Shown here: piece after piece, positions 1 to 64,000 of the stretch
How the letters are laid out: each line of letters opens with the position of its first letter
How positions within the stretch are numbered: the first letter of the stretch is position 1
Assembly (NCBI GenBank): GCA_965215565.1
Contig: CBDCDZ010000004.1
Coordinates: 2,848,001 to 2,912,000 of the forward strand
Length of the DNA: 64,000 nucleotides
From: Trueperaceae bacterium
Lineage (GTDB): Bacteria; Deinococcota; Deinococci; Deinococcales; Trueperaceae
Direction: 5' to 3'
Made by a program: the position numbers and the translations under genes
Notes under the pieces: generated by a model
What the model saw: the letters and a program-made list of their open reading frames with translations, nothing else
Told to the model about the DNA's origin: nothing
Databases searched by the model: none

Positions 1-189
1 CACCGTCAGCGGGATTTTGATGAGCGTTTTACCCTCGTCGTTCTTGAGGGTGATGCGGCGCACGTTGCCCTCGCGTAAAAGCTCGCGCATCTTGGTGGTG
101 ACTGTCTCGCCGCTCACGCGGAACTCTTCGGCGACGGTCCTCTCATCTGTGCTTTGGCTTGCCTCATAGTAGCTGCTGTTCTCGTCCAT
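1..189 (-). CDS. DUF4342-like protein (partial, runs off window start)
   Basis: Hand translation MDENSSYY...EEFRVSGETVTTKMRELLREGNVRRITLKNDEGKTLIKIPLTV; AAGGAGG RBS upstream. Confidence 0.7.
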   Translation of the reverse strand, partial: MDENSSYYEASQSTDERTVAEEFRVSGETVTTKMRELLREGNVRRITLKNDEGKTLIKIPLTV

Positions 190-275
190 GCCAATCCTCC
201 TTTATTTCCCGGAGTATAGACCTGGAGTGGAGGAGGTGTCATCACACTAAAGGTGGAGGATGAACGAAGAGAAAA

Positions 276-316
276 AGAAATAAGGACTGAGTTCTCTTCA
301 CTCAGTCCTTATTTCT
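276..316. terminator. Intrinsic terminator hairpin after 325..1347 gene
   Basis: AGAAATAAGGACTGAGT / ACTCAGTCCTTATTTCT inverted repeat. Confidence 0.7.
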
Positions 317-324
317 TAATCCTT

Positions 325-1347
325 TTAAGCGTTCTGAAGTTGTTCAGCGACTGCGTCTTTCACCGCTTCGTAGAGGTATGCCCGGTCCTTCGCCGGGGCG
401 CGCGCCGCTACTACATTGTCGTCGCCGAAGCGTTGCAGGGCGAGCACGCTCGTTTCCGAGGCGATGAGGAGTTCTTGCAACTTGCCGCCTGCGGGCTCGC
501 TGTAGCTCGAGAAGAGCGCCTTGACCTCGCCGAAGAGCGCGTCTGAGTCGCCGTAGCCCTGGCTGGGGCTGCCGCCCATCAAGTAGCCTGTCGTTACGGC
601 GCTCACGCTCGGGCAGGCGTCGCGCACGGCGTCGATGAGGTCCTGGTAGCGCCGCTGCTCGTCGGCTAAGCGGGCGGCTTCAGTCATCGCAGTGGTCACG
701 GGTAGATTGATCGTCGGGCGCGGCGGTGGCGTGAAGGGCTGTACCTGAAACTCGGCGTTCTCCAAGATGAGGACGAGCGCGAGCGCAGGCAGTCCGCTCA
801 GCGCGCTTTGCCCCTGTTTCGCTTCGGCGTGCGCCAAGATACCGTTGTTGACGTAAACGTGCGCGGTGTCGTCACCAAAGGAGAGGAGAGCGCTCTGCTT
901 GGCGATGCCCATCATCTCTAAGATGTCGGCGATGGCGACGAGTGAGGTGTTGCCCGAGAGCATGGAGGTGGTGAAGCGCTTGTCGGGTTGCGCCGCGTTG
1001 GGTGTACTCAGCGCGCTTTGACCGGGTTTGGGAAGCTGATCGGGCTTGAGGGGATAGTCCAGCACCGCGCTAGGCTGCTCGCCGCGCAGCTTGCCGTCGC
1101 TCCCCGGTGCGCGAACGAGGTAGAAGGGCACGCCCTCGGCTAAGCGCTTGGTCCAGGCCAAAAAGCCCGACGCGCTCGCGCCGCGCAGGTCCTCGTCGCA
1201 GAAAACAGCGTCGTAGAGCTTGGTGCGCAGGTTCTCCACGGCGGCTTTGGGGTCTTGCGCGACGTCGAGCTGCCAGTCAGTCGCCTCGAGCGCCTTTTGA
1301 ATATGAGTGAGACGACCATACGTCGTCGCGATAACAAGTGCCTGCAC
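325..1347 (-). CDS. Receiver-like + DUF4388 (PatA-N-like) domain protein
   Basis: N-terminal REC-like fold (YDAVFCDEDL); LSGNTSLVAIADILEMM...VYVNNGILAHA resembles DUF4388. Confidence 0.6.
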   Translation of the reverse strand: MQALVIATTYGRLTHIQKALEATDWQLDVAQDPKAAVENLRTKLYDAVFCDEDLRGASASGFLAWTKRLAEGVPFYLVRAPGSDGKLRGEQPSAVLDYPLKPDQLPKPGQSALSTPNAAQPDKRFTTSMLSGNTSLVAIADILEMMGIAKQSALLSFGDDTAHVYVNNGILAHAEAKQGQSALSGLPALALVLILENAEFQVQPFTPPPRPTINLPVTTAMTEAARLADEQRRYQDLIDAVRDACPSVSAVTTGYLMGGSPSQGYGDSDALFGEVKALFSSYSEPAGGKLQELLIASETSVLALQRFGDDNVVAARAPAKDRAYLYEAVKDAVAEQLQNA

Positions 1348-1399
1348 GAAAAATTCCTCCGAAGATATTGCGCGAAAATACGCAAAAATCTCATCTATT

Positions 1400-1510
1400 T
1401 AGCAGTTCCACGACACACTGAGACAGTTGAACGCAGGTATCATCTCTTAAAGTGCGTGCTAAACAGCGTTTCACAAAGTGAGAGTGTCTCTGACCAGATG
1501 ATACCTGCTA
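1400..1510 (+). mobile_element. 111-bp MITE-like repeat copy R1 (no insertions)
   Basis: TAGCAGTTCCACGACACACTGAGAC...CGCAGGTATCATC...AAGTGCGTGCTA...CCAGATGATACCTGCTA. Confidence 0.85.
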
Positions 1511-1558
1511 ATTGTAGAGGAGGGATTCGAGAAATGACGTGGGATTCTAGGCTTTTAT

Positions 1559-1735
1559 TTGCAGGTATCATCTGGTCGCGAGCGCTCTCACCGAAGAGAG
1601 CGTCTTCTAGCACGCACACTGAAGATGAAATTCCGCTCTCAGGCGAAGCCGTCCCGCTAGGCTTCGCCTGAGAGTGGGATGGTTCTTCGTCTGAGACTTG
1701 CGACACTTTATCTCAGTTATGTCGTGGTGCTGTGT
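1559..1735 (-). mobile_element. Repeat copy R2 with three nested ~22-nt insertions (177 bp)
   Basis: Reverse scaffold GCAGGTATCATCTGGTC...TAGCACGCAC...TCTCAGTTATGTCGTGG; 66 extra nt at about 1630-1696. Confidence 0.75.
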
Positions 1736-1736
1736 G

Positions 1737-1847
1737 TAGCAGTTCCACGACATACTGAGACAGTTGAGCGCAGATATCATCCCCCGAAGTGTGTGCTAGA
1801 CTGTTCATTTCTCGCTAAGGGTATCTCTGACCAGATGATACCTGCTA
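1737..1847 (+). mobile_element. 111-bp repeat copy R3 (no insertions)
   Basis: Same ends and motifs as R1, same length. Confidence 0.85.
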
Positions 1848-1919
1848 ATGAAAGCGAGAAGATATGTTTTTTCACGCTTGTTCACAATGCGAAAGCGTGT
1901 CAGGCTACGCCTGGAGGTG

Positions 1920-2171
1920 ATGATGAAAAAGCGTAGTGGGGATAATGAACACTACAAGAGGTGGCGCTTGCTCGCCCCGCTCGGGCTGGGCACGGTGGGT
2001 TTTGGCGCGAGTTTACTGGGTTACGCCGTCGAACTCAGGACGAGGCGGGCGGGCTTTACTACCTGGTTTGCGTGGGGCACGGTGAGTTTAGTCGTCCTCA
2101 ACTCGGGGCTGGCGCTGTTCGGCGAAGCGGTGAAACACCGCGTTCTTCTGGATTTGGAAGAATCAGACTAA
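1920..2171 (+). CDS. Small two-TM membrane protein
   Basis: GGAGG RBS before ATG at 1920/1923; two hydrophobic segments. Confidence 0.65.
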   Translation: MMKKRSGDNEHYKRWRLLAPLGLGTVGFGASLLGYAVELRTRRAGFTTWFAWGTVSLVVLNSGLALFGEAVKHRVLLDLEESD

Positions 2172-2227
2172 GTTCGTCATCGACCCTTTTTACACTGCAC
2201 CGCGCCACTTGTTACAATGACGCTACT

Positions 2228-3121
2228 TTGCCCCAGGTCATTGCAGTCATCTCGGATATCCACGCGAACCTCCAGGCGTTAGAGGCGGTTCTGGAGGATA
2301 TCGACTCGCTAGGGATAGAAGAGGTCATCGTCAACGGCGACGTCGTGAACCGGGGACCGAACAACGTGGCGGTATTGGAGCGCATCTTGGCGCTAGGCTA
2401 CCCTATGACCCTCGGCAACCACGACGACTTGGTGCGCAAGTGGATAGACCGAGATGAGAGCTTGCCCGCCGTCTGGTTCGACGACCCCTTTTGGGAGGGG
2501 ACCGCGTGGTCAGCGCGGCAGCTTGACGAGGCGGGGCTCATAAGCGTCTTCCGGGACTTGCCGATGACGCACAAGGTTGAGAAGGGCGACGCGCCGAGCC
2601 TGCTCATCTCGCACGGCAGTCCGCGCCACTACCGCGAGGGTTACGGCAAGTTCTTGAGCGACGAAGACATCGCTGAGATCGTGCAGCACCACCCCGCCGA
2701 CGCGCTGATCGGCTCACATACACACCGTCAGATGGAGCGTCACTGGGGAGCGTACACGGTGCTCAATACGGGGGCAGTCGGCACGCCGTTTAACGGCGAT
2801 CCTAGAGCCCAATACCTCATCATGCGTTTGCACGGTGAGGGACGAGGGGTCTGGACGCCCGAATTTCGGGCGGTGCGCTATGACAGAGGGGCGGCGCTAC
2901 GTGACTTCGAAACGTCTGGCTACTTAGAAGAGGGAGGGCTCAGCGCCCGCATCTTCTTTGAAGAATTGCGCACGGCGCGGGCTATTTACTCTACCTTTTG
3001 GATGTGGTCGGAGCAGCAGGGGAGGACGAAGGACTGGGCGAGTTGGCACGCCTTTCGCGAAGCGTACGCGGACAAGTTCACCTTGGCGAAAATGAGCGAG
3101 CCTGCGCCGAGTTCGGACTGA
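2228..3121 (+). CDS. Metallophosphoesterase (calcineurin-like)
   Basis: SDIHAN, GDVVNRG, GNHD, HGSP, HTH motifs; start placed at TTG 2228 just after TACAAT. Confidence 0.85.
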   Translation: MPQVIAVISDIHANLQALEAVLEDIDSLGIEEVIVNGDVVNRGPNNVAVLERILALGYPMTLGNHDDLVRKWIDRDESLPAVWFDDPFWEGTAWSARQLDEAGLISVFRDLPMTHKVEKGDAPSLLISHGSPRHYREGYGKFLSDEDIAEIVQHHPADALIGSHTHRQMERHWGAYTVLNTGAVGTPFNGDPRAQYLIMRLHGEGRGVWTPEFRAVRYDRGAALRDFETSGYLEEGGLSARIFFEELRTARAIYSTFWMWSEQQGRTKDWASWHAFREAYADKFTLAKMSEPAPSSD

Positions 3122-3292
3122 ACGCATCCTTCGCTCGAGCCCACCCCTTCACGTTCTTTGTCCCTTCACACTTCTCGGGTGACGCACCGGCGAGTGACAA
3201 ACTTCACACGAAACTTGCTAAAATTACCCTGTGCATGTCGTCTACCATTTATCTACCAACCTAAGAGTATGGACAAACCGAGAGGTGAAAAG

Positions 3293-5266
3293 ATGTCGTC
3301 TTCGGCGTTAGGACAGAGGGGCGAGGCGCAGACGAAGTCTCAAGCTCGAGTAGTGTGGTGGAGTATCGCACTAGAGATTCTTTACGGCGGGCTCTTCGCC
3401 GCAGTCGTCATCGCGATAGACCCTTGGGGCGGCGCGAATAGGGGACCTATTTGGACGCGCCCCAAGGTCTTTATGGTCATCTTTCTCACGCTGATCACCT
3501 GGGGCTACCTCCTCTACAGGTGGCTTTTGCCCGGCGAAGCCGAACCGGAGGGCGAGGACGAGAGGCAGAGGATGCTCGGGTGGCAGATCGCGTTCGCTAC
3601 TGTGCTCACCCTTATCGGCTGGGTCTACTTGCTCCTGAGCCGGTTCATTCCAGGTTCATTCAGCCCGGAGCTAATCGGCGACAATAAGCTCTTCGTCGCC
3701 GCTATCGTCACGGTATTCGCTTGGGGCGTCGTGCTCTTTTCTTGGCTCGCGAGGGCGAGAGAGGTACCTGGCTGGACGGACGCCCAGCACGAGACCTCCT
3801 TCGTCACTATCTTCACCACCTTAGTTTGGGGCTACTTGCTCGCCGCGCCCTACTTGTCGGGTGCGCTCAATCTGGAGCCCACGCGCAATCAGCTCTTCGT
3901 CGCCCTCATGTTCACGCTGCTCGCTTGGGGCGTGGTGCTGCTCCGCTGGCTTATGGCGGCGAGAGAGATGCCCGAAAGGGCGGAGAAGGGAGCGGGCTCG
4001 GCGTCAGTGACGTCGCGCTCCGCGTGGCGCGGCTCGCTCATCTTGTGGATGGTCTACTTAGCGCTAGGGCTACTCTCTGTCTACCTCAGCCCGTCGCCTA
4101 CGAGCGCCCTGCGCGCCCAGGTCGAGATGGGCGACGGCTGGTACTACTGGGCGATCGTCGGCGCGTTCACGCTCGGCAACATCTTGCTGCTGAGCCTTAA
4201 CCCAAGGCTCTTCAAGGTGCAGCTCTACGGCGTTTTGCTGGGCTCCTTCATTCTCGCGCTGAGCCTGGTGCCGCAAGCCTTCGACTGGACGATAGACTAC
4301 ACGGCAACTTCGGGTGAGCGTGCGTACGCGAACAAATTGCGGAGCGGCGCTTTCATCACGTGGATGCCCATCGGTCTCTACTCGCACCGGGGACACGCTG
4401 CGGTGGTTCTAGCCTTTGCGGGCGTGCTGGCGCTGCTGAGTTTGTTGAGAGGTTGGCTCAGACCTGCGCTCTTCTGGCCCCTCTTCGTCGTGCTCGTTGG
4501 CGGGGTCTACCTCACCTCGTCGCGCGGACCGCAGTTCGCTTTTATCGTCGGGCTCCTCTACCTCCTGGCGCGCTTTCCGCTGGCGCGTTTCTGGCGCAGG
4601 TCTTCGGGGCAGGTCAGGGCGCTGCTCGCCCTGATGATCCCCGTCGTATTAGGTAGTGCGTTCCTCCTCGTCCTAACGGCTGGCGGCGGAATGAGGAGGA
4701 TGCCCTCGTTAGACGGTAACTGGGACGACATCTCTTCAGGGCGCACCTATCTGTGGCGCACCGGCTACGCAGGCGTCAAAGAGCGTCCCCTCTTCGGCTG
4801 GGGTTTCAACGGCTTCGGGCTCTCTTGGCCGTTCGTCGCAGATTGGGAGGACCCCTACCGCTACGGTTTAATCGAGCGTCTATCGGAGAACGTGCCCGTG
4901 CAAGAGGTACTAGAGGTCAACAACTACAACTTCACCTATATCGGTACGGACGGCGAGCGGCGCGTCGGTCGGGCGTTCACCAACAAAGCCCACAACCTCT
5001 TTCTGGACACGATTTTGTCGGTAGGAATAGTCGGGTTCGCCGCCTATCTGCTGCTCATCGGCTACTTCATCTACCTGACCGGAAACGGTCCGGGACGGGG
5101 GCTCGAGGTAGTCGCCCTGGTCCACCTCGTTTACTGCTTGGCTTGGTTTGATACTGCACAATTTAGTCACCTAGTGTGGTGGTCACTAAGCGCCGGCGTC
5201 GCTCTGGCTACCACTCAGCAGGTGCGTAGCCGCAGCACCGCGCCGAGTGATACAAATTCCGGTTGA
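3293..5266 (+). CDS. O-antigen ligase / O-oligosaccharyltransferase family (Wzy_C) membrane protein
   Basis: Many TM helices; TSSRG, SSGRTYLW, RPLFGWG, KAHNLFLD motifs; AGAGGTG RBS before ATG 3293. Confidence 0.8.
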   Translation: MSSSALGQRGEAQTKSQARVVWWSIALEILYGGLFAAVVIAIDPWGGANRGPIWTRPKVFMVIFLTLITWGYLLYRWLLPGEAEPEGEDERQRMLGWQIAFATVLTLIGWVYLLLSRFIPGSFSPELIGDNKLFVAAIVTVFAWGVVLFSWLARAREVPGWTDAQHETSFVTIFTTLVWGYLLAAPYLSGALNLEPTRNQLFVALMFTLLAWGVVLLRWLMAAREMPERAEKGAGSASVTSRSAWRGSLILWMVYLALGLLSVYLSPSPTSALRAQVEMGDGWYYWAIVGAFTLGNILLLSLNPRLFKVQLYGVLLGSFILALSLVPQAFDWTIDYTATSGERAYANKLRSGAFITWMPIGLYSHRGHAAVVLAFAGVLALLSLLRGWLRPALFWPLFVVLVGGVYLTSSRGPQFAFIVGLLYLLARFPLARFWRRSSGQVRALLALMIPVVLGSAFLLVLTAGGGMRRMPSLDGNWDDISSGRTYLWRTGYAGVKERPLFGWGFNGFGLSWPFVADWEDPYRYGLIERLSENVPVQEVLEVNNYNFTYIGTDGERRVGRAFTNKAHNLFLDTILSVGIVGFAAYLLLIGYFIYLTGNGPGRGLEVVALVHLVYCLAWFDTAQFSHLVWWSLSAGVALATTQQVRSRSTAPSDTNSG

Positions 5267-5564
5267 TTACTTCATAAACTCCTTCGTCGTTTATTCCGTT
5301 ATCACCGGAATCCGTACTTGTTTCTACTCGCTGGAGAGTCCTCAACTGGGCGTATCATGCCGCTATAAATACCCGCCGCGTTCATTTGAAGATGCTACCT
5401 CCAGTTGAAGACTCTTTGCTCGGGATTAAACACGCGATAAAGTCGCGTGTTTAACCGGAAAGGGTATGAAGCGCCGCAGGTCACGCAGCCCCAAAGTAGA
5501 TAAAAGAGAAAAAGCCGGAGTGCTTAGCTCCAGCTTCCCTCTTTTTAAGAGTATCCAACAGTGT

Positions 5565-5747
5565 CTAGCCGCCGCCCGTCATCATACCGCCCGTCATCAT
5601 ACCGCCCGTCATCATACCGCCCGTCATGTCGCCGCCCGTCATGTCGCCGCCCGTCATCACGCCGCCTGTGTCCTGCGCAAAAGCGAAAACTGCGAGAACA
5701 GTGACGATCAGAATAGAAAGACCGGAGATGCTCAATGTCTTTTTCAT
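5565..5747 (-). CDS. Secreted 60-aa MTGG pentapeptide-repeat peptide
   Basis: Signal peptide ending AFA-Q, then DTGGV(MTGGx)6; AAAGGAG RBS. Confidence 0.75.
   Translation of the reverse strand: MKKTLSISGLSILIVTVLAVFAFAQDTGGVMTGGDMTGGDMTGGMMTGGMMTGGMMTGGG
5570..5672. repeat. 15-bp tandem repeat encoding MTGGx
   Basis: CCGCCCGTCAT(CATA/GTCG) repeated about six times. Confidence 0.9.
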
Positions 5748-5940
5748 GGATTCTCCTTTCTGTTGGCTCTACACTATACGGACTCGTACGTAAGTAAAAA
5801 ATTACACTCGGTCCATATGGATAGGAGTATAGAAGCTACAACATGAGGTTACAAGAGGATTTTGATGAGATGAAAATGTGGTCAAGTTAAAGGCGCTGTT
5901 CATTTATGACTATTTGTCTATAGACCTGTAGGGCATACGA

Positions 5941-5970
5941 AAAAGCCTTCCTCGAGCCGAGGAAGGCTTT
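5941..5970. terminator. Terminator hairpin
   Basis: AAAGCCTTCCTCG / CGAGGAAGGCTTT. Confidence 0.7.
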
Positions 5971-6169
5971 CTTATGTTAATTGAACTTAGAACGATTAGG
6001 CTGTGCTGACACTTGCCCTTTAAGAAAATCACTCATCGTCCCTACAAGGTAAACCTACGTACTTTATAGTCTTCTTATACCTTGCTTCTTGATTCCTACT
6101 CTTTGCTTTTTACTTTTTGCGTGCAGCAAGGCAAACCTTATAGAAGACAGTTCGAAAAGTCAACAGAGC

Positions 6170-6661
6170 CTAGTTGCCGCCCGTCATACTACCGCCTGTC
6201 ATACCGCCCGTCTCACTGGAGAGAAGTTGTCCGGCGTTGAGTAAAACCGTGCCGAGGTCCACGAGTTGCGCGACTTGGTCCCCTTCGGCTTGATCGGCGG
6301 CGTCGATAGTCCCTTCGCCGATAGAGGTGAGCAGGCGGCTGACCTCCCCTTGATCTATCGTCTCGGCGGAGAGCGCGCTCTGCAATTCTCCTAACTGATC
6401 GGCTAACGTGTTGAGCGCAGGATTGGACGCGCTGCTCAACGTGTTGCGCCAGCTCTCGATATTGCTCGAGGCGTTTTCTAAAGCGATGTCGGTGAGACCA
6501 CCCTCGAGGAGCGCCGTCGTCTCCGTCACCGACGGGGCGCTGCTATCCCCCGTCATGCCACCTGTCATACCGCCCGTCATGCTACCACCCGTCATCGTAC
6601 CGCCTGTTTGAGCAAAGGCGAGGCAGGTTAATAGAGCCAAAGTTATCGTTAGTATTTTCAT
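6170..6661 (-). CDS. Secreted protein with MTGG repeats flanking a helical acidic domain
   Basis: Signal peptide AFA-Q; MTGG repeats at both ends; paralog of 6942..7466. Confidence 0.75.
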   Translation of the reverse strand: MKILTITLALLTCLAFAQTGGTMTGGSMTGGMTGGMTGDSSAPSVTETTALLEGGLTDIALENASSNIESWRNTLSSASNPALNTLADQLGELQSALSAETIDQGEVSRLLTSIGEGTIDAADQAEGDQVAQLVDLGTVLLNAGQLLSSETGGMTGGSMTGGN

Positions 6662-6682
6662 CTTTTCTCCTTTTCGGTGCTT

Positions 6683-6859
6683 TAGCAGGTCTCAGCCTTT
6701 CTTAGGCGAAGCCTAGCGGATTGGCTAGCTGGACCTCATCTAGTCTGAAACACTCTCACTGTAGAAAACGTTGATGAGTGCCCACTTTTGGAGATGAAGA
6801 CCAACCAAACCTCGTCTGAGAACTGCGGTAATCTGTCTCAGTGTGTTCTGGAACTGCTA
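6683..6859 (-). mobile_element. Repeat copy R4 with three 22-nt insertions (177 bp)
   Basis: TAGCAGGT[44 nt]CTCATCTAGTC ... GATGAA[22 nt]AACTGCG...TGTCTCAGTGTGTTCTGGAACTGCTA. Confidence 0.7.
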
Positions 6860-6941
6860 CTTAGTGAGGTGAGCCCGATCAAATTTTGAGGACCGGACCC
6901 TCTTGTTCTCATTCCTGAATTGTGGCCTAAGTTGTGGCGCG

Positions 6942-7466
6942 CTAGTTGCCGCCCGTCATACCGCCCGTCGCGCCGCCCGTGACCGTGACGTCCTCGACGT
7001 CGATGTTCGAGAGGCTCGTGCCCGCGTCCGAGAGGAGCGTACCGAGGCTCGCGAGCTGCGCAGCTTCGTCGCCCTGCGCGCCCTCGGCTGCCGCGCTCGT
7101 TCTGCCGCCGAGTTCGGTGAGGAGCAAGCCTACCGAGGTTTGATCGATAGATTCGGTTTGTAGAGTCGCTTTGAGTTCTGCGAGCTGCTCAGCAATCGCG
7201 AGGAGCGCAGGGTCACCCGTACTCTCTAGTCGCATCTGCCATCCCTCAATATTGCTTATCGCTTGTTCGGCGGGTAAGTTCGTGAGACCACCCTCTAACG
7301 CCTCAATCGTGCCGCTAACCGTGGGTGATTCGTCGGTCATCCCGCCCGTCATCATGCCGCCCGTAGCCATGCCCCCTGTCATCGTGCCGCCCGTATCCTG
7401 CGCAAAGGCAGCGCCCATGAATAGTCCTAGAATAAACCCTGAAGTAAGTACGTGAATGAGTTTCAT
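6942..7466 (-). CDS. Secreted protein with MTGG repeats (paralog of 6170..6661)
   Basis: Signal peptide AFA-Q; shared LEGGLT..SNIE.W..L....PAL core; ends MTGGN. Confidence 0.75.
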   Translation of the reverse strand: MKLIHVLTSGFILGLFMGAAFAQDTGGTMTGGMATGGMMTGGMTDESPTVSGTIEALEGGLTNLPAEQAISNIEGWQMRLESTGDPALLAIAEQLAELKATLQTESIDQTSVGLLLTELGGRTSAAAEGAQGDEAAQLASLGTLLSDAGTSLSNIDVEDVTVTGGATGGMTGGN

Positions 7467-7574
7467 CTGCTCTCCTCCTGAAGTGTGAGATGTTGTGGAG
7501 CAACGCCCCCAGTTTTTTATCTGCTCACTTATCCTACACCAAGTGTTAAGTTTTTCACTCGGGCTAACGCCATC

Positions 7575-7756
7575 ATAGAGATGTTCTCGTTGGAAAACTT
7601 GGAAAAGGCTTACAGAGCGTAGGAATCGCTTCGGGTTCGAGAGTACAAACGTTCAGTACTTGCGGAATGGGGTCAATTAGGAGCCTAAGCGCTGACGGGC
7701 ACCGTAGGGTTCGAGCCCCGCGCATCTACTGTAGGAAAACAAAAGAGAACATCTAT
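7575..7756 (+). ncRNA. Candidate 6S-like RNA (long rod with central bubble)
   Basis: Nested pairings AGATGTTCTC/GAGAACATCT, CTTACAG/CTGTAGG, GGGTTCGA/TCGAGCCC, CGTTCAGTACTT/AAGCGCTGACG; G-U pairs favour the + strand. Confidence 0.45.
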
Positions 7757-7759
7757 AAA

Positions 7760-7843
7760 CTTGATATAACTAGACTCACATCTATTGACAAGGTTGAGTA
7801 ATGTTGTTATACTTTCAACAAGATTGAGTGTCTTGCACTTAGA
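7760..7843. promoter_or_regulatory. Two imperfect HAIR (HspR operator)-like sites flanking the dnaK promoter
   Basis: CTTGATA-N7-ACTCACA (7760-7780) and ATTGAGT-N7-ACTTAGA (7823-7843) versus consensus CTTGAGT-N7-ACTCAAG. Confidence 0.55.
7785..7813 (+). promoter_or_regulatory. Sigma70 promoter of dnaK operon
   Basis: TTGACA-N17-TATACT with extended TG. Confidence 0.8.
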
Positions 7844-7926
7844 TATTCTCCAGAATATTTGAGCATATCTTTGTCTTTATGATTGCAAGGCAGACTAAAG
7901 ACCCCAGAGATATATAAGGAGAAGAC

Positions 7927-9813
7927 ATGGCAAAGGCAGTAGGCATAGACTTAGGCACGACCAATAGCGTCATCGCTGTGATGGAAGGTGGCGAGCCCAC
8001 CGTATTGGTCAACAGCGAGGGCAACCGCACGACGCCGTCCGTCGTAGCGTTCAAGGACGAACAGCGCCTCGTCGGGCAGGTGGCGAAGCGCCAAGCGGTC
8101 CTCAACGCGCAGGGCACTCTGTTCGAAGTGAAGCGCTACATGGGACGCACTTGGGATGAAGTCAAAGAGGAAGCGGAGCGCTCCCCCTACGAAGTGGTGC
8201 GCGGCGACGATGGCGGCGTTCGCTTTGTCGTCGGCAGCAAGAAGTACACGCCCGAAGAGGTCTCCGCGATGGTCTTGCAGAAGCTCGTCGAGGACGCCTC
8301 CTCGACGTTAGGCGAGAAGATTACCAAAGCGGTCATCACCGTGCCCGCGTACTTCAACAACTCGCAGCGTGAAGCGACGCAGAACGCGGGCAAAATTGCG
8401 GGCTTAGAGGTGCTGCGCATCGTCAACGAGCCCACCGCAGCAGCGCTCGCGTACGGTTTAGAGAAGAAGGGCAACGAGACGGTCCTAGTCTTCGACTTGG
8501 GCGGTGGCACCTTTGATGTGTCGGTCTTGGAAGTCGGCGACGGCGTCTTCGAAGTGCGCTCGACCTCGGGCGACACGCACTTGGGCGGTTCGGACTTTGA
8601 CTACGCTGTCGTGAATTGGCTCGCCGAAGACTTCAAAAAGGAATACAACGTCGATCTGCGTAAGGACAAGCAAGCGCTCCAGCGTCTCATCGAAGCGGCG
8701 GAGAAAGCGAAGATCGAGCTTTCGGGCATCCCCGAAACGACGATCAGCTTGCCCTTCATCGCGATGGACCCGGCGTCGAACGCGCCCTTGTACTTAGAGA
8801 AGAAGCTCTCACGCAGCAAGTTTGAAGAACTCATCTCACCGCTTTTAGACCGCGTCCGTGGACCCGTCGAAGCGGCGCTCAAAGACGCGAAGCTCTCGAA
8901 GAGTGACATCGACGAGGTGATCTTAGTGGGGGGCTCGAGTCGCGTGCCCGCCGTTAAGAAGATCGTCCAGGACATGCTCGGTAAAGCGCCCAACCAGTCG
9001 GTCAACCCCGACGAAGTTGTGGCACTCGGTGCCGCCGTGCAAGCGGGCGTTTTAACGGGCGACGTAGACGACATCGTCCTCTTGGACGTGACTCCGCTCT
9101 CCTTGGGCGTCGAGACCAAAGGCGGCGTCTTCACAAAGCTCGTCGAGCGCAACACCGCCATCCCGGTGCGCAAATCCGAGACGTTTACGACTGCTGAGAA
9201 CAACCAGACGGGCGTTGAGGTGCACGTCCTCCAGGGTGAACGTTCGATGGCGAACGACAACAAGTCGTTGGGACGCTTTAAGCTTGACGGCATCCCTCCA
9301 ATGATGGCGGGTATGCCCCAAGTTGAAATCTCTTATGATATCGACGCGAACGGCATCTTGAACGTCACCGCGAAGGAGAAGTCCACCGGCAAGGAGGCGT
9401 CCATCACCATCCAGAACACCACGACGCTCGCCGAGGATGAGGTCGAGCGCATGGTCCAAGACGCGCAAGCCAACGCCGAGAAAGACCGCGAAGCCCGTGA
9501 GCACATCGAAGCGAAGAACGCACTCGACTCGCTCCGCGCGCAGGCGCAAAAAGTCGTGGACGAAGCGGAAAGCGCCTCGGACGAGGACAAACAGCCCGTC
9601 AAACGCACGATTGCCGAAGCGCAGAGTGCCATCGAGAGCGACGCGCCTAAAAGCCGCTTAGAAGAGATCGGTCAAGAGTTAGCGGAGAAGCTCGCCGCGT
9701 TTCAGCAGGCGAACGCGCCGCAAGAGCCCCAGGACGGCGAACAAGGCGGACAAGACGCGCCGCCCCAAGATGACGAAGACGTCGTCGATGCCGACTTCAA
9801 ACCCGCAGGATAA
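7927..9813 (+). CDS. dnaK: Chaperone DnaK
   Basis: [27 protein letters not shown]. Confidence 0.98.
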
Positions 9814-9816
9814 GCG

Positions 9817-10428
9817 ATGGCTGACCTAACCGACGACAAACTAAAGGCCGCAGAAGAGATTATAGGGGAGGCTGACGAGCCCGTCACCTCCTCACCTACC
9901 GATACTCAGACCGAAGACATGGCTGGTATGGACGGCGTCACCGACGTCGAAGTGCTCCGCAGCGAACTCGCCCAAGCGCACGAGAAGCTCGCTGAGTCGC
10001 AGGCGGAAACCGCCGACTTCAAGAACCGCTTCCTGCGGGCGCGGGCGGATTTGGAAAACTACCGCCGCCGCGCCGCACAAGACGTCGCTCGCGCCCGCGA
10101 GTCGGGTTTGGACAGCGCCGTCATCACCGTTCTCTCAACCTACGACGACCTCGAGCGTGCGCTGCGAGTCGGCAGCGACGACCCGAGCAAGCTCATTCCG
10201 AACTTAGGAGCGGTGCAAGAGAGCTTGAAGCGCAATTTAGAAACGCTGGGCATCGTCCAAGTTGGCGCGCAGGGCGACGAATTCAACCCCGACGTACACG
10301 AAGCCTTGACCGCTATTCCGACGGAAGACAAAGACGCCGCCAACACCATCGCTGAGGTCGTGCAGATAGGCTTCATTAAAGATGAACGGTTGGTGCGCCC
10401 GGCGCGAGTCGTCGTCTATCAAGGCTGA
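9817..10428 (+). CDS. grpE: Nucleotide exchange factor GrpE
   Basis: RARADLENYRRR, FNPDVHEA, RPARVVV. Confidence 0.95.
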   Translation: MADLTDDKLKAAEEIIGEADEPVTSSPTDTQTEDMAGMDGVTDVEVLRSELAQAHEKLAESQAETADFKNRFLRARADLENYRRRAAQDVARARESGLDSAVITVLSTYDDLERALRVGSDDPSKLIPNLGAVQESLKRNLETLGIVQVGAQGDEFNPDVHEALTAIPTEDKDAANTIAEVVQIGFIKDERLVRPARVVVYQG

Positions 10429-10439
10429 GGGGGATGTGA

Positions 10440-11378
10440 ATGGCTGCTTACAAAGACTACTATGACACGCTAGGCATCTCGCGCAGCGCCGATCAGAAGG
10501 ACATTCGCGCGGCGTACCGCAAGCTCGCAGCCAAGTATCACCCCGACCGCAACCCGGACGACCCTTCAGCGGAGGAGCGTTTCAAAGAGGTCAACGAGGC
10601 GTATACCGTCCTCAACGACGAGGAGAAGCGTAAGTTTTACGACCGCTACGGCAGCGCCGAGGGGCGTCCGAACTTTTCGGGCGGCGGCTTCGGCAGCAAC
10701 TTCGGGGGTCCCCCGCCTGGCGGCGCGGCTGAGGGCGACTTCAGCGACTTCTTCCAGAGCCTCTTCGGGGGCGGCTTCGCGGGCGCAGGGGGGCAGACGT
10801 TTTTCACCGGTACGGGCGCAGCAGGTTCAAGAGGTCAAGACCCCTTCAGCAGCCTGCGGCAGGAGCGCGCCCGCGCGCCGCGCCGCGTCGACGCGGACAT
10901 CAGCGTGCCCTTAGAGGAGGCGTATAGAGGCGACAGCAAAGTCATCTCTATTGATGGACGCCGCCTGGAAGTCACGCTGCCCAGAGGTGCGAAAGACGGC
11001 GCGAAGCTGCGGCTGCGCGGGCAAGCGCCCAACGGCGGCGACCTCTACTTGAGCGTCAAACTGGAGGAGCACCCGGTGTTTCGGCTCGAGGGCGACAACG
11101 TCCGCGTCGTGGTGGATGTGCCCGATTACGTCGCCGCGCTGGGTGGTAAGGTGCGCGTCCCTACGCTCGACGGCGACGTGGAGATGAACCTGCCCGCCGG
11201 CACGCAGTCTGGACGCTCATTCCGGCTGCGCGAACGCGGTTACTTGAAAAAGGACGGCACGCGCGGCGATGAACTCGCCGAAATTCGCGCCACCATCCCT
11301 GAAGTCTTAAGTGACGCGCACCTTAAACTCTACGAAGAGCTGCGCGCACTGAACGAAACCGAAGCTAAAGCGGCGTAA
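10440..11378 (+). CDS. dnaJ: DnaJ (class II, no Zn finger)
   Basis: J-domain HPD, G/F-rich linker, DnaJ_C domain. Confidence 0.9.
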
Positions 11379-11606
11379 TCCGATAGTCATTTGTTTCCCT
11401 CTCCTTAGTTCCGCACGTTGGCGCGGTGAGTGGAGAGGGAATTTTCGTGTTCGTAGAGCCCAACTTTGTTAAATTTGGCGTCACCTAAAGCGCCCCTTTC
11501 TCATCTCTCAAGTGATAGGGTTGCCCTAGCAGCGTCCGGTTACATCTCTTAAAATCCGTACCAAATAAACCTCGCGCAACCACGCTTTAACCTTGAAGGG
11601 AACGCC

Positions 11607-12794
11607 ATGCCTAACCCAAACCAGCCTAAAAATAAGCGCTTGCCTATCGCGCTTTTCAGCCTCCTCATCCTCGTTACACTCGCCGTTCTCGTCATCGGCT
11701 CCGCGCAAACGGGCGGCGAGACGGGCGGCGCGGCAGAAACCTCAACAGAAACTACAGATGTACCGCTCGTCGGCGGTGACCTCGATCCTGACGCTCCGGT
11801 TATCCAACTCGGCGATCAAGTTATTGATCAAGAAGAATTCGAAGCGCGCTTTAGCATCGCGCTACGCAACATTGCCGCGCAGCAAGGCTTGCCCCTAAAC
11901 GAGCAAGTTTTAGCCCAACTCGGCAACCTTCGCCCGCAGTTTTTGGACCAACTCGCAACCGAGCAGGTCTTGTTGCAAGAGGCGGACGCGCGCGGCGTCC
12001 AAGTTTCGGATGAAGAGGTCGAGCAGCAGATCACGCAAGTACGCCAGGGTCTCAGCGGGGGAGTGCCGCAAGCTGGCACAGGTGGCGCGACGGGCGGCGC
12101 AGCGGGCGAAGAGACGGGCGGCGCGAGCGACGAAGCCTTTCAACAGGCGCTCTCCGAAGCAGGGTTCCAGAGTGAAGACCAACTCCGCGAACTCATCCGC
12201 GACAACTTGCGCATTCAGAGAGTGGTAGACGCGCTGCGCGAAGAGGTCGACGTAGGTGACGAGGCGATCCAGACCTTTTATGAGGAGAACCAAGCGCAGT
12301 TTGAAACGCCCGAAGAGGTGTGCTCGAGCCACATCTTAGTCGAAACTCAGGAGGAAGCGAACGAAGTCCTGACCCAACTCAACGAGGGCGGCGACTTCGC
12401 CCAACTCGCGGAAGAGCGCAGCCAAGACCCCGGCAGCGCGGCGCGCGGGGGCGATCTCGGCTGCGTCTCGAGGGGTTCATTCGTCCCACCTTTCGAAGAA
12501 GCCGCCTTTAATGCCGACGTTGGCGAAACGGTGGGTCCCGTCGAGACGCAGTTCGGCTTCCACGTCATCCGCGTGACGGGCAAAAATGAGGCGGGCGCGG
12601 TGCCGCTAGAAGAGGTGCGCGAGCAGATTCGCGCGCAGCTTGCGAACGAGCAACTCAGCCAGCAGATCAACGAGTTGCGCGAGTCCGCAGGCTTACAGAC
12701 CTTCCCCGAGAACTTGCCGCAGCCCGCGCAGTCGGCTGACCCGGCGGCCCCGGCGGAAAGCGGCAGTGAAACGGGTGGCACGGGCGGACAGTAA
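11607..12794 (+). CDS. Parvulin-type peptidyl-prolyl isomerase (PrsA/SurA-like)
   Basis: SHILV, FAQLAEERSQD, GGDLG, FEEAAF, GFHVI; TGG-rich linkers. Confidence 0.9.
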   Translation: MPNPNQPKNKRLPIALFSLLILVTLAVLVIGSAQTGGETGGAAETSTETTDVPLVGGDLDPDAPVIQLGDQVIDQEEFEARFSIALRNIAAQQGLPLNEQVLAQLGNLRPQFLDQLATEQVLLQEADARGVQVSDEEVEQQITQVRQGLSGGVPQAGTGGATGGAAGEETGGASDEAFQQALSEAGFQSEDQLRELIRDNLRIQRVVDALREEVDVGDEAIQTFYEENQAQFETPEEVCSSHILVETQEEANEVLTQLNEGGDFAQLAEERSQDPGSAARGGDLGCVSRGSFVPPFEEAAFNADVGETVGPVETQFGFHVIRVTGKNEAGAVPLEEVREQIRAQLANEQLSQQINELRESAGLQTFPENLPQPAQSADPAAPAESGSETGGTGGQ

Positions 12795-12834
12795 ACCTGA
12801 ACGTGGCGCACCCACATAACTTCACAGCAACGTC

Positions 12835-12859
12835 GAGCCGAGAGATGACCTCTCGGCTC
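12835..12859. terminator. Hairpin between convergent genes
   Basis: GAGCCGAGAG / CTCTCGGCTC. Confidence 0.6.
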
Positions 12860-12864
12860 TTCGT

Positions 12865-14634
12865 TTAGCTACTTGCGTTGACAGATGAATTCACGTGGCT
12901 GAAACAATGCCCTCGCTCCTCAGCTATGAACGTCAGAGCGGCGGGCGCGGGGAGCGGCTTTGCGAAGAGATAGCCCTGCGCGAAGTCGCACCCGAGGATG
13001 CGTAGCTGCGCCAACTGTGCAGGCGTTTCGACGCCCTCGGCGACCACCCTGAGCCCTAGCGTCTGCGCCATGAGGATGATCGTGCGCACGAGCGCCTCCC
13101 CTTTGGGCTCTGAAAGCTTGTTGATAAACGCGCGGTCGATCTTGAGGACGTCGAGCGGGAAGTCCTGCAGGTAGGATAAGGACGAATAGCCTGTGCCGAA
13201 GTCGTCGATGTGAAGTTGGACGCCTAGCGCGGACAAATCCCGCAAGGTGGTCTGGACTTCCTTGGAGGCGTCCACGATCATCGTTTCGGTCAGCTCGAGC
13301 CTGAGCCGCTCCGCCTCCACCCCGGTCTCGGCTAAGACCTCTTCGACGTACTGGATAAGACCTGGGCGCAAAAAACCCTGGCTCGAGACGTTCACACTGA
13401 GTCCTACTTGGTGTCCTACTTGCGCGCCGCCCTCCTCGCGCCACGCCGCGAGTTGCTGGAGCGCGCGGCGCAGCACCCAGCGGTCTAGCTTCGTGACCAG
13501 ACCCATGTCCTCGGCTATGGCTACGAAAACGGCAGGGGAGACCGCGCCGTAGACCGGGTGCGTCCAGCGGACCAACGCCTCCACGCTCTCCACTTCGCCC
13601 GTCTGCAAGGAGAGGATGGGCTGATAATGCACCTCGAAGTCGCCCTTCTCCACCGCGACGCGCAAATCCGCCTCCAAGCTCATACGGCGCTCCAAGTGCT
13701 CGCGCATGGAGGTGTCGAAGAGGGCGAAGCAGGCGCGCCCCCTCTCCTTGGCGCGGTACATGGCGATGTCCGCGTCGCGCATGACCTCGGCGGCGCTCGC
13801 GTAGTCGGGGTTGCTCGTGACGACGCCGATGCTCGCCGAGAGATGCACGTCGTGACCGTCAAGCTCGTGAGCGCTCGCGAGCACGTTTTGGACGCGCCGC
13901 GCCGCCTCGGCCGCCTCAGCCTCGCCGCTCAAATCTTCTAAGAGCAGGATGAACTCGTCGCCGCCGAGCCGCGCTACCGTATCGGCAGGTCGCAACACGT
14001 TCTGTAGCCGCTTCGAGACCGCGATGAGCAGTTCGTCGCCCACGTTGTGACCGAGCGAGTCGTTGACCGTCTTGAAGCGGTCGAAGTCGAGGTAGAGCAC
14101 GGCGAAGAGCCCCGCCTGAGCGCGCTTGCTACGCTCTAAGACGTGCTCTAACCTATCGAGAAAGAGCGCCCGGTTCGCCAGCCCCGTCAGCGCGTCGTGA
14201 AAGGCGGTGTGCATGAGCTGCGCGTTGACCTCCTCTAGCGCCTGCGTGCGCTCAGAAATGCGCTGCTCGAGCCCTTCATTGAGAGTCTGCAATTCTCGTT
14301 CGGAGCGCCCTAAACGCACCCTGAGGTCACGCAACCGCCCGACGATAGCGCCCGTCATGAAAGAGGCGATGAGACCGGGCCAGCCTCCCTGATGAAAGCT
14401 GATAAGCGGATCGAACGCGCCTGCGTCGACGATGTTGCTCACCGATGAGTTGATGATCATGCCTAGAACGCTACCTAGCAGCCCTGAGCGCAAGCCGCCG
14501 TACCAAGCCGTGAACGTGATCGGCAAGATGACGAGCGCGAAGCCGCCCGGTCCCACCGCTGTCACGAGGTGGTAAACGGCGACACTGTGAATCGCCCAGA
14601 CGAGGAATAGGAAAAAGAGAGGTCGTCGCATCAC
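12865..14634 (-). CDS. Membrane-anchored GGDEF-EAL diguanylate cyclase/phosphodiesterase
   Basis: RLGGDEF, EALVRW, DDFGTGYSS; N-terminal TM segments. Confidence 0.95.
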   Translation of the reverse strand: MMRRPLFFLFLVWAIHSVAVYHLVTAVGPGGFALVILPITFTAWYGGLRSGLLGSVLGMIINSSVSNIVDAGAFDPLISFHQGGWPGLIASFMTGAIVGRLRDLRVRLGRSERELQTLNEGLEQRISERTQALEEVNAQLMHTAFHDALTGLANRALFLDRLEHVLERSKRAQAGLFAVLYLDFDRFKTVNDSLGHNVGDELLIAVSKRLQNVLRPADTVARLGGDEFILLLEDLSGEAEAAEAARRVQNVLASAHELDGHDVHLSASIGVVTSNPDYASAAEVMRDADIAMYRAKERGRACFALFDTSMREHLERRMSLEADLRVAVEKGDFEVHYQPILSLQTGEVESVEALVRWTHPVYGAVSPAVFVAIAEDMGLVTKLDRWVLRRALQQLAAWREEGGAQVGHQVGLSVNVSSQGFLRPGLIQYVEEVLAETGVEAERLRLELTETMIVDASKEVQTTLRDLSALGVQLHIDDFGTGYSSLSYLQDFPLDVLKIDRAFINKLSEPKGEALVRTIILMAQTLGLRVVAEGVETPAQLAQLRILGCDFAQGYLFAKPLPAPAALTFIAEERGHCFSHVNSSVNASS

Positions 14635-14891
14635 CTCCGCACCTTAGAGCACGCGCTCTTACAAAACCCTTACGCTGTCTCGCGTGAGCACCTCTTATAT
14701 AACTGCCACACGTGGGCTCGTTTTAGCAAGATGGGGGAAAGTGGCCCCACTTCATCCCTTTATCCTCCAGTAGTTTACGCGCCGCCTCGTAGCGCGTTAG
14801 GATAGAGGCGTAGCCCGTCACGGGCGTCCGTCCATCACACTCAACACCCTGACACTCGACACCCCGACACTTAACACGAAGAGGTAAACCA

Positions 14892-16292
14892 TTGACACAC
14901 GCTACGATTGGCACATCCGAGCGCCCCGTCCGCGTCGCGATTATCGGCTCCGGTCCGTCCGGCTTCTTCGCGGCAGATTCGCTCCTCAAGCAAAAGGATG
15001 TGCACGTTTCGGTGGACATCATCGACCGCTTGCCCACCCCGTACGGCTTGGTGCGCTACGGCGTCGCGCCGGACCATCAAAAGATCAAGTCGGTCACGAG
15101 GCTTTACGAGAAGACCTGCAACGACCCCCGCGTGCGCTTCATCGGCAACGTGCACTTCGGCACGGACCTCTCACATGAAGAGGTGCGCCGCTTCTACGAC
15201 GCGGTCCTCTACGCCGTCGGCGCGTCGGCAGACCGCTCGCTCAATATCCCCGGCGAAGATTTGGCGGGCAGCCTCTCCGCCACCGAGTTCGTCGCTTGGT
15301 ATAATGGGCACCCGGACTACGCCACCCTAGACCCCGATTTGAGCACCGAAAACGTCGCCGTCATCGGCATGGGCAACGTCGCGGTGGACGTGACGCGCAT
15401 CCTAGCGAAGTCGGTGGACGAGCTGCGCGAGACGGACATCGCGGACCACGCCCTGGACCTCTTAGCCGAGAGCAAGGTTGAGAATGTCTATATGATCGGG
15501 CGGCGCGGTCCCGCTCAAGCGAAGTTCACCACCAAAGAGCTGCGTGAGTTGGGCGAGCTGCATAACGCCGACATCAACGTGCAAGCAGAAGACCTAGACC
15601 TCGACCCCGTGAGCGAAGCCTCGTTAAAAGGCAACCCCGCCTTAGCCAAAAATATCGAGGTCTTGCGCGGCTTCGCGCAGCAAGAGCGCACGGGCAAACC
15701 GCGCTGCGTGCATCTGCGCTTTTTCGAGTCGCCCGTAGAGCTTCTGGGCAACGAAAGGGTGGAAGGGCTCAGGCTTGAGCGCAACCGCCTAGAAGACCAA
15801 AATGGCTACTTGAGCGCCGTCGGCACAGGTGAAGTCGAAACCCTTCCTATCGGCATGATTCTGCGCTCGGTTGGCTATAGAGGCACACCCCTTAAAGACG
15901 TACCGTTCGACGCTCGCAAGGGCGTTATCCCGAACCAAGACGGACGTGTTACGGATAATGACGGCAACGTTGTAAGCGGTGAATACGTCGCGGGTTGGAT
16001 CAAGCGCGGACCCTCGGGCGTCATCGGCACGAACAAGGCCGACGCGATGGAGAGCGTGAAGCTTTTGCTGGAGGATGTACCCGCCCTCGAGCCCGTCGCT
16101 GAGCACGCCGCCAGCCCCCGCGCCGTCGAAGAAATCCTCGCTTCTAAGCAAGTTCCCTTCGTCACCTTTGAAGATTGGTTGGAGATTGATAAGCTCGAGA
16201 CCCAAGCGGGCGCGGAGCAAGGCAGACCGAGGGTGAAGATCACGCAGGTGGCGCGGATGGTTGAGCGGGCGAAAACGGCGATTTTCGACTGA
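14892..16292 (+). CDS. Ferredoxin-NADP+ reductase (FprA/adrenodoxin reductase-like)
   Basis: GSGPSG, GLVRYGVAPDH, GMGNVAVD, GWIKRGPSGVIGTN. Confidence 0.9.
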   Translation: MTHATIGTSERPVRVAIIGSGPSGFFAADSLLKQKDVHVSVDIIDRLPTPYGLVRYGVAPDHQKIKSVTRLYEKTCNDPRVRFIGNVHFGTDLSHEEVRRFYDAVLYAVGASADRSLNIPGEDLAGSLSATEFVAWYNGHPDYATLDPDLSTENVAVIGMGNVAVDVTRILAKSVDELRETDIADHALDLLAESKVENVYMIGRRGPAQAKFTTKELRELGELHNADINVQAEDLDLDPVSEASLKGNPALAKNIEVLRGFAQQERTGKPRCVHLRFFESPVELLGNERVEGLRLERNRLEDQNGYLSAVGTGEVETLPIGMILRSVGYRGTPLKDVPFDARKGVIPNQDGRVTDNDGNVVSGEYVAGWIKRGPSGVIGTNKADAMESVKLLLEDVPALEPVAEHAASPRAVEEILASKQVPFVTFEDWLEIDKLETQAGAEQGRPRVKITQVARMVERAKTAIFD

Positions 16293-16318
16293 CGTGAGAG
16301 CTTTTGGCTGGAGGAACC

Positions 16319-17113
16319 ATGTCGGATGTCTACTTTGACGGCGTAGCAGAAGCTTTTAACGCGGCTATCTATGAAACCTCAAGAGGTTACATACGATTAG
16401 GCGTGCTGTGGGCTGACCTACGCGGAGCCGTGCCCGAAATTCAGACGGACAAGCTGCGCATTTTGGACGTGGGCGGCGGCATGGGGCAAGTCGCCACGCG
16501 GCTCGCCCGACTCGGGCACAGCGTCGTCCTGGCGGACCCTTCTGAAGAAATGTTGGGGAGAGCGCGTAGTGTCGTCTCTCGAGAAGGGTTGAGCAACATT
16601 ACGCTCATCCGCAGCAGCGCTCAGGAGCTAAAGGAGCACACAGCGGACACCTTTGACCTGGTGATGTGCCACGCTGTCTTGGAGTGGGTGGCTTCGCCCG
16701 GCGCAGTCATCGGGGCGCTCCGCCCTTTCGTGAAGCCGTCCGGTGCGCTCTCGCTCATGTTCCATAACCAAAACGCGGCGGTATTTAAGTCGGTCACAAG
16801 AGGTGACTTCGCAACCTACGCCAGCCCCCACGCGGCTCGCGAGGTTGAAGCGTCCGTCCCGACGAAGGATGAAACAGGGCAATTCAAGGGTGCACGCGCT
16901 TTGAGAGTGGAGACGGTCACGCGACTGTTACAGGACCACGGACTCGAGGTCACGCACCGGGCGGGCGTTCGCATCTTTCACGATCACATCTTAGACTTGA
17001 CGGAGGAAAGGTTAGAAGGGTTGCTCGAGTTGGAGAAGAACTATCGCTCGGTTGAGCCGTTCGCCTCGCTAGCGCAACATATTCATCTCGTTTGTCGGCG
17101 CGACGCTTCTTAG
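16319..17113 (+). CDS. SAM-dependent methyltransferase (SmtA/CmoM-like)
   Basis: ILDVGGGMG, CHAVLEW. Confidence 0.8.
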   Translation: MSDVYFDGVAEAFNAAIYETSRGYIRLGVLWADLRGAVPEIQTDKLRILDVGGGMGQVATRLARLGHSVVLADPSEEMLGRARSVVSREGLSNITLIRSSAQELKEHTADTFDLVMCHAVLEWVASPGAVIGALRPFVKPSGALSLMFHNQNAAVFKSVTRGDFATYASPHAAREVEASVPTKDETGQFKGARALRVETVTRLLQDHGLEVTHRAGVRIFHDHILDLTEERLEGLLELEKNYRSVEPFASLAQHIHLVCRRDAS

Positions 17114-17446
17114 CTGAACAGGCTGGGCAAACTCCTTAGTGATTGCAAGCTCGAGACCACCGAGTCAGACCCACCCGCAGGTTAGCGCAAGCTCAACAAC
17201 CATGCTGAAAGTGCAAGGTCAAGAGGTCGGCGCTTTCAAGAGTATAATGGCTTTCATATTTTCTTAATCTGTGGTTAGATAGCAGTCGCGGTTAAAAAGT
17301 AGTGCGAAACAGCGGGGTTACTTCATAAGTGTCAATCAGGTCGCTGGGAGGGAGTCCAAGTTTTTCGTTAGCAGTTTAAGAGCATATCGCCGAGCTATAT
17401 CTCCTCAATCTGTTTCACAAACTTTGTTTCACGGAGGTTTCTAAGT

Positions 17447-19054
17447 ATGATGCGTAAAACTGTGATCGCCCTTCTTCTCATCTTCGGCGTTACCGCGTGT
17501 AGCGACTTGGGTTCAGCCCCGGAGACCGAGTTGGAGACTTTAGGAAAAGGGTGCGACAACCGCAACAACAATACGTACAGGAAGCTGCTCGAATGCGTTA
17601 CTGTAGAGGGCGTCAGAGAGCACCAAAAAGCGTTTCAAGACATCGCCGACGCCAACACGAATGAGTTCTATCCGGGCTCACGCGCCGCTGGCACAGAAGG
17701 CTACGCTAGAAGCGTCGAATACGTCGCGGGGCTCTTAGAGGACGCGGGCTACAATGTCACTTTAGACCCCTTCGAGTTCAACTTCGTCTTCCCCGCCATC
17801 CTTCAGCAACTCACGCCTACCGATGAGGCGTACGACACGGGCGCGTATACGGGCTCCGGCGCAGGCGACGTGACGGGTCCGGTCACGGGCGCGGACTTGG
17901 CGCTTGACGACCCCGCCACCTCTACGAGCGGCTGCGAGATTACCGACTTCGACGGGCTCGATTTGAGTGGTGACAACGACATCGCGCTCGTTCAGCGCGG
18001 CGCATGTACCTTTGCAGCAAAGGCGCAAAACGCCGAGGCGTCGGGCGCAGAAGCCGTAGTGATTTTCAACCAGGGCAACGACCCAACCCGCGAAGGTTTG
18101 ATCGTCGGCACGCTCGGCGCGGATTCGGGCGTCACTATTCCTGTCGTGGGCGCTTCGTTCGCGCAGGGTCAAGCGTTGGCGCAAGCGGGCGCAACCGCGC
18201 GTGTTCGTGTCTTGGAGCCTGAAACCCGCACCGACTACAATGTGATTGCGGAACTGCCTGGCAAGAACGACGACAACGTCGTGATGGCAGGCGCACACTT
18301 AGATAGCGTCAGAGACGGACCCGGCATCCAGGACAACGGCTCGGGCTCGGCGGCGATTTTAGAAGTCGCGCTCAAGATGGAGAAACTCAAACCGGAGAAC
18401 ACGCTGCGCTTCGCCTGGTGGGGTGCGGAAGAACTCGGGCTCATCGGCTCGACCGAATACGTCAACGAGCTGAGCCAAGAGGAATTAGACCGCATCGCGC
18501 TCTACCTCAACTTCGACATGATCGGCTCGCCCAACTATATCTTCCAGGTCTACGACGCCAACCAGTCGAGCTTCGAGGCCCCTGTCCCCGTGCCAGACGG
18601 CTCCGCCGCGATTGAAACTATCTTCGAATCGTTTTACACCTACGCAGGCGAACCCTACGACGACAGCGCGTTCAGTGGGCGCAGCGACTATCAGGCGTTT
18701 ATTAACAATGGGATTCCCTCGAGCGGTCTCTTCACCGGCGCAGAAGTCATCAAGACCGAAGAGCAAGAAGCGATTTGGGGCGGCACGGCGGGCGAGCAGT
18801 TCGATCCGTGCTACCACGAGGCTTGCGACGATTTCGACAACATCAGCCTGAAAGCGCTCGATGTCAACTCGGACGCGGTTGCCTTCGCCATGATGACCTA
18901 CGCCTATTCGACTGAAGACGTGAACGGCATTAAGGGTAAGAAAGTTCCAGGCAAGTTCGACATTCCCGAGCCTGCCGGCCCTCAGGGTACGTTCGTTGAC
19001 GGTGATGCGGGTGGTCTCGATCATGACCACGACCATGACGGAGAAGCGGAGTAA
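17447..19054 (+). CDS. M28 aminopeptidase with PA domain, lipoprotein
   Basis: Lipobox VTAC; GAHLDSV, DNGSG, AEELGL, NFDMIG, CYH. Confidence 0.9.
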   Translation: MMRKTVIALLLIFGVTACSDLGSAPETELETLGKGCDNRNNNTYRKLLECVTVEGVREHQKAFQDIADANTNEFYPGSRAAGTEGYARSVEYVAGLLEDAGYNVTLDPFEFNFVFPAILQQLTPTDEAYDTGAYTGSGAGDVTGPVTGADLALDDPATSTSGCEITDFDGLDLSGDNDIALVQRGACTFAAKAQNAEASGAEAVVIFNQGNDPTREGLIVGTLGADSGVTIPVVGASFAQGQALAQAGATARVRVLEPETRTDYNVIAELPGKNDDNVVMAGAHLDSVRDGPGIQDNGSGSAAILEVALKMEKLKPENTLRFAWWGAEELGLIGSTEYVNELSQEELDRIALYLNFDMIGSPNYIFQVYDANQSSFEAPVPVPDGSAAIETIFESFYTYAGEPYDDSAFSGRSDYQAFINNGIPSSGLFTGAEVIKTEEQEAIWGGTAGEQFDPCYHEACDDFDNISLKALDVNSDAVAFAMMTYAYSTEDVNGIKGKKVPGKFDIPEPAGPQGTFVDGDAGGLDHDHDHDGEAE

Positions 19055-19085
19055 GTTGTAGAAGCGTAGAGTTAGACCCTTTGAG

Positions 19086-19122
19086 AAGCGCCCCACCTTG
19101 CTATATAGGGTAGGGCGCTTTT
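19086..19122. terminator. Terminator hairpin between convergent genes
   Basis: AAGCGCCCCACC / GGTAGGGCGCTT followed by a T run. Confidence 0.6.
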
Positions 19123-20502
19123 TTACTTCCCTATACCCCTCAACCTCACCCGCTCAATAGGGGTCTCAACCCTCGTCTTCCGCCACAACCGCCACGACAA
19201 GAGCCCCGCCGCCGCTATCAGCCCCACGACGAGTCCCGTCCACAACCCGCGCCCACCGACATCCAGCCCGAACGTCAACGTCGCCCCTGTCGCCATGCCG
19301 ATACCCCAGTAGGAAAAGAGCGAAATCAGCATGGGCACGCGCGTATCTTTGAGCCCGCGTAGCGCCCCCGCCGCGCTCACCTGTACCCCGTCGAATATCT
19401 GAAACGCCGCCGCGAAGCCCAAAAAGAGCACCGCCGTGTCCACCACGGCGCGGTTCGCGGAATCACTCGCGTCGAGGTAGAGTGAGACGACGCGCCCAGG
19501 GATCAGCCAAAAGGTCAGCGCGGTCAGCACCATGAAGCCGAGACTGAGCGCCATGCCGACGCCCGCCGCCCGCTGCACCCCGTCTGCGTCCTTGCGCCCC
19601 GCCGCCCGCCCGACGCGCACCGCTGTCGCCGCCGACAAACCTACGGGCACCATAAAGGTAAAGCTCGCACTTTGAATGGCGATTTGATGCGCGGCGAGTT
19701 CGACTGTGCCGACTAGACCCATGAGAAGCGCGGTGATGGTGAAGAGCCCGCCCTCGAAGCCGAGCGTGAGACCGATGGGCCAGCCGATGACGAAGAGGTC
19801 ACGTAAGACACTCACATCGGGCGTGCGGAGTTTGGTAAACACCTCGAGCTGCGGCAGCGTGCGCTGCACGTACGCCGCCGCTAAGAGAAACGACATCCAA
19901 AACACAAAGGTGCTCGCCCAGCCTGTGCCGACGAGACCCAACGCGGGAAAGCCGAAACGCCCAAACATCAGCGCGTTGTTCGCGAAGATATTGAGCCCGA
20001 TTCCAGCCAACGCGATGAGCATGATGGGGCGTGGTTTTGAAATACCTTCCAAAAGCCCCCGCAGCCCGATGAACCATAGACCCGGCAAGTAGCCCCAGGA
20101 AATCGCTTGCAGATAGCCCGCTGCTAGCCGCACCGTCTCCGCGTCTTGCCCCATCCATAAGAGGAGCGGCGCGGCGTTCCAGAAGAGAATGATGGCGGGA
20201 ACTGTCAGACCGAGCGCTAACCAGAGACCTTGCCGCGTCGCCCGCGCCACCATCCTTTCATCGCCTGCCCCGTGCGCCTGCGAAACGGTTGGACCGACGG
20301 CAAACATCACGCCCATCCCCACAATCAGCGCCATTGTAAACACGCTGCTGCCTAAAGCGATCGCCGCGAGCTGTTCATTGCCGAGTCGCCCGACCATCAG
20401 GGTGTCGATGAAGGTCAAGGAGACCTGCGCGAGTTGCGCCAGGATGAGGGGAAGGGCGAGCGCGGCGGTGCGCCTGAGTTCGGTGAGGGAGGCTTGAGTC
20501 AT
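19123..20502 (-). CDS. MATE family efflux transporter (NorM-like)
   Basis: DTLMVGRLG, LAAHQIA, GALRGLKDT; about 12 TM. Confidence 0.9.
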   Translation of the reverse strand: MTQASLTELRRTAALALPLILAQLAQVSLTFIDTLMVGRLGNEQLAAIALGSSVFTMALIVGMGVMFAVGPTVSQAHGAGDERMVARATRQGLWLALGLTVPAIILFWNAAPLLLWMGQDAETVRLAAGYLQAISWGYLPGLWFIGLRGLLEGISKPRPIMLIALAGIGLNIFANNALMFGRFGFPALGLVGTGWASTFVFWMSFLLAAAYVQRTLPQLEVFTKLRTPDVSVLRDLFVIGWPIGLTLGFEGGLFTITALLMGLVGTVELAAHQIAIQSASFTFMVPVGLSAATAVRVGRAAGRKDADGVQRAAGVGMALSLGFMVLTALTFWLIPGRVVSLYLDASDSANRAVVDTAVLFLGFAAAFQIFDGVQVSAAGALRGLKDTRVPMLISLFSYWGIGMATGATLTFGLDVGGRGLWTGLVVGLIAAAGLLSWRLWRKTRVETPIERVRLRGIGK

Positions 20503-20608
20503 GAGAAAACCTGCTTAGCAGGTCTAGCCTAAGCCTCTAAAGAGATAGGGTCAAGCGTAGAGGCGTCAACAGGGGCCCCAAGCAACCTAAACCGAGTAAA
20601 ATGGGCGT

Positions 20609-21094
20609 ATGGAATGGTCAGAGGTTATCGAAAACGAAACGCTACAAGACCTCCCCTTTAAGATCGAACTCAATGAATGGGGCAACATTGTCATGAGCCC
20701 GACTTCGAACAACCACAGCCTCATTCAAGGTGTCATCATGGGGGTACTGCACCAGCTTAAAAAGGAGGGACACGTCTTTCCTGAATGCTCAGTCCAAACG
20801 TCCAAAGGTGTAAAAGTTGCTGACGTAGCCTGGGTCTCAGCCAATTTTCTCTCTACGAACGGCGTGGAAACACCCTACAGCGTCGCCCCAGAACTCTGTA
20901 TTGAAGTAGTTTCACCCTCCAACTCAGACGCGGAGATGGCGCAAAAGCGCGACCTCTATTTTGCCAAGGGCGCAAAAGAGGTGTGGACATGTAGCCTAGA
21001 GGGACACGTCACCTTTTTCAATCATTACGGCGAGAGCGAGACCTCCCAGCTCTTCCCGAATTTTCCCAGCACCGTCGAGCTACCTGGCGTGTAG
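20609..21094 (+). CDS. Uma2 family endonuclease
   Basis: KVADVAW, APELCIEVVSPSN, GAKEVW. Confidence 0.9.
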   Translation: MEWSEVIENETLQDLPFKIELNEWGNIVMSPTSNNHSLIQGVIMGVLHQLKKEGHVFPECSVQTSKGVKVADVAWVSANFLSTNGVETPYSVAPELCIEVVSPSNSDAEMAQKRDLYFAKGAKEVWTCSLEGHVTFFNHYGESETSQLFPNFPSTVELPGV

Positions 21095-21159
21095 CCTTCT
21101 GCGGGCACAAAAACCTCTCACGCTTTCTGTATAATCACCCTTAGTGAGCAGGAGGCATC

Positions 21160-23982
21160 ATGCAAAGCCCAAAAGAACCCAAAATCAACGTTGACGAGCT
21201 GAGGGGTAGGTTTCTCGAGTTCTTCAGATCGAAAAACCACCTCATCTACCCGTCCGCGTCCTTAGACCCCAAAGACCCAACGCTACTTTTTACCTCAGCG
21301 GGGATGGTGCAGTTCAAGCCGTATTTCTTGGGCGCGACGCCTAAGTTCGCAGGCTACGAGGGCGTCCACCACCGCGTCACCACGGCGCAGAAATGCTTGC
21401 GCGTCGGCGATGTGGAGAACGTTGGGCGCACCCTGCGGCATCACTCGTTCTTCGAGATGATGGGGAACTTCTCGTTCGGCGACTACTTTAAGAAAGAGGC
21501 GGCGGCTTGGGCGTGGGAGTTCTTGACCTCGCCCGAGTGGATGGGGCTAGACCCCGAACGCCTCTACGTCACGGTTTATTTAGACGACGACGAAGCCTTT
21601 GACGTGTGGACGCGAGAGGTTGGCGTACCCGAAGCGCGCATGTCGCGCTGGGATGAGGACGAGAACTTCTGGCCCGCGAGCGCCGTGTCAGCGGGTCCGA
21701 ACGGTCCGTGTGGTCCCTGCTCAGAAATCTTTTATGACCGAGGCCCCGAATACGGCACGCCTGACGAGACGGGACCGAACACGGGCTCCGGCGACCGCTT
21801 CATCGAGATTTGGAACCTCGTCTTTACGCAGTTCGATAGGCGAGAGGGCGGCGAGTTGGTTCCGTTGCCGCAGCAAAACATCGACACCGGTCTGGGCTTC
21901 GAGCGACTCGCGGCGGTGATGTCGGGCGCGGAAGATGCGTACGCGACGGACCTCTTTCAACCGACGATCCAAAAGGTCGTGCAGCTTTCAGGGCAACCTT
22001 ATAGGGGCGTCAAGAGTACCTCGCACCGCGTGATTGCGGACCACACCCGCGCTGTCACCTTTGCGATTAGCGAAGGGATTTTACCCACGAACGACGGGAA
22101 GGGCTACGTCATCAAGATGCTCCTGCGCCGCGCGTCGCGTCATGCTTGGCTCTTGGGCTTGCGCGAACCTGTTCTACACAAACTCGTAGAGCAAGTTATA
22201 GAGGCGATGGGCAGGGCGTATCCCGAACTCAAAGACGCCAAGGAGCGCGTGCAGGGCATCGTTAAAACGGAAGAGGCGCAGTTTTTGAAGACCTTGGAGT
22301 CCGGCATCCAGCGTGTCGGCAACCTCTTGGATGAGCTTGACACAGGGATGCTGCCGGGTGACGTGGCGTTCGACCTCTGGGAGACGTACGGCTTTCCCCT
22401 CGACTTGACCGAAGAGATGGCGGCGGAGCGGGGCGTGTCGGTGGATAGGGCGGGCTATCAGAGCGCAAGGGAAAGAGCGCGGCAGGTCTCGAAGAGTGGC
22501 GCGCAGACGGGCGCACTCTTCACCGCGAGTAAAGACACGCTCGGCAAAATCGCAGGCGAGCACGGCGAGACGAGATTTTTGGGGTACGAAGAGACGCAGA
22601 GCGACTCGAGCATCGTCGCCCTTATCGTAGGCGATGAAGAGGGCGACGAGGTTCAAGAAGCTCAGAGCGTCCAGATTATCCTCGACCAAACCCCATTTTA
22701 CGCTGAAGGAGGCGGGCAGATTGGGGACGCGGGGGTGCTCGAGTGGTCCGGTAACACCTCCAATGACGTGGGCGGCAAAGCCATCGTCAGCACCACCACT
22801 AAGAGCAAAGAGGGGCTTTTTCTCCACAAAGCGAAGGTTCTGCGCGGCACGTTGACAAGAGGTCAAGCGGTTCACGCAGCCATTGACCCGAGCAGGCGCG
22901 AGACCGAAAAACACCACTCCGCCACGCACCTTTTACACGCCGCGCTGCGCAGCGTTTTGGGCACGCACGTCGCGCAAGCGGGCTCGCTCGTCGCCCCAGA
23001 CCGTCTCCGCTTCGACTTCTCGCACTCCCAGCTCATCAGCCGTGAAGAGGTTACGAAGATCGAAACGCTCGTCAACCGCTGGATTCAGGCGGACTTCGGG
23101 GTCAACTGGCGCGTGGTGCCCATTGCTGAGGCGAGGGAGAACGGCGCGATGATGCTCTTCGGCGAGAAGTACGGCGAAGAGGTGCGCATGGTGACGATGG
23201 GGCGGGCGGTTGGCACGGCGGACCAGATTTCCCATGACGGTACGGACCTCTTAGCGGGCGGCGGCGAGGTAGCGGGTGCCTCCGAGAAGGTCAATACAGC
23301 GGAGAGCCCGAACGGTGAAGGGGCGATTTCGGTGGAACTCTGCGGCGGCACGCACGTGAAGCGCACGGGGGAGATCGGCAGTCTCATCATCACTTCGGAA
23401 GAGGCGGTCTCGGCGGGGGTGAGACGGCTCGAGGCCCTCACCGGCATGGCCGCGTTAGGCTATGTCCAGAGCTTGCGCGAAGGCACCAACGCCGTCGCGC
23501 AGAGTTTAGGCGTCAAGTCCGACGACTTAGCTCTACGCATCCAAAAACTCCAAAACGACCTCAAAGCGGCGCAGCGCGAGAGCGCGTCCCTGCGCGATAA
23601 GCTGGCTGCTGCACAGGTTGGTATGCAGTCGTCCGGTGGTGCCAAGAGCGACGTGCAAGAGGCGGCGGGCTTTCGCTACAGCACCTTGCAGCTTCAAGAA
23701 CTCGACGCCACCGCCTTGCGCAACGCGGCGGACAACCTCTTGTCCTCTTCGGACGCCGATGTCGTCGTCCTCGCCAGCGGCAACCTCATGGTGGCGAAGG
23801 TCAGCAAAGACGCCCAGCAGCGCGGCGCACACGCGGGCAACCTCATCCGTGAGGTGGCGAAGCGCGCGGGCGGCGGCGGCGGCGGACGCCCCGACTTGGC
23901 GCAAGCCGGGGTCAAGGATGCGTCGCAGGTGCAGGGCGCACTCGCAGCCGTGCCCGAGATTCTGAAGGGCATGAGCCATTAG
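21160..23982 (+). CDS. alaS: Alanine--tRNA ligase
   Basis: LLFTSAGMVQFK, HHSATHLLH, ELCGGTH, GGGGGRPDLAQAG. Confidence 0.98.
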   Translation: MQSPKEPKINVDELRGRFLEFFRSKNHLIYPSASLDPKDPTLLFTSAGMVQFKPYFLGATPKFAGYEGVHHRVTTAQKCLRVGDVENVGRTLRHHSFFEMMGNFSFGDYFKKEAAAWAWEFLTSPEWMGLDPERLYVTVYLDDDEAFDVWTREVGVPEARMSRWDEDENFWPASAVSAGPNGPCGPCSEIFYDRGPEYGTPDETGPNTGSGDRFIEIWNLVFTQFDRREGGELVPLPQQNIDTGLGFERLAAVMSGAEDAYATDLFQPTIQKVVQLSGQPYRGVKSTSHRVIADHTRAVTFAISEGILPTNDGKGYVIKMLLRRASRHAWLLGLREPVLHKLVEQVIEAMGRAYPELKDAKERVQGIVKTEEAQFLKTLESGIQRVGNLLDELDTGMLPGDVAFDLWETYGFPLDLTEEMAAERGVSVDRAGYQSARERARQVSKSGAQTGALFTASKDTLGKIAGEHGETRFLGYEETQSDSSIVALIVGDEEGDEVQEAQSVQIILDQTPFYAEGGGQIGDAGVLEWSGNTSNDVGGKAIVSTTTKSKEGLFLHKAKVLRGTLTRGQAVHAAIDPSRRETEKHHSATHLLHAALRSVLGTHVAQAGSLVAPDRLRFDFSHSQLISREEVTKIETLVNRWIQADFGVNWRVVPIAEARENGAMMLFGEKYGEEVRMVTMGRAVGTADQISHDGTDLLAGGGEVAGASEKVNTAESPNGEGAISVELCGGTHVKRTGEIGSLIITSEEAVSAGVRRLEALTGMAALGYVQSLREGTNAVAQSLGVKSDDLALRIQKLQNDLKAAQRESASLRDKLAAAQVGMQSSGGAKSDVQEAAGFRYSTLQLQELDATALRNAADNLLSSSDADVVVLASGNLMVAKVSKDAQQRGAHAGNLIREVAKRAGGGGGGRPDLAQAGVKDASQVQGALAAVPEILKGMSH

Positions 23983-24772
23983 CGACAAGTACACGTTTCA
24001 GCCCCGCCTCGTCGCGATTGACCTAGACGGCACGCTCCTCACCTCTTCGAAAGAGGTGACGCAACGTTCGGAAAGGGCGATTCGCGGGCTCTGCGCGAAG
24101 GGCGTCAAAGTCGTCCTCTGCACTGGACGCCCGCCGCGCTTTACAGAACACGTGGCGGAAGGTTTGGGGCTCCGCGATCTCGTCATCATGCATCACGGGG
24201 CGATCGTCTATGATTTCGTGCAGGGCGAGATGCTTTTTCACAATGAGTTGACTCAGAAAACCGCGCTCGAGGTCATCCGCACGATGCGTCAAAAACACGA
24301 CGGGGTGATGGTGGGGCTCGAGACCTCCTACGGCTGGTTTCATGACCAAGCGCTGTACGACTTGCGCCGCCCCGATCCCGCCCCGACGGGCGTCGGCGCA
24401 GCCGAAGACTTCGTCCGCGAAAACGTCACCAAGCTCCTCTTTCGCCATGTGGAGATGGACGCTAGAGCGTTCAGCCGCACCTTAAAAGACTTTGACGTCC
24501 ACACCACCTGGAGTTCGCCCGAGCTTTTAGAGGTCATTGCAAAGAACGTCAACAAGCGCGAAGCCTTGAAGCAAGTGGCGGCGGCGAGAGGTTTGGACGC
24601 GGCGGACGTGGCGGTCTTCGGCGATCAGAACAACGACGTCGAGATGCTCGCGTGGGCGGGTTTCGGTGTGGCGATGGGCAACGCGAGTGACGAGGCGAAA
24701 GAGGTGGCGGATAGGGTGACGGATACGAACGACGAGGACGGCGTCGCCAAGGTTTTAGAGGCTTGGTTTTAG
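23978..24772 (+). CDS. Cof-type HAD-IIB hydrolase (start probably non-canonical)
   Basis: In-frame RLVAIDLDGTLL upstream of the ORF-track start; FGDQNND, AMGNA, EDGVA. Confidence 0.85.
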   Translation: MSDKYTFQPRLVAIDLDGTLLTSSKEVTQRSERAIRGLCAKGVKVVLCTGRPPRFTEHVAEGLGLRDLVIMHHGAIVYDFVQGEMLFHNELTQKTALEVIRTMRQKHDGVMVGLETSYGWFHDQALYDLRRPDPAPTGVGAAEDFVRENVTKLLFRHVEMDARAFSRTLKDFDVHTTWSSPELLEVIAKNVNKREALKQVAAARGLDAADVAVFGDQNNDVEMLAWAGFGVAMGNASDEAKEVADRVTDTNDEDGVAKVLEAWF

Positions 24773-24788
24773 AGGCCTGGTTGTAAAG

Positions 24789-25544
24789 ATGACGCTCATC
24801 GTTTTTGGCTACGGACCCATTGAGGCGAACAAGAATTTCAACCTCAATGTTTACGGACGCCTCAACGCGCTCGCAGCGGGAATGCTTTATCAACGTGACG
24901 AAACCGGGCGCATCGTCCCCACAGGTGGACGCACGGGCGGCGCGGGGCTCCCTTCCGAAGCGGAGGCGATGAAGCGGCATTTGCTACGCAACTTCGACCT
25001 CCCTGAAGAGGTCATCGTCTTAGAACACCAAGCGAGCGATACCGTCACCAACTTCGTTCACGTCGCGAATATTTTGGATGGTTTGGAGGCTCGAAGCAAT
25101 CTCACCTTCCTCGCCTTTGGCTTTCACTTGTCCCGCATCCGTCACCTCGCTGACCTCTTTGGCTTAGAAGGCGATTTCATCGCAGCGGAAGCGGTGGTTG
25201 GGGAACGCTCAGCGCGTCACCAGAAACTTTTACGGGACCTCTTGAATCTGGACAACGAAACATATCTCAAACTCCTCACGGGTCAAGTGCGCGGAATGCG
25301 CGGCTTGAAAGAGATACCCGAGTATTGGCTGCCGCCAGCGGCGCAGCTTCAGAGTGAACGGCGGCTCGAGTCCATCATGCAATCCATGCAGGTGCAGACT
25401 TTCTTGCGCTCACGGGGACTCAACCCAGCCGCGCCCACTGACTTCAAAGCTGTTCTTTCCGCTATCCCGCGCCGCTTTCCTGAACCGAAACCAGAGGATA
25501 GGAAGAGGGCTGTGCGCGAAGCTCGAGAGGTCAGCCTTGCCTGA
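24789..25544 (+). CDS. YdcF/DUF218 family protein
   Basis: TGGRTGG..SEAEAM, LEHQASDTVTN, FHLSR. Confidence 0.7.
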   Translation: MTLIVFGYGPIEANKNFNLNVYGRLNALAAGMLYQRDETGRIVPTGGRTGGAGLPSEAEAMKRHLLRNFDLPEEVIVLEHQASDTVTNFVHVANILDGLEARSNLTFLAFGFHLSRIRHLADLFGLEGDFIAAEAVVGERSARHQKLLRDLLNLDNETYLKLLTGQVRGMRGLKEIPEYWLPPAAQLQSERRLESIMQSMQVQTFLRSRGLNPAAPTDFKAVLSAIPRRFPEPKPEDRKRAVREAREVSLA

Positions 25545-25974
25545 AGTCGTCTTAGCCTTGGATGTGGGCGACGCCCGCATCGGCTTAGCGAGGGGTGAAG
25601 TCGGCTCGGCGTTCGCCTTTGGGCGCGGCTTCATCACCCGCAAAAAACTCAGAGATGACGTGGCTGAACTTCAAGAGGTCATGGGGCGCGAGGGCGCGTC
25701 GCTTCTCGTCATCGGCTTGCCTAAGCGGAGCGACGGAACAGATTCGAAGCAGACGGTGAAGGTGCGCAGTTTTTCCAAGGAGTTGGAGAAGCGCGGCTTC
25801 AGCGTCGTTTTAGAGGACGAACGCTTCACCACCCGCATCGCCACGCAGAACGTCACGCAGAGCGGGCTGCCCAAGACCAAGCGCCAGAGCAAGGGGCGTG
25901 TGGACGAGGCGTCGGCGGTCCTGATTTTAGAGAGTTATCTCGCTAGGCTTTCGTTCGAAAATGAGGTAGGCTAG
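25537..25974 (+). CDS. ruvX: Pre-16S rRNA nuclease YqgF/RuvX
   Basis: LALDVGDARIGLA, IGLP, DERFTT, VDEASAVLILESYL. Confidence 0.92.
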   Translation: MPEVVLALDVGDARIGLARGEVGSAFAFGRGFITRKKLRDDVAELQEVMGREGASLLVIGLPKRSDGTDSKQTVKVRSFSKELEKRGFSVVLEDERFTTRIATQNVTQSGLPKTKRQSKGRVDEASAVLILESYLARLSFENEVG

Positions 25975-25979
25975 CTCAC

Positions 25980-27044
25980 GTGAGTGACCTATCAACCTCT
26001 TCACCGCGTCAGCGCTCTTCTCGACCTCTTGTGCGCGGCGTGCTCGTCATCATCTTTTTCGCGCTCGCCCTCGTGTTAGCAGGTATCCTCTTCGTGCGTC
26101 AGCAGCTCACGCCTGTAGACGAGGGCGCGGCGCAGACCACCGAGTTCGAAATCTTGCCGGGTTGGGGCGCGTCGCGGGTGGCGAGCGAACTTGCTGAAGC
26201 GGATTTGGTAAGGAGCGCGCGTTTCTTCTCGCTCTGGCTGCGCTTTGAGGGAACGGACACGCAGATCGGTGAAGGGCTCTACGATCTCTCTCCAGCGATG
26301 AGCGCCCACGAGCTTGCCGAAGCGTTGGAGGCGGGCGGGCGTCCGAGGGTCGCGGGCGTGACGATTCCCGAAGGCTTTCGCAGCGTGAGAGTGGCTTCGC
26401 GACTGGCGGAGGCGGGGCTCGGCGCGGAAGAGGTGCTGATGCAGAGCATCCTCTCGCCAGGAGGATTGCGCCCGAGCTACGTCCCCGAGGGCGTCGGCTT
26501 GGAGGGCTACCTCTTTCCTGCGTCTTACGAATTTCCGGTTCGCAGCACCGCTGTAGACGCCCTGGACGTCATGGTGCAGCGTTTCGAGCGCGAACTCACG
26601 CCGGAGATCGAAGCGGCGCTGACGTCCCTCAACTTGAGCGTCCACGACTGGGTCACGCTCGCCAGCATCATCCAAGCCGAAGCGGGCAACCACGAAGAGA
26701 TGCCCGTGATTGCAGGCGTCTTTTTGAACCGCTTGGACGAAGGGATGCCGCTGCAGTCCGACCCGACGGTGGCGTACGGTCTCGGCAAGAGGTTGCCTGA
26801 ACTCGACAGAAACGCAGGCGACTTCGAGGCGGAGCACCCTTGGAACACGTATGTCTTTGCAGGGCTGCCGCCGAGTCCGATTGGCAACCCTGGACGGGCG
26901 GCGCTACGGGCTGTCTTTACCCCTCAGCGCGTCAACGAGGCGAACGAACCTTATTTCTACTTTTTACACGGGCGCGGCGGCGAGTTTCGCCCTAATGTGA
27001 CCTTCGAGGCGCACAACCAGGACGTGCAGGAGTTTTTGCGCTGA
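25980..27044 (+). CDS. mltG: Endolytic transglycosylase MltG
   Basis: TIPEG, LEGYLFP, LASIIQAE, LQSDPT, GLPPSPIGNPG. Confidence 0.92.
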   Translation: MSDLSTSSPRQRSSRPLVRGVLVIIFFALALVLAGILFVRQQLTPVDEGAAQTTEFEILPGWGASRVASELAEADLVRSARFFSLWLRFEGTDTQIGEGLYDLSPAMSAHELAEALEAGGRPRVAGVTIPEGFRSVRVASRLAEAGLGAEEVLMQSILSPGGLRPSYVPEGVGLEGYLFPASYEFPVRSTAVDALDVMVQRFERELTPEIEAALTSLNLSVHDWVTLASIIQAEAGNHEEMPVIAGVFLNRLDEGMPLQSDPTVAYGLGKRLPELDRNAGDFEAEHPWNTYVFAGLPPSPIGNPGRAALRAVFTPQRVNEANEPYFYFLHGRGGEFRPNVTFEAHNQDVQEFLR

Positions 27045-27063
27045 GACAATCCTCGAGCCCCCT

Positions 27064-27465
27064 TCACTCAACGTCATAAAGCACTGAGCCTTCATACGGA
27101 GCTTCTAGTAGCGAGGCGAGCCTCGAGCCCAAATCTCCAACGTGCGCTTCCAACTTGTGACCGTTGGGGTCCGTGAAGTAGAGCGACGCGCCTTCGCTCT
27201 TATTCTCGTGCCAGCGCGACTCGGCGGAGATGACCTCTTCGAGTTGCCTCATCCCCTTCAGCGTCGTCGAAAAGGCGAGGTGGGTGTAGTCATCTCTAGG
27301 CGTAGTTGATGGGTCTAAGGTCAAACAGACCCAAGTATCACCGACTTCGAGATATGCACCCTTGTTCCAACGCGCCCGCAGCTTAAAGCCGATAGACGTG
27401 TAGAAACCTAGCGATATGCCCAAATCTTTTACGGCGAGCGTGATGTGGTTGAGCCCGGTCAGCAT
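27064..27465 (-). CDS. FosA-like fosfomycin thiol transferase (VOC family)
   Basis: MLTGLNHITLAV, GAYL, DYTHLAF, NKSEGASLYFTDPNGHKLEAHVGDL. Confidence 0.75.
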   Translation of the reverse strand: MLTGLNHITLAVKDLGISLGFYTSIGFKLRARWNKGAYLEVGDTWVCLTLDPSTTPRDDYTHLAFSTTLKGMRQLEEVISAESRWHENKSEGASLYFTDPNGHKLEAHVGDLGSRLASLLEAPYEGSVLYDVE

Positions 27466-27485
27466 GTCTTTATTTTACGCTCAAC

Positions 27486-28154
27486 TTACCTTATCTGACG
27501 GCGGCGCAAAAAGGTGGACAAAGCGAGGCTCGAGACCAATAAGAGTGCCGACGCGAGCAAGTACCAGACGTTGATTTGGACGCCCTCTGTACTGAATTCC
27601 CCCTCGAGCGACGCCCCTGCTAGCACCCCGACGAGCAGCCCAGGAATCCCGCCGATCAATGTGGCGAGCATAAACGCCGTGAAAGAGATGCGCAGTGCGC
27701 CAGCGGCGTAATTGACCAAGTCGCCGGGCAAGAAGAGGAAGCGGCTCAGCAGAACGCTCTCAAAGGCGCGGGTGCGCAGCCGCTCGGTCCAGTATGGGCT
27801 CAGTCCTGGAATATCGCCCGTTCTGTTTCCCGCGAGATAGTGCCCGAAGAGGTACGCGAGCGCTGTGGAGAAAAGCGACGCGACGAGCGCGTAGAGGGAG
27901 CCCCACACCGCGCCGAAGAGAAAACCCGAGGCGACGGTTAAGAGCGTAATGGGCACGAGTAAAAAGGGACGAATGAGGTAGACGACGAAAAACACAAGGG
28001 GTCCCGTGACGCCGCCCCGCATGAACGAGAGCCAGCCTCCGAACAGCTCGAGCAGCGTCTCGTCTCGTCTTTGAACGTAGAGCCAGAAGAGGACGAGCGC
28101 CGTCAACCAGAGCGCGAGTATCACTTTAGACCACACCGAACGCTGAACTGTCAC
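27486..28154 (-). CDS. TVP38/TMEM64 (DedA/VTT) membrane protein
   Basis: YLIRPFLLVP, SGFLFG, RFLFLPGDLVNYAAG. Confidence 0.85.
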   Translation of the reverse strand: MTVQRSVWSKVILALWLTALVLFWLYVQRRDETLLELFGGWLSFMRGGVTGPLVFFVVYLIRPFLLVPITLLTVASGFLFGAVWGSLYALVASLFSTALAYLFGHYLAGNRTGDIPGLSPYWTERLRTRAFESVLLSRFLFLPGDLVNYAAGALRISFTAFMLATLIGGIPGLLVGVLAGASLEGEFSTEGVQINVWYLLASALLLVSSLALSTFLRRRQIR

Positions 28155-28799
28155 CTCTAAGAGTATGCCACGTGGAGGCGGCACGCTTAGGTCAGTGCGC
28201 AGCTTGCTCGAGTACGAGCAATACAGGCTGAACCGTAATGCTCGAGCCTGTGGACCTTCGCGGCTGATGGGCAGGGCAACTGTAAACTGCAAGTGAAGCA
28301 TCTGACAGTCGAGCTATCCTTCGACGTTGAGGCTGAGGAGGTAGACGCTTTAGCGATGACGTTGCCGACCTCTTGACTCGAGAGGTCAACCGAGCAGCTA
28401 TCTGTTTACGACGTGCTAGACGCACCTCATCTCATTGAGAACGGTTTAGTGAAGGCTCAACCCTTGTTCTAGGGGTGGTCTCTTTTCTAACCTCTTGTCA
28501 AAATTTTCTCAGTGCGCTTATACTTGCAAAGTTGTCCTGCAGCACGCATAATAGTGACTGCGCGGCGGCGTTAGCCCCTGCACCCTCCAACTCAAACCCG
28601 TCTCCTGCGTTGCTGAAACGTCCAACTTCAGTAGCGCCGGTCCATTCTTTTAAGCGGGCACGAAACGTAAACAACGTGTCTCTCGAGTACGTTGTTGTCC
28701 CTTGCTGCCTTGTTCTAAAAGCTCTTCCACTCCGCCCTTCGCTTCATCTGATCCTACATCTGATCCTTCGTCCTCTCCCCCTATTTTAGAGGTTCATCT

Positions 28800-30278
28800 A
28801 TGATTTCAATCACCAAACGCGAGTGGTTCAGCAACCTGCGCGGCGACATCTTAGCAGGCATCGTCGTAGCGCTGGCGCTCATCCCCGAAGCTATCGCCTT
28901 TTCGATTATTGCGGGCGTTGACCCGGCGGTAGGGCTCTACGCCGCGTTTTGTATTTCCGTCGTGACGGCGTTTGTGGGCGGGCGTCCAGGCATGATCAGC
29001 GGGGCGACGGGCGCGATGGCGCTCCTCATGACGGGGCTCGTGGCGAATCACGGGCTCGAGTACCTCTTTGCCGCCACCATCTTGACGGGTGTGATCCAGA
29101 TCGCGTTCGGCGTGACCAAACTGGCGCGGTATCTCAAGTTCGTGCCGCGCAGCGTCATGATCGGCTTCGTCAACGCGCTCGCGATTCTCATCTTCATGGC
29201 ACAGTTGCCGCAGTTTATCGGGGCGAACTGGCAGATGGTCGCGCTTGTCGCGGCTGGGCTGGCGATTATCTACGGGCTGCCCTACCTCACCGAAGCCGTG
29301 CCGAGTGCGCTCGTGGCAATCGTCGCGCTGACTGCGGTAGCGATCTTCGCAGGCGCAGACGTGCGCACCGTGGGCGACATGGGCGAACTGCCCACCGCGC
29401 TTCCCTTCTTCGGATTGCCCGCTGTGCCTTTTACACCCCAAACGCTCGCCATCATCTTTCCGGTAGCGCTCACGCTGGCGATTGTGGGGCTTTTAGAGTC
29501 GCTCCTCACCGCGCAGATCATCGACGATCTAACCGACACAACCAGCAGCAAAAATTGGGAATCGCAAGGGCAGGGCGTCGCGAACATCGTGACGGGCTTT
29601 TTCGGCGGGATGGCAGGCTGCGCCATGATCGGGCAGTCTGTTATCAACGTCACCTCGGGCGGACGGACTCGTTTATCCTCGCTGGTTGCGGGCGTGGCGC
29701 TCATCTTTATGATCCTGACGCTGCAGCCCTGGGTGCGCCAGATTCCGATGGGCGTCCTGGTTGCGGTGATGGTCATGGTGTCTTTAAGCACCTTCGATTG
29801 GTCGTCGTTACGCAACCTTGCCGTGATGCCCAAGAGTGATAGCATCGTGATGATTGCAACCGTCGTGACAACCGTCTGGACGCACGACCTCGCGCAAGGC
29901 GTACTCGTCGGCGTGGTACTCAGTGCGCTCTTTTTTGCGCGGAAGGTGTCGCAGCTTTCAGGGGTCTCGAGCACCCTCAGCGGTGACGGCACCACGCGCA
30001 CCTACCTCGTTACCGGAGAACTCTTCTTCGTCTCGACGCAGGAGTTCGTCACGGCGTTCGACGTGCAAGAGGATTTGGAGCGCGTCGTCATCGACTTGAC
30101 GCGGGCACATCTCTGGGACGGCTCCGCCGTTGCCGCCCTCGACAAGGTTGCGATTAAGTTCATGCGGCGGGGTGTTCATGTCGAGCTGAGAGGTCAGAAC
30201 GAGGCGAGTGACGCGCTCATCTCGCGCTTGGCGGTGCATGACAAGCCGGGGGCGTTAGAGGAGTTGGTGTCGCATTAA
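28800..30278 (+). CDS. SulP family anion transporter with STAS domain
   Basis: [31 protein letters not shown]. Confidence 0.93.
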
Positions 30279-30353
30279 GCTAGTGGAAACAGCGTTTTTG
30301 GCTTCAATTACGAGGTCTGAGGTTAAAGGATTGAGAGGTTGTATAGCAAGTAT

Positions 30354-30550
30354 TGGCAGTTCCAAGACATACTGAGACGGATAAGCGCTTACGGAAGTTT
30401 TGGCAACGCCAAAGGTCTCATTGCGCAGCAATAGCGGGATTTCATCATCGAATGTGCGTGCTAGTTGGGCACTTTTCGCAAAGCGAAACGTTGTTTCATC
30501 TAGTGAGCGTGTTGCTTCGCACAACTTCGTACACTCAAACCAAATGATAC
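30354..30550 (+). mobile_element. Repeat copy R5 with four insertions (24, 24, 23, 21 nt); last 6 nt missing
   Basis: TGGCAGTTCCAAGACATACTGAGAC ... CAAACCAAATGATAC. Confidence 0.75.
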
Positions 30551-30661
30551 AGCAGGTATCATTTGGTTTGGGCCAATCTGAGAAGAGAAAACACGCTCTA
30601 GCGCTCACTTAATTGTGATGATACTTGCGTGATTCACGCTCAGTACTTGTGTTGATTGCTA
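30550..30661 (-). mobile_element. Repeat copy R6 (subfamily with AAGTACTGAGC..GAATCACGCA left arm), tail-to-tail with R5
   Basis: CAGCAGGTATCATTTGGTTTG...GATGATACTTGCGTGATTC...ATTGCTA. Confidence 0.75.
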
Positions 30662-30713
30662 TACTTCTTTCTCAGTCCTTTGTTCTTTAGATTTTCCGCT
30701 GGTCTTATTTTAG

Positions 30714-30867
30714 TAGCAGTTCCACGACACACTGAGACAGTTGAACGCAGGTGTCATCCCTTAAAGTGTGTGCTAATTACGAAGTTTTCCGCAGGAAACA
30801 GCGTTTCACAAAGTGAGAGTGTGCCTGACGGCGTACTTCGTGCACTCTGACCAGATGATACCTGCTA
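30714..30867 (+). mobile_element. Repeat copy R7 = R1 plus 21-nt and 22-nt insertions
   Basis: Nearly identical to 1400-1510 apart from 30776-30796 and 30823-30844. Confidence 0.88.
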
Positions 30868-30962
30868 TAGGTTGTGACGCCTGCCAACACAACCCGCAAA
30901 AATCTGTTATGCTTGATAGCTGCTACGCCAAGTGGCAAATCTACGTAAGAGGAGGTGAAACC

Positions 30963-31310
30963 GTGCCAACCTACAAGCTCAACGTTATTTTGGACCCGAA
31001 CCTGAACGAGTCGCAGCTCCAGATTGAAAAGGACGCTGTCACCGCGCAGGTGGAGCGAGCCGAGGGCGAGATTACCGAAGTGGACGAGTGGGGCAACAAG
31101 CGCCTCGCCTATCCGATTCGCAAGCTGAATGAGGGATACTACCTCATCTACTCGCTGACCTTACCCGAAAGCGCACCCAAAACGGTCGAGGGGAACTTGA
31201 GACTGCGCGACAATGTCATGCGCGTCTTAGCAACTCGTGACCGCCCAGAGCAGCGCACCCGCAAGCCCCGCAAACCTAGAGAGCAAGCAGCCCCCCAGAG
31301 CACGAACTAG
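30963..31310 (+). CDS. rpsF: 30S ribosomal protein S6
   Basis: GGAGGTG RBS + GTG; EWGNKRLAYPIRK. Confidence 0.95.
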   Translation: MPTYKLNVILDPNLNESQLQIEKDAVTAQVERAEGEITEVDEWGNKRLAYPIRKLNEGYYLIYSLTLPESAPKTVEGNLRLRDNVMRVLATRDRPEQRTRKPRKPREQAAPQSTN

Positions 31311-31359
31311 ACTCGAACGAAGACAATAACGCACATCGTGACTATAAAAGGAGAACATC

Positions 31360-32217
31360 ATGGCAAGAGGCTTAAATAGCGTCCACTTAGCAGGCACCCT
31401 GACCCAAGCGCCGGAGATGAAATATACCGCTGGCGGCTTAGCGATCCTCGAACTCAACTTAGGCGGCAACGATCACGTGGTTGGTAGTGATGGTCAAGCG
31501 CGCGACTTAGCGTGGTATCACCGCGTGACGGTCTTCGGCAAGCAAGCGGAGTATTTGGCGGACCAGCTAGACGCGGGCACACCCGTCTTTGTGGATGGAC
31601 GCCTGAACTACCGCACTTGGGAAGACCAGAACGGGCAGAAGCGGAGTGCGCTAGGCATCAACGCAATTCGCGTGGAAGCCTTGCAGTCGGGTCCGCGCAA
31701 AGAGGCGACGGTCTTAGACGCGAGAGGTCAGGAGCGGCTGACGAACGCCCTCAATCAAGTCACCATCATCGGCAACTTGATCAAGGACGCTGAGCTTCGC
31801 TATACCCCCTCGGGCGACGCGGTGACGCGCTTTGTCGTCGCAGTGAATGAGCAGTACCGCGACAGAAACAACCAGGATCAAGAGAGCGTTCACTTCGTCG
31901 AGGTAAACGTGTGGCGTGACCTCGCTGAGGGCTGCGCCGAACTCGGCAAAGGTGACCCTGTGATGGTCATGGGACGTTTGGTCACGGACAACTGGACCGA
32001 CAAAGACGGCAACCGCAACTATAAGGATAAGCTCGAGGGTATGCGTGTTGAATACTTGACCCGTGGTCCCGGTGGTGGAACCGGAACCCGCTCCAATACT
32101 CAAAACAGTAACAGCGCGAATAGGAGCGCCCAGAGGGGTCAGGAACAACCCAGTCGTAAAAGTCCAGCTTTGGACATCGACGAGGAGTTTCCACCAGAAG
32201 AGGATTTACCTTTCTAA
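31360..32217 (+). CDS. ssb: Single-stranded DNA-binding protein, two OB folds (Deinococcus-Thermus type)
   Basis: MARGLN..., second OB NQVTIIGNL, acidic tail EEDLPF. Confidence 0.95.
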   Translation: MARGLNSVHLAGTLTQAPEMKYTAGGLAILELNLGGNDHVVGSDGQARDLAWYHRVTVFGKQAEYLADQLDAGTPVFVDGRLNYRTWEDQNGQKRSALGINAIRVEALQSGPRKEATVLDARGQERLTNALNQVTIIGNLIKDAELRYTPSGDAVTRFVVAVNEQYRDRNNQDQESVHFVEVNVWRDLAEGCAELGKGDPVMVMGRLVTDNWTDKDGNRNYKDKLEGMRVEYLTRGPGGGTGTRSNTQNSNSANRSAQRGQEQPSRKSPALDIDEEFPPEEDLPF

Positions 32218-32502
32218 ATGGCACAAGACAGAGGAAAACGAAGAGGCGGCGGCAAGGATGACCGCAGAGGCGGGCGCGGAAGACGCCGCCCTAAGGTCTG
32301 CCCCTTTTGCACCGGCGAACAAGAAGTGACCGACTACCACGACGCGCGGATGCTGCGCCGCTTCATCTCCGACACGGCGAAAATCTTGCCGCGCCGCCGC
32401 TCGGGAGTATGCGGAAAGCACCAGCGTAGACTCGCGACGACGATCAAGCGGGCGCGGATGTTGGCGATTATTCCGATTACGGAGAAACTGGTGCGCCGAT
32501 GA
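32218..32502 (+). CDS. rpsR: 30S ribosomal protein S18 (Zn-ribbon form)
   Basis: CPFC...KILPRR..CGKHQR. Confidence 0.95.
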   Translation: MAQDRGKRRGGGKDDRRGGRGRRRPKVCPFCTGEQEVTDYHDARMLRRFISDTAKILPRRRSGVCGKHQRRLATTIKRARMLAIIPITEKLVRR

Positions 32503-32548
32503 AGCTCTTAGAGGTATCATCTATGAAGAAGCCTCAGAGGTATCATCT

Positions 32549-33106
32549 ATGAACGTCATTCTACTTGAGCCCGTAGACAACTTAGGTGAAGCGGGCGAGA
32601 TGGTCAATGTCAAGCCTGGCTACGCGCGCAACTATTTGGTGCCGCGCAGCTTGGCGCTGCCCGCTACCCAAGCGAACAAGGCGGAGCTTGACGCGCGGCT
32701 TCAGCAGCGCGCCAAGCAACTCTCTGAACGCAAGTCCGACGCGGAGCGCCTCAAGGAGCTTTTGGGCGACGCTGGCGTCGAGATTCGCGTGCGTGCGGGC
32801 GAAGAGCGCATCTACGGCTCGGTGGGCAACCGCGACGTCGCTGAGGCGGTAGAAAGCGCTTACGACGTCGAGATCGACCGCCGCAAGCTCGACCTCAGCG
32901 AGCCGATTCGCACCTTAGGCGAATACATCATCACGTACAAGCCCCACCCGGATGTCCCGATCGACCTCAAGGTGCTCGTACTGAGCGACGACCCGAACGC
33001 GCCTAGACCGACTTCGGCGTCGAAGGCTGAACCCGCTGAGGTTGAGCAAGCTTCGGACGAAGTGGCTGCCGAGGCGAACGCCGAGAGCGAGCAAGAAGAA
33101 GCTTAA
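32549..33106 (+). CDS. rplI: 50S ribosomal protein L9
   Basis: VKPGYARNYL, IYGSV. Confidence 0.95.
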   Translation: MNVILLEPVDNLGEAGEMVNVKPGYARNYLVPRSLALPATQANKAELDARLQQRAKQLSERKSDAERLKELLGDAGVEIRVRAGEERIYGSVGNRDVAEAVESAYDVEIDRRKLDLSEPIRTLGEYIITYKPHPDVPIDLKVLVLSDDPNAPRPTSASKAEPAEVEQASDEVAAEANAESEQEEA

Positions 33107-33130
33107 TTGTTGAGCAAAGCTAGAGAGTAG

Positions 33131-33163
33131 GAAGAGGTCGCGCCGGGCGCGACCTCTTCTTTT
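33131..33163 (+). terminator. Terminator after rplI
   Basis: GAAGAGGTCGCGC / GCGCGACCTCTTC + TTTT. Confidence 0.8.
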
Positions 33164-33198
33164 GATGTAGGTTGCTGGTGCGAGGGCTCCTCGCTCGG

Positions 33199-33771
33199 TT
33201 AGCGCCCTCGAGCTGCCCAATCAACCGCATTGAAGCAGAACCGGTAGGTCTCACTGCAGGCTTCATCCTCAGAGTACGTGAACTTTGCGCCCAAAAAGAG
33301 GTTGCGCCCGCGCTCATCGCTCATAAACGCGGTGACTCTGCCGCTCGCGCCGCTGAATTCTGCGGTACCTTCAGTTGCCGTAAAGGTTGTGCTGACCGCT
33401 TCTCCATCAAACAGTGTCAAAGTGAGGGGGTAGTCGGCGCTCAAATTGTACGTTGCGCCCCGAGTCGCTTCTCTAGCGCCGCTGAACTCGAGCCGAAACC
33501 TCAACCCCACGTCTTCACGAGTTGCGAAAGTGAACCCCGCCGGGCTCACCTCTCTTGTAGCAAGCTCATCCGCACTGAAGTCGAAGTTACCCACCGCTGC
33601 ACCTGTGAGGTGCAAATTGAGTGAAGGTGTGCGGTAGGGCGCGGGCGGATTGATCTGTCCGAGTTGCCAAGTGCTAACGCCTACAGCAATGAGAAGAACG
33701 AGTGCGGCTAGGTTTGGTACGATCTTTGGGCTGAATAAAAACCTGGATTTTGCGACCGGATTGAGTTTCAT
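33199..33771 (-). CDS. Hypothetical membrane-anchored protein
   Basis: AAGGAGG RBS, one TM segment, divergent from LysR gene. Confidence 0.6.
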   Translation of the reverse strand: MKLNPVAKSRFLFSPKIVPNLAALVLLIAVGVSTWQLGQINPPAPYRTPSLNLHLTGAAVGNFDFSADELATREVSPAGFTFATREDVGLRFRLEFSGAREATRGATYNLSADYPLTLTLFDGEAVSTTFTATEGTAEFSGASGRVTAFMSDERGRNLFLGAKFTYSEDEACSETYRFCFNAVDWAARGR

Positions 33772-33910
33772 GTCCGACCTCCTTACTCGCAGGTTAAGAG
33801 GTCGTGCGCGGAGAATCAAAAGCCTTTGGCGTTAGATGCGAGTCTATTTATCCGATTTTTCGATGGACGCACTATACCCGTGTATCACGCTGAATGCGCT
33901 AGACTGAGGG

Positions 33911-34852
33911 ATGAAACTCCAGCAGCTTAGAGCGTTACTCGCCGTCATAGAAGCGGAGAGTTTCTCCGAAGCAGCTCTGGATTTGGGCGTCGCGCAGTCC
34001 AGCTTGAGCTACGCCGTCGCGGAGTTGGAACGCGAACTCGGTGTGAAGCTTTTGCAACGGGGGCGTTTCGGCGCGGAGCCTACCAAGATTGGTACTAAAA
34101 TCGCCGCTCACGCGAGAAGCGTGGTGAAGCTGTCCGAGGTCATTCAGCAAGAAGCGGACCTCTCCAAAGGTGAGGTCAAGGGGACGCTCACCGTGGCTAC
34201 GTTTCGCAGCGCCGCCGGGAAGATTATCCCCAAAGCCATTACGCTATTGAGGCGTGACTATCCTCACCTGAGTGTGCGTTTTATAGAGCGAGATAACGAA
34301 GGTTCAGATGGCAACGCGAAGCGGCAGATGGTCCGTGATCACCTCGCCGACATTGCGTTTGTAGAGAGCGCTGAGGACGATAGCTTACTCGCCTGGGAGC
34401 TTATGCGCGACCCTTACCGCGCTCTGCTCCACGAAAGCGACCCGCGCACGACCCTCGCCTGGTCTGACCTACCGCAAACGTCCTTTATCCTCTCTGACTG
34501 TAACACCTGCGGTAACCACGTCCAGAGGTACGCGCGTGAGCTGAACCTCGAGTTAGAGCCTGCATACAGCGTGCAAGGGGATTCAACAGTCTTGCGCCTA
34601 GTCTCGGAAGGCTTAGGCGTCGGCGTCCTACCCGAATTTGCGATTGATGAATTGCCCAGTAATGTAAAAGTTGTGCCACTAGACAGCCCTTTAGAGCGCG
34701 TTATTTACGTCGCTACCCTGCCCAGCAACCTAAAAATTCCGGCGGTGAGGGTCTTTCTCAACGTGCTCAAAACGCAGTTTCCTGAAAGTGAGTTGCCGAG
34801 GTTCGGGGCGCATAGTCTCTATGGCAAAGAAGTTGAACAGCAAAGAGGTTGA
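33911..34852 (+). CDS. LysR family transcriptional regulator
   Basis: SFSEAA..LGVAQSSLSYAVAELERELGVKL. Confidence 0.93.
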   Translation: MKLQQLRALLAVIEAESFSEAALDLGVAQSSLSYAVAELERELGVKLLQRGRFGAEPTKIGTKIAAHARSVVKLSEVIQQEADLSKGEVKGTLTVATFRSAAGKIIPKAITLLRRDYPHLSVRFIERDNEGSDGNAKRQMVRDHLADIAFVESAEDDSLLAWELMRDPYRALLHESDPRTTLAWSDLPQTSFILSDCNTCGNHVQRYARELNLELEPAYSVQGDSTVLRLVSEGLGVGVLPEFAIDELPSNVKVVPLDSPLERVIYVATLPSNLKIPAVRVFLNVLKTQFPESELPRFGAHSLYGKEVEQQRG

Positions 34853-34861
34853 AAGATGCAC

Positions 34862-34895
34862 AAAAAGAAGCTCGAGCTTGGCTCGAGCTTCTTTT
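34862..34895. terminator. Bidirectional terminator
   Basis: AAAAGAAGCTCGAGC / GCTCGAGCTTCTTTT. Confidence 0.8.
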
Positions 34896-34912
34896 CGTCA
34901 GTCAGACAAACT

Positions 34913-35485
34913 TTAGAAGTGGTAGTTCGCGCCTAAGCCTAAGCGAATAGGGATAGCTAGACCGCCGACGCTCGTCTGTGTACCCGCGACGACGCCGCCG
35001 CCGAAGCCGAAGCCTAGACCTAAGCCTAGTTCACCGAAGAGGCTGATGCTAGGGTCAAGTCTGTAGTTGACACCGCCCACACCCGTCACGTCGAAGGCGA
35101 AGTAGTTGTAGCCTACGGTATTGACCGAGCCGGTGATATAGCCGATGCTAGGTCCACCGCCCGCATATAGGGTGAACTCGTCGTCATCACCGAACGTCGT
35201 GATGTCATGTAGCGAGTCAGCGCCCACGACAAAGTTGAAGCCGAAAAGCGGCTGCAAAGCGAGTCTAAAGCGTAAGTCGCCCCCTAAAAAAGCGTCTTGC
35301 AAGCCGTAGTAGCCCTGCAAAAGCGGGAAGCCGAGCGACCCGCCCGCATACTGCGTCGTGCCGAACGGACCTGCTTGCGCTGAGACCGCCAAGTCGCTCG
35401 CGTCGACGTCATCATCTTCTTGAGCGAACGCCGCCCCCAGACTTAGAACCGCGACGCTCAGTAGTACAACCAAAAGTTTATGCAT
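34913..35485 (-). CDS. Small outer-membrane beta-barrel protein
   Basis: Signal peptide, amphipathic strands, C-terminal YHF. Confidence 0.7.
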   Translation of the reverse strand: MHKLLVVLLSVAVLSLGAAFAQEDDDVDASDLAVSAQAGPFGTTQYAGGSLGFPLLQGYYGLQDAFLGGDLRFRLALQPLFGFNFVVGADSLHDITTFGDDDEFTLYAGGGPSIGYITGSVNTVGYNYFAFDVTGVGGVNYRLDPSISLFGELGLGLGFGFGGGVVAGTQTSVGGLAIPIRLGLGANYHF

Positions 35486-35734
35486 ATATCTTACTCCCTC
35501 CGAGTTTTAAGTGAGAAATTTTAGATATTCCCCACGCTGTCGCCTTTATAACACGCACTTTCGTCACGCCACAAGTAGGACGAACTACAACTTTTGTAAG
35601 TCGGGTTTACAATCTAGGGATCATTCAGACCCAAGATGGCTCTGTCAGCGTGTATCTCTGGAGGCAACGCACGTAATCTCTGTCTCAGATAAGATGGGCG
35701 ATATCCTCCACAAAGTTCGCCGAGACAGTTCTAA

Positions 35735-35866
35735 TAGCAGGTATCATCTGGTTTGAGTGTACGAAGTTGTGCGAAGCAACACGCTCACCGTATAAAACGA
35801 TGTCCAACACGCACATTGTGAGATGATACCTGCGACATTTTGTCTCAGTATGTCTTGGAACTGCTT
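35735..35866 (-). mobile_element. Repeat copy R8 = 111 + 21-nt insertion
   Basis: TAGCAGGTATCATCTGG...GATGATACCTGCG...TGTCTCAGTATGTCTTGGAACTGCT. Confidence 0.85.
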
Positions 35867-36060
35867 TAAGAAGTTCTCGGTTCTTTACGAATGGCAAAGG
35901 CGTAAAAGCAAAACGATACCTGCACGCGGACCGAGGGTAAGTCACAACTATTTTCACCATCCTTAACAGTCCGCCCAACTCTGAAATTATCTAAGCTCTT
36001 AGGTGGCACAGAACGCTTGAGAAGGACTCGAGCCTGAGGTCAACTAGGGAGGAACACATC

Positions 36061-36561
36061 ATGAATACGTATTGGTTAAATAGGATGGGTCTCGGCATTA
36101 TCCTCGTACTAGGTTTGGGCGCTTGCAGCATGTCCAATACAGGAGATGAGGTGGACGCGCAACTCAATACGGGCTACTTCACAGCGCGAAATGTAGAGGC
36201 GGATGCTTGTCTTAGGCTTAACCAGAGTACGAGGAAAGTCACAACTGGGACGTGTGATAGAAATGACCCGGAGAAGCTTTGGCGCTTCACAGAACAAGAA
36301 GCTAGAACTGTTTCGCGTAATGGTCCTGTCACTATGACTAAGACCGTTTTGCAGAGTCGCCTCGGTAATTGCTTATGGTCGGGAGGAAGTACATGGATAA
36401 GATGTAGTGATGAATCTGCAGGTGATGCTATATACCGTGATAACGGCAATAGAACGATCCTTAATAGTTCAGGGAAATGTCTAACTTGGACGAGAGGCAG
36501 AGCCTCAACATCTTTTCAATCATGTACGGGTAGCAACGCTCAGCAGTGGGTTCTGAACTGA
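36061..36561 (+). CDS. Lipoprotein with ricin-B-like (beta-trefoil) domain
   Basis: Lipobox LGAC; three CL...C...W units ending NAQQW; lower GC than flanks. Confidence 0.65.
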   Translation: MNTYWLNRMGLGIILVLGLGACSMSNTGDEVDAQLNTGYFTARNVEADACLRLNQSTRKVTTGTCDRNDPEKLWRFTEQEARTVSRNGPVTMTKTVLQSRLGNCLWSGGSTWIRCSDESAGDAIYRDNGNRTILNSSGKCLTWTRGRASTSFQSCTGSNAQQWVLN

Positions 36562-36660
36562 GCGAGCACCCGCAAATTTGCTTAGGGTTGTTTCCCTACC
36601 GTTTACAGTATGAGCGTATCCTACTAAACTCGGTACCCCGTCCGTTCGCGGCGGGGTTTC

Positions 36661-37011
36661 TTACTCTTCGCGGCTGCGCTCGAGGTAGCGCCGCTTGACC
36701 TCTCGAGGCTGAGGCGTCGCGCGGTTACAAAGCGGCAGGTCTCCCCAGCGCACCCTATACGCCTCTATGTGCGCCGCCTCGTCCGCTTGCGGCACGCGGC
36801 TATAGGTGTAGCGCCAGTAGTGAGCGCGCTCGGCGATACAGGCGTTTTTAGCGAGGTGCTGACGGACGCGGTTAGGAACGTCTCTGGCCGACTGACCGAT
36901 ATAGATCGTCCGTTTCTCCTCGTTAGCGAGTTCGTACACGCCGGGCATCGCGTCGCGCCCACGTTGCGCAGGCAGCGCGCTCAGCTTGCGCCAGCGTGCG
37001 CTAATCGGCAT
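36661..37011 (-). CDS. GIY-YIG-like small protein
   Basis: PGVYEL...IYIGQS...RVRQH...E...PLCN. Confidence 0.65.
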   Translation of the reverse strand: MPISARWRKLSALPAQRGRDAMPGVYELANEEKRTIYIGQSARDVPNRVRQHLAKNACIAERAHYWRYTYSRVPQADEAAHIEAYRVRWGDLPLCNRATPQPREVKRRYLERSREE

Positions 37012-37182
37012 ATTGGCGGGGCTCGAAACTTGGTGAGCGAACACTGCACGCCAAAGTTCCAACCAAATAGGGCGTAATGCGCCGCAGCGCAGCGCTAGGT
37101 ACTGCAGTGCTAGGTACCAGAGAGGACCTCTTCACGGCTAGGTCCGCACCCTCATCATCCTGCCCTCATCATTTTGCTGTGA

Positions 37183-38094
37183 CTAATTCTCATAGCCGAG
37201 TTCGCGTAGCGCCTCGGGGTCTTCGCGCCACGCCTTGTGGACGACTACCTCTAAGTCCAGGTAGATTTTCTCGCCGACGAAAATCTCTAGCTGCTTGCGC
37301 GCCGTGCGTCCAATTTCACGGATCATACTGCCACCCTTGCCCAACACGATCATGCGGTGGTTGCTCCTCTCCACCCAGATTTCCGCCAGGATATAGAGGG
37401 GTTTGCCCTCCTCCTCTGGCTCGCGCACCTCGAGAACTTGCACGGCGACGGCGTAGGGAAGCTCTTGGCGCAGGTGGGTCATGGCGCTCTCGCGGATGAG
37501 TTCGCCCAGCCAGTCCTCTCGCGTTTGGTCACTACGAATATTTGCAGGAAAGAAAAAAGGACCTTCGGGCAGTTCGGTGAACAGGTCTTCGCGGAGCGCG
37601 TAGACGGCTTCAGGGTCATCTAGAGCGCTGAGGCTATAAACTTTGCTGACGCTAGGCAAGAGGTCTTGGTAGAGGTTGAGCGCCTCCTCTGGATACTTCG
37701 CCACGTCGAGCTTGTTGCCGATAAGGTAGATGGGCGTTGCCGGGTCGATGCCTTGCAGGAGCCGCGCCACCTCTTTGTCTTCATCATTAGGAGGTCTGCG
37801 CAAGTCCACGAGCCACAAGATGCGGTCGACGTCGGTAATCGCCGTTCTCACCTCGCGGTTCATATAGTCGCCTAGCGCGTCCTGGGCGCGGTGATAGCCC
37901 GGCGTATCTACGAAGATGAGCTGTCGGTCTCCCTCGCTGTAGACGCCCCGCACGCCGCGCCGAGTGGTCTGCGGTTTGGAGGTAATCGGCGCGACTTTAA
38001 CGCCTAAAAGCGTATTGAGCAAAGTGGATTTGCCGACGTTGGGCTTGCCCAGAATGGCGACGAACCCCGAATAGGTGATCTCTGAGTCAGACAT
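37183..38094 (-). CDS. era: GTPase Era
   Basis: GKPNVGKST, PQTTR, DTPG, NKLD, KH domain; GAGGAG RBS before ATG 38094. Confidence 0.95.
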   Translation of the reverse strand: MSDSEITYSGFVAILGKPNVGKSTLLNTLLGVKVAPITSKPQTTRRGVRGVYSEGDRQLIFVDTPGYHRAQDALGDYMNREVRTAITDVDRILWLVDLRRPPNDEDKEVARLLQGIDPATPIYLIGNKLDVAKYPEEALNLYQDLLPSVSKVYSLSALDDPEAVYALREDLFTELPEGPFFFPANIRSDQTREDWLGELIRESAMTHLRQELPYAVAVQVLEVREPEEEGKPLYILAEIWVERSNHRMIVLGKGGSMIREIGRTARKQLEIFVGEKIYLDLEVVVHKAWREDPEALRELGYEN

Positions 38095-38114
38095 AGTGCT
38101 CCTCAAGCTTGATT

Positions 38115-38243
38115 TAGCAGGTATCATCTGGTCAGCTACACCCTTACTAAAGAGAACATCGTTTCCTTCGGCAAACTTCGTAATTAGCACGCACTCTAGA
38201 TGATATCTGCGAAGAAGTGTAGCAACGATAAGTGGAACTGCTA
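38115..38243 (-). mobile_element. Repeat copy R9 with 21-nt insertion
   Basis: TAGCAGGTATCATCTGGTC...TAGCACGCAC...GATGATATCTGCG...GTGGAACTGCTA. Confidence 0.8.
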
Positions 38244-38253
38244 ATTACCTCAT

Positions 38254-38292
38254 AAAAAAAGACCCATGAGCGAAAACGCTTAGGGTCTTTTT
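38254..38292 (-). terminator. Terminator after tRNA-fMet
   Basis: AAAAAGACCC...GGGTCTTTTT hairpin. Confidence 0.7.
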
Positions 38293-38298
38293 CTGTAT

Positions 38299-38375
<77 letters not shown>

Positions 38376-38626
38376 ACGCAGCAAAAATAAGCTTACTACT
38401 TCATGGCCGCGTCTGTCAAGGTGCAATAAACTTAGAGGTTCTGTGGCTGCGCTTAGCTGAGAAAGACCGCCACCCGGCGGCGGATCATCTAACGCAGTTA
38501 TCGGTGGTGCGGGGTTCGCTAGAGGTTTCATTCCGGTGGGCATCACATGCTCGAGTGCTGTCAAGGCGTAGCGTTGCAAGCTTCCTCGACTCGGGCACCG
38601 GTCTATTTCGCCCGAATCAGTCTATA

Positions 38627-38737
38627 TAGCGATTATCAGAAGTACTGAGCTTGAATCACGCAGGTATCATCACCGAAAGTGCGTGCTAGACGATAGTGTA
38701 TCTCGTGAGATTGGCTCAAACCAGATGATACCTGCTA
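38627..38737 (+). mobile_element. 111-bp repeat copy R10 (second subfamily, no insertions)
   Basis: TAGCGATT...AAGTACTGAGCTTGAATCACGCAGGTATCATC...CCAGATGATACCTGCTA; TA on both flanks. Confidence 0.85.
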
Positions 38738-39164
38738 TATTTGCCTGAAAAATGGCAGATATACCGCCGCACCCTTCAAAAACGCAATTTTTACGGGATA
38801 TGGCTGTGAATTTAGTGACTTCCCACATTGTCTATGAGAGCGATTTTTCGTGTCATTAGCCGCTTAACCCCCTCCCTGATGGAGTTTTATGGGATGTGGC
38901 TAATAATCTACACAAAAACCCTTAACAATTTTAATAATTGCCCGCGTTAGGTTTGTAGACAACTGAGGACGGCCTCCCCTCAGAAATCCACAACGTACCT
39001 ACTCGTAACATAGCGCAATCAAGTTACAACCTGTTTAGGTGCAAATACGCAAGTCGTCAAAGGTTCGAAAGAAATTTCGTAAACCCGTAGATGGGTTGCG
39101 GTTCAGGGCGGCTGGTTAAACCAGTCACATTCCATAAAGCTGGGCAGCAGAAAGAGAGTCATTT

Positions 39165-40835
39165 ATGAAGGCAAAGCCACCTACAACGTCATGTGCCGCT
39201 AGAGGGCAGGGAAAGCTAAGCTTACTTGCCGTAGGTGTCGTGTTATTCCTCGCTGCGTGTAGTAGCGGTTTAGAGGGAGACCTACCCGACTTAGAGGCGA
39301 ACGCCTCCACGAAAACAGCCGAGTCGCGCGTTTCGTCCTACAGCGACAACGCTGAGGAGAGAACCTCGGGCTTAGTGATTAACAGCAGTACAGACCTAGA
39401 ACTTACGCACGACGTGGAGCGCGGTCAGCAGCTCCTCGGTCTGCGTTTCAACAACGTCAAGGTGCCGCGCGGCGCAGATATTAAGGATGCGTACATTCAG
39501 TTCAAAGCGGACGAGGCGGACTCGGGGTCTGTCAAGGTGCGCATCTACGCGCACGATACAGACGACGCCTCAGGTTTTTCGCAGGGCTACAACAGCGGCA
39601 TCTCCAAGCGGAGCAAGACCTCCAAGTCGGTAAGCTGGAGCATCGACTCTTGGAAAAAGCGCGGCGAGCGCGGTAGCAAGCAGCGCACCCCCGATATCGA
39701 CGACGTCGTTCAAGAGGTCACGGACCGCAAAGGGTGGGACTACGGCAACTCGTTGGCGTTCATCATCTCAGGTAGCGACAAGAATGACCGGCGCGTCGCC
39801 GAGTCTTACCGCGGCGATAAGGGTGGTGCACCTCAACTCGTCATCAAGTATAGTGGCGGCGAGAGCGGGTCCCGCTCAGCGCCGGTCAGCTCTGGACCCA
39901 AAGTGGGCAGCGGCGACGCCGACTACTACGTCTCGCCTAGCGGCAGCGACAGCAACAGCGGCTCGAAGAACAGGCCCCTCAAAACGCTCTATAAAGTCTC
40001 GCAGGTAGTTAAACCCGGCGACACGGTCTTCTTACGCGGCGGCACCTATAGAGGGAAGTACCAAACCTACGTCGGCTACGACCGCGGAGCCTTCAAAAGA
40101 GACGGCAAAAAAGGCAAGCCGATTACCATCATGAGCTACCCCGGCGAGCGGGCCGTTGTCGACGGCAGCCTCCGCAGCTACAAGCAGTACAAGAGTTTGT
40201 GTAGCCCCTCCCTCTTTAAGATCACGGCGGACTACTACGTCGTTAAGAACATCACCTTTAAGAATAGCGCCGGTCGCGGTCTATATCTGAGAGGTAAGGG
40301 CAACGTTGTCGACGGCGTCAAGTCGTACGACAACCACTGTGACGGCATCTACATGTCCGGCAGCAACAACCGCGCCGAAAACTTCGAGTCTTACAACAAC
40401 TACAGCAAGCAGAACGACGGCGACTCGGCGGACGGCATCAAGATGCTCGGCGGTTCCGACAACGTCATCAGAAACTGCCTCGTCTACAAGAACTCCGACG
40501 ACGGCATTGACATCTGGGATACGAAGAAGACGCTCGTCGAGAACTGCACCGCTAACGACAACGGCAGAGGCAAGACGGGCGACGCGAACGGACTCAAGTT
40601 GGGCTCTAGCAGCTCCAAGAACACCGGCAACGTAGCGCGCAACAACAAAGCTGAGGGCAACCGGATCAACTTTACGACGAACGGCAGCACGGGCGTCACC
40701 TTGACCGGCAACATCTCTCGCGGCGCGGACTCCGTAGGCTTTAGCATCGGTAAGGGCAACAAAGCGTGCGACAACAAGAGCTATAGCGAGCGGAACTCTG
40801 TAAACTACAACCGAGGGTGTGGTAATAGCTGGTAA
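39165..40835 (+). CDS. Lipoprotein with right-handed beta-helix (polysaccharide lyase family 9-like) domain
   Basis: Lipobox LAAC; YYVSPSGSDSN, PGDTVFLRGGTY, NSDDGIDIW, GDANGLKLG. Confidence 0.75.
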   Translation: MKAKPPTTSCAARGQGKLSLLAVGVVLFLAACSSGLEGDLPDLEANASTKTAESRVSSYSDNAEERTSGLVINSSTDLELTHDVERGQQLLGLRFNNVKVPRGADIKDAYIQFKADEADSGSVKVRIYAHDTDDASGFSQGYNSGISKRSKTSKSVSWSIDSWKKRGERGSKQRTPDIDDVVQEVTDRKGWDYGNSLAFIISGSDKNDRRVAESYRGDKGGAPQLVIKYSGGESGSRSAPVSSGPKVGSGDADYYVSPSGSDSNSGSKNRPLKTLYKVSQVVKPGDTVFLRGGTYRGKYQTYVGYDRGAFKRDGKKGKPITIMSYPGERAVVDGSLRSYKQYKSLCSPSLFKITADYYVVKNITFKNSAGRGLYLRGKGNVVDGVKSYDNHCDGIYMSGSNNRAENFESYNNYSKQNDGDSADGIKMLGGSDNVIRNCLVYKNSDDGIDIWDTKKTLVENCTANDNGRGKTGDANGLKLGSSSSKNTGNVARNNKAEGNRINFTTNGSTGVTLTGNISRGADSVGFSIGKGNKACDNKSYSERNSVNYNRGCGNSW

Positions 40836-40865
40836 CTAACTGCAAAGCTAAACTCATCAGAAGCA

Positions 40866-40902
40866 AGAAAGAGCGAGTGGGTCTTCCACTCGCTCTTTCT
40901 TA
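40866..40902. terminator. Terminator hairpin
   Basis: AAGAAAGAGCGAGTGG / CCACTCGCTCTTTCTT. Confidence 0.8.
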
Positions 40903-40933
40903 TTCATACTAGCTCTGACAGTTGTGCGAAATA

Positions 40934-41068
40934 TAGCAAGTATCATAATTACTGGTCTTGAATCACGCAGATATCATCACAATCAAGTGCGTGCTCGTCG
41001 ATGTTCTCCAGAGTGAGATTGGCTCAAACCAGCTCCGAGCTTTGCGAGACAGATTTTGATACCTGCTA
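40934..41068 (+). mobile_element. Repeat copy R11 with ~24-nt insertion in right end
   Basis: Like R10, with CTCCGAGCTTTGCGAGACAGATTT at 41033-41056; TA on both flanks. Confidence 0.8.
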
Positions 41069-41081
41069 TAGAACCGAGAAA

Positions 41082-42050
41082 TTAGGCGTCCGGCTCTATC
41101 CAGTACCTCTTATGAGGCAGTTCGTCGTCAGCGGTGTAGGTGTCCAGTTCGAAAACTTCTAGTATCGCCATCGCTCGCCGCGTCTCTTCCGGCGTCGTTT
41201 TGTTTCGCCATTTTTTAACGAGATGCTCGCGCTCTTGGGTGTTGCCGAGCATCTGCCGCGTCTTCTCATCCGACTTATAAGTTGAGTTAGACGCCACGTG
41301 AAGCTGCTTATTCATAAGATCGGTGTCGGGCAGCTCGAGCTTGCGCGCAAGTTCTTTAAGCACAGGCGCGGGCTCCAACACGAGCTGCTCGTAAGAGGTG
41401 ATAACCCAGTCGTCGGTGGCTTGTCTGAGCGGCACCGCCATCTCGAAGCACCAGGACAGCACGCAGCGCTCTATGAACGAGCCCGAACGCGCCACCTTCT
41501 CGGCAAAAGTCAACTGCTGGTCCGTGAAGTGCTCCCGGTAGCTGCTATTCATAAACGACTCGAGCCGACAGATTTCCTCGTAAGACACGGCTACTGCCAT
41601 CGGATGCCGTAACAGGAAGACAATACGCCCGTTAAAGGTGTCGCGGAACCAGTTGACCCTGTCTTCGCCGCCGTGAATGACCTTGAAGACGATGCGGCGC
41701 GTGAGGTAGCGGTAGTGTTTGTTGTAGAAGAAGTTCGTGTCTTTAGTGTGCAGTCTCCCATCACAGATGCGCCTGAAGTAGGACTCGAGCGCCGCCGTCG
41801 CCCCTTCGCTGTAAAACGCTTCCCAAGTGTCGAACCCCAACTCGTCGCGGATTCTCTTATGCCTGAGGTTGAGCGGCTCGTCGATCGCCTTGAAAGTAGG
41901 CTGGCTCAGGATAAGCTCCGTGAGCCAGGTGGAGCCGCCGCGCGGTCTGGCGAAGACAAAGACGTTGGGCGAGCCGTCAGGTCTATGGAGGTTCGTTGCA
42001 GATTTGGTGAGCCGTATAAGCTTTTCTTTAGCCGTGTAAGTCAGATTCAT
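41082..42050 (-). CDS. Sulfotransferase family protein
   Basis: PRGGSTWL (5'-PSB-like), LLRHP, SYEQL; start position uncertain. Confidence 0.75.
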   Translation of the reverse strand: MNLTYTAKEKLIRLTKSATNLHRPDGSPNVFVFARPRGGSTWLTELILSQPTFKAIDEPLNLRHKRIRDELGFDTWEAFYSEGATAALESYFRRICDGRLHTKDTNFFYNKHYRYLTRRIVFKVIHGGEDRVNWFRDTFNGRIVFLLRHPMAVAVSYEEICRLESFMNSSYREHFTDQQLTFAEKVARSGSFIERCVLSWCFEMAVPLRQATDDWVITSYEQLVLEPAPVLKELARKLELPDTDLMNKQLHVASNSTYKSDEKTRQMLGNTQEREHLVKKWRNKTTPEETRRAMAILEVFELDTYTADDELPHKRYWIEPDA

Positions 42051-42311
42051 AAAGGTTGCGTCTCCGTGAGTTAGCGATGTGCTGTAACTCATACCAATTC
42101 CGATTGATTCGCTAGCGTAGCGAATCAATCCGAGCGGATGCGAGCGGGAACAAAGATACGGATGGAGTGTATGAACTATCATCGAACGCATTTTTCGGTG
42201 ATAGGGAATTAAACGGAATCCGTATCACATAGCGTACCTCGAGGAAACCACCTGAAACGCGCACCGCTCACAGCGCTACGGAGAAGCGCTTCGCGATACC
42301 GACAAGAACGA

Positions 42312-43079
42312 CTAATTTATGGATGTAGGTACGTTTGAATGCGCAACTGGCAAGTGCGCAGAGACACGCTGCGCGATGACCTCTGTGAGCAGCGCGTCGT
42401 AGGAGAGATAGTCTGCCAGCTTTAGGTCAATATTCGGATAAACTTCCTGCGCCGTCCCAATCGCCTCGGGTAAGTCGAGCGCCACGTGCCCGCCGAGCTG
42501 TAAAAAGTAGGGCGCAGCGACGATCTGCTCGGCGCTCGTCTCATCTACGAGCTTTTGTATGCCTTTAGCGATGTCGGGCGTGTTGATCTCCATGAAACTC
42601 ACCTGGACCGCTGCATAGTCTAAGCCACGAAGGGTTTTGGCAACCTCATAAATAGGCGCGTTCGCCTCCTCGTGAGGGGTGCCGTGCGCGATGAGGAGCA
42701 GCGCGCAGCGCGCCTTGGTGCGCGCTACCGCCGCCCGGTCGAGGACCATCTGGACGAGCGCAGGGTGATATTCGAAGGCGTCGGCAATGCTAAACGTGAG
42801 GGCTGGGTGCGCCGCTCTCGCCTCCGCGATGAGCTTGGGCAGGATGCGCTTGACGTAAAAGCCTGGGATTAAAAAATAAGGTTGAACAACGATGTGCGTC
42901 GCGCCTTTGCGGGCGCAGCGCTCAACTGCGTCGGCAACGGTAGGTTTGCTGAAATTCAAGAAACCCGCCGTGGCTATAGGCGCGACACCCTGTTTGCGCA
43001 AAAGTGCCGCTAAGCGAATCATCGACGCGCCCGAGGCTTGGCGGAGGCTACCGTGTCCAACTAAAATAACGGCGTTCAT
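42312..43079 (-). CDS. Sirohydrochlorin chelatase (CbiX/SirB)
   Basis: Two repeats with GHGS/AHGT and PYFL..G.H. Confidence 0.88.
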
Positions 43080-43900
43080 AGCGTGACGTTGAGAGGTTCC
43101 GGTGCAGGTTGAGCACGCTCTACAACTTCTGAATCGAACCAGCGCAACTCGGAGCGCAGCCGCACCACCTCGCCAACGATGAGCGTCGCGGGCGCTTTTA
43201 GGCCCGCGACGCGCACCTCTTCTGCAATAGACGCCAACGTTCCTTCAACCGTTTCTTGCTCGTCCGTCGTACCCCAACGCACCATCGCCGCAGGCGTAGC
43301 GGGCGAGCGTCCTGCCCTAACAAGCGCCTCGGTAATCGCCTCTAGCCTACCCACGCCCATGAGAATTACGAGTGTATCGACGCCTGCTAAAGCGTGCCAA
43401 TCGTGACTGGAATCCACTTTACTCGGGTCCTCATGCCCCGCTACAATCGCCACCGACGCTGCGAGGTTGCGGTGCGTGACCGGAATCCCGGCGTAGGCGG
43501 GCGCAGCCACCGCCGACGAGATGCCCGGCACGACTTCAAAGGGAATATTCGCCTCGCGAAGCGCCAGTGCCTCTTCGCCGCCGCGCCCAAAGATGAAGGG
43601 ATCGCCGCCCTTGAGCCGCACGACCTCTTTGCCTAACTTCGCTTTCTCCACCAGCAGCGCGCTGATAGCCTCTTGCGAATACGAGGACTGGACGCCGTGC
43701 TTGCCGACGTAAATAAGCTCCGCGTCGGCGCGACAGTGCTGCAGCAGCTTGGGATTGACGAGGCGGTCGTAGGCGACGACTTCGGCGTTTTGCAAGCGGC
43801 GCAAACCTTTGATGGTCAAGAGTTCAGGATCGCCTGGGCCCGCGCCGACGAGCGAGACGAAGCCCGCCGGGGAGAGGTGAGCTGAAGAGGTGTAGGACAT
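43076..43900 (-). CDS. cobA: Uroporphyrinogen-III C-methyltransferase
   Basis: [28 protein letters not shown]. Confidence 0.93.
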
Positions 43901-44153
43901 GAACCTCGTTATACCCCAAAAGTTTACAAAAGATGTCAGCTATGTACTTGACATAAATTATCACTTACTTGTAGCCTCGGAGTCATGGCGGTAGAGCCTA
44001 CAGGGGTAGGCTCGAGCACGTGAAAGGAACCCCCGTGAAGCGTTCTTCTCAGCCTATGTTCGCGCTATCTTTACCCCTCGGGGCGCGATGTTCCTGCTGA
44101 CACCATACTGCCTATTCCCACCCAAACCGAACCTCACCTTTTAGGGAAGTCCT

Positions 44154-45926
44154 ATGCCTGAAGCTCAAAAGCCTAAGTCTAAAACCACCAAACCCAAGCG
44201 CACGCCCAAGCCCAGCGTCGAAGAGATCAAGATTGCCAGCCGGTATCTGAGCGAAGGGGTGAGGGAGCAGCTCGAGAACGAAAACGCCAACGTCGATGAG
44301 ACGGGCTACCAGCTCCTCAAGTTCTCGGGCATCTATCAGCAGGACAACCGCGATCTGCGCCCGCAGCTCCGCAAACAGGGCAAGGACCGCGACTACTCGT
44401 TTATGGTGCGCTCGAAAGCGCCCGCAGGCATTCTCTCGGCGGAGCAGTACTTGGTCCACGACAGGCTCTGCGACTCGCACGGCGACGGCACGATGCGCTT
44501 CACCACGCGCCAGGGCATTCAGCTTCACGGTGTCGTCAAGGGCGACCTCAAGCCGCTTATCCAAGAACTCAACCAAGCTTTGGTGACCACCCTCGCCGCC
44601 TGCGGCGACGTCAACCGCAACGTGATGGGCTGCCCTGCGCCGCAAAAAGACCGCGAACACGCCCTGATCGACCAGGTGTGCCGTGAACTCGAGGCGCACC
44701 TCTTGCCGCGCAGTGCGGCGTACTACGACCTCTGGATCGACGGCGAAAAACAGCAAGTCCCCGTGCCGCCCGCCGTATCCAACAAGGCAACCGCAGACGA
44801 GCAAGAGCCTATCTACGGCAAGACCTACCTCCCGCGCAAGTTCAAAATCGGCGTGGCGTTTCCGCACGATAACTGTGTAGATGTCTTCACCCAAGATATT
44901 GGCATTGTGCCGGTTTTAGAGGGTGAGACCTTGCGCGGTTATGACCTCTTAGTCGGCGGCGGCATGGGTATGAGCCATACCGACGACACTACGTTTCCGC
45001 GCTTAGCCGAGCCCTTAGGTTTCGTCGCACCGGACGCGCTCATCGCCACCGTCGAAGCGATTGTGACCGTTCAGCGCGACTTCGGCAACCGCGAGAACCG
45101 CAAGCGGGCGCGGATGAAGTATTTGGTGGACGAGTGGGGTATTGAGAAGTTCCGCGCGACTGTGCAAGAACGCCTCGAGCACGAGATTCAACCCTGGGTG
45201 GACGTCGGTGAATTCAGTGTGGATGACCACCTAGGCTGGCGCGAGCAGGGTGACGGGCGCTACTACTTCGGCGTGCCGGTGGAGAACGGGCGCATCAAGG
45301 ACGCGGGCGAGATGCGGCTGCGCTCTGGTCTGCGTGCCATCCTCGAGCACTTCCGCTGCGAGGTGCGCATCACGGCGCAGCACAACCTCTTGCTCGTGGA
45401 TTTGAAAGAAGAGGATGAGGAGCCACTCCGGGCGATGCTACGCGAGTACGGTATCCGCACGAAAGAGGAGATCACCAAGGCGCGGCGCTATTCTATCGCC
45501 TGCCCCGCCCTGCCGACTTGCGGGCTCGCCTTGGCGGAGTCCGAGCGGGTGATGCCGCGTGTGATTGATGATTTGGAAGGTGAACTCGAGTCCTTAGGCT
45601 TAGGGAGTGAAGACATCGTCATCCGCATGACCGGCTGCCCCAACGGATGCGCCCGCCCCCACACTGCCGAACTCGCCTTTATCGGGCGCTCGCCGGGCAA
45701 GTACAAGCTCTACGTCGGCGGTGCGTTTAACGGCGCGCGGCTGGCGCAAGAATACGCCGACTTGGTTGACCAAGACCACCTCTTGGGAACCGTCGCGCCC
45801 CTTTTCAAACTTTGGAAAGAGCAGCGTCAGCCGGATGAGCATTTCGGGGACTTCTGTTACCGTCAAGGCGTCGAAGCGTTGCAAGAGCAAACAACTCAGC
45901 TACAAGAGGTCAGGGGCCATGACTAA
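44154..45926 (+). CDS. Sulfite reductase hemoprotein (Sir/CysI)
   Basis: [28 protein letters not shown]. Confidence 0.92.
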
Positions 45927-46563
45927 GAACATTCCCGACCCTAGAGAAGCCATCGCTTGGGCTTTGGAGCGCTACCCCGACCTCATGATGACGAGCGGCT
46001 TCAACCTGAACGGCACGGTGCTGGTTGACTTCGCCGTGCGTGCAGGATTTAGGGGAGAGGTTGTCTTCATTGATACCCTCTCGCACTTTCCCGAAACGCT
46101 GCAAACGAGGGACACCATCGCCGCCCGCTACCCCGAAATCACCCTGACGACGCTTCAGCCTGCGTCACCCAAAGATGAATTGCCCGCGTGCGGCACGGCG
46201 AACTGCTGCCAGGTGCGCAAGTTGGAGCCCCTGCGCCTCTACCTCGCCGAAAAGCAGCCGAGCGCGCTCCTCAGCGCCCGCAGCCGCTTCCAGAGCGAGA
46301 CGCGGGCGCAGCTCAACACCGTCGAGGACAGCGGCGACTATATTAAGGTGAACCCGCTGGCGCACCTCTCGAGGGGAGACTTGGAGTCCTATGCTAAAGA
46401 CCATGACCTCCCCGTCAACCCGCTCTACTGGCGGGGCTTTCTGAGCATCGGCTGCGCGCCCGTGACGCGGGCGGTGCGCGAAGGCGAAGACGTGCGTGCG
46501 GGGCGCTGGGAAGGGCAGGAGAAGACAGAATGTGGATTGTGGTACGGGGATAAAGCGCTGTAG
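45919..46563 (+). CDS. cysH: (P)APS reductase
   Basis: [31 protein letters not shown]. Confidence 0.85.
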
Positions 46564-46690
46564 GGAGGCGTGTCAGCCTTTCAGCTTGTCAGGTTAGCGA
46601 CCGCGTTCAGCTCTCAGCTTGGAGGTAGAGCGAGGTAGGTCCTCAGGCTGCAACCTCTTGATGAGTTTTGTAAGGCGGTAGGATGGAGAG

Positions 46691-47521
46691 GTGCAGCCCG
46701 CCTCTCCATTCAACGTTACAATTCGCGGCCTCTCTCATATTGACGATCTCAAACGCTGTGAAGAGGTTCAGCGCTCGGTGTGGGGCTTCTCTGAGCTGGA
46801 GGTCTTAGCGGCGTCGCACCTGAGCGCGGCGGTTCACGCGGGTGGACTCGTTGCGGGTGCGTGGTATGAAGAGGTGGACCGGGGCAGATACAAACGAACA
46901 CTCTGCGGTTTCGTTTACGGCTTTCCTACCTACTATAAAAACGGTTCCATTGGTCTTCACTCACACATGATGGCGGTTTTGCCTAAGTATCGTGGTTTAG
47001 GTATCGGTCAGCGGCTCAAGTGGTTCCAGCGTGCGTGGTGTTTGGAGCGAGGCTTGAAGTGGGTCACGTGGACCTTCGACCCTTTACAGGTCAAAAACGC
47101 AAAACTCAACTTGGAGTATTTAGGCGGAATATCGTTCGAGTATCTCGTCAACCCTTACGGTGTAATGGGAGGAGACCTCAACGGCGAACTGCCCAGTGAC
47201 AGGCTCGTTGTCTATTGGGATTTGTTGCGTGCAGAGGTGGATGAGTTGGCGTCTGGTAGACCTCAACCACCTCTTGCTCGACCCTCTTTGCAGGACACAC
47301 CACACGTCTACGCCCTTCACGCGGATGTGCTTACGCCTGACTTCACGGACGAACCTCTTCTTTACGTAGCAACGCCTGACGATATCAACGCTTTGAGGTC
47401 TAAAAACCCGGATAAAGCTTTAGCGTGGCGGCTCGCGCAGCGTGAAGTATTTTTGGAGCTTTTCGGAAGAGGCTACAGCGTGACGCGCTTTGTGGACGGG
47501 CATTACGCCCTAACTCGGTAG
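46691..47521 (+). CDS. GNAT family acetyltransferase
   Basis: LHSHMMAV..RGLGIG..LK, WTFDPL, SDRL. Confidence 0.8.
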   Translation: MQPASPFNVTIRGLSHIDDLKRCEEVQRSVWGFSELEVLAASHLSAAVHAGGLVAGAWYEEVDRGRYKRTLCGFVYGFPTYYKNGSIGLHSHMMAVLPKYRGLGIGQRLKWFQRAWCLERGLKWVTWTFDPLQVKNAKLNLEYLGGISFEYLVNPYGVMGGDLNGELPSDRLVVYWDLLRAEVDELASGRPQPPLARPSLQDTPHVYALHADVLTPDFTDEPLLYVATPDDINALRSKNPDKALAWRLAQREVFLELFGRGYSVTRFVDGHYALTR

Positions 47522-47641
47522 ATTCAGGACAACCGAGCACAAATTTCGCCGCGCTCTGCACCGCCTCAACGTCCTCAATACAACGGAGTCGGGCAAGGTA
47601 ACATCGGGTGAGCGGGCAGATTCGCCTCGAGAGGACTCCCC

Positions 47642-48856
47642 ATGAACATCACGATTTTGACCAACGAATACCCCCCCAATATCTACGGCGGCGCGGGCGT
47701 CCACGTCGAGTATCTGACAAAAGAGTTGGTGCGCCTAGAGGACGCTTCTCACACCGTCCAAGTGTTCTCTTTCGGTGAGCAGGACGAGCAGCAGGGCAAT
47801 CTAAGCGTAAAAGGAATCCAGCCTGACTTCACCCCACCCTCGCAAGACCCGCGCCACGCGAAGTTTATGGACACCTTGCAGCGCGACCTCGTGATGGCAG
47901 GCAGCGTTCAAAACGCCGACATCGTCCACTGTCACACTTGGTACGCGCACCTTGCGGGCTGCTTGGTCAAGCAACTCACGGGCGCGAAACTCGTCTTGAC
48001 GACGCATTCCCTAGAGCCCCACCGCCCCTGGAAAGTCGAACAACTCGGCAGCGCCTACGTCGCGAGTACCTGGATCGAGCGCACCGCTTATCAAAACGCG
48101 GACGGCGTCGTCGCGGTATCCGAGTCGATGAAGCGCGACGTGAACGCGCTTTACGGCGTTCCTTCTGAATGCACCCGCGTTATCCCTAACGGCATCGACT
48201 TAGACGAGTACAAGCCTAAGCCTGATAAAGAGGTCTTAGGGCGCTACGGCGTCGACCCCAGCACCCCTTACGTCCTCTTCGTCGGGCGCATCACGCGGCA
48301 AAAGGGCATCTTGCACCTTGTGAACGCGATCAAAAACTTTCGCCCCGGCACCCAAGTCGTCCTCTGCGCAGGCGCACCCGACACGAAAGAAATAGAAGCG
48401 GAGATGACGGAGCGCGTCGAGACGGCGCGGGCGGAGGGAGACCAAAATATCGTTTGGGTCCGGCAGATGGTCCCGAGGGAGGACATCATCACGCTCTACA
48501 CGCACGCGGCGCTCTTCGTCTGCCCATCGGTCTACGAGCCCTTTGGCATCATCAACTTAGAGGCGATGGCGTGTGAAACGCCCGTGGTGGCGTCGGCGGT
48601 GGGCGGCATCCCGGAAATTATCAACGACGGTGAGACAGGTTTGCTCGTCCCTTTTGAGAGAGCGGGGGAGAACGACTTTGAGTCCAAGGAGCCGGAGAAG
48701 TTCTCTAAAGCTTTGGCTGAGGCGGTGAATGAGTTGCTAAAGAACCCCGAGAGGTTGGAGGCGATGGGGCGAGCCTCGAGAAAGCGTGTGGAGGAGAAGT
48801 TCGGCTGGCAGGCGGTGGCGCGGGAGACCTTAGAGTTTTACAAATCATTGCTCTGA
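47642..48856 (+). CDS. glgA: GT4 glycogen synthase/GlgM-like glucosyltransferase
   Basis: EYPPNIYGGAGVHV, HTWY, HSLEPHRPWK.EQLG, EPFGIINLEAMA. Confidence 0.85.
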   Translation: MNITILTNEYPPNIYGGAGVHVEYLTKELVRLEDASHTVQVFSFGEQDEQQGNLSVKGIQPDFTPPSQDPRHAKFMDTLQRDLVMAGSVQNADIVHCHTWYAHLAGCLVKQLTGAKLVLTTHSLEPHRPWKVEQLGSAYVASTWIERTAYQNADGVVAVSESMKRDVNALYGVPSECTRVIPNGIDLDEYKPKPDKEVLGRYGVDPSTPYVLFVGRITRQKGILHLVNAIKNFRPGTQVVLCAGAPDTKEIEAEMTERVETARAEGDQNIVWVRQMVPREDIITLYTHAALFVCPSVYEPFGIINLEAMACETPVVASAVGGIPEIINDGETGLLVPFERAGENDFESKEPEKFSKALAEAVNELLKNPERLEAMGRASRKRVEEKFGWQAVARETLEFYKSLL

Positions 48857-48903
48857 GATGACCGAGCGATGACCTCTTTGTCGACACGCTATAATGGACA
48901 CAG

Positions 48904-49347
48904 ATGTCCGACTATCAAGCCCTGCGAGATGAAGTGGATACGCTTAAACGCTCCGTTCAAAGCCTAGAGCAAGGCGAGCGCTTCACGATGCTCGAGAAAA
49001 TCATCGACGCCAACACCCAAGCGGTGCAAGAATTCACTGAGTCGAGCCGCTTTCAGCTCAGCGAGCAGAATCGGCGCATTGAGTCGCTCGAGGTCAAGCT
49101 GAGCGAAGAGCTAAGGCGGATGGGCGATAAGATTGACGCATTGGATGTCAAGCTCAACGGTAAAATTGACGCATTAGAAGTCAAGCTAGATGGTAAAATT
49201 GACGCACTAGAAGCTAAGCTAGACGCCAAAATCGAGAGGTTCAGAACGGATTTAGAGAACAAAATCGCCCACTCGCAGACCGTCATCTTAAGCGCGATTG
49301 CTGCGGTGGGCGTGATTCTAGCGGCGATTCAGATTATTACGGCGTGA
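48904..49347 (+). CDS. Coiled-coil protein with 11-aa repeats and C-terminal TM (DUF1640-like)
   Basis: KIDAL(D/E)xKL(N/D)x repeated three times (33-bp tandem at about 49128-49230). Confidence 0.7.
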   Translation: MSDYQALRDEVDTLKRSVQSLEQGERFTMLEKIIDANTQAVQEFTESSRFQLSEQNRRIESLEVKLSEELRRMGDKIDALDVKLNGKIDALEVKLDGKIDALEAKLDAKIERFRTDLENKIAHSQTVILSAIAAVGVILAAIQIITA

Positions 49348-49348
49348 G

Positions 49349-49984
49349 TTAATTCAGCCGCACCTCTTCCTCCACCTCATCCAAATGCGACACATCATTG
49401 CTAAACGCTAGCCGCCAGTGCTCGCCCTCTTTCACGAGCTTTGTCAAACTACATAAAGGCGCGGCGTTCTCGCGGTTGCCCGTAAGCGCCTGCACTACGC
49501 CGCTGACCGTCGCGCCGTGACCGACAAAGAGGAGCGTGCCTTCGTACTTCTCTACGATGAGTTCGGCGGCTTCGCCCATGCGCGACACATTGGCCTCGTC
49601 GTCTTCGGGGAAGACGGGGTGTAAGAGAGGCTCGTGCCCGAGTTCGACGTTGGGAAAGTCTTCGGCTATGCGCTCGTGCGTAAGAATCTCAGGCTCCCCC
49701 GAAAAGTAGGTCTCGCTCAGCTTTTCGCCTAAGCCGGGCTCTAAAAACACCTGCTTGTCGAGCGCCTCCGCAATAATCTGCGCGGTTTGCACCGTGCGCA
49801 GATAGGGCGAGGCGAAAATCGTGTCGATAGGAATGTCTTTGAGGCGCTCGGCAAGCTGCTCGGCTTGCTCTAAACCGTCGGGCGAGAGTCCGGGGTCGTC
49901 GGGGCGTTCGGCGTTCTCGCGCCAGGTGTCGTCCACGAAGTCTTCGCGGTTGCCGTGGCGGGCGAGCCAGAGGGTGCGACTCAT
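49349..49984 (-). CDS. Histidine phosphatase family protein
   Basis: RHG, SPYLRTVQTA, GHG. Confidence 0.9.
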   Translation of the reverse strand: MSRTLWLARHGNREDFVDDTWRENAERPDDPGLSPDGLEQAEQLAERLKDIPIDTIFASPYLRTVQTAQIIAEALDKQVFLEPGLGEKLSETYFSGEPEILTHERIAEDFPNVELGHEPLLHPVFPEDDEANVSRMGEAAELIVEKYEGTLLFVGHGATVSGVVQALTGNRENAAPLCSLTKLVKEGEHWRLAFSNDVSHLDEVEEEVRLN

Positions 49985-50187
49985 GGGCGGCTTTCTGCTG
50001 AATTCGGAAGAGCGTCTTTGAGGATAAAAGAGGATACAATCACAAGTCTTATCACACTTTCCACCCTACGCCTGAAACGCGAATTTGACCGTAAGAGAGG
50101 CTCAGGTGAGGGTGCAGGTTTTGCGCCCCTGCACCCAGAGGTAGCGCGCTATTTGAGACGAAAAGCTGAGCGGCGTAAGATAATATT

Positions 50188-52470
50188 ATGAAAACTTTCG
50201 CGGAGGAAGAAAGCTTGAAAAGCGCCCTCATCGACGTACTGAGCCAAGATGAGGTCGATGGCGATGAGCTTTTAGCGCTGTCTAACGCGCTCACCAAGTC
50301 TGACCCCAACGCAGTTCGCTTCTCGGTTGACGCAAGTCTTATCAGCCGGTTAGGGCGCGAACTCGTGGCGCGGCAAGAAACGGCGGTTGCTGAACTCGTT
50401 AAAAACGCCTACGACGCAGATGCGCGTAAAGTCACGCTAGTTTTTTCAGAAGCGGACGCGCCGGGGGGTAGGCTCGAGCTAACCGATGACGGCTTAGGGA
50501 TGACGCGAGACCAGCTCGTGAACGGTTTTATGCGACTCGCCTCAGGGCAAAAGGTGGACGAACCCATCTCGCCGAGGTACAAACGCCAGCGCGCAGGGCG
50601 TAAAGGCATCGGGCGCTTTGCAGTGCAGCGGCTCGGGGACAGACTCACGATTACGACGCAGACGAAGGGCAGTTCGGTTGCGCTCAGAGTGATCGTAGAT
50701 TGGGACAGGTTTGCGGCAGGTCAAGATTTGGCGAGCATCTCCAGCCGTATCACTGAAATCCCTAAGCAAAAAGAAGAGGGGACGACGCTCCTCATCGACG
50801 GACTGCGCGAAGCCTGGAACGAAGCGGCGATCAAAAAGGTCTACAAATACGTCTCAGACCTTATCCAGCCCTTTCCGCTCTCTGAGAAGGGCGAAGCCCG
50901 CATTGACCCCGGCTTCAAAATTGACCTCTTGCGCGAGGTTGCAGGAGAATTCGAGCTTGTCGCCGACGAAACGACGGAGATTTTTCAGCACGCGCTGGCT
51001 GAGATAGAAGGCTACGTCGATAATAAGGGAAAGGGATTTTGGTCTATTGCGTCGGATAGGCTCGAGCTTGCTGAAATTGATCAATCTATTAGGGATAGCC
51101 GAGAAAATAGAGAACTTGCTTTTAACAGTTTGCAAAATACAAGGCTGAAGGCTTACTACTTCATCTACAACGGTTCTGGAGCCAATTTTCTCCCTCGCTC
51201 AGCGAACAAAATGATCAGAGATTTAGCCCAAGAAAGGGGCGGCATCAGAGTTTACCGAAACGGCTTCCGAGTCTCGCCCTACGGCGACTCTGACAATGAT
51301 TGGCTTGGTCTGGACGAGCTTGCTAGACGCCGCTCTTTTCTACCTGCTATTGGCAATATCAACTTCTTCGGCTTCATTGAAATAGTCGACATAGGAGGCG
51401 ACTACTTTGAGGAAACATCCAGCCGCGAAGGACTCCTAGAAAACTCGGCATTTCAAGAGTTACAAGACTTCACGCATAGAGTACTCAAAGCTGCAGCCAC
51501 CAAAGTTGCTGAAGCGAGAGGTAAGAAAATCACGGCGAGTCAAAAAGACTATAAAACGGACCCCTCGGCGGTTATTACGAAAGCGATCAAATCGGTTGAT
51601 AGGTTGGCGAAAGAGCTGGTCGGCGCAGGTCAATCTGATGAGGCGAAGCAACTTAAAGGCGTTTCAAAACAGCTCAAAATGGCGGCTGCTATTCAGAGCG
51701 ATGTTCTCGAAGAACTTTCGATGCTGCGCGTACTTGCTAGCTTAGGTCTCACCATCAGTGAGTTCACCCATGAAGTTCAGCAGACTTTGGGCGCGGCTTC
51801 CCTGAGTGCCAAGCATATTTTAGAAGCTACATCACCTGATTCAGAGCGGCGTGAGATTGCTCATGACTTATTAGTCAACATTCAGAGGTTTCAGGCTTAC
51901 GCAGTGTATTTTCAGAAGTCAGTCTCTGACAATATCAACCGGGAACTCGAGCCACAAGACGCGGCTAAAGTTGCTAAAAATTTTGTAAATACGGTGCAGC
52001 TCGCAGCAAAAAGCGTTGGTATTTGCGTAGAACAGCCCGAGGTTGTCGGTACTGATCTTATGACCTGTCCAATGCACTCTTCCGAATGGAGTTCGGTTTT
52101 GTTCAATCTCTATACAAACGCTCGTAAGGCGATTGCGAGAGCGAGAAGTGACGGAAAAATTTTCATCCGAGTTGGAAAAGAGGGTAAAAAGGTCTATTTG
52201 GAATTTGCGGATAACGGTGACGGTATACCTAAGGAGAATGAGGAGCGAATCTTCAACGCATTTTTCACAACGACTGGAACCGCAGGGCGCTACGCCACTG
52301 ACGAAGAAGAAATTCAAGGTACGGGCTTGGGTCTGAAGATTGTAGACGATATTGCTACGAGCTACAACGGTGACGTTTCTTTGGTTGCGTCCCAAAAAGG
52401 GTATGCAACTTGCTTTAGAATAGAATTTCCTGAAGCGACCCCAAAGGAACTTGAGGCTTATGGCTACTAA
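50188..52470 (+). CDS. GHKL/MORC-type ATPase fused to histidine kinase
   Basis: N-term ELVKNAYDA, DDGLGM, GRKGIGRFA, GTT; C-term FTHE, NLYTNA, DNGDGI, FFTT, GTGLGL. Confidence 0.88.
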   Translation: MKTFAEEESLKSALIDVLSQDEVDGDELLALSNALTKSDPNAVRFSVDASLISRLGRELVARQETAVAELVKNAYDADARKVTLVFSEADAPGGRLELTDDGLGMTRDQLVNGFMRLASGQKVDEPISPRYKRQRAGRKGIGRFAVQRLGDRLTITTQTKGSSVALRVIVDWDRFAAGQDLASISSRITEIPKQKEEGTTLLIDGLREAWNEAAIKKVYKYVSDLIQPFPLSEKGEARIDPGFKIDLLREVAGEFELVADETTEIFQHALAEIEGYVDNKGKGFWSIASDRLELAEIDQSIRDSRENRELAFNSLQNTRLKAYYFIYNGSGANFLPRSANKMIRDLAQERGGIRVYRNGFRVSPYGDSDNDWLGLDELARRRSFLPAIGNINFFGFIEIVDIGGDYFEETSSREGLLENSAFQELQDFTHRVLKAAATKVAEARGKKITASQKDYKTDPSAVITKAIKSVDRLAKELVGAGQSDEAKQLKGVSKQLKMAAAIQSDVLEELSMLRVLASLGLTISEFTHEVQQTLGAASLSAKHILEATSPDSERREIAHDLLVNIQRFQAYAVYFQKSVSDNINRELEPQDAAKVAKNFVNTVQLAAKSVGICVEQPEVVGTDLMTCPMHSSEWSSVLFNLYTNARKAIARARSDGKIFIRVGKEGKKVYLEFADNGDGIPKENEERIFNAFFTTTGTAGRYATDEEEIQGTGLGLKIVDDIATSYNGDVSLVASQKGYATCFRIEFPEATPKELEAYGY

Positions 52471-53635
52471 ATATCTTTACTTAGACGACGAAAAGCCTGA
52501 AGCTGTGCGACCTTTTTTGCGAGAGTTGCAGCAGCGCGGTAGAGACCTCGAGATTGAACATCATCCTCCTTTGCCCTACCACAACCAACTTCCCTGGCTC
52601 GATCTGCAAACCTTTGACGGTCTTATTCTTGATTTGCGCTTAGACCAATTTCCAAATTGGCAGCCAGACTCTGAGGCAGGCAAGGCGGAGTTTAGAGCGA
52701 CGACGCTCGCTCAGGAAATTCGTACACGGGCGACGGAAGACTCTAAAGCCTTTCAAACGCCCATTGTGCTTTTGTCAACGGATGAGAGGTTGCAACAGAG
52801 CTACACGCGCGATGACACGAGTCACGACCTCTTCGATCTGAAGTGTCTCAAGTCGGATATCAGTAATGATGCGAAAAGAGCAGAAGTGATAGCTTATCAG
52901 CTTTTGTCCTTAGCTAGGGGCTACCAGGAGATTGCTGCGGTGCGTTCCAAGAAGAGAGGTCCAGGTTCTCAGTTTCACAAGTTTCTCGGTCTCGAAGAAC
53001 CTCCCGAATTTCTCGACCCAAGAATTCTGAGTTACTTTGAAGGTAGGGGAAGTCCTCTACCCGCGCATGAGTATGCTCGTTTCATTCTTCGCGAGCTGCT
53101 TAGCAAACCGGGACCGCTTATTGATGAGTTGACATTAGCCGCGCGTCTCGGCGTGGACACTGCCACTTCAGAAGATTGGGAAAAGCTCAAAGGCAAGCTT
53201 AGTGAAACAGCTAGATTTACTGGACCGTTTAGAGAAGGTTGGCCGCGTTGGTGGGCTGTTCCCCTCGTGACCTGGTGGCGCTCCCTAGCTGACGATACGC
53301 TGCCCCTACGAACAATGCCCGCCTCTCAGCGCGTCGAATTGCTCCGCGAGCACACGGGCTTGCAGGAGTTAGTACCCGCAAAGCCTATCCGTAAAGGATA
53401 CAGCGAGACCTTTTGGACGCTCTGTCAAGCATTACAACAGCCTCTTGACCCTCGCGATGGACTCATCATTGACAGACCGAACGCGAAGTTATGGCAAGAT
53501 AAGCTTTACGTCTCGCTCGAGGCTGAGCTAACTCGCGAGCGTCGCATGAAGGGGCTGCGACTTGACCCGCTCGATAAAGGGAGATTGCCGAGACTAAGAG
53601 CCAGATTGCAAGGTGACGGAGTAGCCTCTTCCTAG
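52460..53635 (+). CDS. Receiver-domain protein with unknown C-terminal region
   Basis: YLDDE, LILDLRLD, IVLLS, conserved K; overlaps kinase stop. Confidence 0.75.
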   Translation: MATKYLYLDDEKPEAVRPFLRELQQRGRDLEIEHHPPLPYHNQLPWLDLQTFDGLILDLRLDQFPNWQPDSEAGKAEFRATTLAQEIRTRATEDSKAFQTPIVLLSTDERLQQSYTRDDTSHDLFDLKCLKSDISNDAKRAEVIAYQLLSLARGYQEIAAVRSKKRGPGSQFHKFLGLEEPPEFLDPRILSYFEGRGSPLPAHEYARFILRELLSKPGPLIDELTLAARLGVDTATSEDWEKLKGKLSETARFTGPFREGWPRWWAVPLVTWWRSLADDTLPLRTMPASQRVELLREHTGLQELVPAKPIRKGYSETFWTLCQALQQPLDPRDGLIIDRPNAKLWQDKLYVSLEAELTRERRMKGLRLDPLDKGRLPRLRARLQGDGVASS

Positions 53636-53636
53636 C

Positions 53637-54347
53637 GTGAATGCGAGGCGAGCAAAGGAGTTGAGGCGGGCAAAGGAGTTTAGAAAAGAACGAGCGCGTG
53701 AACTGCGAAGCCTCGCGGAGATTTTGCAAGTGGCAGGACTCGTTAGGGACGCAAGCCCGCTCCTCAGTGCTGCGGGACAATGCGGAGATAGCGCTCCACA
53801 CGGCGAGCTTTTGTGGAGCTATGAATTTGCCGGTCTCGAGTTCAACCTTGATTTTGACGAGCTACGACATTCGAAACCCGAAGGGGCAGAACTCGACACA
53901 GTTGAGTTGAGCGTGTCGCTCAGTGGTATGTGTTTAGACGAGAGCCTATCCGATGATCCTTTTACGCACCTAAGTGTCAACGTCGTTTTGCACGGCTTGA
54001 GCCAAAACGCTGAACCTCTGATGGACGCTTGGCATCTCGACAAACATCTAGGGGGTAAGAGTTCGTTTGAGCACCCCGACTATCACTTTCATCACGGCGG
54101 TAGGAAAATCTGGGAATCGCAAAACTTCGATTACGGGTCACATCTTTTGCTTGAGTCTCCCCGCCTAGACCATAAACCATTGGACGGGATTTTAGCTGTG
54201 AACTTTGTGCTCGCCAACTTTGCGGGAGCAGCTTGGCAGACCTTAAAAGCTGAAGAGATAAGGTACATGGAACTGGTTCACGACGCTGAAAAGCGCTGCC
54301 ATTTAGCCTACGTTCACGCTTCCCTCGAGCGTCTACAAAAGCTGTGA
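53637..54347 (+). CDS. Hypothetical protein with WHLD...HPxYHFHHGG and PRLxH motifs
   Basis: Starts 1 nt after upstream stop; His-rich putative active site. Confidence 0.7.
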   Translation: MNARRAKELRRAKEFRKERARELRSLAEILQVAGLVRDASPLLSAAGQCGDSAPHGELLWSYEFAGLEFNLDFDELRHSKPEGAELDTVELSVSLSGMCLDESLSDDPFTHLSVNVVLHGLSQNAEPLMDAWHLDKHLGGKSSFEHPDYHFHHGGRKIWESQNFDYGSHLLLESPRLDHKPLDGILAVNFVLANFAGAAWQTLKAEEIRYMELVHDAEKRCHLAYVHASLERLQKL

Positions 54348-54348
54348 G

Positions 54349-56058
54349 TTAGCGCTTCATTCGCCTGTCACGCAGATAGTGATATCCCTCCCGCAAGAGG
54401 GTGCATCCATCCTCTTCTAGCCCTAAGCCTTTTCGCAGTACAAGCGCGTCACCGATATCTAAAGCATCCTCGAGGTCACCATCTCTTAGAGATGTATCTA
54501 TCGCTTTGTACGTAACATCGAGGTCATCTTCAGAGAGGTGATGAGGCAGCGCCACTAAAACTTTACGCGCCTCGCCGGGCTCGAGCTTGAGCATCCCACC
54601 CCCGAGGCTATGCCCTTCTATTTCGGCGCTTAAAAAGGTTAAAGAGGTGTACCAGGAGATGACGAGGTGCTTGATGTCTACGCTCATAGACTCTTCATAA
54701 ATCGTTTCGGGAAGCTCAACGGTGTGCAGTGTGTTGGGTGCAGGTGCGCCGAGGGTGTTGTGGACGAGCCTCGGTCCGCTATTCGACATGTAGGTGAGTA
54801 GCGCCGCGCCGCGTTTGACGTGCGGAACTGCGTACCAGGGGTTTCGCTTGCTGACCTTGTAGCCTTGACGGACTTTTTCGCCTTCTCGCCCTAAGTAAGC
54901 CTGGACTCCTGCCGGTAGGCGCTCGAAGGGCTGATTTGTGGGTATCTCGAGCAACCACTTCTTCTCCTCTTCGAGGCGTTGCCAATCACTTTCTGACACA
55001 AAGAGACCGCTCAAGTTGCTGCTGCGGCGGAGGCAGGGCGCGCAGTAGTGCATAGGTATATCGAAGGTCTCTATCTCCTGCTGCGACAGGTGGAAGAAAC
55101 CATTAGCACCCGTGACGTACCCGATACCGATACGAGCCACTGAGCCGAATGTTTTGACGTGCGCGCGTAGTGCGAGGTGACGGTAGAGGGCTCGCACTTT
55201 AGGCTCGAGAAGATGCCCGAGTAAGCGCGTTCGCCCCGCTTTGAGGCTCGAGACCTCTTCGCGGCTGAGCGTCTTCACGTGACCCACCGCGCTCAAAGAT
55301 TTTTCGGCAATAAACGCTTCTAAGCGATCTGCGTCTTTTACGTCAACGAGGTTGAAAACGCTCGCCTCACCTCCTTTCGCTTCGCCCAACACAATAAAGG
55401 TGTCTTCTCCTAAAGTGGGAAAAAGGCGCTTTTGGAAGGTGAGGATATTAAGTGTGGCGAATTGGTTGAGGAGAAACTCAAGAACATGCCTAGCATACGC
55501 CGCGTGACCCAACTCCGCAGGCGCAACCATCGCTAAGCGTCCTCCAGGTTTGATGAGGCTAACGGCGTGCACCAAAAAAGGAGCCCACGAACTTGCGTGT
55601 CTGGGCAAATTGACGCCTAAGTCTGCTGCGCGCTCGAGCCCGAGCGCTCGTTCTTTTCCCTTGAAGCTTTGATAGCGGATAAAGGGCGGATTGCCTACAA
55701 CTGCCTCAAACGCCTCCACAGGCGAAGAGCGGTCAAAGTTGTCCTCAAAGAAGCTATCCGACTCGAAAAAGTTACCTTGCCATAGCTTGACAATCTGATA
55801 GTGGCTCTCTAAGTATTTTTTGCTCGCGTTATAGACAATCTCGTCTAGCTCAATGCCATAAATCTGTTCGCTCGGGCGAGCAACTTGACGCCCAGAGGCT
55901 TCTAAAAAGACGCCGTTGCCGAAGCTAGGGTCGATCACATTAAAGTCCGTTTGCCGCACTGCCCAATGCACCATGAGATTAACCGCTTTATCAGGTGTGT
56001 AGTAGGCACCAAACGCTTTGGCGCGTTCACCTGTCGGTGCGGTCCGAATGTCACTCAC
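54349..56058 (-). CDS. Gamma-class N6-adenine DNA methyltransferase (Eco57I/TaqI-like family)
   Basis: GAYYTP, DPSFGNGVF, GNPPF, IGYVTGAN; start placed at GTG 56058 because the upstream extension is repeat-derived. Confidence 0.85.
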   Translation of the reverse strand: MSDIRTAPTGERAKAFGAYYTPDKAVNLMVHWAVRQTDFNVIDPSFGNGVFLEASGRQVARPSEQIYGIELDEIVYNASKKYLESHYQIVKLWQGNFFESDSFFEDNFDRSSPVEAFEAVVGNPPFIRYQSFKGKERALGLERAADLGVNLPRHASSWAPFLVHAVSLIKPGGRLAMVAPAELGHAAYARHVLEFLLNQFATLNILTFQKRLFPTLGEDTFIVLGEAKGGEASVFNLVDVKDADRLEAFIAEKSLSAVGHVKTLSREEVSSLKAGRTRLLGHLLEPKVRALYRHLALRAHVKTFGSVARIGIGYVTGANGFFHLSQQEIETFDIPMHYCAPCLRRSSNLSGLFVSESDWQRLEEEKKWLLEIPTNQPFERLPAGVQAYLGREGEKVRQGYKVSKRNPWYAVPHVKRGAALLTYMSNSGPRLVHNTLGAPAPNTLHTVELPETIYEESMSVDIKHLVISWYTSLTFLSAEIEGHSLGGGMLKLEPGEARKVLVALPHHLSEDDLDVTYKAIDTSLRDGDLEDALDIGDALVLRKGLGLEEDGCTLLREGYHYLRDRRMKR

Positions 56059-56150
56059 TAGGCTGAGTCTACCAGGTCTGTGAAGGTTGGAAATGGGGCT
56101 CGAGCCTCCACCACTCACAACGCCACAACATGAAGAATTTGACACATTTA

Positions 56151-56262
56151 CAGCAGGTATCATCTGGTCATAAACGCCCTCAGTCTGCAAATTCAACGTC
56201 TGGCACGCACGTTTCGAGGTGATACTTGCGTTATTTTAGCTCAGCAGATGTAGTGAACGCCG
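56151..56262 (-). mobile_element. Degenerate repeat copy R12
   Basis: CAGCAGGTATCATCTGGTC...GGCACGCAC...GGTGATACTTGCG...CTCAG. Confidence 0.65.
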
Positions 56263-56350
56263 TATCCATCCGCGTGATGACGCTCACATCTTTCTAATGA
56301 ACGTTAAAGTTTCAACGAGGTGTGAGGAATGACTGTGGCTTCATAGGGGT

Positions 56351-57728
56351 ATGTCAGAGACCCCCTCACGCCGCGACGTCTTGCGCCTACTTGCAAGCGT
56401 CGGAGCGGGCGCACTCCTCGCGGGGTGTGCACCTGAAGCGAAAGCCAAAGTCACGCCCCCTCCGCGCACCGTCCCTATGGGCTCACCCAACATCATCTTT
56501 ATCCTTGTGGACGACTTGGGCGATCATGAGCTGTCTTGCGCGGGCAACACCTTTAACGAAACGCCGCACATCAACGCGCTGGCACGGGGCGGCATGACCT
56601 TCTACTCAAGCCTACGCCGCCGCGCCCGTCTGCTCACCGACGCGGGCAGCGCTGATGACGGGTCTCGCGCCCGCTCGCACGGGCATCACTGACTTTTTGA
56701 AAGAGCACGATGAGAAGTACTTAGACCCCAACCACCTCACCCTCAACGAAGCCCTGAAGTCGGCGGGTTACGCGACGGGCTTAGTCGGCAAATGGCATCT
56801 CACAGGCGACTACGACAAAAGGCGCGGTGAGCCCTCCAAACACGGCTGGGATGAGGTGCACCTTTCCGAAACGCGCTACATCGCGCACGGCGACTACTTC
56901 GCGCCTTACGACTTCATGCCGGAGGTCAGAGCGCCCAAGGGCGAACACTTGACCGACGCCTTGCACCGCGAAGCGCTCAGCTTTATCGAGCGGCACCGCG
57001 ATGAGCCCTTCTTCTTGTACCTCTCACACTACGCGGTCCATACACTCTTGGAGGGCAAGCCCGAAAAAGTGGCGAAGTATAAGCGCAAGCGCGGCTCGAG
57101 AAAGCACAAGCCGCAGCTAGCCGCGATGCTAGAAAGTATCGACGAAGGCGTCGGACAGATCATCCAGACGCTCGAAAATACCGGGCTTTTAGAAAACACG
57201 CTCGTCGTTTTCACCTCGGACAACGGCGGTGACCACCTCTCCATGTCGCCCTCAGACGCGCGCGGCGCGAAGTCGCACCTCTACGAAGCGGGCATCCGCG
57301 TGCCTTTAATCGCGCACTGGCCCGCTATGATTGCGCCGGGGACGCGCTCGGACGTGGCGACGACGACGATGGACTTCTACCCGACCTTTACGGAACTGTC
57401 TTCTGCTATGAATACGCCGCGCTCGCTCGACGGCTCGAGCCTCCTCCCACTCTTCAGAGGCGAAACCCCTGAGCGCAGCGCCCTCTACTGGCACTATCCG
57501 CGCAGCCATCCGCACCCGGACGGCGGACGCTCCTCGGGCGCGATTCGCAAGGGAGACTACAAGCTCGTCGAGTTTTTCGACACGGGTGAAGTGGAGCTTT
57601 ACGACCTGCGCAGAGACGCAGGCGAGACGCGCAACTTAGCAGGTGCTCAGCCCGAGAAAGTTTTGGAACTCAAGGCGCAACTTAACGGTTGGCGCGCGGG
57701 CGTAGGTGCGGGGACCGTCGCGACGTAA
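56351..57728 (+). pseudogene. Tat-exported lipoprotein sulfatase, split by a +1 frameshift (or sequencing error)
   Basis: SRRDVL Tat motif, LAGC lipobox, PNIIFILVDDLG; removing T56603 restores FTQAYAAAPVCSPTRAALMTG. Confidence 0.8.
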
Positions 57729-57732
57729 GTAG

Positions 57733-58830
57733 ATGACCTGCACCCTCCCCGTCAAACTTCTTTTAGGTGCTTTGCTCATTCTCGCCGTGCTTGCGGGCTG
57801 TCAATCGTCCGTTCCGCGGGGGGAGACCGTATTTACCTGGCGTAACCCTATCCGCCAAGGACCCGACTGGATTCGCGACCCGACGATTTTGAACGTCGAG
57901 GGCACCTACTATATGACGGGGACGTATATGCAAGAGGGCGTTTCTGAGACGGACCCCGGAGCGTGGCCCGGCATCAAGCTTTGGTCCTCTTCCGACTTAA
58001 AGAGGTGGCGAGAGGTGCCCGGCTTTTTGGTGCGCAACGCGCAGTTCACCTGGGCGGATACGCTCCTCTGGGCTCCTGAAATCTTTGCGCACCAGGGCAA
58101 GTTCTACCTCACCTTTTCGGCGCAGGATACGAGCGGTGTGTGCGATAAGCAGAGTCTCGCGGTAGCCGCCTCAGAGACCGTCACCGGACCTTACGAAGTG
58201 CTGACGCCTGACGCGCCTCTCTTATGCGGCAACGACACAAGCCTTTCTGCGGACGACGACGGGCGTGTCTACGCCTTGCAAACGGGCATCACTGTGACGG
58301 AGATAAGCTTGGAGCCTCTTGCTGCCATTAGTGAGCAGACCCAGGTCATCGCGGATTCTGAAACGCCTGGCGATTGGGGTAGCGCTATCAATGAGGGTCC
58401 GTTCATGGTCAAAAGGGACGGTACCTATTACCTCTTCTGGTCAGGGACGGCGCGGGGCTACGAAGTCGGCTACGCCACCGCCGAGCATCCTCTAGGGCCA
58501 TATACGAAATACGAGAATAACCCGGTCTACGGCGCGTGCCGCGCTGATTTTGAGAAGGCGTGCGCTCAGTCCGCCGACAACCCTTTCCGCGAAGTTGGAC
58601 ACGGCAACCCCTTCACCGGACCGGACGGAGCACTGTGGCTCTCGTCGCACGGCGTCGGAGGCGGGCGGAGGTACGAAAAGCCGAGGCTTGTCCTCGATCC
58701 GCTCCATTTTGACAAGGCGACAAAACAGTTCTCAGGTGAGGTCAGCTATGTTCCGCGCGCAGTTATACTTCCTCAGAATCCTACCGACGACAGTCCTACC
58801 CCAACACGAGTCGCATCAACCACACCGTAA
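57733..58830 (+). CDS. GH43 family glycoside hydrolase lipoprotein
   Basis: LAGC lipobox; RDP, WAPEI, NEGP, GPY, GH motifs. Confidence 0.85.
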   Translation: MTCTLPVKLLLGALLILAVLAGCQSSVPRGETVFTWRNPIRQGPDWIRDPTILNVEGTYYMTGTYMQEGVSETDPGAWPGIKLWSSSDLKRWREVPGFLVRNAQFTWADTLLWAPEIFAHQGKFYLTFSAQDTSGVCDKQSLAVAASETVTGPYEVLTPDAPLLCGNDTSLSADDDGRVYALQTGITVTEISLEPLAAISEQTQVIADSETPGDWGSAINEGPFMVKRDGTYYLFWSGTARGYEVGYATAEHPLGPYTKYENNPVYGACRADFEKACAQSADNPFREVGHGNPFTGPDGALWLSSHGVGGGRRYEKPRLVLDPLHFDKATKQFSGEVSYVPRAVILPQNPTDDSPTPTRVASTTP

Positions 58831-59452
58831 TCGTGTTGATGAAGCCGAAGACCTGATCGTCAAAAAAGACGACGAGCGCAATCACGATGAAGAAGCCGTA
58901 GCGCTCCAACTGCCACATCGCGCGCTGCCAACTCGCGGGCGCGAAGGCTTGAAGCACCTTCGAGCCGTCGAGGGGCGGGATAGGGAAGAGGTTGAAGACC
59001 GCCAAGAGGATATTGATCTGTGCGGCGAAGAAGAGCCCGTAAGCCAAAGGATTTGTAAGCGTGCCGTTCTGCGGAAAAATCTGCTGCACATTATTTAGGT
59101 TGACGCCCAGCGCCCGGAGCATAACGAGGCAGAGCAGAGCAATGAGCACGTTGATGACTACGCCTGCAATAGAGACCAAAAACATCCCCACGCGGTAGTT
59201 GTTGAAGTTGTTCGGGCGAATCGGTACGGGCTTCGCCCAGCCAAAACCTACCGCCAAGATGAGCAGCGTGCCGATAGGGTCTAGGTGTTTAAGCGGATTG
59301 AACGTGACGCGCCCTAAGTTGCGCGCAGTCTTATCACCGACTCTGTCGGCAACCCAGGCGTGACCGAGTTCGTGCAGCGCCAAGCTGTAGAGCAGAATCA
59401 CCGCGATGAGGGTAAAGACGAGCGGAGCGCTCTGGAGCAAGCCTAATAACAC
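58796..59452 (-). CDS. Site-2 protease (M50)
   Basis: HELGH, NPLKHLDP, FNLFPIPPLDG. Confidence 0.92.
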   Translation of the reverse strand: MLLGLLQSAPLVFTLIAVILLYSLALHELGHAWVADRVGDKTARNLGRVTFNPLKHLDPIGTLLILAVGFGWAKPVPIRPNNFNNYRVGMFLVSIAGVVINVLIALLCLVMLRALGVNLNNVQQIFPQNGTLTNPLAYGLFFAAQINILLAVFNLFPIPPLDGSKVLQAFAPASWQRAMWQLERYGFFIVIALVVFFDDQVFGFINTITVWLMRLVLG

Positions 59453-59466
59453 TTAACTAAGGGCAT

Positions 59467-60111
59467 CTACAAACCGGGAATGAGGCTGACGAGACGCAAG
59501 ATGCCCGCCTGAAAAAGACGCTCGAGCCCCCCCAAAATCCCCGTGAGGCTGAGGAGCAAAAAGACCGCGATAAAGCCGATAAAGCCGTACGAAGCGATCT
59601 GTTGAATCGTGCGCCGCACGTCCGCGTTGCCCCAAGCGAGGGCGGCTCTCGCGCCGTCTAAGGGGTAGACCGGGAAGAGGTTGATGACCGCGTGGATAAT
59701 AGCGGTGGAGGAGGCTAAGATAAATGAACGCGCCAACACCGGACTGTTAAACCCGTTGACGATGACCGCTAAGAGCGTGGCGACGAACGCGACGATAAGA
59801 TACGCCACCGGACCGCTGTACCAGACGATCGCCTCTTGCTGACCGCGCCCCTTATAGTTGCGGCTATTCGTCGGAATGGGTTTGGGCCAGCCGAAGCCCA
59901 ACAAAAAGAGGAAGAGCACGCCCATAGGCTCTAAATGTTGCTGCAAGTCGAAGCTCAAGAAACCTGAAAAGCGGGGGCTCGAGTCGCCGTAACGCGACGC
60001 CATCCACGCCTGAAAGTAGTTGTGAAATACGAAAGCGAAGATCATCACAATCGCCACGATGATGAGGTCGTTGGCGCTATAGGTTCCGTAGAGTAGATAG
60101 TCGAGAATCAT
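59467..60111 (-). CDS. Site-2 protease paralog lacking HExxH
   Basis: HNYFQ in place of HExxH; NLFPVYPLDG kept. Confidence 0.8.
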   Translation of the reverse strand: MILDYLLYGTYSANDLIIVAIVMIFAFVFHNYFQAWMASRYGDSSPRFSGFLSFDLQQHLEPMGVLFLFLLGFGWPKPIPTNSRNYKGRGQQEAIVWYSGPVAYLIVAFVATLLAVIVNGFNSPVLARSFILASSTAIIHAVINLFPVYPLDGARAALAWGNADVRRTIQQIASYGFIGFIAVFLLLSLTGILGGLERLFQAGILRLVSLIPGL

Positions 60112-61373
60112 GCGGTCTCCTGGTTGGTATCTGCGTCGGCGTTCGCGTCACCCTTTAGAGCGCTGAGGCGCTGTTCGACAAGGGTTTGAGCGAAGTCTCG
60201 TTCTGCTTGCAAAGAATCGAGGCGTCCGTCGGTTCGCGCTCTGGCCACCTCTAGGAGCACTTTACCAACCGCCGGACCCTCGGGTAAGCCCAACTCTAAC
60301 ACGTCCTTGCCGCTCAGCTTGGGGCGTTCGGCGAGGATTTCTAAGCGCTCCAAGCTCTCTCTTAACTCAGGACGACGCGCCCGCAGAGCGGCGTTCACCG
60401 AGGGGTCTAAAGCGCGTTCATCCAACGTGTCCTGTTCTGCTAAGAGCAAGCGGCGCTTCGCTAAACGCCGCTTGGACCAGCCGAAGGTGTCGGCGTGCGC
60501 CCCGAGCTTATCTTCGCGCACGCTTGTTAAGAGGAGGAGAAGATAGCTTTCATCCGGTACGCCCTCTACGCGCCGCCGCTCATCCAGACGCTCCAACTGC
60601 TCTAAGTGCACTGCGTGGAGCTGAAATCCGAACATCTGGGCAAGAACGCCGTAACGCGCCATTACCCCTAACGCTGGCGCAACCTGCGGCTCGGCGAGCG
60701 TGAGCAAGAGTTCGTTTTTGAGGCGCGACGGACTTACCGTACGCGCTGCACCTGCCGCTAATGTGGAGGTCAGTTCTTCAGCCGTGCCAGGGTGAAAGGT
60801 GAAGCCTAAACGCCCCGCGAGCCGTGCCCCACGTAGAATGCGCGTAGGGTCATCGGTGAACGAGTTCGGGTGGAGGGTGCGGAGCTGTTTACGTTTCAGG
60901 TCTTCTAAACCGCCAAAGAGGTCGATCAGCGCAGGCGGAGAGACGCGCACGGCGAGCGCGTTGAGCGTGAAGTCGCGGCGCAAGAGGTCCTTTTCCAACG
61001 TGCTCCGCCTGACCTCGGGCAGCGAGCCGGGAAAGGGATAGCTTTCTTCCCTCGCCGCCGCGATGTCAATCTCTAGGGCGGGAAGGCTCAGCGTGCAGGT
61101 CATAAAGGCGTCGTGACAGGTGAGAGAGCCGCCGAAGACCGCTTGGAGTTTCTTGCCCAAAGCCTGCGCGCTCCCTTCGGTAACGAGGTCTAGGTCTCGA
61201 GCCGCCGGTATCTCTTCAGAGGTACGAAGAGAGAGGAACGCGTCGCGCACGTTACCGCCTACGAGGTAAAGAGGGTTCTCCAAAGACGCGGTGCGCTGCA
61301 GGACGTTCGCTGCATTAGAGGACAAGTGCTCGAGAATAGCTCGAGCCTCGAGGCTGTTTACGCGCGCACTCAT
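60108..61373 (-). CDS. Class II tRNA nucleotidyltransferase (CCA- or A-adding)
   Basis: VGGNVRD, DLDL, DLLRRDFTLNA, DDPTRILR. Confidence 0.88.
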   Translation of the reverse strand: MSARVNSLEARAILEHLSSNAANVLQRTASLENPLYLVGGNVRDAFLSLRTSEEIPAARDLDLVTEGSAQALGKKLQAVFGGSLTCHDAFMTCTLSLPALEIDIAAAREESYPFPGSLPEVRRSTLEKDLLRRDFTLNALAVRVSPPALIDLFGGLEDLKRKQLRTLHPNSFTDDPTRILRGARLAGRLGFTFHPGTAEELTSTLAAGAARTVSPSRLKNELLLTLAEPQVAPALGVMARYGVLAQMFGFQLHAVHLEQLERLDERRRVEGVPDESYLLLLLTSVREDKLGAHADTFGWSKRRLAKRRLLLAEQDTLDERALDPSVNAALRARRPELRESLERLEILAERPKLSGKDVLELGLPEGPAVGKVLLEVARARTDGRLDSLQAERDFAQTLVEQRLSALKGDANADADTNQETA

Positions 61374-61484
61374 ACGCTCAGTTTACCCAGCGGGTCCAAG
61401 TGGATAAAGTCATGTGGTGTAAAGTTTCTCACTTTACGTCCGTCAAGCCTATGAAATGGTGAATAGGTCTTTGAAAAGGGGGAC

Positions 61485-62240
61485 ATGGTGAAAATAACGT
61501 TCGGACTTCTACTCGCGCTGCTGCTCGTTTCAGCTTCCGCCCAGAAAACCGAGTGGAGCTACGGAGGCGAAACCGGGCCGCAAAACTGGGGCGAACTTGA
61601 CGGGGCGTACGAGCTTTGCGCCGTTGGTGAAGCGCAGTCGCCCATCGACATCAACGCGGACGCCGTTACCGAAGAGAACCTTGCTGACATTCAGATCAAC
61701 TATGACAACTCGCTCTTAGATATCGTCAACAACGGTCACACCCTGCAAGTCGACTACGAAACGGGTAGCTTCATCAGACTGAGCGACACGCGCTATGACC
61801 TCTTACAGTTTCACTTCCACACGCCGAGCGAGCACGCCCTTGGCGGCGACTTGACCGAGGCGGAGATTCACCTCGTTCACAGCAACCCCGACGCCGAGGG
61901 GGACTTGGCGGTTATTGGCGTGCTCGTGCAAGAGGGCGCGGAGAATGAAGCGCTACGTGAGGTTTTAGCGAACGCGCCGGAGGAAGAGGGGGAGGAGACC
62001 GCGCTCGAACTCGTCGAAGCCGAAGCCTTGCTACCCGAAAGCCGCTTCGCCTACCGCTACAGCGGCTCACTCACCACGCCGCCCTGCAGCCAAGGTGTCG
62101 CCTGGAACGTGATGGTCGAGCCCGTCACTATGTCAGCGGAGCAGATCGAAACGCTTTCTAACCTTATCGGCGAGAGCAACCGCCCCGTACAACCTCTTAA
62201 CGGGCGCACCGTGAGAGAAGACACGCAGAGCGGAGATTGA
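61485..62240 (+). CDS. Secreted alpha-carbonic anhydrase
   Basis: QSPIDI, QFHFH.PSEH, EIHLVH, GSLTTPPC. Confidence 0.93.
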   Translation: MVKITFGLLLALLLVSASAQKTEWSYGGETGPQNWGELDGAYELCAVGEAQSPIDINADAVTEENLADIQINYDNSLLDIVNNGHTLQVDYETGSFIRLSDTRYDLLQFHFHTPSEHALGGDLTEAEIHLVHSNPDAEGDLAVIGVLVQEGAENEALREVLANAPEEEGEETALELVEAEALLPESRFAYRYSGSLTTPPCSQGVAWNVMVEPVTMSAEQIETLSNLIGESNRPVQPLNGRTVREDTQSGD

Positions 62241-62342
62241 CGGAGTGCCTTTTTTGTGTCGCGGAGATTAAGCCGCTTTTCCCGTGCGTTCTACGGCACA
62301 TAACAACGTGGCACACCGCTAGAACTGACGTAGACTAGTTCC

Positions 62343-62801
62343 GTGTTTCACGTCGCCCTCTTCGAACCCGAAATCGCGGGCAACGCTGGCAACGTCGCCC
62401 GCTCCTGCCTTGCCACAAACGCCAAACTCCACCTCATTCGTCCGCTCGGATTTCGCATCAGCGATGAGGCGATTCGCCGCGCTGGGATGGACTATTGGGA
62501 TGAGGTAGACGTCACGCTGCACGCCTCATTCGCTGCCTTTCAAGAGGTCTTGGCAACCTCTTTCGAAACAGACCGTATCTTCTCCTTCACCACCAAAGCA
62601 AAGCGGTCCTATACAGACGTTACGTATAGTTCAGGTGACGTGCTCCTCTTCGGTCCAGAGTCGAGAGGTCTGCCCGAAGTGGTGAGGGAGCAAACGGCGC
62701 AAGTTCGTATTCCAATGCGCCAGGAGGCGCGCTCGCTCAATCTCAGCGTGAGCGTCGGTGTGGCGCTTTATGAGGCGTGGCGGCAGGTTGAGTTCAAGTG
62801 A
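62343..62801 (+). CDS. trmL: tRNA (cytidine34-2'-O)-methyltransferase
   Basis: PEIAGNAGN, RRAGMDYW, FGPESRGL, RSLNLS. Confidence 0.92.
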   Translation: MFHVALFEPEIAGNAGNVARSCLATNAKLHLIRPLGFRISDEAIRRAGMDYWDEVDVTLHASFAAFQEVLATSFETDRIFSFTTKAKRSYTDVTYSSGDVLLFGPESRGLPEVVREQTAQVRIPMRQEARSLNLSVSVGVALYEAWRQVEFK

Positions 62802-62877
62802 CGATCCCTCGAGCTTACGCGCCGTAGCGAACCTGCGGAAGATATCGTCACAGTGAGTAGGGCGGCGCAACGTTCAG

Positions 62878-63945
62878 TTACGGCTGTACAAACCTCGTAT
62901 CACCGTCCAACCCCTCGATGAACTTAGCCAAAAGCTTAATCACATTCTCCAAGTCTTCCGGGTCGATCATCTCGTTGGGCGAGTGCATATAGCGATTAGG
63001 GATGGAGACGACGGCGGTGGGCACGCCGCCCCGGTTTTTAGCGAGGTCGTCGGCGTCGGTGCCGGTGCCGCGCGGCGAGATGCCGATGGTGTACGCGATG
63101 CTTTCGCGCTCGGCGGTCGCTCTCAGCATCTCCAGCACGCCCCTATGCACATACGAGCCCACAGTGAGTTCGGGTCCTGAACCGAACGAGGTCTCACCCT
63201 CTTGTTTCTTGTTGACGTTTGGGACGTCGGTGGCGTGAGTGACATCTATAGCGATGGCGACGTCGGGTTGCACAGCGTTCGAGGCGACGTACGCGCCGAT
63301 GCCGCCGATTTCCTCCTGGACAGTGGCGACGGCGACGACTTCCGCGCCCGACTCGCCCTTGGACTCCGCAGCGCGGCGGGCCGCCTCGAGCACAATAAAC
63401 GCCCCAATTCTATTGTCGATCGCTTTCGAGACGATGCGCCCGTTGAGGAGTTCCAACATAGGCTGCTCGATGACCGCGAAGTCGCCCGCTCTTACAAACC
63501 CTTTCGCCTCGTCGCCATCTTTCGCGCCGATGTCTATCCACATATCCTCGAGCTTTGAGACCTTGCGCCTGTCGTCCGCGCTCATGAGGTGAATCGGTTT
63601 CTTGCCGATCACGCCCAAAAGCTCACCCTTGTAGCCCACCACGCGCACGCGCTGACCCACGAGCTGCTGCGAGTCCCAACCGCCCACACCCTTGAAGTAG
63701 AGCCGTCCCTCGTCGTCGATGTAGGTTACTAAAAGCCCGATTTCATCCACGTGACCGGCTAAGAGAACCTTAGGTGAGCCGCCCTTGCCGAACGTCGCAA
63801 AGGTGTTGCCGTACGAGTCGGTGTGAACCTCTGCGCCGCGCCCCTTCGCCGCTTCACGCCACACGGCGGCGGGTCTGGATTCGAAGGAGCTGGTGCCGGG
63901 GGCGGCGAGAAGGGCTTTGAGAAAATCTTTGTCTGCATTTTCCAT
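62878..63945 (-). CDS. M42 family aminopeptidase
   Basis: AGHVDEIG, KAIDNR, VQEEIG, GTDAD, RYMHS. Confidence 0.92.
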   Translation of the reverse strand: MENADKDFLKALLAAPGTSSFESRPAAVWREAAKGRGAEVHTDSYGNTFATFGKGGSPKVLLAGHVDEIGLLVTYIDDEGRLYFKGVGGWDSQQLVGQRVRVVGYKGELLGVIGKKPIHLMSADDRRKVSKLEDMWIDIGAKDGDEAKGFVRAGDFAVIEQPMLELLNGRIVSKAIDNRIGAFIVLEAARRAAESKGESGAEVVAVATVQEEIGGIGAYVASNAVQPDVAIAIDVTHATDVPNVNKKQEGETSFGSGPELTVGSYVHRGVLEMLRATAERESIAYTIGISPRGTGTDADDLAKNRGGVPTAVVSIPNRYMHSPNEMIDPEDLENVIKLLAKFIEGLDGDTRFVQP

Positions 63946-64000
63946 CCGAGAAATGTACCACGCAGATGGCGTGCGGGGCGCTGTTTCCGAACCCTTCACA

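Follow-up and report, generated by a model that had tools for sequence, protein, structure and literature searches.

A 111-bp MITE family of a Trueperaceae genome with two scar-specific left-arm subfamilies, likely mobilized by ISY100-like IS630 transposases

The intergenic repeat scattered through the window, i.e. the whole 64,000-nucleotide stretch of Trueperaceae DNA analysed here, is a non-coding MITE of ISY100-like IS630 elements. It comprises two left-arm subfamilies, each with its own insertion scar, which were likely (probability of about 0.75) moved in trans by two ISY100-like IS630 transposases now gone from the genome. The element is mobile and bounded by TAGC...GCTA, its subfamilies match the scars they leave, and relatives carry IS630 elements with matching ends and the same scars. 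The candidate partners are known from other species, the match of one subfamily (B) is modest, and trans mobilization, read from sequence comparison, is putative. We call the partners ISY100-like on the basis of shared features and general knowledge of the group.

Copies in the window and their anatomy

The original prediction listed twelve separate intergenic copies in the window. A copy is present at all 12 positions, but those at 30354 and 30550 form one nested pair. An HMM of 76 ungapped copies, used for the genome-wide search that the prediction proposed, gave 574 matches at 525 chromosomal loci; the reversed chromosome, searched as a control, gave 0. Six of the 525 loci lie mostly within called genes, and the family occupies 1.6% of the chromosome; it is thus short (111 bp), non-coding, high-copy and intergenic, as a MITE should be. 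As claimed, no transposase was recognized in the window (at E<=1e-8, none of its 55 proteins falls into a transposase family of Pfam, and 13 of the 55 have no family), and an Rfam search of the window returned only a tRNA and no match for the repeat. The copies are as follows:

1400..1510, + strand: MITE copy of subfamily A, 111 bp, insertion-free, duplication ATT/ATT
1400-1435: left arm of this copy, like an IS630 right end
1419-1425 and 1485-1491: its subterminal boxes
1433-1444: its inner repeat
1497-1510: its invariant right end
1559..1732, - strand: A-like older copy, 174 bp with nested cassettes, duplication gone
1737..1847, + strand: subfamily A copy, 111 bp, insertion-free, flanks GTG/ATG (one mismatch)
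6683..6859, - strand: subfamily A copy, 177 bp, cassettes nested in both repeat arms, AAG/AAG
30344..30661, - strand: subfamily B copy, 112 bp minus passenger, TA/TA, right end split by 30354-30556
30354..30556, + strand: subfamily A copy, 203 bp, four cassettes, TAT/TAT, inside the B copy 30344-30661; its final 7 bases appear as their reverse complement
30714..30867, + strand: subfamily A copy, 154 bp, two cassettes, TAG/TAG, upstream of rpsF
35735..35866, - strand: subfamily A copy, 132 bp, one 21-nt cassette, TTA/TTA
38115..38243, - strand: subfamily A2 copy, 129 bp, GCTACA box at both ends, AAT/AAT
38627..38737, + strand: subfamily B copy, 111 bp, insertion-free, TA/TA
40934..41068, + strand: subfamily B copy, 135 bp, one cassette, TA/TA
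56151..56262, - strand: B-like old copy, 112 bp, left arm decayed, TA/TA flanks

The three insertion-free copies of exactly 111 bp (1400-1510, 1737-1847 and 38627-38737) and the TA on both flanks at 38627 and 40934 were correctly recognized. Most window copies also carry a 3-bp non-TA duplication, which the original prediction missed.

The limits of the element are TAGC...GCTA, terminal TA included. Its terminal inverted repeats are imperfect, with pairing between the ends at positions 1-5 and in a box near 20-26 but not at positions 6-19. The inner GCAGRTATCATC (element positions 34-45) is, as had been noted, the inverse of GATGATACCTGC (98-109), and it forms the other end of an 80-bp core, which in relatives also occurs by itself. 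The box AAGTGCGTGCTA, described as conserved, is exact in two window copies (1450 and 38677) but degenerate in the rest, and it is absent in other genera. Family lengths group at 80, 101 and 111 bp, and the suspected constraint on length is supported, since 73% of 1487 random copy pairs are equal in length, compared with about three indels per pair predicted from the intergenic indel rate. Cassettes of about 20-25 nt nest at fixed sites of the MITE, copies nest within and beside one another, and chimeras of arms and loops occur.

Insertion scars and candidate IS630 partners

Clustering of left arms recovered the two subfamilies that had been proposed, A (clusters A1 and A2) and B. Among 262 complete copies, a 3-bp duplication was found in 128 (shuffled mean 7.8, maximum 15) and TA flanks in 72 of those without one; duplications of >=4 bp number at most four, and 61 copies show no exact duplication, 30 of these being one mismatch off. 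The scar follows the left arm. Subfamily A has a 3-bp duplication of free sequence in 126 of 169 copies (A1, 113/151; A2, 13/18) and no TA-only case, and B has TA in 71 of 77 copies and no 3-bp case. The suggested TA targeting therefore holds for subfamily B only; the larger subfamily A duplicates three free bases, its terminal TA belonging to the element. A reading in which TA is the scar and the ends are GCAG...CTGC was rejected because the TA is internal to the 3-bp duplications and is missing, together with the rest of TAGC...GCTA, from empty sites. A promoter pointing outward from B right ends is not supported: the TG-n-TAnnnT form shows no enrichment among copies facing a gene (10 of 19 compared with 24 of 52, p=0.79).

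Mobility is evident from the presence/absence polymorphism that was to be looked for among relatives: in two congeners, the orthologous interval lacks the element in 68 of 90 (G001) and 25 of 31 (G002) cases, the latter genome including empty intervals for each of the copies at 38115, 38627 and 40934. The expected single-TA empty sites account for part of the cases: of 12 tightly aligned empty sites, two fit the element plus 2 bp, four fit the element plus 3 bp, and six contain extra indels. Comparison of copies inserted in other repeats with empty paralogs gave +3 for six A copies and +2 for three B copies. Target-site duplications (3 bp or TA) are hence accompanied by both paralogous and orthologous empty sites, as in other MITEs. 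Contigs of three sequencing runs compared with window positions 28000-42000 provided no usable empty site.

The view of a non-autonomous element moved in trans by an IS630/Tc1-mariner-type enzyme gains support from this polymorphism and from matching autonomous IS630 elements in relatives. Candidate partners of the A type are IS630 elements of 991-1051 bp in G001 and G002. Partner transposases combine HTH_Tnp_IS630 (PF01710) with DDE_3 (PF13358), the HTH plus DDE architecture of the IS630 family, and score above the NF033545 cut-off. The right end of one element (L016) shares 27 of 36 bases with the A consensus and 31 of 36 with the most similar copy. Duplications of 3 bp flank 8 of 10 A-type IS630 copies in G001/G002 and 8 of 12 in a further relative, G142, with no TA/TA case, and their target bias, W-W-S-NNN-S-W-W, is that of MITE A. 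Candidate B-type partners are two TA-flanked IS630 elements of G142, L145 and L159, whose right ends match the B consensus at 27/36 and 26/36 bases, respectively, compared with 24 and 20 for A. The TA target duplication expected of IS630/Tc1/mariner elements is shared by L145, L159 and MITE B and missing from MITE A and the A-type partners (3 bp in 16 of 22 copies), and we file these partners as a variant branch of IS630/Tc1/mariner. In the transposase tree, the five 3-bp enzymes with TAGCA ends group together (100/99), separately from the TA enzymes.

The similarity of left arms to IS right ends extends to base 36 and takes in the region of the last transposase codons, so that the MITE has an end in common with autonomous elements of G001, G002 and G142; the MITE right end shares with IS630 only the terminal bases and the box. 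Autonomous elements with matching ends, sought as the prediction advised, thus exist in relatives for the left arm only, and none was found in this genome (G000), in which searches detected no ISY100-like transposase, whole or fragment, nor any transposase enclosed in a long element with these ends. One MITE copy lies within an IS630 frame at C4:1933083. An IS630 at C4:1933813, located between two copies, was rejected as a composite partner because its ends differ and the second copy is within another IS630 frame. In 81 genomes, the search for an autonomous element with the invariant GGTATCATC end yielded two chance or MITE-like matches and no such element.

Proposed origin and alternative readings

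Three left-arm classes occur with the same right end in G142. Scars are 3 bp in 6 of 6 copies of the class whose start resembles that of the resident 3-bp IS630, and TA in 19 of 20 copies of the remaining two; these left ends were chosen by requiring a duplication (10 of 36 ends had none), therefore only the class-to-scar link is informative there. Core-only elements of 78-81 bp with both terminal repeats were identified as L194 and L231 (each with TA on both sides) and L216, and 101-bp copies with an intact inner end in G079. The boxes at the two ends clearly co-vary in A1 and A2, do so more loosely in B, and show no co-variation apparent by eye in the classes of G142.

The two scar types likely arose because one shared body took left ends from two different IS630 elements. 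The starting point would be an older MITE of 80 bp whose 14-bp terminal repeats were perfect. Repeatedly, it may have acquired about 21 or 31 further bases as a new left end, taken from the right end of whichever IS630 was resident. Its previous left end would have turned into the inner inverse repeat, the box lying 20-26 bases from either end would have been re-tuned to the new enzyme, and each new partner would have set the stagger of the target cut and, with it, the scar. The direction from 80 to 111 bp is putative because no autonomous element with the GGTATCATC end was found. The classes of 80, 101 and 111 bp lie two and three helical turns apart, which would fit bringing close ends together in phase and is partly supported; composite copies that moved again are in helical phase in 10 of 15 cases, compared with 97 of 177 among all composite copies, giving no clear signal. 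Copy number would have risen by gap repair from sister chromosomes after excision, as is generally known for cut-and-paste elements.

The nested and adjoining copies and the arm-loop chimeras demonstrate that recombination was available, and gene conversion or recombination among copies might have led independent MITE families to converge on their common right end, without capture of an IS end. The match of left arms to IS right ends as far as base 36, last transposase codons included, makes this very unlikely, and such convergence would alter how the arms were joined and not what moves the element. A host protein or a second enzyme might also read the right end and the inner inverse repeat of the same MITE, whether to bend or bridge its two ends or to act on a stem in a transcript, and thereby account for their retention; the scaffold would then serve as an adaptor as well as being a relic. 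We regard this as unlikely. Consistent with such a reader, the 12-bp pair is spaced by 78-81 bp across seven genera in a search that permitted a wider range, with loops 49% alike (minimum 35%; arm identity was set by the search pattern); the inner arm (16/1000) and right arm (6/628) have proportionally fewer copy-specific changes than the loop (157/3973); the motif is on no IS end found; and 172 of 292 copies in same-strand gene pairs are oriented with transcription (p=0.003). Nevertheless, the inner arm is degenerate throughout the amplified 101-bp TA class of G142, and in old copies common to relatives it is kept at 0.71 compared with 0.76 for the loop (eight usable copies, poor alignments). 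A bolder and doubtful version treats the invariant right end and inner inverse copy as a transposase-independent module read by a host factor, and the 80-bp core as a universal adaptor that would dock onto the resident ISY100-type transposase by taking its end, with lengths set by helical turns, and would outlast its helpers across genera, IS110 and 21-25-nt cassettes homing into the same motif.

The original prediction also allowed a structured RNA or ssDNA element, which would spread by an RNA or HUH route; we find this barely credible. Every copy is predicted to form a stem of 12-13 bp, 23 B copies show joint changes at pairs 37:106 and 45:98, and folding z-scores are about -1 to -2 (means -0.9 to -2.2), but the consensus fold contains no helix beyond that stem, Rfam offers no match, and the covariation check returned mostly non-pairing lineage markers among the top pairs, both compensatory changes coming from one lineage. 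The multi-helix fold and independent covariation of a structured ncRNA are therefore lacking. The genome's only Y1 (HUH) domain is internal to a 1322-aa restriction-modification frame beside a different repeat, and the hairpin doublets flanking an HUH transposase gene that characterize REPIN/RAYT systems do not describe this element, whose 2- and 3-bp target duplications and IS630-like ends are typical of a DDE reaction. The IS630-mobilized MITE with exchangeable left ends is thus our preferred reading.

Relation to known systems

MITEs are usually bound to one transposase and expected to die with it, and IS630-driven MITEs are well known. What is new here is one scaffold with several partners and two target chemistries, not the mechanism itself. 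Left ends are exchangeable and scars track the IS630 partners almost without exception, in one genome and in another genus, and partner switching would offer a concrete route to long MITE survival beyond a single helper enzyme. Closely related natural transposases with a 2-base (TA) and a 3-base (free sequence) stagger provide a comparison for the TA rule of the mariner superfamily, and the 3-base-stagger enzymes are a lead toward a mariner-type tool free of the TA limit. The 20-25-nt cassettes nested in the MITE presumably resemble the small dispersed repeats (SDR) of Nostoc. That likeness concerns the passengers and not the scaffold, and is one of description (Elhai et al. 2008, as cited in PMC5861425).

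ISY100 (IS630/Tc1/mariner) is about 950-1000 bp long, has 24-bp imperfect ends that an N-terminal HTH reads, carries a DDE domain and moves by cut and paste, 30-bp mini-ends sufficing; it has a single reading frame, and 34 of its 39 in vitro products showed TA duplication (PMC2170065, PMC2831304). The partners described here similarly carry HTH_Tnp_IS630, DDE_3 and, in most rows, D-34-E spacing; they differ in having two overlapping frames and in that one branch duplicates three bases. The RUP of Streptococcus pneumoniae, a 107-bp intergenic MITE of about 100 copies attributed to IS630-Spn1, likewise has IS630-like ends and inserts into and breaks transposase genes (PMC2229807); here, the copy at C4:1933083 lies in an IS630 frame. 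In contrast, RUP is described there with TA targets and one partner, whereas the present family leaves mostly 3-bp free-sequence scars, joins at least two partner types to one scaffold and has only one IS-like end. Correia/NEMIS and ERIC repeats are 100-200 bp long with terminal TA and size classes, and promoter, IHF and RNase effects have been proposed for them (PMC2229807, PMC10969869); they form long stem-loops, unlike the repeat described here, which folds weakly and whose B right ends give no support for a promoter.

A literature search listed no paper on the repeat or on 3-bp IS630 duplications; ISfinder/TnCentral or the subscription literature may already describe such elements, and the supplements of a 2024 MITE census (bioRxiv 10.1101/2024.01.18.576219) could include the family. 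In the same phylum, the SNR repeats of Deinococcus radiodurans are mobile, non-coding and 60-215 bp long (PMC11276467); the comparison with SNR is one of description, and the core pattern had no match in 197 genomes of the phylum's four other families. A metagenome scan for the perfect core identified three loci.

The repeat in the window and across genomes

The repeat was present at each of the 12 window positions originally listed (12/12). Two of these, 30354 and 30550, form one nested pair: a 112-bp subfamily B copy, bordered by TA on both sides, holds in its right end a subfamily A copy bordered by TAT on both sides. The junction carries a micro-inversion, with the final seven bases of the A copy (30550-30556) reading as the reverse complement of the sequence expected there. 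All three insertion-free window copies are 111 bp long, and the inner 12-mer (element positions 34-45) is, as noted originally, the inverse of that at positions 98-109. The central box between the arms, described originally as conserved, is exact in only two window copies and degenerate in the others. The window contains no recognizable transposase (0/55 scanned proteins matched a transposase family at E<=1e-8).

A hidden Markov model built on 76 ungapped copies detected 525 loci on the chromosome of the source genome (271 on the forward and 254 on the reverse strand; both ends in 286), which make up 1.6% of it, and none on three small contigs of this genome or on the reversed chromosome used as a control. 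Six of the 525 loci lie mostly within genes (simple gene caller, 3833 genes). The amplification is not very recent, because the 76 copies share a mean identity of 74%, with 12 pairs at 97% and no identical pairs. Of 299 genomes from the phylum, 10 (seven genera, all Trueperaceae) contain the combined inner and terminal pattern, against none of 197 in the other four families; the relatives G142 and G143 carry additional copies with an altered inner arm. The repeat family is real and behaves as a MITE in the tests applied, and no description of it was found in the literature searched.

Target-site scars, mobility and probable IS630 partners

Of 262 complete copies (element limits set at TAGC...GCTA), 128 are flanked by a 3-bp duplication (shuffled mean 7.8, maximum 15) and 72 of the others by a TA scar; longer duplications remain at chance level. 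The left arm predicts the scar, so that the proposed TA targeting holds for subfamily B (TA in 71/77, 3-bp duplication in none) but not for subfamily A, in which 113/151 A1 and 13/18 A2 copies have 3-bp duplications and none has TA only; most of the 16 left-arm singletons and pairs are old and lack a scar. The target of A copies is palindromic (W-W-C-NNN-G-W-W). Compared with empty paralogs, copies inside other repeats add three bases in six A cases and two in three B cases.

Presence/absence polymorphism among relatives, the check suggested originally, was found in the parts of two congeners covered by orthologous intervals (1.6 Mb of G001 and 0.4 Mb of G002), where 68/90 and 25/31 intervals, respectively, are element-free; several apparently shared insertions are independent events. 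Among 12 tight empty sites, four fit the element plus 3 bp, two the element plus 2 bp, and six show additional indels. G002 lacks the window copies at 38115, 38627 and 40934. Mobility is therefore shown, by empty paralogous sites and by empty orthologous sites in the congeners.

Autonomous elements with matching ends were found in G001, G002 and G142, but not in the source genome, where three DDE_3 matches have ends unrelated to the MITE and no ISY100-like piece was found. The congeners carry IS630 elements of 991-1051 bp (HTH_Tnp_IS630, DDE_3, NF033545) whose ends match subfamily A. The right end of one IS630 locus, L016, agrees with the A consensus at 27/36 bases and with the best MITE copy at 31, and this stretch contains the last transposase codons. 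Three-bp duplications flank 8/10 congener A-type copies and, for a related G142 element, 8/12 copies in which both ends were located (out of 18 loci inspected), never TA/TA in either, and A-type IS630 elements share the target bias of MITE A. A search with the B-arm pattern yielded two TA-flanked IS630 elements in G142, L145 (27/36 to B, 24 to A) and L159 (26/36 to B, 20 to A); in these right-end matches the preference for B is real but modest. When 22 catalytic domains were placed in a tree, those of the five 3-bp elements with TAGCA ends clustered on a single branch (100/99) together with three that have no assigned scar; all seven TA elements were placed outside that branch, and a distant second 3-bp pair (L014 and L026) is separate. 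L014 (source genome), L026 and L028 (both G001) represent a remote IS630 lineage whose ends are TACCAA and which apparently also leaves 3-bp duplications.

ISY100, the studied model, leaves a TA duplication; its ends are 24 bp long, and 30 bp of each is all that it needs (PMC2170065). RUP and other IS630-driven MITEs work in the same mode as the MITE described here (PMC2229807). Unlike them, the main subfamily here leaves a 3-bp scar of free sequence, and one scaffold would serve several partners.

Length constraint and proposed origin of the scaffold

The conserved length despite divergent sequence was upheld: 97/115 copies free of insertions measure exactly 111 bp, and the constraint is real because lengths are equal in 73% of random copy pairs, whereas about three indels per pair are predicted from the intergenic rate between the source genome and G001 (0.12 per mismatch). 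The length classes of 80, 101 and 111 bp are two and three helical turns apart, which on physical grounds fits phasing of two close ends. Of composite copies that moved again, 10/15 are in phase, but 97/177 of all composites are, which speaks against phasing. A close twin exists for 71/114 insertion-free copies versus 30/178 longer ones. The alternative of a structured RNA, also raised originally, fared poorly: Rfam gave no match, folding z-scores of single copies range from -0.7 to -2.2, and the consensus folds into one stem. Pairs 37:106 and 45:98 do co-change in 23 B copies, but within a single lineage, and the top covarying positions are mostly non-pairing. Copy-specific changes amount to 4.0% in the loop but only 1.6% in the inner arm; on the other hand, one amplified G142 class has a degenerate inner arm, and in 8 old shared copies this arm is no better kept than the loop.

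The inner inverse repeat is probably the former left end of an 80-bp MITE, onto which IS630 right ends would have been joined, in a presumed order of events. The core stands alone in L194 and L231 (80-81 bp, TA on both sides) and in L216 (78 bp, no clear scar), and the source genome has one 80-bp candidate. Core length is 78-81 bp in 11 representatives, with loops 49% alike (the arms being fixed by the search pattern). The relative G079 has 101-bp copies whose inner repeat is a complete end. In G142, a left end bounded by a scar was assigned to 26 of 36 inspected right ends, and these copies fall into three classes: one of 99-101 bp that begins like the resident 3-bp IS630 (3-bp scar 6/6), one of 98-107 bp with a different arm (TA 11/11) and one of 111-132 bp (TA 8/9). 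In the source genome, the box near element positions 20-26 matches between the two ends in A1 (GAGACA) and in A2 (GCTACA), whereas the agreement is looser in B. A search for an insertion sequence bearing the invariant right end found none.

Passengers, neighbouring repeats and other loci

At least one insert, mostly of 20-25 nt and at few fixed sites, is present in 196/311 anchored copies (some overlapping). Similar cassettes break IS630 frames in L021, L029 and at C4:1932600-1933250, so such inserts also occur outside the MITE. Eight IS110-type left junctions (seven with the full element) fall at the same base of the MITE right end. A second MITE family, about 100-140 bp long, has A2-like ends on both sides, an unrelated interior and, in the copies read, 3-bp flanks; the A-type transposases proposed for MITE A probably mobilized it too.

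Passengers and related features (C4, source chromosome)
Window 1559-1732, 6683-6859, 30354-30556, 30714-30867: hairpin cassettes, 20-25 nt, fixed MITE sites
Window 35735-35866, 38115-38243, 40934-41068: hairpin cassettes, 20-25 nt, fixed MITE sites
C4: 638753, 681666, 1227050, 1291031, 2530238, 3107102, 3453283, 4136898: IS110-family insertions in the MITE right end
C4: 4280236, 1394172, 1768380, 4294169, 4075170, 1151639: second MITE family

The MITE also lands in other high-copy intergenic repeats, of at least three families (C4:1041301, 630906 and 2710741, with paralogs), and its right end alone occurs in tandem arrays of 27-bp and 23-bp units (C4:179790-179950 and 1994337-1994460). A 1322-aa restriction-modification-like protein contains, in frame between its methyltransferase motifs, a Y1 (HUH) transposase-like domain (C4:3786234-3786551, L323); the domain, which is possibly RAYT-like or a mobile in-frame element, is followed by short peptide repeats resembling the translated AAGGGGTTGAAACCCCTT repeat of this genome. 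Window 50188-56058, with a lower coding score, is a possible defence island; its products are an Eco57I-type methyltransferase, two family-less proteins and a 760-aa protein carrying two HATPase domains. The whole of contig C3 (23,751 bp) matches itself, so that it looks like a small plasmid in doubled form.

Follow-up and report, generated by a model that had tools for sequence, protein, structure and literature searches.

A very probably mobile, self-nesting hairpin element of 20-25 nt inserted in the short repeats of a Trueperaceae genome

Three copies of one short repeat, family A, lie close together in the window (the whole stretch of 64,000 nt that was analysed, part of a 4.49-Mb Trueperaceae genome, G000), and one of them is considerably longer than the other two. 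R1 (1400-1510, plus strand) and R3 (1737-1847, plus strand) are intact 111-nt copies, the first with a duplicated ATT on each side and with both sites for the insertions described below empty, the second likewise without insert. R2 (about 1559-1732, minus strand), aligned to the family majority sequence, is a decayed copy with mutations in both terminal repeats, and it hosts additional DNA. This raises the question of what the additional sequence is and how it got there. A first-pass annotation had read it as three units of a second micro-element, family B, each inserted into the previous one. Indeed, all three nested strings were found where this reading had placed them, the inner one at 1652-1673 (minus strand), the middle one at 1637-1651 and 1674-1680 (plus strand) and the outer one at 1630-1636 and 1681-1696 (minus strand).

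The boundaries of the individual units could be refined. The inner unit (1652-1673, minus strand) is intact and has a GGC-GAA-GCC hairpin, which is typical of the self-nesting subfamily. At its 3' junction a single C (1651, minus strand) stands in place of the TA of the middle unit, which results in a net gain of 21 nt and is the same junction as in most other nests. The middle unit (1637-1679, plus strand), delimited by sequence and by peeling of the nest, is split into a 5' arm with hairpin (1637-1650) and a 3' arm with one C-to-T change (1674-1679). Its 3' junction (1680-1685, plus strand) reads TG followed by GTTC, a flank that is also present in nests hosted by GTTC-type units; it disrupts the hairpin of the outer unit and may have been carried over from the donor. 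The outer unit (1631-1696, minus strand), also split, comprises a 5' arm with a broken hybrid hairpin (1696-1682) and a 3' arm (1636-1631). The total of 66 nt (1631-1696) agrees with the earlier reading, but the steps amount to +22, +23 and +21, provided that the outer unit started as the GAC type, and not to three times 22, since at each insertion the target TA was swapped for one or two other bases. Likewise, the proposed sum of 111 and 66 matches the expected copy length of 177 nt only approximately, because both ends of R2 are mutated and small indels are present.

The nest forms a long hairpin with 21-nt arms and a 9-nt loop (z of -6.4 for the DNA fold) between divergent genes, which encode a DUF4388 protein on one side and a small frame preceding a metallophosphoesterase on the other. 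As the first-pass annotation had pointed out, this hairpin is a by-product of nesting that could be mistaken for a terminator. An intrinsic terminator was rejected here: the long stem was not called in the terminator prediction, which gave one weak site compared to 0.4 expected, and the region lies between divergent genes. Rfam returned only miRNA-type chance hairpins below gathering scores. For genome annotation this means that nests create long false hairpins, and they explain much of the length variation of the host repeat. Elsewhere in the window, a perfect 18-bp inverted repeat between convergent frames (275-317) is probably a two-way terminator, and three small minus-strand genes (5466-7466) encode proteins with repeated MTGG peptides.

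Family A, the host of the nest, gave 528 profile matches in G000, corresponding to about 500 copies, and a 3-bp target duplication was found for 91 of the 124 copies having both ends. The left end of R1 is identical in 24 of 27 bases to the end of a DDE_3 (IS630-type) element of about 990 bp in the sister species (G001), which is likewise flanked by a 3-bp duplication; elements of this kind are also present in the third genome of the genus (G002). From these common ends and the target duplication we conclude that family A, as judged by its sequence, is an IS630-type MITE; an intact autonomous partner was not found in G000. Correia and RUP elements are IS630-family-derived MITEs as well, which the host repeat resembles in its 111 nt and in terminal repeats that a DDE_3 transposase element also has, but from which it differs by duplicating 3 bp of any sequence and not TA. 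At G000:C4:948282 and 2634301, MITE A lies within a B unit and within another A copy, with a 3-bp duplication each. Decayed IS630-type transposase genes at G000:C4:1932500-1934700 are interrupted by A copies and by cassettes, and two MITE copies interrupt a leader (G000:C4:1478900-1479400; L153, 5986-6876), which gave no Rfam match at gathering score and which we take to resemble a cobalamin riboswitch.

The 22-mer of the inner unit is dispersed over the genome. A genome-wide search revealed eight exact copies, that in the window included, and 45 copies within three mismatches, all of them on the chromosome. The family turned out not to be one 22-mer, as had been assumed, but to consist of fixed ends around a variable hairpin, with TCTCW and TAGCGGRA as the ends on one strand and GCTA before the stem on the other. 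A descriptor of the fixed ends, which did not require a hairpin, gave 109 matches, including 82 hairpins with a stem of at least three pairs, whereas block-shuffling of the genome (three replicates) left 13-14 matches and 0-1 hairpins. The hairpin is thus kept despite sequence change, and 12 stems of different sequence were found. With a wider descriptor, in which the loop had to begin with G or A and to end with A and which dropped only five other hairpin matches, we identified 116 intact B units of 20-25 nt. The closing pair is C-G in all 77 triloops among them, without this being a requirement of the descriptor, and the triloops belong to the types GNA (56) and ANA (21, of which 19 are AAA); four-base loops, GCAA, GTAA, GTCA, GTTA and GCTA among them, are found in 39 units.

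The landing sites of these units are few. In the MITE there are two, located in the interior and at the right end, which share GCAGG-TA-TCATC and account for 107 of the 116 units; the rest reside in B-like hosts, other B units also being used as targets. Empty sites mostly carry TA (154/189 internal, 276/286 terminal). At the 107 filled sites TA is never kept and is replaced by TT (79), CT (13), CC (10), TC (3) or TG (2), the window nest having TT at 1629-1630 (minus strand) of the internal site. B itself was ruled out as a MITE by terminal inverted repeats and target duplication, the latter being absent from all 107 junctions. The 5' flank of the target is retained upon insertion, and with the unit excised by its fixed boundaries the flank change in 49 filled-empty neighbour pairs was not higher than in 121 empty-empty pairs; apparent extra changes just 5' of B were an alignment artefact, which disappeared after this excision. 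Almost every B copy is embedded in repetitive DNA, which permits conversion by homology, and the concentration at MITE sites would also be in line with host repair, i.e. template switching or short-tract gene conversion among the about 500 MITE copies, with the hairpin merely stabilising a looped-out intermediate. What speaks against such a process is the lack of flank co-conversion beyond TA and the rarity of empty sites with TC or CC (6/189 internal, 2/286 terminal), which could be a trace of conversion-type or precise loss; the TC found at seven of 475 empty sites may reflect rare loss by slippage between two TCA copies.

B occupies the MITE largely independently of the MITE backbone. A tree was built from 296 backbones, from which the inserts had been taken out; it included 79 with B at the internal site and left out R2 as too diverged. 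On this tree we counted 66 changes of B state, which is near random (70.3 ± 2.6 with shuffled labels). The nearest backbone was empty for 57 of the 79 carriers, and 11 of the 79 are within one base of an empty copy; one MITE subfamily of 29 near-identical copies even comprises 14 empty, eight single, one double, five triple and one unparsed copy. Orthologous loci led to the same picture. Among 34 loci of the relatives, 18 had a two-sided orthologue in G000, and the MITE was shared at one of them (L109), which is filled in G001 and empty in G000. A scan of 2.0 of the about 4.6 Mb of G001 added two pairs (G000:C4:1479068 and 2780505), again empty in G000 and filled in G001, one by a single unit and one by a two-deep nest; a further candidate, G000:C4:3778275, was rejected as paralogous. 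In all three pairs the insertion is precise at the short target, and since all three G000 copies keep TA, these are likely to be gains in G001. The near-random placement on the tree and the orthologous pairs are difficult to reconcile with the assumption that only a few B insertions occurred and then spread as cargo of the MITE, which we regard as very improbable and, as the sole cause of the distribution, refuted. Cargo spread probably contributes some copies, given that near-identical three-deep composites recur within one MITE subfamily and that GTCC carriers are more similar to one another than empty copies are (median of 22 vs 32 differences).

For the window nest itself, orthologues with zero, one or two units, which the first-pass annotation had envisaged, were not found, as the orthologous intergenic region of G001 and G002 lacks all three MITE copies, and the empty and filled counterparts are those of the three other loci. 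The MITE was shared with G001 for none of the 24 G000 B units (of 116) that have a two-sided orthologue in the scanned 2.0 Mb, which explains why no orthologous pair one nesting step apart was seen. Taken together, the genome census, the nests and the comparison of empty with filled sites bear out the earlier proposal, and we conclude with high confidence that B is a mobile element that nests in itself.

The distribution of B is narrow. The 22-mer had no exact match outside this Trueperaceae genus in GTDB, and its pattern was absent from 16 same-order genomes of other families. Within the genus, the three genomes gave 68, 10 and 20 B-in-MITE matches, and a set of 101 family genomes contained one match outside the genus. 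The same MITE is found in the sister genus (G005, G055), but no B was present in the 30 copies viewed, which is not what host repair among MITE copies would lead one to expect. One of these 30 copies (L231 in G055) contains an insert of about 20 nt similar to cassette C (see below), so that the cassette system may exist at a low level in the sister genus. JGI metagenomes gave no match for B or cassette C, and two viral scans gave zero and two matches, the latter without mini-hairpin and taken as chance. A three-deep nest with a GTTC outer unit was present in a sequencing run from another study, while the contigs of three runs did not span the window nest.

Strict peeling revealed 26 nests, ten of them two-deep, 15 three-deep and one four-deep, with some of the two-deep calls being under-peeled. 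Three-deep nests outnumber two-deep ones, and the inner two units may therefore be transferred jointly, as a block, in some cases. The orientation alternates in most nests, and in the window the inner and middle hairpins are identical, as are the inner and host hairpins in 6 of the 26 nests, the window nest being one of these. Both observations would be compatible with a local inverted duplication at a stalled fork without a distant donor; the first-pass annotation had named a single local inverted duplication as a finding that would overturn its reading. In the other 20 nests, the inner hairpin differs from that of its host, in many cases by one base; in addition, same-orientation insertions into loops occur, and the middle unit of the window nest does not match the outer one. 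Local duplication is thus refuted as a general cause and is hardly credible as the origin of the nest, even if the last step in the window, with its identical hairpins, may be one. At G000:C4:3140760-3140990 two nests are joined and the MITE interior is gone, which suggests recombination between an internal and a terminal nest.

The outer unit had been regarded as more diverged because it was older, which our data do not show. Its broken half, GACGAAGAAC, is unable to pair, was found in nests only, and is identical at three loci in two species on three different MITE backbones, namely G000:C4:2837563 (two-deep), the window nest and locus L005 of G001 (three-deep, with an AAA inner unit). The GAC and GTTC types both exist as unnested units, and the broken half could be either a hybrid generated by flank carry-over or part of a single decayed composite that was transferred as a block. 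In neither case does its divergence date the unit at the window locus. The innermost state differs among the three loci (none, GAA and AAA), which supports a separate last insertion step, and at a non-orthologous G001 locus the same two-deep nest carries another inner hairpin. The order of events in the window would accordingly have run from the outer to the middle to the inner unit, with transfer of a two-unit block being possible.

The subfamilies of B are linked to different sites. The GGC-[AG]AA subfamily accounts for 25 of 27 innermost nested units, none of its 29 units is located at the internal MITE site, and GTCC, TTGC, GTTC and GCTC units are never innermost in nests; the copies are not independent, so that the table of sites against subfamilies overstates the significance. 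That the hairpin type tracks the site is also what donor homology would predict if host repair were at work, but targets without upstream similarity are in use as well. For four same-orientation insertions into hairpin loops (two each in G000 and G001), the similarity to the usual nest target is confined to the downstream TAGGC. Furthermore, the junctions in non-GGC hosts take on YGGC, the flank of the GGC type, and in G002 a single insertion at the end of a MITE has the nest-type 3' flank TGGC where TATC would be expected. The tracking of site and hairpin, the TAGGC loop targets and the YGGC and TGGC junctions suggest that the donor strand is precise at its 5' end and brings along a small number of 3' flanking bases. 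B lacks a target duplication but replaces TA, and one replaced base alone cannot fix which of the two junctions is precise; we derive the polarity, i.e. a precise 5' end and a flank-guided 3' end, from the variable 3' bases together with a handful of carry-over cases.

A mechanism that would account for these features is the copying-in of B as single-stranded, folded DNA. Its 5' end would be joined precisely to the target, and its 3' tail would anneal via a few bases of donor flank, thereby guiding the strand to like sites, with the inserting enzyme acting in trans. Movement as single-stranded DNA under guidance of the 3' flank appears to us slightly more probable than its negation. GCGNAGC and GCGNNAGC are unusually stable, nuclease-resistant DNA mini-hairpins, and among 64 triloops only GNA gave mini-hairpins, the tested RNA version melting far lower, according to the accessible text of PMC13037366. 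The C-G-closed GNA loops of B may hence point to folded single-stranded DNA, although the 21 ANA loops, 19 of them AAA, fall outside the GNA rule. No clear bias was seen with respect to replication, with the mini-hairpin strand being lagging for 66 and leading for 50 units in a genome with weak GC skew. Under RNA parameters only, a longer stem can be folded, which has a 3-base bulge and needs G-T pairs in its lower part. This stem, the 3' carry-over and the presence of four reverse transcriptase frames (PF00078) in G001 would fit an RNA intermediate and target-primed reverse transcription with the 3' flank as primer site. We nevertheless judge this route improbable, as neither G000 nor G002 has a PF00078 match, and as the loops are mostly of three bases and closed by C-G, with the tetraloops GTCA, GTTA and GCTA not being GNRA.

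The search for an enzyme acting on such a single DNA strand did not reveal any candidate that tracks B in the families searched. A Y1/RAYT search gave one Y1 domain in G000 and none in G001 and G002. The respective frame of 1322 aa (G000:C4:3783300-3787300; L010, 4708-8676, minus strand) is of the restriction-modification type and contains the RAYT-like Y1 domain in frame, followed by short repeated peptides. Searches for IS91 Y2 and ISAzo13 gave no candidate, the control searches being equally silent. Rpn and Replic_Relax were rejected because they do not track B, Cas1 because its neighbouring frames indicate an ordinary type I-E locus, and Uma2 because its 33-35 copies in the three B genomes are matched by 29 in G005, which has no B. 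A derivative of an IS110 bridge recombinase was rejected as well: seven IS110 copies are inserted at a distance of two bases from a B site, and by eye no resemblance between their ends and B was apparent. These near-identical copies (G000:C4:639261, 682174, 1227558, 1291539, 2530746, 3106157 and 4135953) all lie in the right end of MITE A, and their 5' non-coding part has two short stretches that by eye match the two target halves in a bridge-RNA-like manner; one IS110 of G002 targets another repeat. The silence of the enzyme search is in keeping with host repair, which on all the evidence above we still consider rather unlikely. With respect to the single-stranded DNA mechanism, a dedicated enzyme and a host repair enzyme appear about equally probable to us.

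B is not the only cassette in the MITE. Among 138 duplication-bounded copies, 96 deviate from 111 nt and contain 180 insertions of at least 10 nt, which are clustered at few positions and some of which are alignment artefacts of the divergent left end. At about positions 35, 61-63, 88, 98 and 103 of MITE A, further cassettes of 20-27 nt fall into at least six families, several of which have two mini-hairpins. In most of them an A follows the insertion point, and they form nests with one another as well as within B. Cassette C, a member of this group, forms a clean 21-nt indel in comparison to G001 and has 18 occurrences in unique non-coding DNA; its matches amount to 56, 6 and 10 in the genomes of the genus, with a single match outside the genus in a set of 128. 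A double-hairpin cassette of 40-43 nt, bounded by AGGT and ACCT, was seen at G000:C4:651710, 3038274, 3038425 and 3670032 as clean indels compared to G001. It is conceivable, though we put this forward only tentatively, that C(GNA)G mini-hairpins are recognised by a single enzyme acting in trans, which mobilises no fewer than six unrelated cassettes of 20-27 nt, targets them via donor 3' bases and destroys the target. If true, such a copy-in system would parallel flank-guided editing in nature and would supply the mechanism that is missing for SDR-type elements (small dispersed repeats) in several phyla. With about 500 landing pads of near-identical sequence, several families of cassettes and a B-free sister genus, the present system offers junction rules and a contrast in gene content for the enzyme hunt, and the rules themselves, i.e. 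loss of TA, 5' precision, 3' carry-over and DNA-type loops, make the mechanism testable.

Among known systems, REP elements and REPINs resemble B in having a short hairpin with a loop of three or four bases and a fixed unpaired tag, and TnpA-REP (RAYT) is described as acting by single-stranded cleavage and strand transfer in the available part of PMC8266576. B was rejected as a REP or REPIN, as it has neither the GTAG/CGTC tag nor a free-standing, repeat-flanked RAYT gene, the features given in the accessible text of PMC8266576 and PMC3733652, and it consists of single nesting units instead of paired dimers. The small noncoding repeats (SNRs) of Deinococcus radiodurans, from the same order, are modular, mosaic repeats as far as described in the available text of PMC1978522, and it is by this description that B is set beside them. 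Yeast mitochondrial GC clusters and fungal double-hairpin elements are tiny palindromic mobile units that merge and show co-conversion tracts where they insert, with no known enzyme in the portion of PMC4478555 that is accessible; the GC clusters differ from B by a putative target duplication and their organelle context and have no sequence link to it (further background: PMC6006769, PMC2884548 and PMC3184786). A description of the present repeats in Trueperaceae was not found in the literature searched, which comprised main texts and few subscription papers. To our knowledge, elements of 20-25 bases are too short for the ends of known transposases or for circular intermediates.

The closest likeness is to the small dispersed repeats SDR1-8 of Nostoc and relatives (Elhai et al. 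2008, Genome Res 18:1484), which are about 21-27 nt long, and which reportedly have hairpins with compensatory changes, nest in themselves, reside in minitransposons and occur as several families per genome. With 20-25 nt and 116 units, the members of B have the length and copy number of this class, and the precise insertion at a short target, the nesting (26 loci) and the residence in a MITE (107/116) are shared as well. In the parts of the papers available, SDR5 is given as 21 nt (PMC13756078) and as precisely inserted inside HIP1 (PMC4390886), SDRs are reported for Nostocaceae alone among HIP1-rich cyanobacteria (PMC5861425), and the elements are also cited in PMC3116915 and PMC3733652. The phylum is different, the host of B being a Trueperaceae genus and not a member of the Nostocaceae. 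For B, the loss of the target TA, loops of the DNA mini-hairpin type and targets specific to subfamilies could be documented. SDRs are the one described bacterial class of such size, and in the accessible texts their mechanism appears to be still open. By this analogy, B seems to work like the Nostoc SDR elements and would represent a real, well-supported variant of a kind of element that is already known but unexplained.

Follow-up and report, generated by a model that had tools for sequence, protein, structure and literature searches.

Roughly 21-base folded DNA units placed cleanly in larger repeats of a Trueperaceae genome, and their likeness to SDR5 of Nostoc

Small dispersed repeats (SDRs) of Nostocaceae were reportedly described by Elhai et al. 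in 2008. They are 21-27 nt long and occur nested in one another, in MITEs and in heptamer repeats. Single-strand transposons of the IS200/IS605 type (IS608, ISDra2) carry strand-specific hairpins and insert in a fixed orientation beside a short motif that survives, with stacks possible, by a chemistry that is scarless and hairpin-guided. According to the accessible parts of the respective papers, SDR5 is 21 nt long (PMC13756078) and inserts between bases 3 and 4 of HIP1, GCG^ATCGC, where the caret marks the insertion point (PMC4390886); the SDRs of Nostocaceae are treated also in PMC5861425. The REP/REPIN repeats associated with RAYT proteins (IS200/IS605-type HUH Y1) are described, in the portions of the sources that could be consulted, as very short, extragenic, hairpin-forming, non-autonomous and free of target duplication (PMC3116915, PMC3733652), and their REPtrons may be deleted while the repeats stay (PMC3733652). 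Elements of the IS110 family target repeats, as ISPpu9 does in REPs (PMC12288879, available part). Finally, GCGNAGC/GCGNNAGC mini-hairpins are DNA folds that, by the accessible text of PMC13037366, are stable, nuclease-resistant and poorly bound by SSB.

The stretch of DNA analysed here (the window) comprises 64,000 nt of a Trueperaceae bacterium and corresponds to C4:2848001-2912000 of its 4.49-Mb genome (G000). It contains several copies of a repeat of 111 nt, hereafter the scaffold, some of which carry short inserts (Table 1). Removal of positions 30776-30796 and 30823-30844 from copy R7 (30714-30867, 154 nt) leaves 111 nt that match copy R1 (1400-1510) at 108/111 positions, which bears out a sequence-only reading in which R7 was R1 plus two inserts (111+21+22=154); the sequences of the related inserts that it had noted in copies R9, R8 and R5 were confirmed as stated. 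The first R7 insert is real, but the better register across flank alleles (AG^, GC^, AA^) is 30777-30797, TTACGAAGTTTTCCGCAGGAA; in this copy three registers are equivalent because target and element both carry AA. A search of the window against Rfam returned a single tRNA only.

Table 1. Scaffold copies, micro-inserts and associated repeats. Coordinates are those of the window unless a genome is named.
Feature	Coordinates	Strand	Remarks
R1, empty 111-nt scaffold copy	1400..1510	+	ATT/ATT duplication; 108/111 identical to R7 core
Empty scaffold copy	1737..1847	+	
Scaffold copy whose sites 40 and 99 hold non-family-A inserts	6683..6859	-	
R5, scaffold copy with four inserts	30354..30549	+	right end adjoins next copy; ends from printed sequence
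Family A 24-mer, site 35 of R5	30389..30412	+	
Family B insert (hairpin plus AGCGGGATT tail), site 40 of R5	30418..30441	+	separate micro-element family; coordinates from printed sequence
Family A 23-mer, site 63 of R5	30465..30487	+	
Family A 21-mer, site 88 of R5	30513..30533	-	identical to R8 insert
Empty scaffold copy, TA-flanked subfamily	30550..30661	-	
R7, MITE-like scaffold copy (111 nt) carrying family A at two sites	30714..30867	+	3-nt duplication TAG/TAG; between SulP-family gene and rpsF
Family A 21-mer, site 63 of R7	30777..30797	+	TT-[AC GAA GT]-TT..[TTCC GCA GGAA]; 5' of AC
Family A 22-mer, site 88 of R7	30823..30844	-	TGC-[AC GAA GT]-AC-[GCC GTCA GGC]; 5' of AC on minus strand
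R8, scaffold copy with one insert	35735..35866	-	TTA/TTA duplication
Family A 21-mer, site 88 of R8	35758..35778	+	
R9, divergent scaffold copy with one insert	38115..38243	-	
Family A 21-mer, site 63 of R9	38163..38183	-	earlier register 38164-38184
Empty scaffold copy, TA-flanked subfamily	38627..38737	+	
Scaffold copy filled at position 98 by 23 nt of a different micro-family	40934..41068	+	
IS110 copies	G000:C4 near 638.7k, 681.6k, 1227k, 1291k, 2530k, 3106k, 4136k (L060-L065)		
TTCACG-headed 21-mer loci	G000:C4 3586049 and three others; G001 L051, L053, L055; G002 L126-L128, L132		

The inserts that are the subject of this work, termed family A, are roughly 21-base folded DNA units placed cleanly in larger repeats. 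Their lengths were examined by scanning the repeated DNA of G000 for pairs of flanks that are adjacent in one place and apart in another, tandem-like events being removed. Genome-wide, this gap scan gave 117, 41, 47 and 31 events at 21, 22, 23 and 24 nt, respectively, with no more than 6 events at each of 18-20 nt, 2 at 25 nt and 7 at 26 nt. Side peaks were present at 17 nt (23 events) and 27 nt (38 events), short gaps of 3, 7, 10 and 14 nt accounted for 17-30 events each, and each length between 28 and 80 nt gave at most 15 events. About half of the events of 21-24 nt (117/236) fall inside the scaffold mask. The peak at 21-24 nt anticipated by the sequence-only reading is therefore present both among scaffold copies and in the genome-wide scan, and the distribution is quantised rather than continuous; longer inserts are nested units, for example 43 = 21 + 22 and 52 = 25 + 27. 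Family A itself spans 20-24 nt, 21 and 23 nt being the modal lengths, and nested relatives of 17, 19 and 27 nt are present also. A double hairpin was found in 174/242 gap events of 20-24 nt, and 121 of these 174 have zero-overlap boundaries, with A as the next base in 119; the 22 zero-overlap events that start with G or C are mostly registers shifted by one base. Since the boundaries of these 121 events are unique, the inserts are not accompanied by target duplication, as had been proposed, and the boundary-verified events have no terminal inverted repeats either, such that family A does not resemble a MITE. The motif ACGNAGT followed by a hairpin occurs 167 times in G000 as opposed to 17 and 19 times in two fourth-order Markov genomes, and hence is not due to chance. 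A strict descriptor of the 21-mers has 86 matches in G000, 82 of them before A, and 1 match in the reversed chromosome.

On one strand, the core of the family reads T(N1-2), a first hairpin of 2-3 bp with a GNA or GNNA loop, 0-2 nt, and a second hairpin of 3-5 bp; boundary-verified members start with TT or TG and end at hairpin 2. The ACGAAGT that had been thought common to the family is only the commonest variant of hairpin 1, and what is conserved is the T and the two GNA-loop mini-hairpins on one strand. Among 124 distinct sequences the hairpin 1 loop is GAA in 52 and a three-base GNA in 87, variants besides GAA being GCA, GTA, GGA, GNNA and AAA, while the stem is AC/GT in 87, GC/GC in 15 and AT/AT in 10, with AG/CT and GT/AC also seen. 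Compensatory stems are evident in 31 TG-type 21-mers, where pair 4-10 is GC in 15 and AT in 14, and pair 14-20 is GC in 22 and AT in 6. At least two GNA/GNNA hairpins were found in 60/118 sequences, versus none on the complement and about 1.2 in shuffles; this set was selected by hairpin 1, and the hairpin 2 loop played no part in the selection. Hairpin 2 reaches the 3' boundary in 42/52 cases, exactly in 20 and extending 1-2 nt into the target in 22, and stops short in 10. In the R7 22-mer it stops exactly at the insert boundary, and this position of hairpin 2 explains why the insert ends in C.

To map the targets, 75 boundary-verified family A sequences (up to 2 mismatches) were located at 313 matches in 43 flank clusters, some of which are split nests. 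The base after the element is A in 289/313 (AC in 229, AG in 42; 24/313 exceptions) and the preceding base is free, and identical sequences are present in up to 4 flank clusters. By location, 237 matches are near the scaffold, 26 near AGCAATG heptamers and 50 elsewhere; none of the 313 copies lies inside a long open frame, and chromosomal strand bias is absent. Within the scaffold, where two sites filled in opposite orientations had been described, there are at least four (35, 63, 88 and 103), and opposite orientations do occur, each site being used in one orientation only (35, 63 and 103 forward, 88 reverse). AC makes up 6.5% of scaffold dinucleotides, yet only 3 of 15 consensus AC positions are used, plus one AG, and therefore the target must be more than AC; folding of 36 reconstructed empty targets revealed no single structural position. 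The elements also nest, into GN^A loops and TT^AC heads of other elements and in themselves. Eleven tandem stacks at one ^AC probably represent one or two events. The CTGG^ACGAA site has received ten or more unlike insert types. Strict-descriptor matches that are not before A number 4/86 in G000, and 8/13 and 9/15 in stretches of two sister species (G001 and G002, respectively). Most of these belong to a TTCACG-headed subfamily in GTCA..GAAGG-type palindromes; its 21-mers, with two GNA hairpins and putative boundaries, are situated in palindromes of the form GTCACCCTG..GAAGGGTCTC, and the next base is C or T rather than A.

The scaffold is MITE-like, because it ends in TAGCAG..CTGCTA inverted repeats, because one subfamily has a 3-nt target duplication in 107/140 copies and the other TA..TA in 67/84, and because one copy splits an IS630 pseudogene. 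There are 441 right-end matches, 227 of which pair with a left end; lengths of the paired copies are 110-112 nt in 121/227, 131-136 nt in 38 and 154-160 nt in 18. The alignments of scaffold copies comprised 418 sequences, reduced to 361, 289 and 187 by score, gaps and subfamily, depending on the analysis. As regards an autonomous partner, no transposase is present between unpaired scaffold ends and the ends of multi-copy IS elements, compared by eye, differ; no consensus fold was found in the scaffold apart from an internal inverted repeat. Matches to the scaffold were obtained in 5/61 genomes, namely G000, the sister species G001 and G002, G005 and, weakly, G025. One copy in G002 (L003, G002:C2:851776-851886) is 94% identical to R1, large syntenic blocks being about 79-83% identical. 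This high identity, together with letter-identical inserts between species, reflects either strong constraint or horizontal exchange.

Comparison with Nostoc shows that the likeness to SDRs is stronger than the sequence-only reading had claimed, in that the 21-mers match HIP1 inserts in architecture. In 250 kb of N. punctiforme pNPUN01, GCG-TAGGCGTAGCCCGCCGTAGGC-ATCGC was found twice with the same flanks, and a pattern of T plus two C-GNA-G loops in HIP1 gave 4 exact matches and 1 with one mismatch in the whole 355-kb pNPUN01 record (control 0). With the strict descriptor, the Nostoc stretch yielded 3 matches, each of them before A (control 0), whereas 280 kb of G005 yielded none. The Nostoc inserts are presumably SDR5, since their length and site fit published descriptions. 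They have the same 2+9+1+9 nt layout as TG-type 21-mers of family A such as TGGACGAAGTCATGCGAAGCA; they start with T, contain two C-GNA-G hairpins and have their 3' limit at the base of hairpin 2, a build found in 72/91 TG-type 21-mer matches here. Common to SDR5 and family A are also a length of about 21 nt, many dispersed copies and precise insertion 5' of A without target duplication, and family A further displays the SDR-type structure with compensatory changes and the nesting in itself, in a MITE and in heptamer repeats. The two come from different phyla and differ in their targets, in that SDR5 uses HIP1 (GCGATCGC) whereas 0/43 cluster representatives of family A are at GCG^ATCGC, the Trueperaceae elements instead occupying fixed AC/AG sites in the 111-nt MITE, heptamer repeats and other elements. 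Additionally, family A stems are richer in A/T, TT-headed 21-24-mers are common, and 0/313 copies are in a long open frame. Family A is thus an SDR5-type micro-element in Trueperaceae with non-HIP1 targets, not SDR5 itself. What is new here is the direct agreement in structure with the HIP1 inserts of Nostoc, together with the reading as DNA mini-hairpins; no description of SDR-like elements in Deinococcota was found in the literature searched, and the original SDR paper may already give the mini-hairpin layout or mechanism. In a viral collection, the HIP1-anchored pattern had 20 matches, 5 with all four stem pairs, 3 with three and 12 that look like chance. The fully paired SDR5-like 21-mers in HIP1 are on five viral contigs (L172, L173, L179, L180 and L189), and that of L172 resembles family A hairpins.

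Other systems are less similar. Family A shares with REP/REPIN-RAYT repeats each of the properties listed at the outset, but is without a GTAG or CGTC tag and has two mini-hairpins as opposed to one palindrome; moreover, no REPtron-like gene flanked by family A was found and G001 and G002 gave no Y1 match. Strand-specific hairpins, oriented scarless insertion by a surviving short motif and stacks are shared with IS200/IS605 elements, although family A is far smaller, has no transposase gene and follows no guide-target pairing rule that could be found. As with ISPpu9 in REPs, an IS110 element of G000 parasitises the scaffold at one fixed site, but it is autonomous, 1126 nt long and equipped with a donor sequence of its own, and family A shares neither core nor donor with it.

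Among 41 genomes, the head TTACGNAGTTT is enriched only in three of one genus, G000, G001 and G002, with 155, 90 and 126 occurrences versus 4, 2 and 5 in controls, the count in G005 being 4 (control 1). Stricter patterns identified 3/61 and 2/128 genomes. A scan of genome contigs gave two stretches, from G001 and from one archaeal contig whose match may be chance; the viral collection gave 5 matches, without scaffold context, and metagenomes 12, of which 9 are in scaffold-like context and 3, including the YjeF-gene pair, are possibly chance. R7 had no match among plasmids. In the outgroup G005, where 14 stretches of 20 kb around scaffold matches were examined, 10 of the 11 scaffolds recovered carry no insert and the remaining one is misaligned, for which reason the empty state looks ancestral. 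The family A types at each site are common to G000, G001 and G002 and often letter-identical in G001 and G002, despite syntenic blocks being only about 79-86% identical, which fits a small number of old insertions combined with recombination or with horizontal exchange of entire scaffolds. Nests were seen in one only of the sampled species. Comparison of orthologous sites with G001 and G002, which are distant species (about 0.4 Mb of G001 plus small loci), revealed one complex candidate among 14 listed indels. Contigs from 4 of 9 sequencing runs showed no circle, excision product or within-population allele, although contigs alone speak neither for nor against excision; no direct sign of present movement came from either comparison.

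The sequence-only reading had also noted filled and empty alleles in one window. Both alleles are indeed present, but the pairs do not each represent an insertion event, since scaffold copies recombine. When mapped onto a tree built from 289 cores, the state of site 40 changes 50 times and that of sites 62 and 88 changes 48 times each (76, 66 and 63 on average after shuffling, respectively), and these are not counts of insertions, because scaffold SNP columns are homoplastic, with up to 42 changes, and because insert type is tied to 2-3 bases on the left. Co-filling of the three sites is above chance (r2 0.09-0.16). Given the SNP homoplasy, the left-flank linkage, the co-filling and the types common to sister species, a large part of the filled/empty mosaic is probably due to gene conversion among the scaffold copies. 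Some observations nonetheless speak against a purely passive reading. Beyond 20 nt, linkage of scaffold SNPs to fill state (mean r2 0.013-0.017) is lower than that among the SNPs themselves (0.045, a value inflated by being a maximum over more allele pairs), and some flank haplotypes occur both empty and filled (10 at site 62 and 9 at site 88), with several insert types in 7 and 8 haplotypes, respectively. Copies that are at least 105/111 identical to R1 show many fill combinations over five sites.

On balance, family A is probably non-autonomous mobile DNA of the SDR5 type, about 20-24 nt long, that moves as a folded strand. The element is inserted without duplication or deletion directly 5' of A, usually AC, at a few fixed sites in hairpin-rich repeats, in other micro-elements and in itself. 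In this model it would travel as a folded single DNA strand, in which two stacked mini-hairpins may bring the 5' and 3' ends together in the manner of a nicked dumbbell, and would enter a single-stranded target through strand transfer or through copying and ligation, the function for this step being provided in trans. New sites would be colonised rarely; an insert would then spread with the MITE and be swapped between copies by short-tract recombination, which could generate most filled/empty pairs such as R7/R1. The mover may quite possibly consist of host replication and repair enzymes (a template jump plus ligase), may possibly be an ssDNA transferase of the HUH type, either since lost or missed by the Pfam Y1 model, and is unlikely to be something else. 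The most serious competing account, which we regard as unlikely, is that the elements are relic passengers, i.e. 20-40 old insertions with no present mobility, whose mosaics arise from MITE transposition and gene conversion and whose stems have been tidied by quasi-palindrome correction. The site-specific types common to three species, the linkage of insert type to the left flank, the SNP homoplasy and the failure of the Y1, RT and IS110 searches to find a mover would all fit this account; but it sits poorly with letter-identical elements at unrelated targets, with nests in only one of the sampled species and with the diversity of inserts (at least ten unlike types) at CTGG^ACGAA, a single site, and conserved GNA loops on 2-bp stems would be unexpected from palindrome correction.

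Correlation of the family with HUH/Y1, IS110 or reverse transcriptase genes had been suggested as a route to the mover, but none of the three tracks it. Reverse transcriptase (PF00078) gave no match in G000 and G002, despite their 155 and 126 head motifs, and was rejected on that ground; G001 has four genes. These are near-identical (G001:C1 291528, 2670406, 3430718 and 3475506; frames of 618-637 aa), occur within the genus in G001 only and are probably group II introns. An RNA-mediated route, in which a transcript of the unit would fold and then be returned to DNA by a reverse transcriptase or through RNA-templated repair, would account for the one-strand structure and could draw on these G001 genes, and the GNA/GNNA loops overlap GNRA-like loops in a minority of sequences. 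It is improbable, however, in view of the PF00078 distribution and the absence of strand bias on the chromosome. The GNA-loop fold would, besides, be unstable in RNA. Loop 1 is of the three-base GNA type in 87/124 sequences, a fold that the accessible part of PMC13037366 reports from DNA.

Movement by a known resident transposase, either a Y1/RAYT-like domain or the IS110 element with seven copies in the scaffold, is highly improbable, notwithstanding that IS200/IS605-type chemistry would be scarless and hairpin-guided. The sole Y1 domain of G000 forms part of a restriction-modification protein, into which it is fused, and has other palindromes on its flanks; Pfam Y1 was found in neither G001 nor G002 (96-97% complete), and 11 other genomes of the 41 have Y1 without motif enrichment; Y1/RAYT was rejected accordingly. 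The domain is Y1/HUH transposase-like and lies in frame inside an Eco57I-like protein (L001, G000:C4:3784734-3788051, minus strand; 1322-aa frame), and after it come peptides encoded by the AAGGGGTTGAAACCCCTT palindrome, which has 132 matches genome-wide. As to IS110, 7/7 full, near-identical 1126-nt copies are at one site in the scaffold right end (core TC), next to site 103, and a 92% identical relative occupies the same site in G002, G001 having only a 47% relative. In the non-coding left end there are four guide-like matches, to the left target, the right target, the left donor and the right donor in that order. These segments match the scaffold terminus and the ends of the IS itself, not family A, and family A boundaries revealed neither a shared core nor an IS110 donor sequence; IS110 thus targets the scaffold with a donor of its own and was rejected as mover. 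Tyrosine recombinases are in 5/5 genomes and so are uninformative, and the eight densest family loci, inspected by eye, have ordinary genes alongside and no transposase-like ORF. Separately, a small GIY-YIG nuclease gene of G002 (L105, G002:C10:214214-214426) has CGTC-type palindromic repeats upstream, an arrangement absent beside the GIY-YIG genes examined in G000 and G001. The last alternative, that the long forms came first and the short ones arose from them when extruded hairpins were deleted, is very improbable and largely refuted, since outgroup copies are empty, the 111-nt form is dominant and the same element occupies unrelated sites and both orientations within the scaffold, even though a polymerase could skip a folded dumbbell precisely, some empty alleles may be reversions and family B leaves possible scars (19/202 empty site-40 alleles without A).

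The folded-strand model for family A might be extended to Nostoc, with SDR5 and family A forming one cross-phylum class of mobile DNA of about 21 nt, each a nicked-dumbbell single strand of two GNA mini-hairpins, still active and copied and joined by ordinary host enzymes without a transposase of its own. This extension is speculative and somewhat unlikely; if it is true, no self-propagating DNA unit in bacteria would be smaller, and transposition would have a route that needs no transposase. Family A separates general features (the T start, two DNA mini-hairpins, a boundary at the base of hairpin 2 and insertion before A) from the host-specific HIP1, and supplies exact oligonucleotide substrates for an assay together with matching filled/empty targets. 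The search for the mover is narrowed as well, the family being plentiful in three genomes of one genus but not in sampled relatives, and Y1, RT and IS110 do not track it.

A number of further repeats were encountered. Within the window, 15-nt tandem repeats of low-complexity coding sequence are at 5552-5699, 6172-6607 and 7322-7409, and a 33-nt triple repeat (49125-49223) is inside ORF 48904-49347. Positions 32499-32548, the 3'-terminal 50 nt of the ORF that precedes 32549, including a repeated GAGGTATCATCTATGAA, are skipped by contigs of related organisms in 4/4 sequencing runs compared; this ORF and the next are presumably the rpsR-rplI junction. Family B, a hairpin plus a AGCGGGATT-like tail with 98 tail matches, is found at scaffold sites 40 and 99-101 and swaps the target A for C or T as opposed to inserting cleanly; the site-40 alleles without A mentioned above may be excision scars. 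G025 carries a family B-type insert. Finally, the AGCAATG heptamer repeats of G000:C4 (383 matches of AGCAATGAG) contain a family of 21-23 nt with a CCGTTCGT-like head and one hairpin at CTCA^TTGCT, which itself receives family A elements.
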